Shown here: one piece after another, positions 1-44,422 of the stretch
Position numbering within the stretch: the first letter of the stretch is position 1
Layout: every line of letters starts with the position of its first letter
Assembly: GCA_947624135.1 (NCBI GenBank)
Contig: CANQIV010000003.1
Location: forward strand, 1-44,422
DNA length: 44,422 nt
Origin: an uncultured Bacilli bacterium
GTDB taxonomy: Bacteria; Bacillota_I; Bacilli_A; RF39; UBA660
Direction of reading: 5' to 3'
The notes under the pieces: model-generated
What the model saw: only the letters and a program-made list of their open reading frames with translations
What the model was told of the DNA's origin: nothing
Database searches by the model: none
Program-made: the position numbers and the translations under genes

Positions 1-2205
1 GCATTCACCCTAATAGAACTTTTAGCTGTAATAGTAATATTAGCTATAATAGCAGTCATAGCTACCCCAATAATTTTAGGAGTAATAAATGATTCAAAAT
101 ATAAAGCATTTAAATTAAGTCTAAATAATATAGAACACGCATATGAATTATATGCAACACAAAATAATATCGAACCAGGAACAGAAATAGATATAAGTAA
201 ACTACCTCTTGATGCAAAGAATTTAAAAGGAAAAGTATTTTTAAATGAAGAAGGAAAAATAGAACTAAAAGAAGTAACCGATGGAACATATAGTGCGGAA
301 GGAACACTAGATGATTTAAGTATGCTTAAAGGGACAGTAGAAGATTTACTAGCTAATAGATTAGAAATAAACGTAAATGTAATTACTAATGCAAGGAGTC
401 TAGTAGTAACAGTAGAAACAATAGATGGAGTACCAACAAGCTATAGTTATCAAATATTAGAACCCGAAGAATATAAAAAAGAAATAAATAACATAAAAGA
501 AAATACATATACATTTGATAAATTAAAAATAGATACAGAATATAAAATAAAAGTAATAGTAAAAAACAAAGTAGGATTAACAAAAGAGATAACAAAGACA
601 GTAAGAACCGAAAAAATAGATGATATAAAATTAGAATTAAATCCAAAAGATGAATATATAAAAGAAGGAACAGTAACAATAACATATCCAAAACTTGATA
701 ATGTTACATATAAATATAGTTGGGATAGTGGAGAATTTGTAGAAGCAGATGTAAGTATAGATGGAGATAAAGCAACAACAACAATACCAGCAAAAAATGG
801 AACACTTAAAGCAATAATAGTAGATGGAGAAGAAACTTTATTAACAAACTTATTAATAATAAATAATATAGATACTACAGGGCCAACTTTTTCAACAGAA
901 CTAAGTGAAAAAAATGTAACAATAATAGCGACAGATGATAAAAGTGGATTACATGAAACTCCATATAGTTGTGATGGAACATGGCAAAAATCAAATATAT
1001 GTAAGTTCACAACAATAGGAAATCATATAGTAAATGTAAGAGATGCTGTAGGGAATGTTGGAACACAACAAGCAATAAGTATTTCAGAGACACCAGTATT
1101 AGGAAATTTAAAACCAGTAGTGTATAAAGATAATAACTGGGTAGTAGCTGATACCTCTAAAGAGTGGTATAATTATTCAAATCAAGAATGGGCTAACGCA
1201 GTATTATTAAGAACAGGAGTAAGTAAAACAACAGGACAAACAGTAACAGTAACAGGAACTAATCCAGAAGCAATAGCTATGTTTGTATGGATACCAAGAT
1301 ATGAATATAAAATAACAAATTCGGGTTCAAGAGTAATAGATATAAATTTTATATCAAAAAGTACAACATATAAAGATACAAATAGTAATGGATATAGAGT
1401 ACATCCAGCCTTTACATTTGGAACAGAAGAATTATCAGGAATATGGGTAGGAAAATTTGAACCAAGTCATACAACATTATCTGCATCTAGAAATATTAAT
1501 AATTTAGGATGTAGTGATAATAATTGTGAAAGTGCAGATGGACTTAGAATACTACCAAATGTAGAAACTTTAAGATATAATAATGTATCAAATACATTTT
1601 ATGCAATCCAATCAATGGATAATAGATTAAAATTATCTGGAGATTTACACCAAATGAAAAATGGTGAATGGGGAGCAGTAGCATATTTAGCACAAAGTAA
1701 ATATGGAATAAATAAGGAAATTGAAATAAATGATAGTAGTACATATTTAACAGGTGATGGAGATTACATAACAAATGTAAATCAATCAACAACAGGAAAT
1801 ATAACAGGAATATATGATATGAGTGGAGGAGCATGGGAAAGAGTAATGGCTTATTACGAATCAGCATATAACACAACACCAGATTTAAAATTACCATGGG
1901 GTTCAACATCAACAACAAATTATGCAGGTTTTACATCTCAAATTCCTTCAAAATATTACGATAGTTACACAAGTACAACATCAGCGGAAGCATGTGGTGG
2001 AAAAGTATGTTATGGACATTCACTTTCAGAAACAGCAGGATGGTATGGAGATTATAGTTACTTTGTTTCTTCTGCGCTACCTTGGGTCTTTCGTGGAGGT
2101 CACCTTGGCGGCGGTGCTCGTGCAGGGGTGTTCGCGAATGGCAACTACTACGGCGGTCCGGAGAGCTACAATTCGTTCCGCGCTGTGTTGGTACAGACTA
2201 CATAA
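1..2205 (+). CDS. Type IV prepilin-like surface protein, copy 1 (5' end outside window): pilin N-terminus, FN3/Ig-like domains, C-terminal FGE-like C-type-lectin (CLec) domain; probable DGR target
   Basis: Frame 1 is open from base 1 (AFTLIELLAVIVILAIIAVIATPIILGVI..., class III signal A|FTLIE) and runs into the 322..2205 ORF. The C-terminus has GIYDMSGGAWE and WVFRGG...AGVF...SFRAVL motifs. Confidence 0.85.
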   Translation, partial: AFTLIELLAVIVILAIIAVIATPIILGVINDSKYKAFKLSLNNIEHAYELYATQNNIEPGTEIDISKLPLDAKNLKGKVFLNEEGKIELKEVTDGTYSAEGTLDDLSMLKGTVEDLLANRLEINVNVITNARSLVVTVETIDGVPTSYSYQILEPEEYKKEINNIKENTYTFDKLKIDTEYKIKVIVKNKVGLTKEITKTVRTEKIDDIKLELNPKDEYIKEGTVTITYPKLDNVTYKYSWDSGEFVEADVSIDGDKATTTIPAKNGTLKAIIVDGEETLLTNLLIINNIDTTGPTFSTELSEKNVTIIATDDKSGLHETPYSCDGTWQKSNICKFTTIGNHIVNVRDAVGNVGTQQAISISETPVLGNLKPVVYKDNNWVVADTSKEWYNYSNQEWANAVLLRTGVSKTTGQTVTVTGTNPEAIAMFVWIPRYEYKITNSGSRVIDINFISKSTTYKDTNSNGYRVHPAFTFGTEELSGIWVGKFEPSHTTLSASRNINNLGCSDNNCESADGLRILPNVETLRYNNVSNTFYAIQSMDNRLKLSGDLHQMKNGEWGAVAYLAQSKYGINKEIEINDSSTYLTGDGDYITNVNQSTTGNITGIYDMSGGAWERVMAYYESAYNTTPDLKLPWGSTSTTNYAGFTSQIPSKYYDSYTSTTSAEACGGKVCYGHSLSETAGWYGDYSYFVSSALPWVFRGGHLGGGARAGVFANGNYYGGPESYNSFRAVLVQTT
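2071..2190 (+). other. Putative DGR variable region (VR)
   Basis: Hand count: 73/120 G+C (61%) and 15/120 A, inside an A-rich gene. Many NNC/NNT codons lie between fixed RGG, AGVF and SFR residues at the 3' end of a CLec-like domain. Confidence 0.7.
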
Positions 2206-2226
2206 GCTTGCTTATGTAGTTTTTTT
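2197..2226 (+). terminator. Hairpin ACTACATAAG-CTTG-CTTATGTAGT plus T-run overlapping the stop codon; intrinsic terminator, possibly also a DGR target hairpin
   Basis: Perfect 10-bp stem 2197-2206/2211-2220 followed by T6. Confidence 0.75.
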
Positions 2227-2251
2227 ACTAAAATATGATTTTTTGTTCGAT

Positions 2252-2280
2252 TTGACAAATACATATAATCGTGCTAGAAT
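2252..2280 (+). promoter_or_regulatory. SigA-type promoter
   Basis: TTGACA-17bp-TAGAAT with extended -10 TG; GAAGGGGG RBS before ATG 2312. Confidence 0.7.
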
Positions 2281-2311
2281 ATGTGTTAAATTTTTGAAGG
2301 GGGAAATTTAT

Positions 2312-4543
2312 ATGAAAGAAATTTTAGAAAAATTAGATCAAGTTATGCAACAATTTTATGATAAAAAGAAAGAAAATGATATATTATTTAATGCTAACAA
2401 AATGGAGGAATCAGTTTTAAAAGAAAGAAAATTATTTTTAAGTCAAAAAAGATCAAATGAAAGAAAAGCGATAAAAAAACAATTAGAGACTATAAAAAAT
2501 AAAAAAATGAGTTTAATATCAGAACAGGTTCCATCAATGGATAATTTTGAAAAGTCTTGTATTACTAGAGGATATAAAAGAGTTTTACTTGATAAAAAAG
2601 AGGAAGAATTAATTTCCAAAATAAATGATATAAATGAAAAAGAACAAGAATTTGAAACATTAAAAACAGAATTAAAAAAGATACAAAATGATAAAAATAG
2701 TATTATGAAACCATTTATGTTGGGTATAACTGAATACGATAGTATGTTAAGTGATTCATTTAACGAAGAATACCTAAATGTTGAAAATAAAATTATTTCT
2801 AAAATAAATTCATTAAAAGAACAATTAGTAGAAAAAGAACAATTAGAACAAGAATTAGAAAATTTAAGATTAAATAAAGATAGTAAAATATCTGAAACAT
2901 CTATAATAGATACATTATATGGACAATTAGATTATGATCAAAACTTAAATTTTAAAGTTAAAGGAATAAAAAATAGAAAATATGGATCACAAAAAAATAA
3001 ATTAGAAGAAAAAACAACAAATGAAGAAATAAGTAAATCATTTATATTAGATAGTATTACAAGATTATATGATAAATTAGAAGAAAAATATGAAAAAAGA
3101 ATAAAAATGCTTCTTAAAAAGACAGATGAAGAAAAACAAATAGAAAAGAAATGTAAAGAAATAGAAAAAAGACCAAATTATGATAAAGTTTATTCAAGGG
3201 AAATGTTCGAATTAAAATATGAATTACAAAAAGTTATCACACCTGAAAAAACAAGAGTAGAAATTTTATTAAAAACAAAAGGAAAAGAAAGACAAAATAT
3301 AATTTCTGAAACTGAAAAAATTAAATTTGAAAAAGTAGAAAAATTAAATGAAATAGAAAAAGAAATTGACTTATTAGCTGAAGAATTTAAATCACTTAAA
3401 AATCAATTAGATGATAATATATGTGTAGTTAATGAAGAATTTAGAACAGCTTTATTAAATAAACTTAACTTTACTAAAGAACAAAGATTAAATATAAAAA
3501 ATGAAATAAGTCAAATTACAGTTGATACAAAAGATTTAGATTTTGAAATATCAAATTTAGAAAATGCTTTAAATATAATTAATAATTATTTGAAGCTCCT
3601 TGAAATTAATGATAATGAAAAGAATGCATATTTCACACAACTTAATGAAATAGAACAAATGGAATATGATAGAAGAGTATTAGAAAAAAGTAAAAAAGTT
3701 GCTGAACAAAAAGAAATAGAAAGATTAACTATGGAACAACAAAGACTTGAAGAACAACAAAAAGAACTTATGTTAAAAATGCAAAAAGAACAAGAAGAAC
3801 GTGAAAGAAAACTTAAAGAGCAACAAGATTTAGAATCATTCTTAAATAATATAAAGAAACAAAGAAAAGAATCTGAAAAGAAATCTAAATATATAGATGA
3901 AATTATGGGAGAGATAGATATAACTAGTGCTGAAAATACAAAAACAAAATTTGAACCATCAAAAGTAGTTATTGAAAAACCAATTCAAATAATTGAGGAA
4001 CCAATTAAAACAGTTGAAGAACCAGTTCGTGTAGTAGAAGAACCAATAGAAGAAATTGAGGAACAACAATTAGAAATATCTGAAGACTCATTAAACCCAG
4101 TATATAATATCGAGCCAACATCAACGATTGATGAAGAACCATCTATCGAAGATAAAGGAGAAGTAATTTCAACTATAGATAATGAAGACTTATCACTAGC
4201 TGATGAACAAAGTAAAGATTTTGAAAATGAATTAAAAGAAATATTTGATATTTCAGAAGAAATAGAACAAATATTTAAAACAAAGAATTATGAATCTGAA
4301 TCAACTATTAAACAAGAAGATTATGTACCAAATGTTATAGAAGATGATGTAATTTTATACGTTAAAAAGAATAAAAAAAATAACAGAACTAATTTAATAA
4401 AAGAAGATTCTAAAAAAAATAAATCTATAAAGGAATTAATTGCTGATTTTGAGGAACCACTTGATTTAGATGAAATTGATTTTAGTTTTGAAGATTATGA
4501 AATAGAAACAAAATCAAAGCAAAAATGTAAAAAGATTAATTAA
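2312..4543 (+). CDS. Hypothetical coiled-coil protein with acidic C-terminal tail (paralog of 4643..6034)
   Basis: Start moved from 1922 to ATG 2312 because of the RBS and promoter. E/K-rich heptads and EEP repeats. Confidence 0.8.
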   Translation: MKEILEKLDQVMQQFYDKKKENDILFNANKMEESVLKERKLFLSQKRSNERKAIKKQLETIKNKKMSLISEQVPSMDNFEKSCITRGYKRVLLDKKEEELISKINDINEKEQEFETLKTELKKIQNDKNSIMKPFMLGITEYDSMLSDSFNEEYLNVENKIISKINSLKEQLVEKEQLEQELENLRLNKDSKISETSIIDTLYGQLDYDQNLNFKVKGIKNRKYGSQKNKLEEKTTNEEISKSFILDSITRLYDKLEEKYEKRIKMLLKKTDEEKQIEKKCKEIEKRPNYDKVYSREMFELKYELQKVITPEKTRVEILLKTKGKERQNIISETEKIKFEKVEKLNEIEKEIDLLAEEFKSLKNQLDDNICVVNEEFRTALLNKLNFTKEQRLNIKNEISQITVDTKDLDFEISNLENALNIINNYLKLLEINDNEKNAYFTQLNEIEQMEYDRRVLEKSKKVAEQKEIERLTMEQQRLEEQQKELMLKMQKEQEERERKLKEQQDLESFLNNIKKQRKESEKKSKYIDEIMGEIDITSAENTKTKFEPSKVVIEKPIQIIEEPIKTVEEPVRVVEEPIEEIEEQQLEISEDSLNPVYNIEPTSTIDEEPSIEDKGEVISTIDNEDLSLADEQSKDFENELKEIFDISEEIEQIFKTKNYESESTIKQEDYVPNVIEDDVILYVKKNKKNNRTNLIKEDSKKNKSIKELIADFEEPLDLDEIDFSFEDYEIETKSKQKCKKIN

Positions 4544-4557
4544 ATTAATCTTTTTTT
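4529..4557 (+). terminator. Intrinsic terminator
   Basis: AAAAAGATTAAT-TAA-ATTAATCTTTTT plus T-run at the stop codon. Confidence 0.6.
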
Positions 4558-4558
4558 G

Positions 4559-4587
4559 TTGCAAATTCTTGTTAAACATGTTATTAT
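4559..4587 (+). promoter_or_regulatory. SigA-type promoter
   Basis: TTGCAA-17bp-TATTAT with extended TG. Confidence 0.5.
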
Positions 4588-4642
4588 TATAGTAGAGTGT
4601 AGGCGCACTAAAGTAAGTTTTGTATGTATGGGAGGTAATATA

Positions 4643-6034
4643 ATGGAAAATGTAATGGAAAATACATATGAAGTGATAGAAAAAATAATGAATCTCTATT
4701 ATGAAAAAGATAAGGAAAATAAAGAACTTTTCAATAAAAAAGAAAATGATACTATAAGATTAAATAAAGAACTTTCTGAATTTCAAGATAAAAAAATGAA
4801 AAGAATTGATTTTTTAACAAGAAAATTACAAGATTTGGACAAAGAAAAAGAAAGTGCAATAAATAAATATTTTCAATCTGAATTAGAAGCAGGGCAACAA
4901 CAAAGTGTAAATGCAAATGTAAATCAAGATGTAAAAGAACAACAATATCAACAACAAATTGCTCAAATTGATTCAAAATTAAATGAAATTAGTTCTAAAG
5001 AAGAAAAAAGAAATGAATTAATGAAAAAAATAGCAGATTATAAAGCACATAAAAATGATAGATATCAGATTTATTTAAGTTCATGTTCAGTAAATAGACA
5101 AATAAGTCAAGTTGAATTAGAAGCCTTAAAAACAAAATTCATGGCTAAAGATAAAAAAGAATTAATGGACATGCTTGAAAATTTATATAGTTTAACTGAA
5201 GAACTAATGGAAAAAAATGCACTTGAGTCACAATTAAATGCTATAAAATTAGAAAGAAAAAAAGAATTTGGAGAAAATGTTCCTACAGGTTTTGAACTAC
5301 ACAAAGCTGAATATCATGAACAAAAAATAAGAGCAATGTTTGATAAAGAATATGATAACCAAAAGAAATTAATTATGAATGAGTTAGCAGAACTTGAAAA
5401 TGAATCAGATTTTGAAAAGAAATTAAAAGAAGAATTAAATTCTGTAGCTACTATGCCAAATTATAATAATGTTTATTTAAAAGAAATGTTTGATTTTAAA
5501 TATGAAGCAAGAAAAATTTTGGGAAAAGCAAAAACTAAAATAGAGTGTGAATTAGCAGAAAAAAATATGGAAAAGTCAGATATTCTTGATGGAGTATCAT
5601 CAGAGTTAAAGAATAAATATCTAAAAAGAGATGATATTGCAAATGAATTTGTAAATTTACCAAACCAATTAGATGATAATAAAAATCCAATCAATGAAGA
5701 AGAAAGAAATAAATTAAAAAATCAATTAAGTCAAATTCAATTAGAAATTGCAGAAATAGAGAAGATACATGGAGAGGCTGTTTTAGAAGCTAATAAAGTA
5801 TCAAAAGTTATAGATAATTTAAATAAACTTATGGAAATAATAAATAAGAGTTTAAATGCTATTCAACCAAATAGTGGAGAAATAGCTGCATTTACAACAA
5901 TGTTGACTACAGAAGAAGAACAAGAATATAATAGAAGAAAAGATATAAATAAGAAATTTGACATTAGTGAAGACCAATTCTTACTAGATGGAGATAACGT
6001 AACCTTTACTGGAGGCGGAACTGTTAAATTCTAG
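4643..6034 (+). CDS. Hypothetical coiled-coil protein (paralog of 2312..4543)
   Basis: GGAGGT RBS before ATG 4643. Shares PNY..VY..EMF..KYE and NQLDDN...NEE.R motifs with the upstream gene. Confidence 0.8.
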   Translation: MENVMENTYEVIEKIMNLYYEKDKENKELFNKKENDTIRLNKELSEFQDKKMKRIDFLTRKLQDLDKEKESAINKYFQSELEAGQQQSVNANVNQDVKEQQYQQQIAQIDSKLNEISSKEEKRNELMKKIADYKAHKNDRYQIYLSSCSVNRQISQVELEALKTKFMAKDKKELMDMLENLYSLTEELMEKNALESQLNAIKLERKKEFGENVPTGFELHKAEYHEQKIRAMFDKEYDNQKKLIMNELAELENESDFEKKLKEELNSVATMPNYNNVYLKEMFDFKYEARKILGKAKTKIECELAEKNMEKSDILDGVSSELKNKYLKRDDIANEFVNLPNQLDDNKNPINEEERNKLKNQLSQIQLEIAEIEKIHGEAVLEANKVSKVIDNLNKLMEIINKSLNAIQPNSGEIAAFTTMLTTEEEQEYNRRKDINKKFDISEDQFLLDGDNVTFTGGGTVKF

Positions 6035-6051
6035 GGGAATATAATTTAAAT

Positions 6052-6078
6052 TACTGGTAAAAATGCCAGTAGTTTTTT
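6052..6078 (+). terminator. Intrinsic terminator
   Basis: TACTGGTA-AAAA-TGCCAGTA followed by a T-run. Confidence 0.6.
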
Positions 6079-6158
6079 AAATCTTATTTGTAATAAAAAA
6101 TTAGATAATACTACTTGAAAAGATGTAAAAATAGTGATAAAATTAATATGGTGATGAT

Positions 6159-6533
6159 ATGTATAATCGTGGTTTTACATTAGTCGAACTTACTGCAATA
6201 ATAGTTATTTTGGCGATTATATTTTTAATATCTTTTCCTAACTTGTTAAATATATCAAAAAATGATGAGAAAAAATTATATGAATCAATGAAAAATGACT
6301 TATGCAAAGCAGGTGAAACATATATATATTCCAATCTAAATGATTTTGATATACTTGAAGAAGGAAAAAAGATACAAATACCTATAGAAGATTTAATAAA
6401 AAATAATTTAGTCGATAAAAACAAAAAGAATCCAAAAACTAAAAATAATGTAGGCCAAGATGAATTAATATATACTGTACTTACAGATGGAACATTAGAA
6501 TGCGAATATGTTGAATTTAAGAAGGAAGGGTAA
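6159..6533 (+). CDS. Small type IV pilin / ComGC-like prepilin
   Basis: MYNRG|FTLVELTAIIVILAIIFLISFP class III signal peptide; 124 aa; two Cys. Confidence 0.8.
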   Translation: MYNRGFTLVELTAIIVILAIIFLISFPNLLNISKNDEKKLYESMKNDLCKAGETYIYSNLNDFDILEEGKKIQIPIEDLIKNNLVDKNKKNPKTKNNVGQDELIYTVLTDGTLECEYVEFKKEG

Positions 6534-6535
6534 TT

Positions 6536-6769
6536 ATGTTGGAAAAAGGTCAAATAATAAAATTAGATGATAATAAAGAGTATATGGTAGTAGACATTAT
6601 AGAACTACACAGTATAAAATATGTTTATTTAGTTACAACTATTAAACCTATAGATATTTTAATAGCTACTGTTAAGTCAGAAAATGGAAACATATCTTTA
6701 GATGAAGTAAAAGATAATAATGAATTAGATTATGTATTAAGTAGTTTTGGACTTAAAAAAGATGAATAA
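6536..6769 (+). CDS. Small hypothetical protein
   Basis: 77-aa ORF with AAGGAAGGG RBS, coupled to the pilin gene. Confidence 0.7.
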   Translation: MLEKGQIIKLDDNKEYMVVDIIELHSIKYVYLVTTIKPIDILIATVKSENGNISLDEVKDNNELDYVLSSFGLKKDE

Positions 6770-6789
6770 ATAAAAACAGGAGGTATAAT

Positions 6790-8268
6790 ATGGAAGGTGC
6801 TAAAGAAAGAGTAAATCAAATTATAGAATCTTTAAATAATAATCAATATGATTCTGATGAAATAAGAAATATGACAAGAGAATTAATTCAAATACGTGAA
6901 GAATTAATTAATGAAAAAGATTTGCTAAAATATGAAAGATTAAATGCCTTATTAGATTTAAGAGAAAAAGAAGCAAAAGGTGAAGTAGTAGATTACAGCA
7001 ATATTGAAAAAATAGAAACTACAATGAAAGATATAGATTCAATTTTAGATGTTATAAGCGAAAATTTAAAATTAATTGATTCTAAAAAAGATATTATTTT
7101 TTCAAAACCAAAGGATACACAAAATGATAATTTTTCACATGAAGAACCAATAGTTGAACCTGTAGTAGAAGAACCAGTAGAAACTAGACAATTTATAGAA
7201 GAATCACAAATTCCAACGGAAAATAATGAATTAACACTTGAAAATTCTTTAGAATCAGAAAATATTGATTTAAAAGATGCTATAGAACCACCAGTAATAG
7301 AAGAAACTGAAGAAACTATAGGAGAGCCAGTTCTTGATACAAATGTAGTAGAAGAACCAGTAATAGATGAGGTTCAAGTACCAGAAGAACCAATAAGTGA
7401 TGAAATTGAACAACCAGTAATCGATGAGATTCAAGATATAAATGTCGATAAATTTCCAACTTTAACTGACGATGAAATTGAATTTTTAGATAGAAAAGAT
7501 GTAATTATTCCAAGCAAAAAAGATTTTGAGGTTAACATAGATTATAGTAAAAATACTTACGATGAAGACAATGAAACAACTGGAGATAAAATATACGATG
7601 TTAAAGATAATGAAAAAGATGATTTTCTAGATTTTAGTTTACCAATAGAAATAGAAGAAAATGTAGATGAAGTTGAAGATGAGGTCGTAGTAGATAATAT
7701 GGAAAATTTATGTGAACAAATTTATTATGACATTATCTCTAATATGGAAACATTAGAAACAATAAAATTAGACAAAACTGAAAGTGGTAAATTACAATTT
7801 AATAACGATATTGAAAACTATTTTGATGGAGAAATAGATACAACTATAGATTTCGCATACGGTGAATTTATTAAAATTGATGATATAGATGAAGCAATTC
7901 AAAAATATTATAATAAAGATAAAGGTAAAAAATATGTTGTAACTGAACAAAATAAAACATTTAATATATCTGCATCTAAAATAAAGAAAATAAATAAAGT
8001 ATTAAAAACTCGTAGTATAATTGAACTTGTTAAAAATAATAAATTAAGTGAAAGTGATATAAAAAGAGTTTATGGTAAAAATAGAAATTCTAAAAAAGTA
8101 TATAAACTTGGTGAGGTAGATACAAACGCTAAAGCAGGAGTATATATTCAAAAAGAAGAAATGATAGCTGTATTAGATAATGTATTAAAATCTCAAAGTA
8201 AAAAATTAGAATGGTTAAAAAATATTAAAGATAAATTTACAAAGAAAAAACAATTAACTAGACAATAA
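6790..8268 (+). CDS. Hypothetical protein with acidic Glu/Pro/Val-rich central region
   Basis: GGAGGT RBS; repeated EEPV/EEPI/EQPVID units. Confidence 0.8.
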   Translation: MEGAKERVNQIIESLNNNQYDSDEIRNMTRELIQIREELINEKDLLKYERLNALLDLREKEAKGEVVDYSNIEKIETTMKDIDSILDVISENLKLIDSKKDIIFSKPKDTQNDNFSHEEPIVEPVVEEPVETRQFIEESQIPTENNELTLENSLESENIDLKDAIEPPVIEETEETIGEPVLDTNVVEEPVIDEVQVPEEPISDEIEQPVIDEIQDINVDKFPTLTDDEIEFLDRKDVIIPSKKDFEVNIDYSKNTYDEDNETTGDKIYDVKDNEKDDFLDFSLPIEIEENVDEVEDEVVVDNMENLCEQIYYDIISNMETLETIKLDKTESGKLQFNNDIENYFDGEIDTTIDFAYGEFIKIDDIDEAIQKYYNKDKGKKYVVTEQNKTFNISASKIKKINKVLKTRSIIELVKNNKLSESDIKRVYGKNRNSKKVYKLGEVDTNAKAGVYIQKEEMIAVLDNVLKSQSKKLEWLKNIKDKFTKKKQLTRQ

Positions 8269-8293
8269 GGTACTGTAATTAGTACCTTTTTTT
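8267..8293 (+). terminator. Intrinsic terminator
   Basis: AAGGTACT-GTAATT-AGTACCTT plus T-run. Confidence 0.7.
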
Positions 8294-8348
8294 ATTAAAA
8301 ATATTTTAAATTATATTTATTTTTGATATACTATTATATGGTGGTAGT

Positions 8349-11300
8349 ATGGACATAAAAATGCAAAAACTTATAGAAAAATTAAATTTATCAAGTGATT
8401 GTATAAATGAACTTAAAACAGGTAAATTAATTAAAATAGTTGGTAATAATACTAAAACAAAATATAATTTTTATATAGAAATTGATAATAATATTACAGT
8501 AGAAAGTTTTAAAGAATTTAAGGAAAAATTAAATGAATCTTTTAAAAATATAGAAAGTGTAAACATAGTTTTTAGCGTTCGTAATTTAACATACAATTTA
8601 ATAAATGATTATTATAAAATGATAATAGAATATTATTCAGAAGAAAGTACAATGCTTAAAAGTTTTAAAGATAATAAAGTAGAATATGAAAATAATATAT
8701 TAAATATATATGTAAATAATGTTGCTGAACAAAAAAAAATAGAAGAATATAAATTAAAAATAGAAGAATTTTTTTATAGATTAGGTTATAATAATATCAA
8801 TTTAAACATTATTAACTCTGATATTAATGAAAATGAAGAAGACTTCGAAATAAATACAGTAGATGTAGATTTATCAAATATAAATCAACAAAATAAAAAA
8901 GAAAATTATCAAGCAAATTGGAAAAAGAATTATACTCCTAAAAAAATAGAAACAGTTGATGATCCAAACGTAATATTAGGTAATGTGATAGATACTTATG
9001 TTTCTAGAATTGATTCAATAACAGGTAAAATACCTCTTATCGCAATCGATGCGGAAATATTTGGAATTGAAGTTAAAGAAACAAAAACAGATTTTAGAAT
9101 AATAACTTTAAAACTTACAGATAAAACTGATAGTATATTTGCTAAAATATTTGTAAATGGTGATGAAGAAACAAAAAGAATATCTAAATTACTTAAAGTA
9201 GGTAATTGGTATAAATTTAGAGGTTCAGTAAAAGATGACAAATATTCAAATGAAGATGTACTTAATATAAATGATATAAACATAAGTGAACATGTAGAAG
9301 AAAAATTAGTTGATGATGCTCCTATTAAAAGAGTCGAACTACATGCTCATACTATGATGAGTCAAATGGATGGTGTCACTAAACTTGATTTGGGTAAACA
9401 TACTTGTGAACTTGTATCAAGAGCAATCGATATGGGTTATAGGGGAGTAGCAATTACAGATCATAATGGTTGTCAAGCATTTCCAATCGCATATGGTATA
9501 ATAAATTCATATAATAAAAAAATAGAAGATCCAAAAGATCATTTTAAAGGTTTATATGGTACTGAACTTACACTTGTAGATGATACAGTAAATATAGTAG
9601 TAAGAACATGTGATACTCCACTTAATGGAACAACATATGTAGTATTTGATACAGAAACAACAGGATTTAATGCAGCAGGTGGAGATCAAATGATTGAAAT
9701 AGGTGCGGTTAAAATATGTGATGGAAGTATAATAGATAGATTCGATGAATTAATAGATCCTAAAAGACATATACCAGATAAAATAACAGAACTTACTAAT
9801 ATAACAGATGATATGGTAAAAGGTAAAGAAACAGAAGAAGAGGTAACTAAAAAATTCTTAAAATGGGCTGGAGATTTACCTATGGTAGCTCATAATGCTA
9901 AATTCGATATATCTTTTATAGAAATGTCAATGAAAAAATATAATTTAGGTGAATTTAAAAACACAGTAATAGATACATTAGAACTTTCAAGAACTCTCGA
10001 TCAAAGTTTTGCAAGACATAATCTATCCGCACTTGTAAAAAGATATAATGTACCTTGGGAAGAAGATGCACATCATAGAGCAGATTACGATGCAGAGGGT
10101 ACAGCTTTAGTATTTAGTAAAATGTTACAAAAATTAACTATACAAAATTTTAAAACAATACGTGATTTAGATAAATTAATATCTAAAGATGAAATATATA
10201 AATTTGGTAGAACATATCATTTTAATGCAATTGCAAAAAATAAAGTAGGTTTAAAAAATCTATTCAAAATAATTTCATTAGCAAACACTACTTATTTATA
10301 TAAAACACCTAGAATACTTAGAAGTAAATTAGAAGAATTAAGAGAAGGTTTACTTATAGGAAGCGGGTGCTACGAATCAGAGGTATTTATAGAAGCAAGA
10401 AGCAAAGATGGAGAAGAATTAACAAATATTATAAATTTTTATGATTATGTTGAGGTCCAACCACCAGAGGTATATAATCATTTAATACAAACAGGAGATT
10501 TTAAAGATGAAATAGAACTACAAAATCATATAAGAAAAATAGTAAATGCTACAAAAGAATCAGGAAAAATTATAGTAGCTACTGGAGATGTACATCATTT
10601 TACAAGAGAAGATAAAATATATCGAGAAATAATAATAAATCAAAAAGTACCTGGTGGAGGAAGACATCCACTAGCTAAAAATAGTATAACTAAAATACCT
10701 TCACAACACTTTCGTACTACTCGTGAAATGCTAGATGACTTTGAATTTTTAGGAGAAGATTTATCATACGAAATAGTTGTAGAGAATACTAATAAAGTTC
10801 TTGATATGGTAGAAGAAATAGAGGTAATAATAGATACAGGTGGTATTCCTTTTTCGCCACGTGTAAAAAGTGATGATGGAAATAGTTATTTGGATTGTCC
10901 AAGAGTTGTAACAGATCTTGTTTATGAAAAAGCAAAAGAATGGTATGGAGATCCACTACCACATAACATAGAAGGTAGAATAGCAACAGAACTTTATGGA
11001 GATATATTATATAAATATTGTAAAGAAAAATTAGAGAAAGAAAATTTAAATGAACAAGAATTAGAAGATAAAATATATTCTAATGTGCATGAAATTATAC
11101 TTAAAGGTTTCGATAATGTAAAGAAGAATTTAAGTGAATATTTAAAAGAAAAATGGACTGAAGAAGATGGAGAACTTAATGATAAATCATTAGAAAAAAA
11201 ATTAAAGAAAAATTTAGGTGGTATAATTGGAGGAGGATTCGATCCAATATATTTAATTGCTCAAAGATTAGTTAAACATTCAAATGATGATGGATATTTA

Positions 11301-13010
11301 GTAGGTTCACGTGGCTCCGTTGGATCAAGTTTTGTTGCAACCATGATGGGAATAACAGAGGTAAATCCACTACCTGCTCATTATCGTTGTTTAAATTGTA
11401 AGCATAGCATATTTAAAGATGATAATGGAAATGAACTTGGAGCAACTTATTCAAGTGGATTTGATTTACCAGATAAAAAATGTCCAAAATGTGGAGAACT
11501 CTTATATAAAGATGGACAGGATATGCCTTTTGCAACATTCTTAGGATTTAACGCAGATAAAGTACCAGATATAGACCTTAACTTTTCAGATTTAAATCAA
11601 GCTTCAGCTCATGAATATACAAAAGTATTATTCGGCGTAGATAATGTATATAGAGCTGGTACAATAGGTACAGTAGCCGATAAAACTGCGTATGGATTTG
11701 TAAAAGGATATTGCGAAGATAAAAATATAGTAATGCGTTCAGCTGAAATAGAAAGACTTGCAATTGGTTGTACGGGTGTAAAAAGAACCACTGGTCAACA
11801 TCCAGGAGGAATAGTAGTTGTACCAGATTATATGGAAGTTTCAGACTTTACCCCATTTCAATATCCTGCAGATGATCCTACAAGTGCTTGGAGAACAACT
11901 CATTTTGATTATCACGCAATAGATCAAGATTTACTTAAACTAGATATATTAGGACATTCAGATCCAACACAACTTCGTATGATACAAGATTTAACAGGAA
12001 TGGATATATTAACAGTACCTCTTGATGACAAAGAAACAATGAGTATATTTACAGATACTAGTGCTTTAGGAGTAACTAACGAACAAATCATGTGTCCAAC
12101 AGGAACACTTGGTATACCAGAATTTGGAACTCCATTTACAATAAATATGGTGTATGAAACAAAACCAACAACATTTGCAGAATTAATTAAAATATCAGGA
12201 CTTTCACACGGAACTGATGTTTGGTTAGGAAATGCACAAGAATTAATAAAAAATAACATAGTACCATTTAAAGAGGTTATAGGATGTCGTGATGATATAA
12301 TGGTATATCTTATGTACCATGGAGTTGAACCTATAAAAGCATTTAAAATAATGGAATTTGTACGTAAAGGAAGAGCCTCTAAAGATCCTGAAACATGGGC
12401 TTCTCATAAAGAAACTATGGAAAAAGCAGGAATAGAAAACTGGTTTATAGATTCATGTGGTAAAATAAAATACATGTTCCCTAAAGCTCATGCAGCCGCA
12501 TATGTAATAAGTGCATTTAGAATAGCGTGGTATAAAGTACATATGCCAGTATATTTTTACGCATCATGGTTAACTAGTAAAGCAACCGATGTAGATGTTG
12601 AAACAATGATAAAAGGATATGACGCTATAAAAGAAAAAATAATAGAAATACAAAATAAAGGTTACGATGCGACAAATAAAGAAATGGGACAACTTGAAAG
12701 TTTAAAAGTATGTTTAGAAGCAACCGCACGTGGTATTAAATTTTTACCAATTGATCTTGATAAAAGTAATTCATTGGAATGGGGAGTTAGAGATGATACA
12801 TCTATATATCCACCATTTTCAAGTATTGATGGATTAGGTGATACAGCTGCTAATAATATAGTAGAAGAAAGAGAGAAAAGACCATTTTTAAGCATAGAAG
12901 AGTTTCAACATAGAGCTAAAATATCAGCATCTTTATTAGAAAAAATGAAATCTATGGGAATTTTTGAAGGAATGAATGAGTCAAATCAATTAAGTTTATT
13001 TGATTTTTAA
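8349..13010 (+). CDS. polC: DNA polymerase III PolC-type alpha subunit
   Basis: OB fold, PHP (ELHAHT, AITDH), embedded exonuclease (VVFDTETTG, HHRADYD), GSRGSVGSS, PDIDLNFS, FPKAHAAAY, C-terminal QLSLF clamp-binding motif. Confidence 0.98.
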   Translation: MDIKMQKLIEKLNLSSDCINELKTGKLIKIVGNNTKTKYNFYIEIDNNITVESFKEFKEKLNESFKNIESVNIVFSVRNLTYNLINDYYKMIIEYYSEESTMLKSFKDNKVEYENNILNIYVNNVAEQKKIEEYKLKIEEFFYRLGYNNINLNIINSDINENEEDFEINTVDVDLSNINQQNKKENYQANWKKNYTPKKIETVDDPNVILGNVIDTYVSRIDSITGKIPLIAIDAEIFGIEVKETKTDFRIITLKLTDKTDSIFAKIFVNGDEETKRISKLLKVGNWYKFRGSVKDDKYSNEDVLNINDINISEHVEEKLVDDAPIKRVELHAHTMMSQMDGVTKLDLGKHTCELVSRAIDMGYRGVAITDHNGCQAFPIAYGIINSYNKKIEDPKDHFKGLYGTELTLVDDTVNIVVRTCDTPLNGTTYVVFDTETTGFNAAGGDQMIEIGAVKICDGSIIDRFDELIDPKRHIPDKITELTNITDDMVKGKETEEEVTKKFLKWAGDLPMVAHNAKFDISFIEMSMKKYNLGEFKNTVIDTLELSRTLDQSFARHNLSALVKRYNVPWEEDAHHRADYDAEGTALVFSKMLQKLTIQNFKTIRDLDKLISKDEIYKFGRTYHFNAIAKNKVGLKNLFKIISLANTTYLYKTPRILRSKLEELREGLLIGSGCYESEVFIEARSKDGEELTNIINFYDYVEVQPPEVYNHLIQTGDFKDEIELQNHIRKIVNATKESGKIIVATGDVHHFTREDKIYREIIINQKVPGGGRHPLAKNSITKIPSQHFRTTREMLDDFEFLGEDLSYEIVVENTNKVLDMVEEIEVIIDTGGIPFSPRVKSDDGNSYLDCPRVVTDLVYEKAKEWYGDPLPHNIEGRIATELYGDILYKYCKEKLEKENLNEQELEDKIYSNVHEIILKGFDNVKKNLSEYLKEKWTEEDGELNDKSLEKKLKKNLGGIIGGGFDPIYLIAQRLVKHSNDDGYLVGSRGSVGSSFVATMMGITEVNPLPAHYRCLNCKHSIFKDDNGNELGATYSSGFDLPDKKCPKCGELLYKDGQDMPFATFLGFNADKVPDIDLNFSDLNQASAHEYTKVLFGVDNVYRAGTIGTVADKTAYGFVKGYCEDKNIVMRSAEIERLAIGCTGVKRTTGQHPGGIVVVPDYMEVSDFTPFQYPADDPTSAWRTTHFDYHAIDQDLLKLDILGHSDPTQLRMIQDLTGMDILTVPLDDKETMSIFTDTSALGVTNEQIMCPTGTLGIPEFGTPFTINMVYETKPTTFAELIKISGLSHGTDVWLGNAQELIKNNIVPFKEVIGCRDDIMVYLMYHGVEPIKAFKIMEFVRKGRASKDPETWASHKETMEKAGIENWFIDSCGKIKYMFPKAHAAAYVISAFRIAWYKVHMPVYFYASWLTSKATDVDVETMIKGYDAIKEKIIEIQNKGYDATNKEMGQLESLKVCLEATARGIKFLPIDLDKSNSLEWGVRDDTSIYPPFSSIDGLGDTAANNIVEEREKRPFLSIEEFQHRAKISASLLEKMKSMGIFEGMNESNQLSLFDF

Positions 13011-13066
13011 AAAAATATATATTAAATTTTATGAAAATGTGTTAAAATTATAATGGAGGTAGAAAA

Positions 13067-13477
13067 ATGAAAAAAATAATTTTAGTGGCTTTACTAATGA
13101 CATTACTTGTTACAGGCTGTGGTAAAAAAGAAGATAAAGGAAACACAGATAAAAAAGATGAAAATGCTGTAAATGAAAAAGATCAAAATGTTAAAAGTTT
13201 TGAAGATCAAACAATAGAAGGTATATTAATAAGTGATTTTAATTTAAATTTTGTAGATAATATTACTGATATTTATGCAAAAGTTAAAAATACAACTGAA
13301 GAAGATAAAAGAGTAGAACAAATCAATATAGTTTTAACTGATAAAGACGGAAAAGAAGTTAACACAATGTTCTATCTTGGAAGAACAATAAAAGCAGGTG
13401 AAGAAATTCAAGTTCAATCTTCTATTACAGGAAATGTAGCCACATCAACAAAAGTAAATTATGAGATTCAATTTTAA
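13067..13477 (+). CDS. Lipoprotein with Ig-like (FxLYD-like) domain
   Basis: Signal peptide with lipobox LVTG|C; GGAGGT RBS. Confidence 0.75.
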   Translation: MKKIILVALLMTLLVTGCGKKEDKGNTDKKDENAVNEKDQNVKSFEDQTIEGILISDFNLNFVDNITDIYAKVKNTTEEDKRVEQINIVLTDKDGKEVNTMFYLGRTIKAGEEIQVQSSITGNVATSTKVNYEIQF

Positions 13478-13505
13478 GATTCAGAATTAATTCTGAATCT
13501 TTTTT
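13476..13505 (+). terminator. Intrinsic terminator (perfect 26-bp palindrome)
   Basis: AAGATTCAGAATTAATTCTGAATCTT plus T-run. Confidence 0.75.
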
Positions 13506-13516
13506 GGGATTTAAGG

Positions 13517-13601
13517 TTGTAAAAATTTATATTAAGTGGTATTATTAGTATAGATAGAAGAGTAAGAGATAAGCTTCTATTAGAGTGAAAGGAATGAAAA
13601 T
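13517..13601 (+). promoter_or_regulatory. Repeated pilin-family promoter/leader module (copy 2)
   Basis: TTGTAA-17-TATTAT (extended TG), ATAGAAG/CTTCTAT stem, GAAAGGA RBS. Near-identical modules at 40912, 42427 and 44331. Confidence 0.8.
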
Positions 13602-15420
13602 ATGAAAGAGATAAAACAAACAAATATGAGTAGGGGGGGGGGTACTTTACACTAGAAAAGTAAAGGCATTCACCCTAATAGAACTTTTAGCTGTAATAGT
13701 AATATTAGCTATAATAGCAGTCATAGCTACTCCAATAATATTAGGAGTAATAAATGATTCAAAATATAAAGCATTTAAAATAAGTTTAAACAATATAGAA
13801 CACGCATATGAACTTTATGCTGCTCAAAATAATATTGAACCCGGAACAGAAATAGATATAAGTAAATTACCTCTTGATTCTAAAAATCTAAAAGGTAAAG
13901 TATTCTTAAATGAAGAAGGTAAAGTAGAATTAAAAGAGGTAACCGATGGGACATATAGTGCGGAAGGAACACTAGATGATTTAAGCATGCTTAAAGGAAC
14001 AGTAGAAGATTTGTCAGCAAATCGTTTAGATGTAGAAGCAACTCTAAGTTTAAAATCAAATAGTATAATAGTAACAGTAGAAACAAAAGAAGGATACCCA
14101 ACAAGTTATAGTTATCAAATAACAGGACCAGATGACTATAAAAAGGAAGCAAATAACTTAAAAGAAAGTAAATATACATTTGATAAATTAAATTTAAATA
14201 CAGAATATAGTATAAAAGTAACAGTAAAAAATAAAGCTAATTTAACAAAAGAAATAACAAAGACAATAAAAACAGAATTGGTGTTAGAACCAGAATTAGG
14301 AAATTTAATACCAGTAGTATATAAAAATAATAACTGGGTAGTAGTAGATACAACAAAAGATAAATGGTATGATTATGAAAATCAAGAATGGGCTAATGCA
14401 GTAATATTAAATGACGGGATAAATAAAATAGCAGGACAAGAATTAAATTTAGAAACAGATGTAAGAGCAATGTTTGTATGGATACCAAGATATGAATATA
14501 AAATAGAAGGACCATATGGAAAAGGTGGAGTAAGTGCAGAAAGTCCAGGAGAAATAGAGGTAAACTTTATATCAAAAGATGTTGTATATGAAAATACAAA
14601 TAATAGTGGATATAGAGTACACCCAGCATTTACATTTGACTCTCAAGAATTATCAGGAATATGGGTAGGAAAATTCGAAACAAGTCATACAACATTATCG
14701 TCATTAATAAGTAACAATCTAGGATGTAGTAATAATAATTGTGCTAATGCAGATGGACTTAGAATATTACCAAATGTAGAATCATTAAGATATAATAATA
14801 TATCAAATTCATTTTATGCAGCACAGTCAATGGATAATAGATTAAATATACCTGGGGATTTACACATGATGAAGAATAGTGAATGGGGAGTAGTAGCATA
14901 TCTATCACAAAGTAAATATGGAATAAATAAAGAAATTGCAGTAAACGATAGTAGTAGTTATCTAACAGGTGGAGGAGATTATGTAACAAATGTAGCCCAA
15001 TCAACAACAGAAAATATAACTGGGATATATGATATGAGTGGAGGTTCATATGAGATGGTGATGGCATATTATGAACCAGCATACCAAACAAATCCAGATT
15101 TAAATTTACAATGGGGTTCAAATGAATCTACGAATTGGGCAGAATTCACACAAAAAATAGATTCCAAATATTACGATAGTTATACAAGTACTACTCCAGA
15201 AGAAGCATGCGGTGGAGAGATATGTTATGGACATGCAATTTCAGAAACAACAGGATGGTATAGTGACTATATGCATTTTTGGTCTTCCACAAATCCATGG
15301 ATTGATCGTGGCGGTGGAAACTCTAACAATGTTTTTACTGGAATATTTGCGAGTGGTTTTAACTTTGGTGAAGAGCGAAGCTTTAATTCATTCCGTATAG
15401 TATTAACTCCAGTTGCATAA
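13602..15420 (+). CDS. Type IV prepilin-like surface protein, copy 2, frameshifted at a G10 tract (predicted phase-OFF); FGE-like CLec C-terminal domain
   Basis: ATG 13602 reads MKEIKQTNMSRGGGTLH*. Removing one G joins the leader to AFTLIELL... and the 13987..15420 ORF, giving 605 aa. Confidence 0.8.
13633..13642 (+). repeat. Poly-G tract G10 (out of frame)
   Basis: AGTA-G10-TACTTTAC. Confidence 0.9.
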
Positions 15421-15764
15421 GCAAAAAACTTTTTTATTTAATAAATTAAGATATTTTTAAAGAGAATATAACTATTAAAAAAATATTTAAAATTTTTAAT
15501 AAAATTACAGTTTTTAAATATTTTAACAAAAAAATAAATAATAATATAAAAAAATAATTACAGAAACTAAATTTCTGTAATTTTAATATAACAAAAACAA
15601 AAATGTCATGCTTTGACATATCTAATTTAATATGGTATAAAAATTAAATAAATTAATTATTATATTTTCAATGACAATTAATTGTAAATATAAAGTAAAA
15701 ATATTCTTTTTATTTAAAAATAATGTTATAATATTAGTATGAATTATAGATGGAGCTGAAAGGT

Positions 15765-17963
15765 ATGACAAAGAAGAAAAAAAGAAAAGATGAGAATAAG
15801 GAACAAAGTGGATATGTGGTAGAACTTAAAGGAATATTCCTTTTGCTTGTAGCAATCATAGGTTTATGTCCTTTTGGTATAGTAGCCAATTTTATAAAAG
15901 GATTTTCATGCTTTTTATTTGGAACACTATGGGCAGTATTTTTAGTTTTTATAGGCGTAATAGGTTGCTATATAATAGTAAAAAGAAAATATCCTAAAAT
16001 ATTAACAGGTAAAACAGTAGGAATTTTTGTCATATTAGTAGGTATACTTACACTTTTACATATAAGTTATATTAATAATGAACAATTAAAAATTGATCCT
16101 AATAATTTTAAATTTATTGATGATTCTATAAAAGTAATTAAAGAAACTACAGATAATGTAATGAAAAGTATAAAAGACAGTGTATGGTGTGTTGAAACAG
16201 GTGGAGGAATAATTGGTGCGATATTTATAAGTCTATTTACTACACTTTTAACACTCAATGGTACTAAATTTATTTGTATTGCTTTAATAATATGTGGTTT
16301 AATAATTTATACAGGAGTATCATTATACGAGGTATTAAAAAATACTGGAGATAAGGTTAAAAATGTAGCAAATAAAGTTCATATTAACAAAGAAAAACAT
16401 ACTAAAGAACCAGATAAAGAAGAAAAAGAAGAAATAAAAGAGGTTATAGAAGACTTACCAGTAGAAGAAAAATCTGCACTCATAATGACACATAATGATG
16501 AAGGTGAGGTAATAAATAAAAAATATGTTTTCCCACCTCTCTCTCTTTTAAATAAATCAACAAAATCAGATGGTAAAGAAAATGATCTTGCAATAAAAAA
16601 TAATATTCCAATACTTATACAAGTTTTAAAAGATTTTGGTATTGAAGCTCATGTTGTAGATACCCATGTAGGCCCTGCAGTAACACAGTATGAACTTGAA
16701 ATAAAAGCTGGAACTAAAGTAAGTAAAATACTTAGTTTAAATAGGGAAATTGCTTTAGCTCTTGCAGCAAAAGATGTACGTATTCAAGCTCCTATTCCAG
16801 GTAAAAATACTATAGGTATAGAACTTCCTAATAAAAATATATCTATGGTATCTGTTCGCGAGGTATTAACTAGTGTACCTGCATCAAAATCAAATTCAAA
16901 ATTACTTGCTGTATTAGGTAGAGATATTATGGGTAATCCACAATGGATGGAAATAAATAAAACTCCACACCTTTTAGTAGCAGGTTCAACTGGTAGTGGT
17001 AAATCAGTATGTATAAATAGTATATTAGCATCTATTCTCATGCGTAGTAAACCAGATGAGGTAAAGTTAGTACTTGTGGATCCTAAAAAAGTAGAACTTT
17101 CAATATATAATGGTATTCCACATTTACTTGCTCCAGTTGTAACAGATCCAAAACGTGCGAATATTGCTTTAAAAAGAATTGTCTCAGAAATGGAAAGACG
17201 TTATGATGTCTTTGAGGACAGTAAAACTAAAAATATTGAAAGTTATAATGCTTATATAGATAAAAAGAATGAAGGACTTCCAGATAGTGAAAAAGAAAAA
17301 CATATGCCATTTATAGTAGTAATAATAGATGAACTTGCAGATTTGATGTTAGTTGCTGCAAAAGAGGTAGAAGATTCTATTATGCGTATAACACAGATGG
17401 CTCGTGCAGCTGGAATACATTTGATAGTAGCAACACAAAGACCATCTACAGATGTAATTACAGGAGTTGTTAAAGCAAATATTCCATCGCGTATATCTTT
17501 TGCTGTATCGAGTGGTATAGACTCAAGAACTATACTTGATATGACAGGCGCTGAAAAATTACTTGGAAAAGGTGATATGTTATTTTTACCACAAGGAACT
17601 AATTCACCTTTACGTATACAAGGAACTTTTATTTCAGAAGAAGAAACTAAAGCACTCGTAGATTTTGTATGTGCACAACAAAAAGCTCATTATGATGAAA
17701 CACTTACAATGGATGAAGAAGAAAAAGGTGCGACAACTATGACAGAAAATAAAGATGATTATGAAGAACCTTTATATAATGAAATAGTAGAATTTGTAAT
17801 TAGTCAAGGAAAGGCTAGCGCATCACTCCTTCAAAGAAGATTTCGTCTAGGATATAATAGGGCTGCAAGATGTATAGATTTACTTGAAGAAAGAGGAATT
17901 GTTGGACCTCCTAATGGAGCAAAACCTCGTGAGGTTTTAGCTAAAAATGAAGATCAAGAATAA
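15765..17963 (+). CDS. ftsK: DNA translocase FtsK/SpoIIIE
   Basis: N-terminal TM helices, HLLVAGSTGSGKS, IIDELADLM, LIVATQRPS, gamma domain LLQRRFRLGYNRAAR; start 15750 or 15765. Confidence 0.96.
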   Translation: MTKKKKRKDENKEQSGYVVELKGIFLLLVAIIGLCPFGIVANFIKGFSCFLFGTLWAVFLVFIGVIGCYIIVKRKYPKILTGKTVGIFVILVGILTLLHISYINNEQLKIDPNNFKFIDDSIKVIKETTDNVMKSIKDSVWCVETGGGIIGAIFISLFTTLLTLNGTKFICIALIICGLIIYTGVSLYEVLKNTGDKVKNVANKVHINKEKHTKEPDKEEKEEIKEVIEDLPVEEKSALIMTHNDEGEVINKKYVFPPLSLLNKSTKSDGKENDLAIKNNIPILIQVLKDFGIEAHVVDTHVGPAVTQYELEIKAGTKVSKILSLNREIALALAAKDVRIQAPIPGKNTIGIELPNKNISMVSVREVLTSVPASKSNSKLLAVLGRDIMGNPQWMEINKTPHLLVAGSTGSGKSVCINSILASILMRSKPDEVKLVLVDPKKVELSIYNGIPHLLAPVVTDPKRANIALKRIVSEMERRYDVFEDSKTKNIESYNAYIDKKNEGLPDSEKEKHMPFIVVIIDELADLMLVAAKEVEDSIMRITQMARAAGIHLIVATQRPSTDVITGVVKANIPSRISFAVSSGIDSRTILDMTGAEKLLGKGDMLFLPQGTNSPLRIQGTFISEEETKALVDFVCAQQKAHYDETLTMDEEEKGATTMTENKDDYEEPLYNEIVEFVISQGKASASLLQRRFRLGYNRAARCIDLLEERGIVGPPNGAKPREVLAKNEDQE

Positions 17964-18014
17964 TATTCGACAAAATAAAACTGCTTATTAAGTTACAATA
18001 AAAATGGTGATAAT

Positions 18015-18473
18015 ATGAAGAAGTATATGGTTACATTTTTAAGTGCTTTAATAATCGGTTTTTTTCTTGCTAATTTTTTTATAAAACAATATAAAAATAA
18101 TACAGGTATAAAAGTGGCTTTAAATAATGAAGAATTATATTTTATTCAATATGGAGTTTTTTCTAGTAAAGAAAGTATGGAAGAAAATACATTAGAATTA
18201 CAAAACTATGTATATAATATAGAAGACGATTTATATTATGTATATGTTGGAATAACTAAAGATAGTTCTATAGCAGATAAAATAGTAGATTATTATAAAA
18301 AATTAAATTATGAAACAATTATAAAAGAATTTAATATTCAAAATAAAGAATATTTAACATTACTAGATAATTATGATAAAGTTTTAAAAGATACAAATGA
18401 TGATACTGTTATTGCTTCCATTTTAAATCAAGCATTAATGAAATATGAGGAGGTAGTAATAAATGGGAGTTAA
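18015..18473 (+). CDS. Membrane-anchored protein with SPOR-like motif (SpoIIB-like position upstream of radC)
   Basis: N-terminal TM; YFIQYGVFSS motif. Confidence 0.6.
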   Translation: MKKYMVTFLSALIIGFFLANFFIKQYKNNTGIKVALNNEELYFIQYGVFSSKESMEENTLELQNYVYNIEDDLYYVYVGITKDSSIADKIVDYYKKLNYETIIKEFNIQNKEYLTLLDNYDKVLKDTNDDTVIASILNQALMKYEEVVINGS

Positions 18474-19152
18474 AATTAAAGATATACCTATTAGTGATAG
18501 ACCATGTGAAAGATTGATAGAGCACGGTGCAGAAGCACTAAGTAATGAAGAATTAATTGCTATAATATTTAAAACAGGCTTGAGAGGTACATCTGCAAAA
18601 GATTTAGCAACCTTTCTTTTAAGTGAAGTTGGAAATATAAAAAAAATGAATGATATAAATTATGAATATTTAAAAAAAATAAAAGGTATTGGACAAAGTA
18701 AAGCTTGTAATTTATTAGCTGCTATAGAACTTGGTAAAAGAATAAATAGAGAAATAGATACTATAAAAAATGTAAAATTAAACAATACAGGATTAGTGTA
18801 TAAATTTTATAAAGATAAATTAGGAGATAAAAAGCAGGAGCACTTTTATGCAGTATACCTTGATAATCAAAAGAAGATAATAGGAGATAAATTGCTTTTT
18901 ATAGGTACTATTAATTATAGTTTAGTTCATCCACGTGAAGTTTTTAAGGAAGCTTATTTACTTGGTGCATCTTCAATAATATGCGTACATAATCACCCAA
19001 GTGGTAATCCAATTCCAAGTAAACAAGATTTTGATGTAACAAACACTTTAATATCAGTAGGTAAAATATTAGGTATAAAAGTATTAGATCACATAATAAT
19101 ATGTAAAAATAATTACTATAGTTTTTTGGAAAATAATGATATAGCCTTTTAA
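18463..19152 (+). CDS. radC: RadC family (JAB domain) protein
   Basis: LSNEELIAI, IKGIG HhH, VHPREVF, HNHPSG, LDHIII. Confidence 0.95.
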   Translation: MGVKIKDIPISDRPCERLIEHGAEALSNEELIAIIFKTGLRGTSAKDLATFLLSEVGNIKKMNDINYEYLKKIKGIGQSKACNLLAAIELGKRINREIDTIKNVKLNNTGLVYKFYKDKLGDKKQEHFYAVYLDNQKKIIGDKLLFIGTINYSLVHPREVFKEAYLLGASSIICVHNHPSGNPIPSKQDFDVTNTLISVGKILGIKVLDHIIICKNNYYSFLENNDIAF

Positions 19153-19190
19153 AAAAAAATAATATATATTATAATAAAGTTGGTGATATA

Positions 19191-20042
19191 ATGAAACAGA
19201 AAAATAAAAATAAAAAATATATAATTTTTCTTATAATAGTTCTTCTTTTAACACTGCTAGGTGTAACAGCGCATAATATAAACAAAGAAAAAGATTTAAA
19301 TTTTTTTGAAAAAGCACTTACAGATACTACTACATTTATAGAAAAAATTTTTAATACACCTATAGAATACATAAAGAAAAAAGTAAAAGAAACAAAAGAA
19401 ACTAAAAAAATGTATAAAGAATATGATAAATTAAAAAAGCAAGTAGAAAAAACAGAACTTTATTATAGTCAAATAAAAGAGCTTCAAAAAGAGGTAACAG
19501 ATTTAAAATCTACATTAGAACTTAATTCTACATTATCTGAATATACATATATAAATGCAACAGTTGTAAATAGAAATATAGGTTATTGGTATAATTCACT
19601 AAAGATAGATAAAGGTAGTAAAAATGGAGTAAAAAAAGGTGATGCTGTAATAAATCCAGATGGTTTAATAGGAAAAATAACAAATGTAAGCAACTTTTCA
19701 TCTTCAGTAAAATTACTTACTACAGATGAGTTAAGTAATAAAATATCAGTTAAAATAGAAATAGACGATAATGAATATTTGTATGGATTATTAATCGGAT
19801 ATGATAAAGAAAAAAAAGTATATAAAATAGAAGGAATTACAGATTCAAATTCAGTTGATTTAGATGATATTGTAACTACGACAGGACTTACAGATTATTT
19901 TCCAAGTGGAATCCTTATAGGAAAAGTATCTAAAGTGGTAAAAGATGAATATGATTTAAATAGTATAATAGAGGTTAAACCTACAGTTAATTTTGAAAAT
20001 ATAAGTATAGTAACTATTTTAAATAGAGAGGCTAGTGAATAA
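19191..20042 (+). CDS. mreC: Rod shape-determining protein MreC
   Basis: TM plus coiled coil, IDKGSKNGVKKG, GLIGKI, TTGL..FPSGILIG. Confidence 0.92.
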   Translation: MKQKNKNKKYIIFLIIVLLLTLLGVTAHNINKEKDLNFFEKALTDTTTFIEKIFNTPIEYIKKKVKETKETKKMYKEYDKLKKQVEKTELYYSQIKELQKEVTDLKSTLELNSTLSEYTYINATVVNRNIGYWYNSLKIDKGSKNGVKKGDAVINPDGLIGKITNVSNFSSSVKLLTTDELSNKISVKIEIDDNEYLYGLLIGYDKEKKVYKIEGITDSNSVDLDDIVTTTGLTDYFPSGILIGKVSKVVKDEYDLNSIIEVKPTVNFENISIVTILNREASE

Positions 20043-20524
20043 TGGTATATATTATTATAATATTTTCCATTTTATTTGAATCAGCAATTTCAAATGTAGT
20101 TAATTTATATTCATTATTTTTTCCACTTTTTTTGATAACTAGTTTGTCTATTCTTTATCCATACTTTAAAGGTAAAACACAAAAATTTATAATAACTTGT
20201 ACTATATGTGGTTTTATTTATGATTTAGTTTTTACTCATTCATTATTTGTAAATACGATAAGTTTTAGTTTGATTTCTTTATTTATAATGCTTTGTTACA
20301 ATTATATAAATTATAATATAGTAAGTTCGGGATTTATAAACATAATAACTATTACAATTTATCAAACTATTCATTATTTTTTGTTATGTATTTTAGATTA
20401 TTTAAAATTTAATGAAATTAATTTACTTAAATGCATACTATCATCTATTATTTTAAATTTAATATATGGAATTATAATTTATCTATTTATGAAATTAGTA
20501 TATAATAAAATAAAAAAAGATTAA
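20042..20524 (+). CDS. mreD: Rod shape-determining protein MreD
   Basis: Hydrophobic 160 aa, GFIYDLVF motif, overlaps the mreC stop. Confidence 0.8.
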   Translation: MVYIIIIFSILFESAISNVVNLYSLFFPLFLITSLSILYPYFKGKTQKFIITCTICGFIYDLVFTHSLFVNTISFSLISLFIMLCYNYINYNIVSSGFINIITITIYQTIHYFLLCILDYLKFNEINLLKCILSSIILNLIYGIIIYLFMKLVYNKIKKD

Positions 20525-20566
20525 AAACTTGCAGAAATTAAAAAACTGCATTTTTTATGTGCAGAA

Positions 20567-20588
20567 TTTACGTACAAATATTCGTAAA
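20567..20588. promoter_or_regulatory. Putative LexA (SOS) box upstream of recA
   Basis: CGTAC-AAAT-ATTCG (2 mismatches to Firmicute CGAAC-N4-GTTCG) within a TTTACG...CGTAAA inverted repeat, just upstream of the -35. Confidence 0.5.
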
Positions 20589-20593
20589 AAGTA

Positions 20594-20622
20594 TTGACAA
20601 ACTATTTTTTGTTTAGTATAAT
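20594..20622 (+). promoter_or_regulatory. recA promoter
   Basis: Perfect TTGACA-17bp-TATAAT. Confidence 0.85.
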
Positions 20623-20650
20623 ATATATGTAAATTGAAGGAGGAAATTAA

Positions 20651-21712
20651 ATGTTAAAGTCAACATCAACTGATAAAACATTGGATAAAGTCTTATCAGA
20701 TATAGAAAAACAATTTGGTAAAGGTGCAGTAATGAAACTTGGTGAAAGAGAACATCAAAAAATAGATACTATATCTAGTGGTTCTATTTCTCTTGATATT
20801 GCACTCGGTATAGGTGGATATCCTAAAGGAAGAATTATAGAAATATTTGGGCCAGAATCAAGTGGTAAAACTACTTTCGCGCTTCATGCTATAGCAGAGG
20901 CACAAAAAAATGGTGGTAGGGCAGCATTTATAGATGCAGAACACGCATTAGATCCTGTTTATGCATCTAAACTTGGTGTAAATATAAATGAATTGTTATT
21001 ATCACAACCTGATAATGGAGAGCAAGCACTTGAAATATGTGAAGCTCTTGTTAGAAGCGGTGCGATTAGTATAATTGTAATAGATTCAGTAGCCGCTTTA
21101 GTACCACAAGCTGAAATAGAAGGTGAAATGGGTGATTCACATGTAGGTCTTCAAGCTAGACTTATGTCTCAAGCTTTAAGAAAATTATCTGGAATTGTAA
21201 ATAAAACTAATACTGTAGTAATATTTATAAATCAATTACGTGAAAAAGTAGGTGTTATGTTTGGAAATCCAGAGGTAACACCGGGAGGTAGAGCGCTTAA
21301 ATTTTATTCATCTATACGTCTTGAGGTTAGAAAAGGTGAACAGATTAAGCAAGGTACTAGTTCAATAGGAAATAGAACAAATATTAAAGTTGTAAAAAAT
21401 AAAATGGCTCCACCTTTTAAGAGTTGTTCAGTAGATATTATATATGGAGAAGGAGTTTCACTTAATGGAGAAATAGTAGATTTAGGTGTAGAATCTAAAG
21501 TATTAGAAAAAAGTGGTGCTTGGTATTCATATAATGGTGAAAAAATTGGTCAAGGTAAAGAAAATGTTAAGGATTGGTTAAAGAAAAATCCAAAACAAAA
21601 AGAAGAAATCGAAAAGAAGGTAAGAAATTATTTTGATAATAATGATTCTCTTCAAATAGGAAATATTGAACAAGAAGATGATTCATTAGATTTCTTGGAT
21701 GAAAGTGAATAA
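20651..21712 (+). CDS. recA: Recombinase A
   Basis: [39 protein letters not shown]. Confidence 0.99.
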
Positions 21713-21715
21713 TTT

Positions 21716-21738
21716 AAAACGACTATTTAGTCGTTTTT
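21716..21738 (+). terminator. recA terminator
   Basis: AAAACGACT-ATTT-AGTCGTTTT. Confidence 0.7.
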
Positions 21739-21838
21739 ATTGTATTAATTAAAAATTTCTGTTTTTTCTTGATTTATTTTTATCAATCAATTATAATTAA
21801 TATAGAGTGTGAAACACTTAAAGAAATGGAGGAATAGT

Positions 21839-23392
21839 ATGCCAAATATTATAATCTCCATTTTGCTAGTCCTAATTGGACTTATTGTTGGAATAGTCGT
21901 AATGTTTATAGTTAATCTTATTAGAAAAAATTCTGCAACAGATAATGCTGATAAGATTTTAGAAAATGCTCGAAATGAAGCAGAAAAGATAAAAAAAGAT
22001 TCTATTTTAGAAGCAAAAGAAGAAATAAATGAATTAAAAATAAAATCTGATGAAGAAATAAAAGAAAAAAAAGCAGAAATTAAGGAATCTGAAAATAGAC
22101 TCCTCAATCGTGAAGAAAGTATAGATAGAAGAGATCAAAATCTTCAAAAGAGAGAAAGTTCATTAGATGAAAAAGAGCAAGAATTACTAAATAAACAAAA
22201 AGATATTCAAGAACAAGAAGCAAATTTGGAGAAAATTAAAGAACAAGAAGAAAAAAAATTAGAAGAAATAAGTGGCTATACAAAAGATAAAGCAAAAGAA
22301 CTGGTTATGAAAAATGTTGAAGATGCTATGACTATTGAGATAGCTTCATACATCAAAGAAAAAGAAGCAGAAGCAAAATTAGAGGTAGATAAAAAATCTA
22401 AAACTATGCTTGTTGAAAGTATGCAAAAATATGCTAGTGATGTAGTAGAAGAGCAAACTGTTACTGTAGTAGATTTACCAAATGATGAAATGAAAGGTAG
22501 AATAATTGGTAGAGAAGGTAGAAATATAAGAACAATAGAGTCAGTAACTGGAGTAGACTTGATAATTGATGATACACCTGAAGCAATAGTTTTATCTTCT
22601 TTTGACCCTTTAAGAAGGGAAATTGCTCGTATTACTATAGAAACATTAATTAAAGATGGAAGAATTCATCCATCAAGAATAGAAGAAATATACGATAAAA
22701 CTTGTAAAGAGATGAAAGAAAAAATAATGGAATATGGTCAAAATGCATTATTTGAACTAGGAATTACAAAAGTAGAACCAGAATTAATAGAATTAATTGG
22801 TAAGTTAAATTTTAGAACTAGTTATGGTCAAAATGCACTTAGACATTCCATTGAAGTAGCTCAATTAACAGGAATAATGGCTGGTGAGATAGGTGAAAAT
22901 GTACCGCTTGCTAAAAGAGCTGGATTACTTCATGATATTGGTAAAGCTATAGATCATGAGGTAGAAGGAAGCCATGTAGAAATAGGTTCTAATATAGCTA
23001 AAAAATATAAAGAAAATGATGTAGTAATAAATGCAATAGAATCTCATCATGGAGATGTAGAAGCAAACAATATAATTTCATCACTTGTCGCAATTGCTGA
23101 TACCCTTTCAGCATCCCGTCCAGGAGCAAGAAATGATTCACTTGAAAATTATATTCAAAGACTTCAAGCACTCGAGTCTATTGCGAACGATCAAAAAGGT
23201 GTAGATACAGCATTCGCAGTTCAAGCAGGTAGAGAAATTAGAGTAATAGTAAAACCAGAAGAAATAAGCGATATTGAAAGTCATAAAGTTGCTCGTGATA
23301 TTAAAAATCGTATAGAAGAAGAGTTACAATATCCGGGAACAATAAAAGTTACAGTAGTTAGAGAAACTAGAGCAATAGAAGAAGCAAAATAA
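21839..23392 (+). CDS. rny: Ribonuclease Y
   Basis: N-terminal TM, coiled coil, KH ([13 protein letters not shown]), HD (LLHDIGK); GGAGGA RBS before ATG 21839; follows recA. Confidence 0.97.
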
Positions 23393-23418
23393 CTTCTTCT
23401 TTAATTTTAAAAAAATAC

Positions 23419-23515
23419 TTGTAAATATGTTTAAAATGTGGTAGAATTAATAACGTGATCCGCTGATTATGTTTAATATTTGTAAATTATGATCATAAAT
23501 TAAATAAAGGAGAGT
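23419..23515 (+). promoter_or_regulatory. rplS promoter and possible L19 leader
   Basis: TTGTAA-17-TAGAAT, then a leader containing TCCGCTG, reminiscent of Firmicute L19 leaders. Confidence 0.45.
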
Positions 23516-23521
23516 GACATT

Positions 23522-23875
23522 GTGAATTTAGTTGATAAAATTACTAAAAAACAAATTAGAACTGATTTACCAGAATTTAGATCTGGTGATACGGTAAAAG
23601 TTGATATCAAAATTGATGAAATTGATTCAACTGGAAAAAAGAAAACTAGAATTCAATCATTTGAAGGAATAGTAATGGCTATTAAAGGTTCTGGTGTAAG
23701 TAAAACTTTCACAGTTAGAAAAGTTTCAGGTAATATTGGTACAGAAAAAACATTACCAGTTAATTCACCTAGAATTGATACTATAACTGTTGTTAGAAAA
23801 GGTAAAGTTAGAAAAGCTAAACCAACTTGGATTAGAAAATCTTCTAAAACACCAAAGATTAAAGAAAGAGTATAA
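23522..23875 (+). CDS. rplS: 50S ribosomal protein L19
   Basis: LPEFRSGDTVKV, RIQSFEG, FTVRKVS, GKVRKAK; GTG start. Confidence 0.97.
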   Translation: MNLVDKITKKQIRTDLPEFRSGDTVKVDIKIDEIDSTGKKKTRIQSFEGIVMAIKGSGVSKTFTVRKVSGNIGTEKTLPVNSPRIDTITVVRKGKVRKAKPTWIRKSSKTPKIKERV

Positions 23876-23893
23876 GGCTTTAGCCTTATTTTT
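23872..23893 (+). terminator. rplS terminator
   Basis: ATAAGGC-TTTA-GCCTTAT plus T-run. Confidence 0.6.
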
Positions 23894-23908
23894 GTTAGGT
23901 AAGCATAT

Positions 23909-24397
23909 ATGAAAAAAATACTTAAAGAAATTTATCCATATATATTAATAGTTATAATAGTAGTATTATTTAGAACTTTTATCGCAACTCCAGTACGTGT
24001 AGATGGTGATTCAATGCTCGATACATTATATAACGGTGATATATTAATATTAAATAAATTAAATAAAAATTTTAAAAGATTTGATATAGTAGTTATAAAA
24101 GTTAACAACACAAAAATAATTAAAAGAATAATTGGTTTACCGGGTGAAACTATAGAATATAAAAATAATCAACTATATATAAATGGTGAAGAAATAGATG
24201 ATATAGATACATCAATTACAAATGATTTTACACTTAAAAATAAAATACCTGATGATAACTATTTTGTAATGGGAGATAATAGAGGAAATTCAATGGATAG
24301 TAGATTTAGTGAAGTAGGTTTAATAAAAAAAGAAAATATAATTGGAACGGCTAAAATAAGGATTTTTCCATTTAATAGAATAGGTAAAATTAAATAG
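23909..24397 (+). CDS. lepB: Signal peptidase I
   Basis: VDGDSM (Ser), IKRIIGLPG (Lys), GDNRGNSMDSR. Confidence 0.95.
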   Translation: MKKILKEIYPYILIVIIVVLFRTFIATPVRVDGDSMLDTLYNGDILILNKLNKNFKRFDIVVIKVNNTKIIKRIIGLPGETIEYKNNQLYINGEEIDDIDTSITNDFTLKNKIPDDNYFVMGDNRGNSMDSRFSEVGLIKKENIIGTAKIRIFPFNRIGKIK

Positions 24398-24407
24398 TAG
24401 GTGATAT

Positions 24408-25907
24408 ATGAATGGTAATAGAGGAGCTAAAGGTTCTATAAAAGATAGACTTATAAGTTTACTTTATAGATTAAGATATAAAAAAAATAAAAAACTAGAA
24501 GATTATACTATTCCAAATAAAGAAAAACAATTAAACTATATAAATAATTTAAACGAATTTAAAGAAACAGAAAATGTAAATATTTTAGATAATAAAGATA
24601 AAAATATATTAGATAGTGTAAAAATAAATGTAAAAATAAATGTAAATAATGTACAAAAAAAAATAATACCAAAACAAATTATACTAATCAAACCAAGTAT
24701 TAAATCTAATAATAAACCTAATAATATGGTTCGTATAAAAAATACTACTAAAAAAGTAGGTTATGTAGAAAACAAAATAGAAAAACATCCATTAAAAGAT
24801 ACAAATTTAAAGATAGAAGAACCAACTTTATTAAATAAATCAGTAAATATAAAAAAAGAAGCTAGAAAAACTAAAGATGAAATATCAATTATAAAAGAAA
24901 TTAATACATTTATAAAGAAAAGTATTGAAAATTTAGATCAAATAAATACTGAAGTAAATGAAATAAAATTAGAACTAAAAGAACCAAAAGAAACTAAAAA
25001 AATAGAAGAGAGATATAATAAATTAAAAGAAAAAATAGAAAAATTAAAAGAACAATATGACACTATAAAAGATAAATACGACCTAAGTGAATTTGCTATT
25101 TTAGGTGGTATTAAACTTATCGATAATATTGATGATTATAGTTCTATAGCTAATTTAAATGAAATAGAACTAATGGTAAGAGTATGTAAAAAAGAAATAG
25201 AAAAAATAGAGAGTATAACTATTATAAATGATAAAAGTAAAAAGTTATCAACTGATATTAAAGATAAAGAACAACAAGAAAGCAACATAAAAATAAAATT
25301 TAATAAACATAAAGAAAAAGTAAAAAATGTAAATGATATAGAAGATAAAATTTCTAAAGAATTAAGTGATCAAGAACAAATAGTTAATGATATGTATAAA
25401 GAAGCTACTTATTTTGAAGAGAAAATAAGTAAAGAAATAGAGTATGTAGGACATAGAAAAATGCTTTCTTCAATGTTAAATATAATAAGTGGAATACTTA
25501 CTTTACCACTATCAGGTATGCATTTGTTTGGAATCGCTCTTGGTTCAACTATGATAAACAAAGGATTAAAAGAATTGAATAAAAAACTTGAAACTAGAGA
25601 AAAAATAGTAATTAGTTATGATTATAAAGACATATCAGAGAAAATATCTAAAGTAAAAGATAAAATAGAGTATACTAATTTAATTTTAACAGATTCATTA
25701 AATGAAATAAAAAAATTAAAAAATAATTTTAATAATATATTTAAAGATTATGAATATATATTACCAGATTATTATGATACATTAAATAAAATAGAATCTT
25801 TAGAAAGTAATTTAATAAATCAACAATATAAATTAAACAAAATAGATAAAAAATTAGAAGAAGAAAAAGAATTAAATAATAGCAAATTAATGAAAATAAA
25901 AAACTAA
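24408..25907 (+). CDS. Hypothetical coiled-coil protein with a hydrophobic hairpin
   Basis: 499-aa K/E/N-rich ORF with segment IISGILTLPLSGMHLFGIALG. Confidence 0.75.
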   Translation: MNGNRGAKGSIKDRLISLLYRLRYKKNKKLEDYTIPNKEKQLNYINNLNEFKETENVNILDNKDKNILDSVKINVKINVNNVQKKIIPKQIILIKPSIKSNNKPNNMVRIKNTTKKVGYVENKIEKHPLKDTNLKIEEPTLLNKSVNIKKEARKTKDEISIIKEINTFIKKSIENLDQINTEVNEIKLELKEPKETKKIEERYNKLKEKIEKLKEQYDTIKDKYDLSEFAILGGIKLIDNIDDYSSIANLNEIELMVRVCKKEIEKIESITIINDKSKKLSTDIKDKEQQESNIKIKFNKHKEKVKNVNDIEDKISKELSDQEQIVNDMYKEATYFEEKISKEIEYVGHRKMLSSMLNIISGILTLPLSGMHLFGIALGSTMINKGLKELNKKLETREKIVISYDYKDISEKISKVKDKIEYTNLILTDSLNEIKKLKNNFNNIFKDYEYILPDYYDTLNKIESLESNLINQQYKLNKIDKKLEEEKELNNSKLMKIKN

Positions 25908-25927
25908 ACTAAGGAGGAGTTAAATTT

Positions 25928-26302
25928 ATGGGGTATTATGGTTATAAATCAGAAAAAGCTTATAAAAGCATTAAAAATTATTATATGTATTTATATGATA
26001 ATTACGAAATAAAGTCAATAAAAGAGATTGCTGAATATTTAGATATGGCTGCAAAGACAGTAAGAGAATTTATCGATGATGTTTATAATGGTATGAATTT
26101 GGAAGGTGGATTTTCAAAATTTGACATTGTAATATTAACAACTACTGAATTTGGAGCAAATAGTAAATATTTAGAAGATCAAAAACGACTAAGTAAATTA
26201 ATAATAAGAAGATGTGCAATAAAATTACTTATGGACCAAAAAAAGAAATTAGAAAAACAAGAAGAAAAGCAAGAAGAAAAACAACAAACAATTAAAAAGT
26301 AA
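25928..26302 (+). CDS. Hypothetical protein (possible HTH)
   Basis: AAGGAGG RBS; SIKEIAEYLDMAAKTVREFI resembles a helix-turn-helix. Confidence 0.65.
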   Translation: MGYYGYKSEKAYKSIKNYYMYLYDNYEIKSIKEIAEYLDMAAKTVREFIDDVYNGMNLEGGFSKFDIVILTTTEFGANSKYLEDQKRLSKLIIRRCAIKLLMDQKKKLEKQEEKQEEKQQTIKK

Positions 26303-26369
26303 TATAAAATATTTATATTTAAAAATTGAAAAATACTATATGGAATGATATAATAAACTTGGTGGTAGA

Positions 26370-27665
26370 ATGAAAGCAATAAAAGAATTAAATATAAGTC
26401 TTAATGATTTTAATAAAATTAAAAAAAGTAAAAAAATTATTTATGTAACAAATAATGAAAATTTAAATGATTTAAAAAAAAGAGATAAAATAAAAATTAT
26501 AAATCAAGAAACTAAAAAGAGTAAAAAAGTAAAAATTTATAATTTGTACTATGGAAAAAATATTGAAGAAATAGAAAAAAATATAAAAGATAATACCGAA
26601 TATTTATATCAAAAAGAAATTTCAAAAGATGATAAAAATGAACTTATTGGAATTGAATTTAAAAAGAAAAAGAAAATTATAAGAAAAATTTTACTTTCAA
26701 TATTTATTGTTATTTTATTATTTATTATAGTATTCTTTATTCGTTCTATTATAAGAAACATTCAAAGTAAAAAAATCAAAGAATTAATAGAAAATGTAAA
26801 ACAAGAAGAAACTTATTATGTCTTTGTTGAAATTAATCCTTCTATAGCTTTAGAAGTAAATCAGGATGTAATTATTTCAACATCTTGTTTAAATGAAGAT
26901 TGCAGTAATATTTTTAAAGACATTGAAATAAAAAATAAACAATTAAATGAAGCAATCGATGTATTATATAATACTGCTAAAACAGCTGGAATAGATGTTT
27001 CACTTGTAAACGTATCTTCAATAAATAATAAAGTAGAATCTATAATTAAAGAAAAAGATTATATAGAATTTCATAGTATTGATTCCTTTAAACAAGCTGA
27101 ATATTTGGATAATGTAGTTGATACTAATTTAGGAAAAAATAAAGAAGATTATAACTTAAAATTATTAGATGTATATAAAAAAGATAGTGATTATAACAAA
27201 TTATATACTTGTAATATCGTTAATAATGAAATAGAGTGCTATATAACAGATGAATTTTGGAATAATTTATCTAAAGAATTAACTCCAGGTAATATTTATA
27301 CAGTAATAGAATATCAACAACAATTAATGAGATTATTAGATAAATTTAACGTTAAATATGAAAAAACGGGTGTTGAAGGTACAGATTTATTAGATGTTGC
27401 TGTACGTGGAATATATATAGGTAATAATTATCATTATATCACTCAAAGTAGTGGTTATAACTGTGTGTCTTATCGTAAAATACATTTAGACCTTTATAAT
27501 TCAGATGATACGTTAAATTTAAAAATGATTTTACTTCCTTTAAATAAATTAGATTTAGCTCATTTAACATATAAACAAGAAGATGTAATCTTGCTTGATG
27601 ATAATGTAACAGGACCGGATATAACACGAATTGAAGGTTGTTCGACAAGTTTAGAAATTAATTAG
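26370..27665 (+). CDS. Membrane protein: degenerate ASCH-like N-terminus, TM, RsgI-like extracellular domain
   Basis: FNKIKKSKKII...DKIKIINQET...LIGIEF; single TM; YVFVEINPSIALEVN...LNED. Confidence 0.6.
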   Translation: MKAIKELNISLNDFNKIKKSKKIIYVTNNENLNDLKKRDKIKIINQETKKSKKVKIYNLYYGKNIEEIEKNIKDNTEYLYQKEISKDDKNELIGIEFKKKKKIIRKILLSIFIVILLFIIVFFIRSIIRNIQSKKIKELIENVKQEETYYVFVEINPSIALEVNQDVIISTSCLNEDCSNIFKDIEIKNKQLNEAIDVLYNTAKTAGIDVSLVNVSSINNKVESIIKEKDYIEFHSIDSFKQAEYLDNVVDTNLGKNKEDYNLKLLDVYKKDSDYNKLYTCNIVNNEIECYITDEFWNNLSKELTPGNIYTVIEYQQQLMRLLDKFNVKYEKTGVEGTDLLDVAVRGIYIGNNYHYITQSSGYNCVSYRKIHLDLYNSDDTLNLKMILLPLNKLDLAHLTYKQEDVILLDDNVTGPDITRIEGCSTSLEIN

Positions 27666-27678
27666 TAAAAAGTTAATT

Positions 27679-27718
27679 AATGACAAATATGTAAAAAAAT
27701 ACTTATTTGTCATTTTTT
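27679..27718 (+). terminator. Intrinsic terminator
   Basis: AATGACAAATA...TATTTGTCATT plus T-run. Confidence 0.6.
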
Positions 27719-27766
27719 ATGAAAATTTAATTTTTATATGGTATACTATTTACGGAGGATGATATT

Positions 27767-28741
27767 ATGTGTACTGCAATAACATACAAAACTAAAAATA
27801 GTTATTTTGGAAGAAATTTAGATTTAGAATATTCTTATAAAGAAACTGTTACAATAACACCTAGAAATTATAAATTTAATTTTAGAAAAGTAGGTGATAT
27901 AGATAATCATTATGCTATAATTGGTATGGCTTATGTAGAAAATAATTATCCACTTTATTATGATGCAATAAATGAAAAAGGGTTAGGTATGGCAGGACTA
28001 AATTTTCCTGACAATGCAGATTATAAAAATGAACAAGTTGATAAAGATAATATCGCACCATTTGAATTTATTCCATGGGTTTTATCTCAGTGTTCAAACA
28101 TTAATGAAGCAAAAGAATTATTAAATAAAATAAATATAGTTAAAATTAATTTTAGTGAACAATTAACTGCATCTCCATTACATTGGATAATTGCTGATAA
28201 AGAAAGTTCTATTACAGTTGAGTGTGTAAAAGAAGGATTAAAAATATATGATAATCCTGTGGGGGTTTTAACAAATAATCCAACTTTTGATATTCATATG
28301 TTTAATTTAAATAATTATATGAATTTATCAATCGAACCACCAATAAATAATTTTTCTAAAAAATTAAATCTTAATACTTATAGTCGAGGTATGGGTGCTT
28401 TAGGATTACCCGGAGATTTATCATCTGCTTCAAGATTTGTTAAAGCAACATTTACAAAAATGAATTCTTTATCTGGTGATTCTGAATCAGAAAGTATTAG
28501 CCAATTTTTTCATATTTTAACTTCAGTAGAACAGCAAAGAGGATGCGTTCATATGGGAGAAAACAAATATGAAATAACTATTTATAGTTCTTGCTGTAAT
28601 ATGGATAAAGGTATATATTATTATACAACATATGAAAATAATCAAATTACTGGTGTTAATATGAATAATGAAAATTTAGAAGGTACTGAGTTAATTAGTT
28701 ATGATTTAATAAAGGGTCAACAAATATTAATTCAAAATTAA
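27767..28741 (+). CDS. bsh: Choloylglycine hydrolase (bile salt hydrolase family, Ntn hydrolase)
   Basis: M-C2 nucleophile, FGRNLD, NEKGLGMAGLNF, LTNNP, LPGD.SS.SRF. Confidence 0.9.
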   Translation: MCTAITYKTKNSYFGRNLDLEYSYKETVTITPRNYKFNFRKVGDIDNHYAIIGMAYVENNYPLYYDAINEKGLGMAGLNFPDNADYKNEQVDKDNIAPFEFIPWVLSQCSNINEAKELLNKINIVKINFSEQLTASPLHWIIADKESSITVECVKEGLKIYDNPVGVLTNNPTFDIHMFNLNNYMNLSIEPPINNFSKKLNLNTYSRGMGALGLPGDLSSASRFVKATFTKMNSLSGDSESESISQFFHILTSVEQQRGCVHMGENKYEITIYSSCCNMDKGIYYYTTYENNQITGVNMNNENLEGTELISYDLIKGQQILIQN

Positions 28742-29125
28742 AATAAAGGGTTAATGCTCTTTTTTTGTTATACTTATATAAGTAATGTAAAATTCGATTA
28801 AATGAAGAATTATATTATTAAACCTTATGAAGATATACAATTATATGATATAATAGTATATGGTTATTATTAAATCAATGAGTTTAATAGGGTAAAGCAA
28901 TGATTAGTTTGATAAATGTTTTAAATATGTATTTGAATAAATTATAAGTTATAGTAACAAATATGTAAATTTTATACATTTTTAAATATATATAAAAATA
29001 AAATACAAAAATGTATAATATAACAATTGAAATAAAATGTAGTGCTTTATGAATTTTAAATATATAGATAAATGTAAAACCACTTGCAAACTTCTATAAA
29101 ATAAGGAAATTTAAAAAAATTTTAC

Positions 29126-29459
29126 ATATTTAATAAAAAAATTTGAAAGATTAAAAGAGTTAGAAAAATAAAATAGAGAATGTGATGTAAAAAGAATACT
29201 TGCAAAGAATAATTATTTAATTCATACGGGTGCTAAAACATGAAGAGAATTTAATCATCTATCAGCAAAAAGTTCAAATGTAAGAGATTATGCAATAATT
29301 AATGAATTAACTGTTTTATCTAATTTAGAATCACATAATGCTGAGTTAATTAAAGAAGGAAAAGCAAAAGAAGAAAGATTTGAAATATTAAGTTATCAAT
29401 TGGATATTCTAAATAATGCAGAAAAAATTAAATTATTAAATGAAAAAGGTAGTGATTGA
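29126..29459 (+). pseudogene. Decayed 3' half of the KilA-N protein gene (copy of 33433-33886)
   Basis: Collinear similarity with premature stops, a 108-bp deletion between TGCTA microhomologies and a 12-bp deletion. Confidence 0.85.
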
Positions 29460-29460
29460 A

Positions 29461-29520
29461 ATGTCAAATGAAGAAAAAAGTTTCCAAAAAACAAATATCA
29501 ACTGGTTGATTACGATTTAA
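29461..29520 (+). pseudogene. Orphaned rbgA 5' end (MSNEEKSFQKTNINW|LITI*)
   Basis: Near-identical to rbgA 33888-33932, then diverges right after ATCAACTGGT. Confidence 0.85.
29497..29510. other. Putative serine-recombinase att junction 1
   Basis: ATCAAC-TG-GTTGAT: perfect 6-bp inverted repeat around a central TG (29503-29504). Confidence 0.75.
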
Positions 29521-30770
29521 TTAAGAACACCTGTAAATCCTTATAAATAAAGAAAATTATCTGATTTTAATCTTTCATCTTTTTATTAAATAATGGTTAA
29601 AATATTAAAAGTTATTAAGATTATAGTAATTTTAGTATAATTTATATTAGGAATTAGAAAGGTGATTACGACATTTAAGAACATATACGAGGAGATGATA
29701 AAATGGCAAAAGATTTAATTATAAGAAGTAGTAGTGCTGAATTTATTATTTTTGAAAGACAAACTCATGATAAAGGGATTCAAGTTCGATTCGAAGATGG
29801 AGATTTATGGTTGACACAAAAAGCAATTGGGGAATTATTTAACACAACGAGAAATAATATAACGATGCATATTAATGAGATTTATGATAGTTATGAATTG
29901 AATGAATCCTTAACTAGTAAGAAATTCTTACTAGTTCAAAACGAAGGAAATAGGCAAGTAAAAAGAAATATTCAATATTATAACTTGGATATGGTAATAT
30001 CTATTGGTTATCGAGTAAATTCGGATAGAGCAATTCAATTTCGTAGATGGGCAACTAATATATTAAAAGAGTTTTCGAAAAAGGGATATATTATTGACAA
30101 GAAAAGAATGGAAAATGGGGCTTTCTTTGATGAAGACTATTATGAATCATTACTTGCTGAAATAAGAGAAATAAGATTATCTGAACGAAGATTTTATCAA
30201 AAAATAACAGATCTTTACGCTACTTCGGTTGATTATGATTCAAAATCTCCTATTACAATAAATTTTTTTAAAAAAGTACAAAATAAAATGCATTATGCAG
30301 TTTCTCATCAAACAGCAGCTGAAATTATATATAATAGAGCAGATTCTGAAAAAGAGTATATGGGACTTACTTCTTGGAAAAATTCTCCAAATGGCAAAAT
30401 ACTTGAAACAGATGTTGTAATTGCAAAAAACTATCTATCAAAAAAAGAATTAGAGCAATTGGAATTAATTGTTTCTGCATTTTTAGATTTGGCAGAAGCA
30501 AGAGCAAAAAGAAACATACCTATGACAATGGAAGATTGGGCAAATAGAATTGATAAATTCTTACTTTCAGATGATAGAGATATTTTAAAAGATGCTGGAA
30601 AAATATCACATGAAATTGCTTGTGATAAAGCATTAACAGAATTTGAAAAATATAGAATTAAACAAGATAAATTATATAAATCAGATTTTGATTTGTTAAT
30701 AGAGGAAAGTAAAAGTAGTGGTGATAAAAATGAATGAAAATAATGTTCTTAATAAAAGTGTAATCAACTG
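29505..30770 (+). mobile_element. Non-autonomous 1266-bp cassette (leader, RhuM gene, replacement rbgA start)
   Basis: Bounded by two att-like junctions; its leader is homologous to that of the next element. Confidence 0.65.
29703..30737 (+). CDS. RhuM-family (virulence RhuM) putative DNA-binding protein
   Basis: LWLTQKAIGELF, YNLDMVISIGYRVNS..A.QFRRWAT, IREIRLSERRFYQKITD, AKNYL. Confidence 0.9.
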   Translation: MAKDLIIRSSSAEFIIFERQTHDKGIQVRFEDGDLWLTQKAIGELFNTTRNNITMHINEIYDSYELNESLTSKKFLLVQNEGNRQVKRNIQYYNLDMVISIGYRVNSDRAIQFRRWATNILKEFSKKGYIIDKKRMENGAFFDEDYYESLLAEIREIRLSERRFYQKITDLYATSVDYDSKSPITINFFKKVQNKMHYAVSHQTAAEIIYNRADSEKEYMGLTSWKNSPNGKILETDVVIAKNYLSKKELEQLELIVSAFLDLAEARAKRNIPMTMEDWANRIDKFLLSDDRDILKDAGKISHEIACDKALTEFEKYRIKQDKLYKSDFDLLIEESKSSGDKNE

Positions 30771-30771
30771 T
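30730..30771 (+). pseudogene. Second orphaned rbgA-like 5' end (MNENNVLNKSVINC)
   Basis: GGTGA RBS and ATG overlapping the RhuM stop; the frame reaches ATC AAC TG(T) in the same register as rbgA I-N-W. Confidence 0.65.
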
Positions 30772-30779
30772 TTGATTAC
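30760..30779. other. Putative serine-recombinase att junction 2
   Basis: GTAATCAA-C-TG-T-TTGATTAC: 8-bp inverted repeat centred on TG (30769-30770). Confidence 0.75.
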
Positions 30780-30970
30780 GATTTATAGAAACTCCTTTAG
30801 AAAAGCTTATAAATAAAGGAATTGAAGATAATTTGATCTTGTATGATTTTAATAAAAAATCATCAAAAATCGCAAAAAATTGACAAAAATGTTGAAAAAT
30901 AATACTTTTTTGACTAGGAATTCGACAACTGATTACGACAAGTGAAACTATAAGTAAAAGAGGTGAAATG

Positions 30971-31675
30971 ATGAAATATAAGAAGTCATATAAAATTGAA
31001 GGAAAAGTAATAGCAAAAAAAGATATAATAAATATGATTGAAAATGTTTTGGATAAATATCCAAAAGAAAAAGATATATCTATTGATATTGAAGCTAAAT
31101 TTAAAGATGGAAGTATTATCTCAGACAATAGTTGTGGGATTTTTGATCATACTTACTTTGAAAAATTACAATTGAATGAAGTATCTATACATATTAGACA
31201 AAATTATAGTAATGAAATTCATGTTTTTATTTATAATGATAGTATTTATAGTAGTGCAACAATAGAATCGGACAACAATAAATTATATAATTCTATTTGC
31301 TTTTGTATTGATGAAAATATTAATTTAATGAAAAAGCAAAACAATTTATATTTATTATCATGTAAATCATGGGGTTATTTCGTTATATCATTTTCTATAC
31401 TTCTATTAGAACTATTAATAATATTTGCAACAGAATACATATTTAAAGTTAAAATTCCATCTGTACTTATTTACCTAATGTTAATACTTATGCCTAATGT
31501 AGTTGCAACATATATTGAAAGATACATTGAAAAACATTATCCGATAAATCAATTCTTTTTCGGGGAAAATTCTGTAAATAAACCTAGTACAGAGAAAAGT
31601 TTTATCTTTAAAATAGCATCGTTTATTCTAATTAATATAGTTATTCCTTTACTTATAACTTATTTAACAAAATAG
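30971..31675 (+). CDS. Hypothetical protein with C-terminal transmembrane helices
   Basis: GAGGTGA RBS (start 30968 or 30971); soluble N-terminal domain and 3 hydrophobic segments. Confidence 0.7.
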   Translation: MKYKKSYKIEGKVIAKKDIINMIENVLDKYPKEKDISIDIEAKFKDGSIISDNSCGIFDHTYFEKLQLNEVSIHIRQNYSNEIHVFIYNDSIYSSATIESDNNKLYNSICFCIDENINLMKKQNNLYLLSCKSWGYFVISFSILLLELLIIFATEYIFKVKIPSVLIYLMLILMPNVVATYIERYIEKHYPINQFFFGENSVNKPSTEKSFIFKIASFILINIVIPLLITYLTK

Positions 31676-31755
31676 ATATAATTAGTTTTCTGCTTTTTAT
31701 AATTAGTAGGAGAAATCCTACTTTTTTGATATAATATTTGAAGGAGTTGAGAGCT

Positions 31756-32976
31756 ATGTCAAAATATAAAGTAGGTGCTTATGTAAGACTATCAAAAGAT
31801 GATAATTATAATGAATCTGATAGTATTGATAATCAAAAAAGCATAATTAAAGATTATATAAAAGAAAATAGTGATTTTGAATTAGTAGATTATTATGTAG
31901 ATAACGGTCATACTGGAACTAATTTTGATAGACCAGCTTTTGTTAAAATGTGTTTTGATATAGTTAAGAAAAAAATTAATTGTGTAATAGTTAAAGATAT
32001 GTCTAGATTTGGAAGAGATACTGGATGGGTTAAAGTATATTTGGGTGAAGAATTTCCAAAACACAGTGTTAGATTTATTTCTATTAATGATAAATTAGAT
32101 AGTCTTAAAGATAGTAATTATACAGATACTTTAGAATTTGCCTTACTAAATTTAACACATGAACATTATGCAGTTGATATTTCTGAAAAAGTCTCTGCAG
32201 TTAAACATCTTCAACAGAAAAAAGGCGACTTTATTGGCGTTTCTGCTCCTTACGGCTACTTAAAAGATCCAAATGATTGTCATAAGTTTATTGTTGATGA
32301 TTATGCTACAAGTATTATTAAAAGAATTTTTAATATGACATTAGAATGTAAAAGTAAAAATGAAATAGCTGATATCCTAAACAAGGAGGGTATACTAACT
32401 CCATCGAGGTACAAAAGTGAGGTAACTAAAGTAACTAGCAATAAAACAATTAAATCCAAAAAGTGGAACAATACTATAATTAATGAAATATTAAAAAACG
32501 AAACATATATAGGAACACTTATTCAAGGTAAAAATCGTAAACCAATGAGAAAATTTAAAAAAGTAATTAAAACAAATCCGGAAGAATGGAAAATATGCGA
32601 GAACCATCATGAACCAATAATTGATAAAGAAACATTTCAAACAGTTCAAAATATATTAAACTTTTCTGATATAGTACAAGAGGAAAATGAATTATTAATA
32701 ACTAAAATTAGATGTGGTGAATGTCATAGCGAATTCTATAGAAGAAAAGCAAAAGGAATATATTATTATTGGTGCAAATCTTCATATCGTAAAATAGGTT
32801 GTAATTTAAAATCAATAAGGAAAGATATTTTAGAAAAAATGTTACTTGTTGATCTTAATGATAAATATAAAAAGGATTATAAAAAACTTAATAAGAATTT
32901 GGTAAATAAATATATAAAACAAATAGAAATATTTGATAAAAATAGAGTCAAAGTAGTATATAAATCTGATAAATAG
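31756..32976 (+). CDS. Large serine recombinase (resolvase, recombinase and zinc-ribbon domains)
   Basis: AYVRLS catalytic Ser, DNGHTGTNFDRP, VKDMSRFGR, APYGY, HEPII, CGEC...YWC...C; AAGGAG RBS before ATG 31756. Confidence 0.93.
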   Translation: MSKYKVGAYVRLSKDDNYNESDSIDNQKSIIKDYIKENSDFELVDYYVDNGHTGTNFDRPAFVKMCFDIVKKKINCVIVKDMSRFGRDTGWVKVYLGEEFPKHSVRFISINDKLDSLKDSNYTDTLEFALLNLTHEHYAVDISEKVSAVKHLQQKKGDFIGVSAPYGYLKDPNDCHKFIVDDYATSIIKRIFNMTLECKSKNEIADILNKEGILTPSRYKSEVTKVTSNKTIKSKKWNNTIINEILKNETYIGTLIQGKNRKPMRKFKKVIKTNPEEWKICENHHEPIIDKETFQTVQNILNFSDIVQEENELLITKIRCGECHSEFYRRKAKGIYYYWCKSSYRKIGCNLKSIRKDILEKMLLVDLNDKYKKDYKKLNKNLVNKYIKQIEIFDKNRVKVVYKSDK

Positions 32977-33043
32977 TGATATAATTAAGTTATAAAGTTT
33001 CCAAAAAATAAGTATTAACCATAAAGAAAAAGAAGGTGAATAT

Positions 33044-33886
33044 ATGTCTAACAAAATAATAGAAGTCCAAGATGTCAGAATAAATGTAACCAATATAAAT
33101 GAAAAAGATTATATTTGTATTTCAGATATAGCAAAAGCAAAAAGTAGTAATTCAAGAGCTGCAGATGTTATAAGGAATTGGTTGCGAAATAGAAGCACAT
33201 TAGATTTTTTAACTACTTGGGAACAAATTTATAATCCTAATTTTAAAGTGTTCGAATCTGAACACTTTAGAAAACAGGTTGGTTTATTGACATTTACACC
33301 TAGTGTTACAGAGTGGTGTGAAAGAACAAATGCTATTGGAATATATTCTAAAATGGGTAAATGTGGTGGGACATATGCACATAAAGATATTGCATTTGAA
33401 TTTGCATCTGCAATAAGTCCTGTATTTAAATTATATTTAATAAAAGAATTTGAAAGATTAAAAGAACTAGAAAATCAAAATAGAGAATGGAATGTAAAAA
33501 GAATACTTACAAAGAATAATTATCTAATCCATACTGATGCTATTAAAAAATACATATTACCTGATAATGATTTTTATAAAAATAAAGAATGGTTAAAATA
33601 TGCAGAAGAAGCTGATATTATTAATGTAATATTATTTCATACTACTGCTAAAAAATGGAGAGAATTAAATCCAGAGTTAGCTAAAAATTCAAATGTAAGA
33701 GATTATGCATCAATAAATGAATTAACAGTTTTGTCTAATTTAGAATCACATAATGCTGAACTAATTAAAGAAGGAAAAGCAAAAGAAGAAAGATTTGAAA
33801 TATTAAGTGATATATGTAAATATCAATTAGATATTCTAAATAATGCAGAAAAAATTAAATTATTAAATGAAAAAGGTAGTGATTAA
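33044..33886 (+). CDS. KilA-N domain-containing protein
   Basis: DYICISDIAK, IRNWLRNRSTLDFL, GGTYAHKDIAFEFAS. Confidence 0.88.
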   Translation: MSNKIIEVQDVRINVTNINEKDYICISDIAKAKSSNSRAADVIRNWLRNRSTLDFLTTWEQIYNPNFKVFESEHFRKQVGLLTFTPSVTEWCERTNAIGIYSKMGKCGGTYAHKDIAFEFASAISPVFKLYLIKEFERLKELENQNREWNVKRILTKNNYLIHTDAIKKYILPDNDFYKNKEWLKYAEEADIINVILFHTTAKKWRELNPELAKNSNVRDYASINELTVLSNLESHNAELIKEGKAKEERFEILSDICKYQLDILNNAEKIKLLNEKGSD

Positions 33887-33887
33887 A

Positions 33888-34769
33888 ATGTCGAATGAAG
33901 AAAAAAATTTCCAAAAAGCGAGTATCAACTGGTATCCAGGACATATGGCCAAAACCAAAAGATTAATAAGTGAAAACTTAAATTTGATAGATGTCGTATA
34001 TGAGGTAATAGATGCTAGAATGCCATATTCATCAAAAATAAAAGATATAGATTTATATATTAAAGATAAAAAGAAAATACTTATTATGACTAAAATAGAT
34101 TTATGCGATATGGAAGAAACTAACAAATGGATTAAATACTATGAAAAAATGGGATACAAAGTAATATGTTTAAATTTAGAAAAAAATACAGATTTAAACA
34201 ATTTAATAAACTTAACAAATCAATTAATGTATGAAGAAAATCAAAAAAGAATTAATAAAGGAATGACCAAAAGAAAAACAAGAGTATTAGTTGCTGGTAT
34301 ACCAAATGTAGGTAAAAGTACTTTAATAAATAGATTAGTTGGTAAAAAAGTTGTAAATGTTGGAAATATGCCAGGTATTACAAAAAATTTAAATTGGATT
34401 AGAGTAAATAAAGACATAGAATTACTTGATACACCTGGAATACTTTGGCCAAAGTTAGAAGAACATAATGTAGCTTTCAATCTTGCTAGTTTAACAGCAA
34501 TAAAAGAAGAAATATTACCAATAGAGCAAGTAGCAATCTATATATTAAATACACTAGATAAATATTATAATGAAATATTAATTCAAAGATATGGAATAAA
34601 AGAAATAGATAATGAAAATATAGAATCTACTTTAGATGAAATAGGTAAAAAAAGAGGCTGCATTATTAAAGGTGGAATTGTCGATTATGACAAAGTTTAT
34701 AGCATAATTCTAAATGATATAAAAAATGGAATAATAAAAAATATTACATTTGATAGGTTTGATAAATAA
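33888..34769 (+). CDS. rbgA: Ribosome biogenesis GTPase RbgA/YlqF
   Basis: INWYPGHMAK, DARMP, TKID, GIPNVGKS, DTPG (circularly permuted GTPase); start 33888 after AAAGGTAGTGA. Confidence 0.96.
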   Translation: MSNEEKNFQKASINWYPGHMAKTKRLISENLNLIDVVYEVIDARMPYSSKIKDIDLYIKDKKKILIMTKIDLCDMEETNKWIKYYEKMGYKVICLNLEKNTDLNNLINLTNQLMYEENQKRINKGMTKRKTRVLVAGIPNVGKSTLINRLVGKKVVNVGNMPGITKNLNWIRVNKDIELLDTPGILWPKLEEHNVAFNLASLTAIKEEILPIEQVAIYILNTLDKYYNEILIQRYGIKEIDNENIESTLDEIGKKRGCIIKGGIVDYDKVYSIILNDIKNGIIKNITFDRFDK

Positions 34770-35140
34770 TGGATAAAAACATGTTAGTTTTAGCTTATCT
34801 AGGTGATTCAATATACGAAACATATATTAGAAAGTATTTAATATCAACTGGTATATGTAAAGTAAAAGAATTACAAAGTAAATCTATAAAATATGTAAGC
34901 GCTAAAGGACAAGCTGAATATTTAAAAGAAATGATTGATAATTCATTTTTTACAAACGAGGAATTAAATATAATAAAATGTGCTAGAAACCATAAAAATA
35001 ATCATAAACCTAAAAATTGTGATATTATAACTTATAAATGTGCAACAGGATTAGAAGCTTTAATAGGGTATTTATATTATCAAAATAACATTATCAGAAT
35101 AGAAGAAATAATGAATTATATTATAAATGCTAAAAAATGA
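34769..35140 (+). CDS. mrnC: Mini-ribonuclease III
   Basis: LAYLGDSIYE, VSAKGQA, ATGLEALIGYLY. Confidence 0.92.
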   Translation: MDKNMLVLAYLGDSIYETYIRKYLISTGICKVKELQSKSIKYVSAKGQAEYLKEMIDNSFFTNEELNIIKCARNHKNNHKPKNCDIITYKCATGLEALIGYLYYQNNIIRIEEIMNYIINAKK

Positions 35141-35193
35141 GTAAAAATACTTAGTATTGTGATATAATCATTTATGTAGTTTAGGAGGAAAAT

Positions 35194-35889
35194 ATGTACG
35201 TATATGGAAAAAATGTTGCGTTAGAATATCTAAATAATAATAGAAAAATAAAAAAAATATTTTTACAAAATAATTTTAACGAATTTGATATTATTAATAA
35301 AATAAATAAAATGAATATAAAAACACAAACATTAGATAAAAAAGATATGGATAAAAAAGTAAACGGTCTTCATCAAGGTATAATACTTGAGGTAGATGAC
35401 TACAAATATTCAAATTTAGAAGATATAATAAACGATGAAGAAAGTTTAATAGTAATATTAGATCATATAGAAGATCCACATAACTTTGGTGCGATTATAC
35501 GTACTTGTGAAGCTGCAGGTGTAAATGGAATAATAATACCTATGGATAGGAGTGTAGAGGTAAATGCTACAGTTATAAAAACTAGTGTTGGTACTACAGA
35601 AAAAGTAAAAATAGTAAGAGTTGTAAATTTAAATAACACAATAAAAAAATTAAAAGATAATGGATATTGGATTTTTGGAACTGATATGAAAGGAACTGAC
35701 TATACACAGTTAGATTACAAAGGAAAAACTTGTATAATATGCGGAAACGAAGGATTAGGAATGTCTAAATTAGTTCGCGACAATTGTGATTTTATAGCTA
35801 GTATACCAATGAAAGGTGAAGTAAATAGTTTAAATGCATCAGTCGCAACCGCAATAATATTATTTGAAGTAATAAAACAAAGGAGATAA
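35194..35889 (+). CDS. rlmB: 23S rRNA G2251 2'-O-methyltransferase (TrmH/SPOUT)
   Basis: HQGI, DPHNFGAIIRT, GNEGLG, IPMKGEVNSLNASVA; mrnC-rlmB-sigH synteny. Confidence 0.93.
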   Translation: MYVYGKNVALEYLNNNRKIKKIFLQNNFNEFDIINKINKMNIKTQTLDKKDMDKKVNGLHQGIILEVDDYKYSNLEDIINDEESLIVILDHIEDPHNFGAIIRTCEAAGVNGIIIPMDRSVEVNATVIKTSVGTTEKVKIVRVVNLNNTIKKLKDNGYWIFGTDMKGTDYTQLDYKGKTCIICGNEGLGMSKLVRDNCDFIASIPMKGEVNSLNASVATAIILFEVIKQRR

Positions 35890-35890
35890 A

Positions 35891-36475
35891 ATGGATTATA
35901 AAGATTTTAACGATTATGAACTTATGAGTTATATAGCTGAAGGAAATGAAGATGCTAATAACATATTAATAAAAAAATATGAGCCATTAATAACAACCAT
36001 AGCAGGTAAGATGTTACCACTCTGTAAAAATAATGGACTTGATATAAATGATTTAGTTCAAGAAGGTATGATAGGTTTAAATCATGCTATAGATAGATAT
36101 CATGAACAAGGAGATACACTATTTTATACATATGCTAAAAAATGTATAGAAAGAAAAATAATAAGTGTTGTAGTTGGTTCAAGAAGAAATAAAAATAAAA
36201 TATTAAACGAATCAGTTTCTTACGATGATGATGAAAATTCCTTAATAAAAATATTAAAAGATTCATCACCAAATCCAGAAGAAATATTATTAGATATGGA
36301 ATATCAAGAAGATTTTTTAGCTAAAATAAAAAATAAACTTACAGATTTTGAATCACAAGTTTTTGAACTTTTAGTATCAGGATTTAAATATAAAGAAATA
36401 GCAGTTTTACTTGAAAAAGATGAAAAATCTATAGATAACGCTATTCAAAGAATTAAAAATAAACTAAAAAAATGA
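35891..36475 (+). CDS. sigH: RNA polymerase sigma-H-like factor
   Basis: DLVQEGMIGL, YKEIA, KSIDNAIQRIK; follows rlmB. Confidence 0.85.
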   Translation: MDYKDFNDYELMSYIAEGNEDANNILIKKYEPLITTIAGKMLPLCKNNGLDINDLVQEGMIGLNHAIDRYHEQGDTLFYTYAKKCIERKIISVVVGSRRNKNKILNESVSYDDDENSLIKILKDSSPNPEEILLDMEYQEDFLAKIKNKLTDFESQVFELLVSGFKYKEIAVLLEKDEKSIDNAIQRIKNKLKK

Positions 36476-36479
36476 TGGA

Positions 36480-36698
36480 TTATTTAAAATGTAATCCATC
36501 ATTTCCGTATTCTTTATATTTATTTACCCATCTTCTAACTGTAGAAGGATATGTATTATAATATCTAGCAGCTGGTTTATTTCCATATTTTAATGCATAC
36601 ATAACCATATCATAAAGAATTTTTTCTTTGTCTTTCTTACTTTTACTTGCATATAATTCGTTTTTTTCAACATCATATAACTTAAATTCAGTAGACAT
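36480..36698 (-). CDS. Small helix-turn-helix protein (transposase-N-terminus-like)
   Basis: GGAGG RBS before ATG 36698; GNKPAARYYNTYPSTVRRWVNKY. Confidence 0.7.
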   Translation of the reverse strand: MSTEFKLYDVEKNELYASKSKKDKEKILYDMVMYALKYGNKPAARYYNTYPSTVRRWVNKYKEYGNDGLHFK

Positions 36699-36818
36699 AA
36701 ATAACCTCCTTTTTATTATTTTCTCGTTCTTCAAAAAAAAATAATGCAAAGTAACAAGTAATTTAATTAAAATATGGAAAAAAAATTACAAACATAGTAT
36801 AATTATTGTGGTGATAAT

Positions 36819-37778
36819 ATGGATATTGAAAATCTTAATATAGAAAGAAAATTAAGAATAGTATTTATGGGAACTCCTGATTTTAGCGTTCCTGTGCTTG
36901 ATTCATTAATAAAAAATTATGGCGTTAAAGCAGTAGTAACACAGCCAGATAAAATAGTAGGTAGAACAGGTAAAATAGCTAAACCTCCTATAAAAATATT
37001 AGCAGAACAAAATAATATTTTAGTAATACAACCTGACAAAATAAAAGAACATGTAGAAGAAATAATTAGTCTTGATCCAGATATAATAATAACATGTGCA
37101 TATGGTCAAATACTTCCAAAAGAACTTTTAGATTATCCAAAATATGGCTGCATAAATGTGCATGCATCTCTTCTTCCTAAACTTAGAGGTGGAGCTCCAA
37201 TACATAGAGCAATAATAAATGGATATAGTAAAACAGGAGTTACAATAATGTTTATGGCGCCAGGTATGGATGATGGAGATATAATTACACAAAAAGAGAT
37301 AATAATAGAAGATACAGATACAGCAAGTACTTTACATGATAAATTAAGTAAATTAGGTAGTGAACTTTTAATTGAAACATTACCTAGTATATTTAATAGA
37401 ACAATAATTAGAACACCTCAAGACTCATCCAAAGCTACATTCGCTCCATGTATAAAACCAGAAGATGAAAAATTAGATTTTAGTAAAACTACAATTCAAA
37501 TATATAATCAAATAAGAGGACTTAATAGTTTTCCTGGAGCATATTTTATGTTAGATGGAAAAAGAATTAAAGTATGGGAATCAATTATAACAAATGACTA
37601 TGATTCTTCAAAATTAAATGGAGAAATAGTAAAAATTTATAAAGAAGGAATCGGCGTAAAAACAAGTAATGGTATAATAATTTTAACAAATATTCAACCA
37701 GAAGGTAAATCAAAAATGCAAGCACTTGATTATGTAAATGGTCTACATGAAACTATAATAGGTAAGATAATAGGTTAA
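36819..37778 (+). CDS. fmt: Methionyl-tRNA formyltransferase
   Basis: IVFMGTPDFS, VVTQPD, INVHASLLPKLRGGAPI, MDDGDI. Confidence 0.97.
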   Translation: MDIENLNIERKLRIVFMGTPDFSVPVLDSLIKNYGVKAVVTQPDKIVGRTGKIAKPPIKILAEQNNILVIQPDKIKEHVEEIISLDPDIIITCAYGQILPKELLDYPKYGCINVHASLLPKLRGGAPIHRAIINGYSKTGVTIMFMAPGMDDGDIITQKEIIIEDTDTASTLHDKLSKLGSELLIETLPSIFNRTIIRTPQDSSKATFAPCIKPEDEKLDFSKTTIQIYNQIRGLNSFPGAYFMLDGKRIKVWESIITNDYDSSKLNGEIVKIYKEGIGVKTSNGIIILTNIQPEGKSKMQALDYVNGLHETIIGKIIG

Positions 37779-37779
37779 T

Positions 37780-38436
37780 ATGAATTTTATAAAAAAAATA
37801 AGAGAAAATTTAAAAGATTCTAAAAAGAAATCTTTAACTCTTTTAGGAATATATTTTATATTTTTTATTGTAGTTTTTGCTCTTTTTAATTCAGCTCCTC
37901 AAAATGAACCAATAGAAAATATAGAAGATATAGAAGAAAAAGAAGATGTAGTAACCAGTTATGAATACACATATAATATAAGTGATATAAATAATTCTAT
38001 TGAAATAAAAGGAACACATAAAGATACAAAAGATTTATTTACATATAATGGATTAAAATATTATAAAGAAAATAATATATTATATATATATCAAAATAAT
38101 GAGTTAAATGAAATTTCTTATTTAGATATTGATATTGATAATTTTAATTACAATAACATAATAAAAATAATAGATTCAAGTACATTTGTAGATGAAACAT
38201 CATATAGTGATAATAGTAGTAAAATAAATTACTCAATAAATATAGATGATTATTTATCAATATTAAATATCGATAAGACTAATTTAGAAATAAATATACC
38301 TATAACAGTTTCAAAAAGTGATTATATAGATGAAATACAAATAGATTTAACTAATTATTATAAATATAAATCTATTATAACAATAAAATATGACAATATA
38401 AATAAAATTGACGATATAAAAGTAGGTACTAGTTAG
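37780..38436 (+). CDS. Hypothetical membrane-anchored protein
   Basis: N-terminal TM; coupled to fmt. Confidence 0.7.
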   Translation: MNFIKKIRENLKDSKKKSLTLLGIYFIFFIVVFALFNSAPQNEPIENIEDIEEKEDVVTSYEYTYNISDINNSIEIKGTHKDTKDLFTYNGLKYYKENNILYIYQNNELNEISYLDIDIDNFNYNNIIKIIDSSTFVDETSYSDNSSKINYSINIDDYLSILNIDKTNLEINIPITVSKSDYIDEIQIDLTNYYKYKSIITIKYDNINKIDDIKVGTS

Positions 38437-38439
38437 TAT

Positions 38440-39324
38440 CTACTTATTATTTATTATTTTATTCAATATATTTAAAGCAATATTTAAAGTTTTATTATCT
38501 TTATCAAAATTAGGATTAAATTCAACTAAATCAAAGGATTTAATATTATCAATATTATTAACTAAAATATCTGCAATTTTATATGCTGTTATATCATCAA
38601 TACCATTAATTTCTGGTACAGAAACACCGGGTGCAAATTCAGGGTTAATTACGTCTAAATCATAGCTTATATGCATACCAAGAGTATCTTTCATTGCAAT
38701 ATCAATAGCTCGTTTCATAATACTTTCAATACCAAATTTCATAATATCTTCATCACTAAAAACAGTAACGCCCATTTTTTTAATATTATTTAACTCTTGT
38801 TTCTTATTTTTTTCCATAGATCTATACCCAATAACAACTGTATTTTTAGGATTATAATAAGTACCATCAAAAAAGAAAGTCAAAATAGGACAAATACCAT
38901 TTAAAGATGCAAGAGGAAGACCATGTAAATTACCTGTTATAGTAGTTTCAAATGTATTATAATCTAAATGAGCATCAATCCATATAATACCTAAATTTTT
39001 ATTTATTTTTTTACTTGCTAAAGCACTCCCAATTGAAATACTATGGTCCCCACCAATAGTAATTGGAAAAATATTATTATCAATAGTATCTTTAACAACT
39101 CTATATAATCTTTCATTAAAATCATTTACAGCATTTAAATTCTTTTTTAAATCTTCTTTATCCTTACTTTTTATACAATTTGTTTTTTCTATTTCAATAA
39201 TTTTTTCAATAGAATAATTTTTTAAATTTTTAATAATTACTTTAGGCCCTTTATTTGAACCATCAACGTCAACACCTAAATCACTTTCCGCACAAATTAT
39301 ATTCTTTTTCAATTTAATCACCAT
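38440..39324 (-). CDS. rocF: Arginase (ureohydrolase family)
   Basis: GGDHSIS, WIDAHLD, GNLHGLP, SYDLDVINP..APG, VEFNP; alternative TTG start at 39312. Confidence 0.88.
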   Translation of the reverse strand: MVIKLKKNIICAESDLGVDVDGSNKGPKVIIKNLKNYSIEKIIEIEKTNCIKSKDKEDLKKNLNAVNDFNERLYRVVKDTIDNNIFPITIGGDHSISIGSALASKKINKNLGIIWIDAHLDYNTFETTITGNLHGLPLASLNGICPILTFFFDGTYYNPKNTVVIGYRSMEKNKKQELNNIKKMGVTVFSDEDIMKFGIESIMKRAIDIAMKDTLGMHISYDLDVINPEFAPGVSVPEINGIDDITAYKIADILVNNIDNIKSFDLVEFNPNFDKDNKTLNIALNILNKIINNK

Positions 39325-39432
39325 ATTAATATCATAAAATTATTGTTATTTAATGTCAAGAAATATTTAAAAATTAAGCAAATATTGTGTAAAATTTGTT
39401 ATAATTGTTATATAATTAAATAGAGGTGAAAT

Positions 39433-40875
39433 ATGAAAAAACTAAATGAGTTAATAGATACAAAAATAGATGTAGAAATAAAAGGTATTAAGACTAATTC
39501 TAAAGAAATAGAAAAAAATGATTTATTTATATGTACTGATAGAGGTACTTTAGATAGACATCAGTTTATAGACGATGCGATAGAAAAAGGTGCGAGTGCT
39601 GTTATAGTTAAAAAAGATGTAGGCAAGAAAAAAGTACCAATAATTAAAGTAGAAAATCCAAATGATATATTACCTATAATTTGTTCTAAATTTTATGATG
39701 AGCCAGAAAAAAAACTTACTATGATTGGTGTTACAGGAACAGATGGAAAAACAAGTGTATCAACTATGATTCAAACATTGCTTGGTAGTGATGTTTGTGG
39801 ATATATAGGTACTAATGGATATAGTTGTTCAAAATTTAATAAAGATACAAATAATACAACACCAGATTCAGATAAATTGTATGGGTATTTCGATGAGTTT
39901 ATTAAAAATGGTTGTAAATATTGTTCAATGGAAGTATGTAGTGAAGCACTTATGCTTGGAAGGGTAGAAAATATAGAGTATGATATTTCAATACATACAA
40001 ATATAACTAGCGAACACCTAAATTCACATGGTTCACTTGAAAATTACGTAAAAGATAAATGTAAATTATTTAAACAAACTAAAAAAAATGGTTATTGTAT
40101 ATTAAATAAAGATGATGAACATTTTAATGAGGTAAAAGAAGCATCAAATGGTATAGTTTTAACATATGGAAAAGATAGTGATAATGATTTATATTTTAAA
40201 GATATAAAAATATTACCTGGAAAAACATTATTTAAAATAAATTATAAAAATAAAGAATATGAAATAGATAGTCCTATGGCAGGAATGTTTAATGTATATA
40301 ATTTATCAGCAGCTTTACTTACACTTTTTACTTTAGGATTTACCTTTGATGACATAAAATCAAAAATATCTAAATTACATGTAAGTGGAAGACTTGAAAT
40401 GATAGATATGGGACAAAATTTTTATGCAATGGTTGATTATGCTCATACTCCAAATGGAATAACAAAATTACTTGAATATGTAAAAGAACTTCCTATAAGA
40501 AAAAGTATAGTCGTAATAGGTCAAGCAGGAGATAGAGATAAATCTAAAAGAAAAACAGTTGGAGAGGTTGTTGTAAAAAATTGTGATCATGCTATATTTA
40601 CATACGAAGATCCAAGAAGCGAGGATCCAAAAGATATAATCGAAATGATTATTGAAAATATAAAGGATACACATGATAATTATGAAATAGTAATAGATAG
40701 GAGTAAAGCAATAAAAAAAGCTATAGATATTGCAAAAGAAAAGGATATAGTTTTAGTTTTAGGTAAAGGTAATGAGACGTATCAAAAACTAAAAGATAAA
40801 GTTATATATTTTAATGATATAGAAGAGGTTAAAAAATCTATACAAGAAAGATTAAATAGAGTTAATACTAAATGA
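39433..40875 (+). CDS. murE: UDP-N-acetylmuramoyl-dipeptide amino-acid ligase MurE
   Basis: GVTGTDGKTS, TTPD, EHL..H, GRLE, VDYAHTP, LGKG.E. Confidence 0.92.
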   Translation: MKKLNELIDTKIDVEIKGIKTNSKEIEKNDLFICTDRGTLDRHQFIDDAIEKGASAVIVKKDVGKKKVPIIKVENPNDILPIICSKFYDEPEKKLTMIGVTGTDGKTSVSTMIQTLLGSDVCGYIGTNGYSCSKFNKDTNNTTPDSDKLYGYFDEFIKNGCKYCSMEVCSEALMLGRVENIEYDISIHTNITSEHLNSHGSLENYVKDKCKLFKQTKKNGYCILNKDDEHFNEVKEASNGIVLTYGKDSDNDLYFKDIKILPGKTLFKINYKNKEYEIDSPMAGMFNVYNLSAALLTLFTLGFTFDDIKSKISKLHVSGRLEMIDMGQNFYAMVDYAHTPNGITKLLEYVKELPIRKSIVVIGQAGDRDKSKRKTVGEVVVKNCDHAIFTYEDPRSEDPKDIIEMIIENIKDTHDNYEIVIDRSKAIKKAIDIAKEKDIVLVLGKGNETYQKLKDKVIYFNDIEEVKKSIQERLNRVNTK

Positions 40876-40898
40876 AGCAAGTAGATTGCTTTTTTTTT
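40876..40898 (+). terminator. murE terminator
   Basis: AAGCAA-GTAGA-TTGCTT plus T-run. Confidence 0.6.
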
Positions 40899-40911
40899 GA
40901 CAAAATTATAC

Positions 40912-40995
40912 TTGTAAAAATTTATATTAAGTGATATTATTAGTATAGATAGAAGAGTAATAAAAAGCTTCTATTAGAGTGAAAGGAAGGAAAAT
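40912..40995 (+). promoter_or_regulatory. Repeated pilin-family promoter/leader module (copy 3)
   Basis: TTGTAA-17-TATTAT, ATAGAAG/CTTCTAT stem, GAAAGGA. Confidence 0.8.
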
Positions 40996-42374
40996 ATGAA
41001 AGAGAAAAAACAAATAAATATGAGTAGGGGGGGGTACTTTACACTAGAAAAGTAAAGGCATTCACCCTAATAGAACTTTTAGCTGTAATAGTAATATTAG
41101 CTATAATAGCAGTCATAGCTACTCCAATAATACTAGGAGTAATAAATGATTCAAAGTATAAAGCATTTAAAATAAGTTTAAACAATATAGAACACGCATA
41201 CGAATTATATGCAACTCAACATAATATTGAACCTGGAACAGAAATAGATATAAGTAAATTACCTCTAGATTCTAAAAATCTAAAAGGTAAAGTATTCTTA
41301 AATACAGATGGAAAAGTAGAATTAAAAGAAGTAACCGATGGAACATATAGTGCGGAAGGGACACTAGATGATTTAAGCATGCTTAAAGGAACAGTAGAAG
41401 ATTTACTAGCGAATAGATTAGATGTAGATATGAAATTAACATCAACACAAAATAGTATATCAATAGAAATAGAAACAAAAGAAGGAGTACCAACAAATTA
41501 TAGTTATGAAATAACAGGACCAAATGACTATAGTAATAAAGTAAATAATATAACAGAAAATACACATACATTTGATAAATTACAATCTGATACAGAATAT
41601 AGTATAAAGGCAACAGTAAATAATAAAGCGGGATTGATAAAAGAGTTAACAAAAGCAATAAAAACAGAACAATTAAAAGGCCCAACTATAGAAATGGCAT
41701 CAGATAGTGATACATATATAGCTGCAATATATTTGGACCCAACAAATATAGAAAGATATTGTGATTCTAGTAATATTAGCAGTACGGCAGGTGTTACAGA
41801 AGGATGTATGAAATGGTATGCATATAAAGAAACAGATGATACATACACAATGTTACTTGACCATAATATAACAAAATTTGATGATGATAATATAATAAAA
41901 TGGACTACAAAAGATACAAATGAATTAGGACCAGAAGAAGCATTAAGAGTATTAAAAGAAACGACAGATTCATGGATAGCTATACCTGAAAGAAATGATA
42001 GTTATACTCCAACATTAGGTGACAATATTTCTTCTTCTAAATATACAATAAATTATACCGGATATAGATCAAGACTTATTGAAGCGGAAGAGGTAGCTAA
42101 AATTATTTCTGCTGATTTATCTTCATTAACAATAGAGCAAGTTGTTAGTTTTCAAATCGACAATATAAAATATCAATGGCTTATAGGAAGTGGAGATGGG
42201 ATTGGATTTAGATATTGGACATCTTCACCTGTAAAAACTAGAAAAGCTATTTATATTGCTGGCCATTTAAATGAAGCAGCAATTGATGCATCATCGTTTA
42301 GTAGTAGCAGTAGTTCAAAAAACATTGGAATAAGACCAGTAATAACAATTCCAAAATCAATGATTAATAATTAA
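40996..42374 (+). CDS. Type IV prepilin-like surface protein, copy 3, frameshifted at a G8 tract (predicted phase-OFF); different C-terminal domain (YWTSSP...GIRPVI)
   Basis: ATG 40996 reads MKEKKQINMSRGGYFTLEK*. Adding one G joins the leader to AFTLIELL... and the 41379..42374 ORF, giving 459 aa. Confidence 0.8.
41027..41034 (+). repeat. Poly-G tract G8 (out of frame)
   Basis: AGTA-G8-TACTTTAC. Confidence 0.9.
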
Positions 42375-42388
42375 TTATATAAACTATA

Positions 42389-42416
42389 GAAAGTAGACAA
42401 ATCTACTTTTTCTTTT
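42389..42416 (+). terminator. Intrinsic terminator
   Basis: AAAAGTAGA-CAAA-TCTACTTTT. Confidence 0.65.
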
Positions 42417-42426
42417 ACAGTTATAC

Positions 42427-42511
42427 TTGTAAAAATTTATATTAAGTGATATTATTAGTATAGATAGAAGAGTAAAAATAAAACTTCTATTAGAGTGAAA
42501 GGAATGGAATT
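42427..42511 (+). promoter_or_regulatory. Repeated pilin-family promoter/leader module (copy 4)
   Basis: TTGTAA-17-TATTAT, ATAGAAG/CTTCTAT stem, GAAAGGA. Confidence 0.8.
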
Positions 42512-44284
42512 ATGAAAGAGAAAAAACAAACAAATATGAGTAGGGGGGGGGTACTTTACACAAGTAAAGTAAAGGCATTCACCCTAATAGAACTTTTAGC
42601 TGTAATAGTAATATTAGCTATAATAGCGGTAATAGCTACTCCAATAATACTAGGAGTAATAAACGATTCAAAATATAAAGCATTTAAAATAAGCTTAAAC
42701 AATGTAGAACATGCATATGAACTTTATTCAGTACAGAAAAATATTAAACCAGGTACAGAGATAAATATTGAAGATTTACCTCTAGATTCAAAGAATCTAA
42801 AAGGAAAAGTATTCTTAAATGGAGATGGAAAAATAGAACTAAAAGAGGTAACCGATGGAACATATAGTGCGGAAGGAACACTAGATGATTTAAGTGTGCT
42901 TAAAGGAACAGTAGAAGATTTATTAGAAAATAGATTAGATGTTAAGGTAAACGTAAATACTAATGCAAGGAGTCTAGTAGTAACAGTAGAAACAATAGAA
43001 GGAGTACCAACAAGTTATAGTTATCAAATATTAGAGCCAGAAGAGTATAAAAAAGAAGCAAATAATTTAAAAGAAAACACATATACCTTTGATAAATTAA
43101 AAACAGATACAGAATATAGTATAAAAGTAATAGTAAAAAATAAAGCAGGATTAACAAAAGAGATAACAAAGACAGTAAGAATCGAAAAAATAGATGATAT
43201 AAAATTAGAATTAAATCCAAAAGATGAATATATAAAAGAAGGAACAGTAACAATCACATATCCAAAACTTGATAATGTTAGATATAAATATAGGTGGGAT
43301 AGTGAAGATTTTGTTGAAGCAGATATAAGTATAGATGGAGATAAAGTGACAACAACAACACCAGCAAAAAATGGAACACTTACAGCTGTATTAATGGATG
43401 GAGAAGAGACAATAATATCAAAACAAATAACAATAACTAATATAGATAATATGGCTCCGGTAATAGAAAAAATAGAAGGAAATGATAATGTACAATCAAA
43501 TAGAAAAATAATAAAAATAACAGCTAGTGATTCAGGTGTAGGAGAAATAAAATATTCATGTGATGATGGAACAACATGGCAAGATAAAAATGAATGTATA
43601 TATAATCAAAATGGAACACAAAAAATAAAAGTAAAAGATAGTTTAGAAAATATAAGTGAAAGTAATGAAATAAATATAACAACTATAGCTAGTGAAGAAA
43701 CTTTTACAATAAATAATTTATTTCCTGATGGATCTTTTGAAACAGAAAATTCAAATGATTTAGTAATAGAAGGTGACAGCGTAAAAAAAATAGAATTTGA
43801 CACATCCAATTATATATCAGGAAGCAAAAGTTTAAAACTTACACCAATCATAGTTTCAACTAATCAATGGGGAAGCGGAGTTAGTATAAAAATTACTAAC
43901 ATTAAAGAAGGACATGTATATTATGCTTCAGCATATTGCAAATCTAGCGCTAAATGTGGAATTCTTGCATATACGTCTGACTGGAATAATGGTGGAATAT
44001 ATTGGGCAGGTGAAAAAAATTCATCATCAGCATGGGTAAGGTTATCTTTGTATGCTTATTCAAAAGTTAATAAAGATTTTGTAAGCTTTAGATTAAACAT
44101 TTTACCACCTTTTGATATAAACCTTGATAACGGAAATCCATATTACTTTGATGATATAATACTTGTTGATTTAACAGAAATATTTGGGAAAGGAAACGAA
44201 CCAAATAGCAAGTGGTGCGATGAAAACATAAATTATAATACGACAACGGTAAAAAAATATAATAATAGTGTAGATATTCGTTGA
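42512..44284 (+). CDS. Type IV prepilin-like surface protein, copy 4, in frame (G9); Ig-like domains and a carbohydrate-binding (CBM4/9-like) C-terminal domain
   Basis: MKEKKQTNMSRGGVLYTSKVKA|FTLIELL; NLFPDGSFE...SGSKSLKL...YFDDIIL. Confidence 0.85.
   Translation: MKEKKQTNMSRGGVLYTSKVKAFTLIELLAVIVILAIIAVIATPIILGVINDSKYKAFKISLNNVEHAYELYSVQKNIKPGTEINIEDLPLDSKNLKGKVFLNGDGKIELKEVTDGTYSAEGTLDDLSVLKGTVEDLLENRLDVKVNVNTNARSLVVTVETIEGVPTSYSYQILEPEEYKKEANNLKENTYTFDKLKTDTEYSIKVIVKNKAGLTKEITKTVRIEKIDDIKLELNPKDEYIKEGTVTITYPKLDNVRYKYRWDSEDFVEADISIDGDKVTTTTPAKNGTLTAVLMDGEETIISKQITITNIDNMAPVIEKIEGNDNVQSNRKIIKITASDSGVGEIKYSCDDGTTWQDKNECIYNQNGTQKIKVKDSLENISESNEINITTIASEETFTINNLFPDGSFETENSNDLVIEGDSVKKIEFDTSNYISGSKSLKLTPIIVSTNQWGSGVSIKITNIKEGHVYYASAYCKSSAKCGILAYTSDWNNGGIYWAGEKNSSSAWVRLSLYAYSKVNKDFVSFRLNILPPFDINLDNGNPYYFDDIILVDLTEIFGKGNEPNSKWCDENINYNTTTVKKYNNSVDIR
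42543..42551 (+). repeat. Poly-G tract G9 (in frame)
   Basis: AGTA-G9-TACTTTAC encodes R-G-G-V. Confidence 0.9.
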
Positions 44285-44293
44285 TATTAAATT

Positions 44294-44326
44294 AAAAACT
44301 TATTTTGAAAAATAAATAAGTTTTTT
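44294..44326 (+). terminator. Intrinsic terminator
   Basis: AAAAACTTATTT...AAATAAGTTTTT. Confidence 0.6.
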
Positions 44327-44330
44327 ATGC

Positions 44331-44413
44331 TTGTAAAAATTAAATATAAGTGTTATCATTAATATAGATAGAAGAGTAAGAAAAGCTTCTATTAGAGTGA
44401 AAGGAATGGAAAT
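44331..44413 (+). promoter_or_regulatory. Repeated pilin-family promoter/leader module (copy 5)
   Basis: TTGTAA-17-TATCAT, ATAGAAG/CTTCTAT stem, GAAAGGA. Confidence 0.75.
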
Positions 44414-44422
44414 ATGAAAGAG
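44414..44422 (+). CDS. Start of a fifth prepilin-like family gene (truncated by the window edge)
   Basis: ATGAAAGAG (MKE) follows the conserved leader exactly as in the other copies. Confidence 0.65.

Follow-up and report, generated by a model that had tools for sequence, protein, structure and literature searches.

A large family of modular type IV pilin genes with putative leader poly-G switches, mosaic bodies and a DGR footprint in an uncultured gut Bacilli bacterium

The window analyzed here, a stretch of 44,422 nt, is one whole contig of the 1.24-Mb genome of an uncultured gut Bacilli bacterium, and contains four copies of a modular type IV pilin gene and the beginning of a fifth. We consider it likely that the genome carries a family of individually switched, recombining modular pilins, a subset of whose tips has been rewritten by a DGR with its cassette outside the assembly. 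The whole looks like a three-layered means of diversifying the targets of cell adhesion, as the original prediction proposed. Two of the layers, recombination among paralogs and slippage at poly-G tracts, are well supported by the sequences; the third, retro-mutagenesis, stands as a footprint and not as a present activity.

Results

Pilin gene copies in the window

All copies lie on the forward strand and share a layout of leader, pilin, FN3, optional Ig-like modules and a tip domain. The body of copy 1 (1–2205) is cut by the contig start exactly at A|FTLIE. Pfam and a structure model give it a pilin, FN3, two Ig-like modules and a tip of FGE/CLec fold (fn3 and FGE-sulfatase matches weak, N_methyl partial). 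Copy 2 (13602–15420; ATG at 13602, body at 13666–15420) contains a pilin, FN3 and an FGE-like tip, assigned from Pfam and composition. The translation of copy 3 (40996–42374; ATG at 40996, body at 41058–42374) ends in a tip with terminal YWTSSP...GIRPVI. Copy 4 (42512–44284) is a complete ORF of 590 aa, comprising a leader MKEKKQTNMSRGGVLYTSKVKA|FTLIE, pilin, FN3, Ig-like modules and a CBM-fold tip, assigned from Pfam and a structure model. Only the 5′ part of the fifth copy is present (44331–44422; promoter at 44331–44359, ATG at 44414), and the contig ends before its poly-G tract. The tandem array predicted from 40912 onward is real, and runs on into this fifth gene start. Copy 2 lies between unique housekeeping genes on both sides, and copies 3 and 4 are located after murE on the same contig.

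Ungapped identity in 60-nt bins bore out the predicted collinearity of the four copies. Identity of copy 1 with copy 2 (offset 13665) and copy 3 (offset 41057) was 0.58–1.0 per bin to ~600 nt, and beyond this fell to ~0.2–0.5. With copy 4 (offset 42574), identity remained at 0.77–0.98 past the first FN3 domain, to ~840 nt, and then collapsed. Copy 1 rejoins copy 2 downstream at exactly the predicted positions, with LGNLKPVVYKDNNW at 1099 and LGNLIPVVYKNNNW at 14296, and 1099–2205 of copy 1 matches 14296–15420 of copy 2 in 865 of 1107 positions. The copies also differ in their tips as predicted: FGE/CLec-like in copies 1 and 2, YWTSSP...GIRPVI in copy 3, and a CBM16/22/4-like beta-sandwich in copy 4.

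The window appears to sample a very large paralogous family. Genome-wide, 61 blocks spread over 36 contigs belong to the pilin family and total 83,556 nt (6.7% of the assembly), corresponding to some 45–50 pilin-adhesin genes. The assembly has a completeness of 94.1%, a contamination of 1.04% and smallest contigs of ~2.7 kb. Many of its contigs start or stop within family members, and both ends of the window itself lie inside the 5′ cassette of the genes. A search of the contigs of other genomes, with copy 4 as the query and its own genome left out, did not reveal a relative. In metagenomes, the architecture of a pilin plus an FGE tip was abundant, with 7,248 of 8,000 scored candidates matching at E ≤ 1e-5 and N_methyl present in many of the matches.

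Pilin N-terminus, pilus machinery and tip folds

A class III leader has G or A at position −1, F at +1 and E at +5, followed by a hydrophobic helix of ~20 residues. The family sequence KVKA|FTLIELLAVIVILAIIAVIATPIILGVIN has this form, with Ala instead of the usual Gly at −1, where Ala is tolerated. Copy 4 was matched by the Pfam models N_methyl (25.8 bits, cut-off 21.2) and fn3 (25.2 bits, cut-off 25), and the top PDB sequence match for the N-terminus was S. sanguinis PilE1 (8pfb). Pilus assembly machinery, on which the original prediction depended, is present: contig C15 encodes PilD (prepilin peptidase, PF01478, 67.9 bits), PilB (assembly ATPase, PF00437, 420.9 bits) and PilC (platform protein, PF00482, 100.4 bits), C7 has another ATPase/platform pair, and C2 encodes a PilT-like ATPase. 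The family proteins of 440–790 aa are predicted to enter pili.

The model of the copy 1 tip (pLDDT 91.2) had as its top PDB match the DGR variable protein TaqVP (5vf4, E 3.3e-10), followed in order by FGE, Mtd and TvpA. The copy 4 tip was modeled with a pLDDT of 78.7 and had no match in Pfam. Foldseek related the model to CBM16 (2zew, E 9e-7, TM 0.72 on target), and further to CBM22 and CBM4, predicting a beta-jelly-roll of the CBM4/9/16/22 type. The copy 3 tip likewise had no match in Pfam, and showed a weak likeness (E 0.013) to a DUF6273 DGR target of sister species G017. The tips may bind host or microbial glycans.

A conserved promoter cassette and a frame-setting poly-G tract

The TG-extended promoter motif TTGTAA-17-TATTAT occurs at four sites in the window (starting at 13517, 40912, 42427 and 44331; expected 0, 100 shuffles). 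The cassettes of copies 2, 3 and 4 are at 13517–13545, 40912–40940 and 42427–42455. Each visible 5′ end thus has its own promoter, as predicted, although the cassettes are near-identical and not identical. Over 37 genomic copies, the cassette is kept from about −125 relative to the tract, with 90–100% conservation upstream. A general promoter scan of the window gave no enrichment (26 sites, compared with 25.9 in shuffles), and the assignment is based on conservation of the cassette instead.

The phase switch, for which the original prediction gave no coordinates, corresponds to three poly-G runs, at 13633–13642 (G10, copy 2), 41027–41034 (G8, copy 3) and 42543–42551 (G9, copy 4). These are the sole G or C runs of ≥6 within the window (3 of 3). 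In the genome, whose GC content is 25%, 51 G runs of ≥6 were listed, and 38 of these are in a pilin-leader context, comprising 30 G10, 4 G9, 3 G8 and 1 G7. The uniformity of G10 (30 of the 38 tracts) could in part reflect how the assembler settles homopolymers. Genome-wide, the motif G8+TACTTTACA was counted 42 times and its reversed control not once. The tract is located at the same codon in the 38 genes, and the same 5′ module was also found heading non-pilin genes. Contig breaks occur at or near the tracts, which repeats alone would cause too.

Reading frame depends on tract length. Only G9 fuses the ATG to the pilin, placing copy 4 in an ON state; G8 in copy 3 and G10 in copy 2 are out of frame and OFF, and run into a stop beside the tract, within 4–6 codons. 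The leader ORF reaches A|FTLIE 30 nt past the tract, and the pilin frame contains no alternative start codon. A tract precedes FTLIE in 34 genes, of which 3 are ON, 30 are OFF, and 1, which has G7 and another leader, is in frame. The 30 OFF genes include 23 with open bodies of 437–791 aa and 7 that leave via contig ends, and none is truncated. Slipped-strand contingency loci are recognized as homopolymers of ~7 or more within an ORF or promoter whose length determines frame or spacing, and the G7–G10 leader tracts are of this kind. The location of the tract in the leader ORF, the fusion by G9 only and the intact OFF bodies support the predicted slippage layer, and tract length may change in vivo. 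Species G005 has the same switch design with a different leader, and poly-G of ≥9 was found in 14 of the 24 sister genomes sampled.

A serine recombinase at 31738–32976 was considered as a phase switch and rejected; it is part of a RhuM/KilA-N island, and nothing connects it with the pilin genes.

Signs of recombination among the paralogs

Module trees were incongruent and the paralogs were patchworks of identical tracts, in agreement with the domain shuffling that had been predicted. In a phylogeny of 28 genes built from their first 570 nt, tip type requires 10 changes (minimum 3), compared with a mean of 11.2 for shuffled labels (36 of 200 shuffles as low as 10). The AU test rejected a single clade for the CBM-tipped genes (p 0.0075) and for the GIRPVI-tipped genes (p 4e-7), and the starred branches of the N-module tree force the GIRPVI type to change at least 5 times and the CBM type at least 3 times. 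Along the genes, the best-matching paralog switches every 30–300 nt, with many tracts of 100% identity; tracts identical between paralogs are 100–474 nt in length, within genes that are otherwise 70–90% identical. In an independent assembly, the tip of copy 4 is joined to a copy-1-like FN3 module. Because the N-module tree shows a nearly random distribution of tip types and paralogs share 100%-identical tracts in alternation, module shuffling by homologous recombination or gene conversion is well supported as an interpretation of these sequences. The identical tracts, at up to 474 nt, exceed short-read k-mers, and some contigs may therefore be mis-threaded among paralogs or co-assembled strains.

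A DGR footprint on FGE-type tips

Copy 1 carries a VR-like hypervariable block at 2069–2196, which is adenine-depleted and GC-rich with variable codons of NNC/NNT form. Over the last 150 nt of the gene GC is 0.55 and A is 0.15, compared with 0.33 and 0.42 in the remainder. Mismatches with the paralog C65_1854 number 0 at 1595–2068, 25 at 2069–2170, 3 at 2192–2196 and 0 at 2197–2227, so that 25 mismatches fall inside 102 nt between identical flanks of 474 and 31 nt. Codon positions 1 and 2 hold 24 of the 25. In an alignment of 8 VRs, A occupies 2 of 51 invariant columns, compared with 20 of 60 just upstream. A fourth VR variant on the same scaffold was found in another assembly. The stop codon of copy 1 is spanned by a hairpin and T-run (2197–2227) that is conserved 3′ of the VRs; it is likely a terminator, and may double as a DGR target-site hairpin.

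The footprint is carried in the genome by copy 1 and seven other tips; within the window copy 1 is the sole carrier, the VR signature being absent from copies 2–4. Among FGE-type tips the signature forms a gradient, from a GC of 0.64 down to background. All of the VR-bearing genes with a visible leader (4 of 4) are OFF in the consensus. Copy 1 shows several traits expected of a putative DGR target, namely the CLec/FGE fold, NNC/NNT variable codons, sharp VR borders and adenine-depleted invariant columns. In a DGR target, variation is confined to positions that are adenine in the template, and no template was found in the assembly.

Search for the DGR cassette

The predicted retro-mutagenesis layer is supported to the extent of the footprint on the eight tips; RT, Avd and TR are absent from the assembly. 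Neither a DGR reverse transcriptase nor a template repeat was found within the window. In the assembly, no RVT_1 (PF00078) match was obtained (3 candidates scored), and RT-motif regular expressions gave no match in six frames. A tblastn search with 10 proteins of sister-species cassettes revealed no RT, Avd or DGR-specific accessory gene, its one match at E < 0.1 being that of the MutS_I accessory protein to a gene on C18. The assembly contains no TR-like copy, and VR-like matches were all at gene 3′ ends, bar one orphan fragment. Because these negatives come from a 94.1%-complete assembly without contigs under ~2.7 kb, they do not establish absence of the cassette.

In sister species, complete DGR cassettes flank pilin genes homologous to those of the window, and RT, Avd and a template repeat occur together in G017, G020, G021 and G002. 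The 99-nt VR/TR pair of G017 has 14 mismatches, 14 of 14 at TR adenines. In G020, G021 and G002, target genes with an FTLIELLAVIVIL N-terminus adjoin a MutS_I accessory gene, bAvd and RVT_1. The TR of G021 was considered as a stand-in template for the VRs of the window genome and dropped, because its own VR/TR pair is imperfect, with an additional codon and some differences at sites other than A. RVT_1 was matched in 16 of 26 sister genomes, and 10 had no match. Matches of 390–453 aa with 160–163 bits look like another RT class. A 330-aa RT class beside lexA in several sister genomes has no adjacent VR or TR.

Discussion

We propose that the family members are probably minor or tip pilins, each displaying an adhesin module on the pilus. 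The conserved promoter/leader cassette would drive transcription of each gene on its own, and each of the 34 genes with an assembled 5′ end would have its own switch, through slipped-strand change of the poly-G tract in the cleaved leader. G9 would link the start codon to the pilin, and G8 and G10 would meet a stop within a few codons, leaving only 3–4 genes ON in the consensus genome. Homologous recombination or gene conversion would recombine pilin/FN3 stems, Ig-like spacers and at least three kinds of tip. In a subset of the tips with an FGE/C-type-lectin fold, including that of copy 1, the last ~100 nt would have been rewritten by adenine-specific retro-mutagenesis of the DGR type; the cassette would have escaped assembly, lie on an unbinned element or have been lost not long ago.

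It is very improbable that the out-of-frame copies are merely pseudogenes or homopolymer sequencing errors, with no reversible switch. This would account for 30 of the 34 scored genes being OFF, mostly at the single length G10, but it fits poorly with the open bodies of all 23 OFF genes whose end is visible, with a tract at one codon in 38 genes when long G runs of practically no other kind exist in this genome of 25% GC, and with the conservation of the upstream cassette. Both wrong frames are moreover flanked by stops at the tract, and one contig contains three tract lengths. A leader-peptide/terminator attenuator reportedly operates at pil1 of Streptococcus gallolyticus. A small hairpin 3′ of the tract might suggest that the poly-G acts through such an attenuator here instead of joining the start codon to the pilin, an arrangement that we consider very improbable: the leader ORF enters A|FTLIE directly downstream with no other start codon in the pilin frame, no terminator-like site was found in 40800–44422, and the hairpin folds no better than shuffles (z −1.4). 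The shuffling, in turn, could be largely an artifact of short-read contigs mis-threaded through identical repeats, or of a strain-mixed bin. The long identical tracts between paralogs, the contigs (including the window) that start or end inside family members or the cassette, and the contamination of 1.04% all leave room for this. We nevertheless consider it improbable, because copy 2 is placed between unique genes and copies 3–4 after murE on one contig, and the tip types are scattered over starred N-module branches. Whatever the threading, the reads contain a repeat node that joins several left to several right contexts, and identical tracts shared by genes that are otherwise 70–90% identical are therefore real.

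The state of the DGR layer allows two readings, and we hold neither firmly. A trans-acting DGR outside the bin, possibly active now, may serve at least 8 scattered pilin tip genes while they are OFF, with slippage displaying a few of them and conversion reshuffling stems and tips; this we advance tentatively. We see as somewhat doubtful the reading in which the layer is a fossil, an ancestral DGR having written the VRs before its cassette was lost, leaving only slippage and recombination today. The failure to find RT, Avd or TR would then be expected, 10 of 26 sister genomes likewise yielded no RVT_1 match, and the VR gradient among FGE-type tips looks as if some were decaying. Against a fossil, four VR variants occur on scaffolds that share complete or almost complete identity over hundreds of bases, which places diversification later than a very recent homogenization. 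A cassette of ~2 kb bounded by a repeat-like TR could also simply have been dropped from an assembly that has no contigs of this size.

The separate layers of the proposed family of switched, recombining pilins are each textbook material, from modular pilins and poly-G contingency switches to gene conversion and DGRs acting on lectin folds. Modular type IV pilins have been described in Streptococcus sanguinis, where PilB combines a pilin with vWA and PilC a pilin with a lectin (PMC8179133, PMC9934059). As far as the available text of those papers goes, both systems are monoderm and have a class III leader and a pilin bearing a grafted adhesin or lectin module. S. sanguinis has one or two such pilins, whereas the present genome has ~45–50 putative pilin paralogs, and by the same text only the latter has FN3/Ig spacers, at least three tip folds, a switch per gene and Ala at −1.

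The CLec/FGE fold of the copy 1 tip is shared with Thermus TaqVP (5vf4), Treponema TvpA (2y3c) and Bordetella phage Mtd (1yu0). Further likenesses to DGR variable proteins are a VR at the extreme C-terminus, NNC/NNT codons, and a conserved, GC-rich 3′ end with a hairpin downstream. Unlike in TaqVP, TvpA and Mtd, the cognate RT and TR are absent from the assembly, and the VRs, numbering at least 8, are scattered around the chromosome on pilin-headed genes that are putatively phase-variable and recombining.

The poly-G phase variation of Neisseria pilC1/pilC2, and the opa family with its repeats in the leader-coding region, are reportedly of related design. In these and in the present family, a repeat coding for part of the signal peptide sets the frame, and many constitutively transcribed surface-adhesin genes are, in the present family putatively, switched independently. 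Here, however, a genome of half the size carries a family three to four times as large, the proteins under the switch are pilins, and the 5′ module also heads non-pilin genes. Neisseria pilE/pilS is likewise said to undergo antigenic variation by gene conversion, which also operates in families of Mycoplasma and Borrelia. The mosaic paralogs and patchwise identical tracts resemble these; in contrast to the pilE/pilS type, there is no single expression site with silent cassettes, and each copy with an assembled 5′ end is equipped with a promoter, a start codon and a switch of its own.

Bacteroides DGRs diversify tip adhesins of type V pili, and most variable proteins of cellular Bacillota resemble phage receptor-binding proteins, according to the available passages of one study (bioRxiv 10.1101/2024.11.15.621889). 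The Bacteroides system is similarly that of a gut commensal with a DGR acting on a pilus-borne adhesin; it concerns type V pili in Bacteroidota, and those passages mention neither type IV pili nor phase variation. A literature search found no DGR on type IV pilins in the texts available, although supplementary tables of DGR surveys (such as Table S11 of PMC11661182) may list pilin-type targets, and no pilin family of such size with per-gene switches. In keeping with the original prediction, no paper describing the combination for type IV pilins was found in the text available to that search.

If a trans-acting DGR does serve the family, it would be a three-tier generator of adhesin repertoire, joining combinatorial assembly, targeted hypermutation and stochastic one-of-many expression, and occupying ~7% of the genome of a minimal gut symbiont. 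The family also offers a natural case for studying the coordination of hypermutation with recombination and phase variation, the OFF state of every VR-bearing gene with a visible leader being an example. Since the architecture is abundant in metagenomes, a general attachment principle of reduced-genome gut Bacilli may lie unstudied.

Organization of the pilin gene family

The bodies of copies 1 to 3 of the modular type IV pilin gene (leader, pilin, FN3, optional Ig-like modules and tip) start at ~1 (the contig start), 13666 and 41058, and copy 4 is the ORF at 42512-44284. The collinearities in the original prediction were all confirmed. Copies 2 and 3 can be aligned ungapped to copy 1 over ~600 nt and copy 4 over ~840 nt, the motif LGNL.PVVYK.NNW lies at 1099 and 14296, and from there copy 1 matches copy 2 to the end (1099-2205 versus 14296-15420, 865/1107 positions). 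Each visible 5' end was likewise found to have its own promoter, TTGTAA-17-TATTAT (TG-extended), at 13517, 40912 and 42427. A further promoter of this sequence is present at 44331, none being expected by chance in the window. Together with the ATG of a fifth gene it occupies the last 92 bases of the contig, so that the tandem array predicted from 40912 consists of copies 3, 4 and 5. Conservation of the 5' cassette over 37 copies starts abruptly ~125 nt upstream of a poly-G tract, at the -35 box, and this sharp border indicates that each gene has its own promoter/leader cassette. The contig starts at the codon just before FTLIE and ends directly 3' of ATGAAAGAG, indicating that the assembly broke inside the shared cassette on both sides.

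The window (44,422 bases) spans contig C3 completely. The assembly of the window's own genome (G000) comprises 1,240,267 bases in 77 contigs (94.1% complete, 1.04% contaminated, ~25% G+C). A tblastn search placed family members on >35 of its contigs, with a footprint of 83,556 nt (union of matches; 61 blocks on 36 contigs), corresponding to 6.7% of the assembly, and 31 full-length genes have the N-terminus FTLIELLAVIV. The housekeeping genes of the window (polC, ftsK, recA, rny, murE and others) and the relatives of its RecA place the genome among uncultured gut Bacilli with small genomes. Sequencing runs containing the window's DNA are labelled rabbit gut or gut metagenome, and a gene of the CBAH family (choloylglycine, bile-salt hydrolase; 27767-28741 (+), 371.6 bits) fits a gut habitat.

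Two other regions of the window were noted. A small island at 29703-33886 (+) contains genes for a RhuM-family protein, a membrane protein, a KilA-N protein and a large serine recombinase with Resolvase, Recombinase and Zn ribbon domains; it has no visible link to the pilin genes, and the window contains no tRNA. A small pilin-like gene at 6159-6533 (+) (124 aa, MYNRG followed by FTLVEL, N_methyl 23.2 bits), without poly-G and outside the family, is located upstream of polC, where its neighbours are three long, acidic proteins with coiled coils (2330-4543, 4640-6034, 6790-8268).

Domain structure and pilus machinery

Copy 4 is complete, with the leader MKEKKQTNMSRGGVLYTSKVKA followed by FTLIELLAVIVILAIIAVIATPIILGVIN, and its matches to the Pfam families N_methyl (25.8 bits, cut-off 21.2) and fn3 (25.2 bits, cut-off 25) both pass. 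PilE1, a pilin of S. sanguinis, was the best PDB sequence match for every N-terminus. Pilus machinery is present in G000, with PilB, PilD and PilC together on contig C15, a second ATPase/platform pair on C7, adjoining another family member, and a PilT-like ATPase on C2. Sequence and machinery together identify the family as putative type IV pilins.

The copy 4 tip matches no Pfam family. Its model (pLDDT 78.7) resembles CBM16, CBM22 and CBM4 modules, so the earlier description as CBM4/9-like was essentially right. The tips of copies 1 and 2 gave weak FGE-sulfatase Pfam matches; modelled with 52 homologues (pLDDT 91.2, pTM 0.93), this FGE-like tip matched TaqVP best, a DGR variable protein (5vf4, E 3.3e-10), with enzymes of the FGE family, Mtd and TvpA ranking next. 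The copy 3 tip (YWTSSP...GIRPVI) has no Pfam match and resembles a sister species' DUF6273 DGR target only faintly. The FGE-type tip is highly abundant in public data, where 7,248 of 8,000 scored candidates match the FGE-type tip at E <= 1e-5, with N_methyl carried by many of the matches listed; the CBM-like tip has 8 relatives only.

A predicted poly-G switch in the leader

The only G or C runs of at least 6 in the window are G10 at 13633, G8 at 41027 and G9 at 42543, and all three follow a leader ATG at a distance of 31 nt. Read from the ATG, a G9 tract leads into the pilin frame, and G10 or G8 brings the leader frame to a stop a few codons later. In the pilin frame, a TAG immediately precedes the tract and there is no other start codon. 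These features suggest that the tract acts as a clean translational on/off device. An attenuator model for the leader fits poorly, because no terminator-like site was found in 40800-44422, and the leader RNA fold was no better than that of shuffled sequences.

Among the 51 G runs of at least 6 in G000, 38 are in leader context (30 G10, 4 G9, 3 G8, 1 G7). The string G8 plus TACTTTACA occurs 42 times in G000 and a single time across the 26 remaining genomes of the genus; its reversed control gave 0 matches. The 34 genes with a tract before FTLIE include 3 in frame (ON), 1 in frame with G7 and a different leader, and 30 out of frame (OFF). Bodies of the OFF genes are open over 437-791 aa in 23/30 and run off contig ends in 7/30; none is truncated, which argues for reversible switching and against decay. 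The same arrangement is seen in sister species G005 with a different leader (MNKNNAWGG..VTYSKG followed by FTLIE; G10, out of frame), and poly-G of at least 9 was found in 14/24 sister genomes sampled. By design, these tracts are candidate contingency loci.

Both complete in-frame (G9) genes, C3:42578 and C6:31944, have a CBM-like tip; the third CBM-tipped gene, C26:4369, has G10. All four genes with a DGR variable repeat (VR) and a visible leader are OFF in the consensus. Together, these states are only a hint, from small numbers, that variation accumulates in silent copies.

The poly-G plus TACTTTACA module also heads non-pilin genes in G000, at C15:24741 (-), C22:20814 and 18036 (-), C24:84, C29:14378 and C75:2870 (-), with TACTTTACA always directly following the run. 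Of these, an acyltransferase-like membrane protein has the homologous leader MKEKNQKNM.GGVLYT (G10, OFF), another membrane protein is present in two copies with G8 internal and in frame, and the remaining three genes form a small family whose products begin MNINKNL.GGGYFT (G9 or G10). The 5' switch module thus appears to be portable.

Probable exchange of modules among paralogs

Tips were classed by their last residues into groups set before the tree was built, and a tree of the N-module was constructed from the initial 570 nt of 28 genes after exclusion of the divergent C16_12418, C8_20001 and C8_23133. Tip type requires 10 changes on this tree (minimum 3), compared with a mean of 11.2 after shuffling (36/200 shuffles as low), which suggests that the tip is almost independent of the stem. 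Monophyly is rejected by AU tests, run after seeing the tree, both for CBM-tipped genes (three genes, p 0.0075) and for GIRPVI-tipped genes (six genes, p 4e-7). In 90-nt windows, the best paralog of each window copy switches every 30-300 nt, often at 100% identity. In an independent assembly, one protein combines the tip of copy 4 (1 difference over ~220 C-terminal residues) with an FN3 segment that exactly matches copy 1. Module linkage within particular contigs is to be read as assembled, because identical stretches as long as these (up to 474 nt) may misguide the assembly of short reads. Identical tracts shared inside otherwise diverged genes would exist whatever the contig linkage.

DGR footprint in G000

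The last 150 nt of copy 1 have a G+C content of 0.55 and an A content of 0.15, versus 0.33 and 0.42 in the rest of the gene. This contrast is lacking in copy 2, and the 3' ends of copies 3 and 4 are free of any block that is rich in G+C and poor in A. G000 contains 8 such VR-like segments, including an orphan fragment. When the 8 were aligned, most variation fell at positions 1 and 2 of NNC/NNT codons, and A was found in 2/51 invariant columns, versus 20/60 among the invariant columns of the 100 upstream. Comparison of copy 1 with its paralog C65_1854 gave 0 mismatches in 1595-2068, 25 in 2069-2170 (24 at codon positions 1 or 2), 3 in 2192-2196, and 0 through the hairpin to 2227. Two more VR variants are present on nearly the same scaffold, one from another assembly. 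This pattern is consistent with what adenine-directed mutagenic homing leaves behind. The tip of copy 1 would be a DGR target by descent and has probably diversified recently; it carries those predicted target-side features that can be scored from the VR alone.

The orphan (C33:11256-11107 (-)) consists of a VR and downstream hairpin only, ~300 nt after a full-length FGE-tipped gene. Being GC-rich, not AAC-rich, it was ruled out as a template repeat (TR), and may have been left by recombination or homing.

The element itself was not found in the G000 assembly: searches gave no RVT_1 or RT-motif match, no TR-like copy, and no tblastn match to the RTs or Avds of sister species. A DGR cassette of 2 kb with repeat-like sequence at its borders could have dropped out of the assembly, which retains no contigs under ~2.7 kb. 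Of the predicted three-layer system, the slippage design, the shuffling signal and the DGR footprint on copy 1 were thus recovered, and RT, Avd and TR are absent from the assembly.

DGR cassettes in sister species

In sister species G017, a 99-nt VR/TR pair with 14 differing sites, all at TR adenines, adjoins an RVT_1 RT and, where Avd would be expected, an ORF of 118 aa (no Pfam match). In G020, G021 and G002, a target gene starting M..(R/K)G followed by FTLIELLAVIVIL precedes a MutS-domain-I protein, bAvd and RVT_1, and the TR of G021 consists of AAC/AAT codons and is homologous to the G000 VRs. Poly-G also lies upstream of the DGR-targeted pilin gene, as G10 in G021 (locus L126:~140-185, C36) and G11 in G020 (end of L124, C9, cut by the contig end). 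The G021 tract sits between TTGACA and TATAAT, within the promoter spacer, and the switch in G021 and G020 may act on transcription, not reading frame.

The stand-alone MutS domain I protein (PF01624, 44 bits) lies between target gene and bAvd at L124:7402-7770 (G020:C9), and also in L126 and L127; we know of no DGR described with such an accessory gene. A conserved 330-aa RVT_1 protein adjoins lexA in several sister genomes (L017 8067-9056 (G019:C2), L011-L013). It has no VR or TR nearby and no counterpart in G000, and is probably a different RT class, e.g. of defence or retron type.

Discussion

Individual parts of this system resemble the modular pilins PilB/PilC of S. sanguinis, leader switches of the Neisseria pilC/opa type, gene-conversion families and CLec-fold DGR targets. 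In our literature search, no paper was found that links DGRs to type IV pilins. Passages of two DGR surveys mention pilin-type targets in passing, and those from the work on the Bacteroides type V pilus (bioRxiv 10.1101/2024.11.15.621889) include neither type IV pili nor phase variation. The single parts match known kinds; what is new is their combination, scale and host.

We propose that every cassette would be transcribed, and that the cell would display only those pilins with an in-frame tract, with replication slippage flipping genes on and off independently. RecA-dependent exchange among ~50 paralogs would rebuild the combinations of stem, spacer and tip, and the DGR, where present, would rewrite the ligand-binding face of the CLec tips.

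Follow-up and report, generated by a model that had tools for sequence, protein, structure and literature searches.

Poly-G tracts in prepilin leaders as probable phase-variation switches of a modular pilin family in an uncultured gut Bacilli genome

The window analyzed here is a stretch of 44,422 nucleotides that makes up one entire contig in the assembly of an uncultured Bacilli bacterium from the rabbit gut (1.24 Mb, 25% GC, 77 contigs). Five copies of a pilin gene family lie within it, all on the + strand, and the leader is broken at both contig ends. Copy 1 (1..2205, 734 codons) is 5'-truncated, with the contig beginning at the Ala(-1) codon after the leader and the tract outside the window, while copy 5 is represented by its start (44330..44422), comprising a promoter-like site, the 5' UTR, and the first three codons. 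A preliminary description of this DNA had singled out the tracts of these two copies for inspection. Both copies are present. The first base of the window, just 3' of the leader, is also the first of copy 1, and copy 5 retains its promoter-like site and its ATG (44414-44416), but the contig end precedes the copy 5 tract.

Each gene has its own promoter-like site, 5' UTR, RBS, and 22-codon leader, in which a G run forms codons 11-13. The promoter-like site, RBS, start codon, and leader are kept in every copy examined (30 pilin-family rows among 34 aligned). The promoter-like sites of the three copies between the contig ends are found at 13517..13545 for copy 2 (TTGTAA-17-TGnTATTAT, located from its homology to copies 3 and 4), 40912..40940 for copy 3 (TTGTAA-17-TATTAT with TG), and 42427..42455 for copy 4. 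A conserved 5'-UTR hairpin of the form ATAGAAG-loop-CTTCTAT follows in copy 4 (42463..42491), with a loop that differs among paralogs.

Copies 2, 3, and 4 had been described as sharing the context AGTA-(G)n-TACTTTAC with three different tract lengths, and re-reading bore this out: copy 2 carries G10 (13633..13642), copy 3 carries G8 (41027..41034), and copy 4 carries G9 (42543..42551), of which G9 alone is in frame. The frame is set by n alone, such that n = 9 is open, n = 8 leads to a stop after 19 codons, and n = 10 leads to a stop after 17. Accordingly, the leader frame of copy 2 (13602..13655) reads MKEIKQTNMSRGGGTLH from the ATG at 13602 and ends with TAG at 13653-13655, while that of copy 3 (40996..41055) reads ...RGGYFTLEK from the ATG at 40996 and ends with TAA at 41053-41055, placing both in the OFF state. 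Copy 4 (42512..44284) is ON and encodes 590 aa in frame, with Arg-Gly-Gly encoded by the tract, a 22-aa leader, a pilin module, an FN3 domain at residues 143-224, and variable C-terminal modules. The further observations that the frames 3' of both frameshifts are intact and that long G runs are otherwise absent from the window also held. The open pilin frame of copy 2 spans 13630..15420 (596 codons) and contains the N_methyl motif, an FN3-like domain, and a weak FGE-sulfatase-like C-terminal region; that of copy 3 spans 41028..42374 (448 codons). The three tracts are the sole G runs of at least 7 in the window, where we counted 9 overlapping G7 matches compared to 0.18 expected (100 shuffles, none of which attained 9). 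In public gene calls, copy 2 is begun at an internal ATG (477 aa, P0030), and copy 3 appears as a 331-aa fragment (P0130). We also considered translation restart after the short OFF peptide, which is ruled out, as the sequence from the tract to FTLIEL has no in-frame ATG, GTG, or TTG.

The encoded proteins match the N_methyl profile PF07963 at 25.8-27.6 bits (cut-off, 21.2) and TIGR02532 at 24.6-25.1 bits (cut-off, 16.3), and F23, T24, L25, I26, and E27 are invariant across 43 aligned sequences. The claim that prepilin peptidase removes the leader together with the tract finds partial support. The predicted cleavage site is 3' of the tract, KA|FTLIEL marks the start of the N_methyl/TIGR02532 motif, and the genome encodes a prepilin peptidase (Peptidase_A24, 67.9 bits at C15:6722-7054); on the other hand, cleavage itself is a prediction, and the -1 residue in the family of the studied genome is Ala (KVKA|FTLIEL) rather than the canonical Gly. 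Ala at this position is reportedly tolerated in part by prepilin peptidase, as attributed to Strom and Lory, and related families of other genomes (G005, G003, G014, and G023) have Gly at -1. Since the tract is upstream of the predicted site, in-frame changes in its length would leave the mature protein unaltered. The genome contains two type IV pilus gene sets, with T2SSE matches above cut-off on contigs C15, C7, and C2 (three ATPases) and T2SSF platform matches on C15 and C7.

By structure prediction, a pilin fold with a long N-terminal helix packed on an antiparallel sheet is possible. The model of copy 4 (mean pLDDT 81-85) has a helix at residues 25-76 and four strands at 97-131, followed by the FN3 domain (Pfam, 25.2 bits; cut-off, 25). 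In a wide VIA search, the best match was Thermus PilA4 (Z 6.1, rmsd 4.1, 111 aligned), with a tool that itself treats no Z under 8 as decisive, and pilins or pseudopilins filled 10 of the top 12 rows, all with Z of at most 6.1. A Foldseek search of the pilin module against the PDB gave no match at E ≤0.001 (best, PilA5 at E 0.26), and the two-domain model gave FN3 matches only (E 2.5e-5), while sequence matches in the PDB were pilins (best E 7.8e-4). After the FN3 domain, 230-730 residues follow that are divergent among paralogs and give OmpL47-type and FGE-sulfatase-like matches that are weak and fall short of the cut-off. The family thus consists of modular pilins, in which a pilin module carries added domains that are not specific to pilus biology.

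The genome as a whole has 47 G/C runs of at least 7 and 45 of at least 8, the latter compared to 0.12 expected from base composition. TACTTTACA directly follows the (G)n in 43 of the 47 runs across the whole genome, and 37 of these 43 head paralogous modular type IV pilin genes. The preliminary description had seen three to five members of a family with about 37 switches. The 37 pilin-gene tracts comprise 30 G10, 3 G8, 3 G9, and 1 G7 with another leader, and by consensus 4 copies are ON and 33 are OFF, mostly as G10. The ON fraction is below the one third expected without selection (binomial P = 0.0016, for loci that are not independent). The 26 complete pilin genes occupy 48.7 kb, and the family uses at least 4% of the genome. 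The G-run module also stands at the head of surface-glycan acylation genes and three large membrane proteins, and the tract carriers outside the pilins include an Acyl_transf_3 gene and DHHW/AlgX-like genes. Since the same module occurs on non-pilin genes, the phasome amounts to about 43 loci in 1.24 Mb. The lengths of the 47 runs are odd for a free random walk, as 33 are exactly G10 and none is longer, though tracts in relatives reach G19.

We found that the OFF copies retain their coding capacity. Open frames span 445-948 aa in the 26 complete family genes, with zero internal stops, and this includes 22 of 22 complete OFF copies (445-799 aa). All 63 comparable pairs gave a dN/dS below 1, at 0.15-0.53 for the N-terminal part and 0.33-0.91 for the C-terminal part. 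Given these open frames and dN/dS values, the decay of downstream frames, which had been named beforehand as evidence against switching, was not seen.

The tracts could instead be artefacts, with every locus really G9 (or otherwise uniform in length) and the G8 and G10 states arising from homopolymer or repeat-collapse errors in assembly. The 77-contig assembly breaks repeatedly at the pilin leader, the tract flanks are near-identical among paralogs and therefore merged by de Bruijn graphs, and the hard maximum at G10 looks unnatural. Per-locus lengths in such a fragmented assembly deserve caution, as they could reflect graph collapse, and the leader is where several contigs stop, among them the window. 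However, G10 is the majority state and no rare error, and a T14 run in the same genome indicates that homopolymers are not generally capped. Public data point the same way. The 15 public runs listed, none of them RNA, are all represented by Logan contigs from another pipeline. In each of 4 runs, drawn from 3 studies, G8, G9, and G10 leader forms coexist at substantial depth, with forms pooled across loci; position 41026 likewise shows insertions of G and of GG, and position 42542 an insertion of G, in all four. Forms above G10 were absent from those listed for these contigs, which lose rare variants. The contig pieces over the tract are short and have a depth of 60-450 compared to 5-9 for single-copy sequence, so they must be common to several paralogs. 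Because the public contigs collapse paralogs in this way, switching at the three window loci is not seen directly. In the public protein collection, most family members are called from internal Mets and have no pilin motif (20 of 24 matches lack PF07963), so that out-of-frame states are the rule in other assemblies too. Finally, in the better-assembled species G005 (about 20 contigs), 10 of 11 leader tracts are out of frame (6 G10 and 4 G11, both wrong frames), and one is in frame (G15), with open frames of 454-619 aa. We therefore consider an assembly artefact highly improbable.

Comparison of orthologous loci across strains, which the preliminary description had proposed, indicated, as judged by public gene calls, that the frame state differs at three loci, including copy 4. 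One locus that is OFF here with G10 (C39) is matched in two other assemblies by full-length, in-frame alleles (P0009 and P0119) with 98.0% and 96.4% identity across 586 aa, and a second G10 OFF locus (C26) has in-frame alleles elsewhere at 91% (P0003 and P0118). Conversely, copy 4 of the window, which is ON, clusters at 90% with P0002 (94.2% across 462 aa), whose gene call begins at the same internal Met as those of OFF copies. We found no orthologues of at least 90% in other assemblies for either copy 2 or copy 3 of the window, with only their own truncated calls reaching 90%.

The position of the tract is kept in relatives, while its flanks are not. Of 27 genomes of the genus, 6 have a run of at least 8 G's within about 35 nt upstream of the FTLIE codons, with differing flanks; leader tracts with other flanks occur in five species of the genus besides the one studied here. 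The exact leader/tract module was found in 1 of 40 other genomes searched, and the flanks are thus nearly species-specific, though the tract position is not. A related-locus search among genome contigs confirmed no relatives of copy 4, and a search of JGI metagenome contigs for the leader plus tract gave 0 matches.

Homopolymer slippage is an established cause of ON/OFF phase variation, and the preliminary description had proposed it here. This proposal is supported by the n-dependent frame, the intact OFF frames, the coexisting forms, the state differences between assemblies, and the tract position kept in relatives. Together, these findings make slipped-strand phase variation the best reading, and in our judgment a probable one, in which the three window tracts belong to a collection of contingency switches spread over the genome. 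Slippage of the replicating strand would add or drop one G, and the sequence shows that the start codon is joined to the pilin only when n is a multiple of three (G9), with G10 and G8 ending translation after 17-19 codons. Each cell would then likely display a small, changing subset of alternative pilus modules, which prepilin peptidase may process and one of the two type IV pilus gene sets may assemble. Speaking against this reading are the concentration of tracts at exactly G10, the shortage of ON copies, the Ala at -1, and the lack of matching orthologues for copies 2 and 3. Uninterrupted MutS and MutL genes led us to reject lost mismatch repair as the source of instability. Neither is known from Campylobacter, unlike the genome studied here, so the high slippage rate of that repair-deficient organism cannot be assumed.

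Another possibility is that G10 is not silent, and that RNA polymerase slippage or +1 ribosomal slippage on AGG-GGG-GGG-G gives some in-frame product from every copy, in which case the tract would set a low expression level and would be no heritable switch. Transcriptional slippage is established for long A/T homopolymers. G10 is near-universal and needs a one-base correction that either process could supply, the OFF copies are under purifying selection, and the G run resembles a Shine-Dalgarno sequence, with AGG probably rare at 25% GC. However, in-frame tracts (G9, G15, and G11) and both out-of-frame kinds occur in the studied genome and its relatives, and a programmed frameshift in one direction would not tolerate both. 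The DNA of orthologues also differs in length from one assembly to another, and a -1 frameshift would by our reasoning rescue G8 only and never G10. These points leave expression by slippage an unlikely account. A -1 programmed ribosomal frameshift via a hairpin after the tract was considered separately and rejected, as G10 needs +1, the invariant hairpin arms show no covariation, and the G005 leader has no evident hairpin of this kind.

The OFF copies could alternatively form a silent archive similar to Neisseria pilS, in which most donate sequence by recombination to a few expressed loci and the frameshift keeps the donors silent. Mosaic alleles fit such an exchange: P0002, P0005, and P0006 have an identical first part and differ in the C-terminal part, whereas P0003 and P0005 have the C-terminal part in common but diverge in the middle. 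Identity across the N-terminal 213 aa is 73-92% in about 40 copies, leaving ample homology on which gene conversion could act. Unlike pilS, however, no copy examined lacks a promoter-like site, RBS, start codon, or leader of its own, tract length is the sole defect, and loci that are OFF here are ON in other assemblies. An archive, which can coexist with phase variation, therefore has very little probability as the explanation.

Within the phase-variation reading, the leader, G run, and TACTTTACA may tentatively be seen as a portable switch cassette that has been copied onto unrelated genes. Its carriers are pilins, the Acyl_transf_3 gene, the DHHW/AlgX-like genes, the 900-aa membrane proteins, and a family of ~530 aa in another genus, and it is read in two different frames, indicating that it is kept at the DNA level. 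The G10 bias might then reflect a fixed OFF state as the default, from which loss of a single base turns on one of about 40 alternative pilus tip modules. This would amount to the display of a repertoire on a type IV pilus by a commensal of reduced genome size, functionally parallel to the variable lipoproteins of mycoplasmas, although we regard this extended model as rather doubtful.

The closest known case is Neisseria pilC. In N. gonorrhoeae and N. meningitidis, pilC1 and pilC2 are two paralogous genes for a pilus-associated adhesin, with independent states, that are turned ON and OFF by RecA-independent frameshifts in a G run of the signal-peptide-coding region, according to the part of PMC5354566 that cites Jonsson et al. 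1991. The G runs described here likewise lie in the signal-peptide-coding region of a pilus-associated gene. However, PilC is a non-pilin with a Sec-type signal peptide, whereas the tract here is in the class III prepilin leader of the pilins themselves. Neisseria has 2 copies compared to about 37 here, and the host here is a monoderm with a reduced genome among the uncultured gut Bacilli.

Totals of phase-variable loci in Campylobacter and Helicobacter look comparable to the 43 loci in 1.24 Mb here. The phasomes of Campylobacter jejuni and Helicobacter, in the portions of PMC6321876 and PMC2823697 drawn on here, also involve small AT-rich genomes in which G/C runs of at least 8-10, numbering in the tens, are concentrated in surface-structure genes, including glycan-modifying enzymes. 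Unlike in those organisms, 37 of the 43 tracts here are in one paralogous family with shared flanks. The vlhA family of Mycoplasma gallisepticum comprises tens of genes. It resembles the present family at the population level in that, in a reduced genome of the Bacilli/Mollicutes, several percent of the sequence consists of paralogous surface-protein genes that each have a repeat-controlled switch and are mostly silent, but vlhA encodes lipoproteins switched transcriptionally by a GAA repeat upstream of the promoter, as outlined in sections of PMC6258824, whereas type IV pilins are switched translationally here by a homopolymer in the leader.

The modular architecture itself has a precedent in Streptococcus sanguinis PilB and PilC, in which a small class III pilin module carries grafted functional modules, with >1,200 such proteins in 264 architectures reported (Raynaud et al. 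2021, PMC8179133, in part). Our VIA search included a match to the S. sanguinis minor pilin PilA (Z 5.7). In the portion of that description on which we draw, neither phase variation nor a large paralogous expansion appears, and the leader is 7 aa in PilB compared to 22 aa with Ala at -1 here (PMC8179133). Our literature search for G-run switches in pilin families of uncultured Bacilli found no paper, with supplementary data such as Dataset S1 of PMC8179133 outside its scope.

Poly-G phase variation itself is known, and what is new is its scale and the host lineage. G-run switches are textbook knowledge for a few pathogens but, to our knowledge, hardly documented for uncultured gut Bacilli commensals. 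Our findings suggest that this lineage relies, as a main strategy for gut life, on displaying alternative adhesive or enzymatic modules on its pili in a stochastic manner. In public gene calls, most copies appear as N-terminally truncated proteins without the pilin motif, so the family and its secretion route are invisible in standard annotation.

The preliminary description had placed three poly-G tracts of different length in one shared context, AGTA-(G)n-TACTTTAC, and we confirmed G10 in copy 2 (13633-13642), G8 in copy 3 (41027-41034) and G9 in copy 4 (42543-42551), all on the + strand and all in leaders of the modular type IV pilin family. In copy 4, G9 joins the start codon to the pilin frame (ON), which is uninterrupted from 42512 to 44284 (590 aa). 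Copies 2 and 3 are OFF: the former runs from ATG 13602 to TAG 13653-13655 (17 codons) and the latter from ATG 40996 to TAA 41053-41055 (19 codons). As had also been claimed, the frames past both frameshifts are open (13630-15420 in copy 2 and 41028-42374 in copy 3), and the window has no G run of at least 7 besides the three tracts; these give 9 overlapping hits compared to 0.18 expected, a number reached by 0 of 100 shuffles. It had further been proposed to inspect the tracts of copies 1 and 5. Both copies exist, but contig C3, which is the window, begins directly past the leader of copy 1 and ends after the third codon of copy 5. Five members of the family thus lie in the window, with the assembly breaking at the repeat. 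Downstream of copy 1, the large open frames 1922-4543, 4556-6034 and 6790-8268 (873, 492 and 492 aa) gave no Pfam hit that reaches the curated cut-off.

The source genome, G000, is an assembly of 1,240,267 bases in 77 contigs, with 24.8% G+C and 94% completeness, and most of the sequencing runs that match the window carry the label of a rabbit gut metagenome. By its housekeeping genes it groups with genomes of uncultured Bacilli from human and animal guts. It contains 47 G/C runs of at least 7 (2 G7, 6 G8, 6 G9 and 33 G10) and none longer than G10 in the genome-wide census, while a T14 run shows that homopolymers are under no general cap. The sequence TACTTTACA directly follows 43 of the 47 runs, and 37 of these 43 modules head one gene family with the leader MKExKQxNMSRGG-VLYTRKVKA followed by FTLIELLAVIVILAIIA. 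Family tracts comprise 30 G10, 3 G8, 3 G9 and 1 G7, the last preceded by another leader. The start codon is in frame with the pilin in four copies (window copy 4, C6:31971, C63:4655 and C8:19968) and out of frame in 33, compared to one third in frame expected from unbiased lengths (P = 0.0016, which is indicative only since paralogs of one assembly are non-independent). Three G7-G9 runs outside the module (C6:16947-16953, C30:1560-1567 and C52:5753-5761) lie 3-7 bases 5' of the ATG of unrelated genes, like a long Shine-Dalgarno sequence.

Judged by domain matches, structure models, structure and PDB searches and machinery genes, the family corresponds to the modular pilins described by Raynaud et al. 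(PMC8179133). The FTLIEL motif matches N_methyl (PF07963) and TIGR02532, both above curated cut-offs. Structure was modelled with 43 sequences for residues 1-225 (mean pLDDT 85) and for residues 1-138 (mean pLDDT 81). The leader is predicted to be unstructured, residues 25-76 form a 52-residue helix, 97-131 a sheet of four strands and 143-224 an FN3 sandwich. Foldseek backed the FN3 domain (E 2.5e-5) and gave no significant match to the pilin module, where PilA5 came first with E 0.26. In a VIA-align comparison with 48,161 chains, 10 of the 12 top rows were pilins or pseudopilins, the best being Thermus PilA4 with a middling Z of 6.1 (rmsd 4.1 over 111 residues), and 13 of 16 hits with E of at most 1 in the PDB sequence search were pilin or pseudopilin chains (best E 7.8e-4). 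The genome has one gene cluster on C15 and another on C7 that provide a prepilin peptidase, T2SSF platform proteins and three T2SSE ATPases. The family departs from the modular pilins in a single point, residue -1, which is Ala and not Gly.

Decay of the downstream frames, which the preliminary description took as counting against phase variation, is not what we found. Eleven of the 37 family copies run off contig ends, and all 26 complete ones are open over 445-948 aa. From base composition, a random frame at 25% G+C is estimated to close after ~11 codons. Nei-Gojobori dN/dS was computed for 63 paralog pairs, mostly OFF-OFF, whose alignment covers 80% or more of the C-terminal part with no less than 55% identity; the first 215 codons gave 0.15-0.53 and the codons after them 0.33-0.91, below 1 in 63 of 63 pairs. 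The OFF copies may also serve as a silent archive drawn on by gene conversion, which is compatible with switching and favored by mosaic alleles in the public protein collection: P0002, P0003, P0005 and P0006 have identical N- or C-terminal blocks and different middles, a sequence pattern that suggests recombination between paralogs. A less probable reading is that G10 is leaky, through slippage during transcription or a +1 slip of the ribosome.

Length variation was also seen in sequencing runs and in other assemblies. In Logan contigs of four runs from three studies, aligned to 40300-44300, every run has extra bases relative to the window, both G and GG insertions at 41026 and a G insertion at 42542, so G8, G9 and G10 leader forms coexist in each. 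Since depth over the tract is 60-450 compared to a single-copy depth of 5-9, these Logan pieces are common to paralogs and not assignable to one locus. They show the same mix, and no form above G10 among those listed, so neither feature comes from the assembler of G000. Assembly error behind the lengths other than G9 is a weak explanation for a further reason: G10 is the majority form, and other assemblies are also mostly out of frame.

Comparison of orthologous loci across assemblies, as the preliminary description had proposed, succeeded in part: public gene calls indicate a different state at three loci, but no allele of at least 90% identity was found for window copies 2 and 3 in other assemblies of the public protein collection. 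At C39:11433, G10 in G000 and called as 536 aa, the alleles P0009 (98.0% over 586 aa) and P0119 (96.4%, same MKELKQVNMS leader) from two other assemblies are in frame at 600 aa; orthology is clear because the next-best G000 paralog is only 68-70% identical. At C26:4405, also G10, P0003 and P0118 are in frame at 91% identity. P0002, which is 94.2% identical to the ON copy 4 (G9) over 462 aa and falls in its 90% cluster, begins at an internal Met; the contig that carries it has 1,974 bases. In this collection, gene calls for OFF copies start at an internal Met (MLKGTVEDL...) and so lack PF07963. This applies to the calls for window 13987-15420 (P0030) and 41379-42374 (P0130), and most family members are listed in a truncated form that lacks the pilin motif.

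The frame logic, maintained OFF copies, coexisting lengths, differing state at three orthologous loci and conserved tract position lead us to adopt the earlier reading of ON/OFF switching by homopolymer slippage, and slipped-strand phase variation at the pilin leader tracts is very probable. The G run would slip, at a rate and with a reversibility that we infer, and the leader would then be cleaved and the pilin displayed on pili. MutS and MutL are both present, so tract instability is not based on loss of mismatch repair. The switching mechanism is of an ordinary, already known kind. The closest mechanism is that of Neisseria pilC, whose G tract lies in the signal-peptide region (PMC5354566), while the tract set resembles Campylobacter and Helicobacter phasomes at the genome level and the pilin family resembles the mycoplasma vlhA family at the population level. 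What is unusual is the scale, with ~37 individually switched modular pilins and 43 loci in 1.24 Mb, together with the shared cassette and the setting in uncultured Bacilli, for which we found no description of such a switched pilin family in the literature searched.

Upstream DNA was aligned for 34 module-bearing loci with enough flank, 30 of them in the pilin family, and contains a conserved promoter-like site (TTGTAA-17-TGnTATTAT), a 5' UTR stem, an AAAGGAA ribosome-binding site and the ATG. The hairpin ATAGAAG/CTTCTAT (42463-42491 in the window, same place in other copies) keeps its 7-bp stem while the loop varies among paralogs. A second stem, TACTTTAC/GTAAAGTA, adjoins the 3' side of the copy 4 tract (42552-42571; 8 bp, z = -2.6 by RNA folding) and has 6 bp in most copies. 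Since its arms are invariant and one codes part of the leader, we draw no conclusion from it.

The module also precedes six non-pilin genes in G000. An Acyl_transf_3 gene (95 bits) has G10, is out of frame and has part of the leader in common with the pilins. Two copies of a DHHW/AlgX-like gene carry G8 in frame, 73 codons in, and their orthologue in genome G007 carries G9. A 900-aa membrane protein with no Pfam match has three module-bearing copies, one out of frame and two in frame, one of the latter cut by a contig end. These tracts lie at C15:24732-24741, C22:18029-18036 and 20807-20814, C29:14369-14378, C24:76-84 and C75:2861-2870. In a genome of another genus, G9/G10-TACTTTACA occurs at ten places (L129-L132, L136-L138, L140 and L141) and, wherever the sequence permits, heads members of a family of ~530-aa membrane proteins (YFTNRKVII...). 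In these genes, the nine bases after the run read Tyr-Phe-Thr and, one frame over, (Val)-Leu-Tyr-Thr in most pilin copies, so the motif is common as DNA and not as peptide.

Across the genus, G runs of at least 8 occur in 17 of 27 genomes (longest G19), in two contexts: prepilin leaders and the promoter spacer between TTGACA and a -10-like box. Such a run lies up to ~35 nt 5' of FTLIE codons in six of the 27 (G000 35, G023 12, G005 11, and G003, G014 and G015 1 each; reversed-pattern control 0), with species-specific flanks. The G005 family is ~45% identical to that of G000. Its 11 tracts comprise 6 G10, 4 G11 and 1 G15, only G15 being in frame, and all 11 open frames are intact (454-619 aa); two further copies have a possible second start 3' of the tract and an ambiguous state. 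The pattern of most copies out of frame and all intact is thus seen again in G005, an independent genome with a much better assembly. At L019, L020, L022, L024 and L026 in other species of the genus, runs of G9-G13 separate a TTGACA box from a -10-like box and are candidate promoter-spacer switches. At L093-L095 (G005) and L029 (G009), a G run next to a TATAAT-like box precedes another potential start (MNRKRKNMKKGFTLIEL), and the tract there may act on transcription instead of the reading frame.
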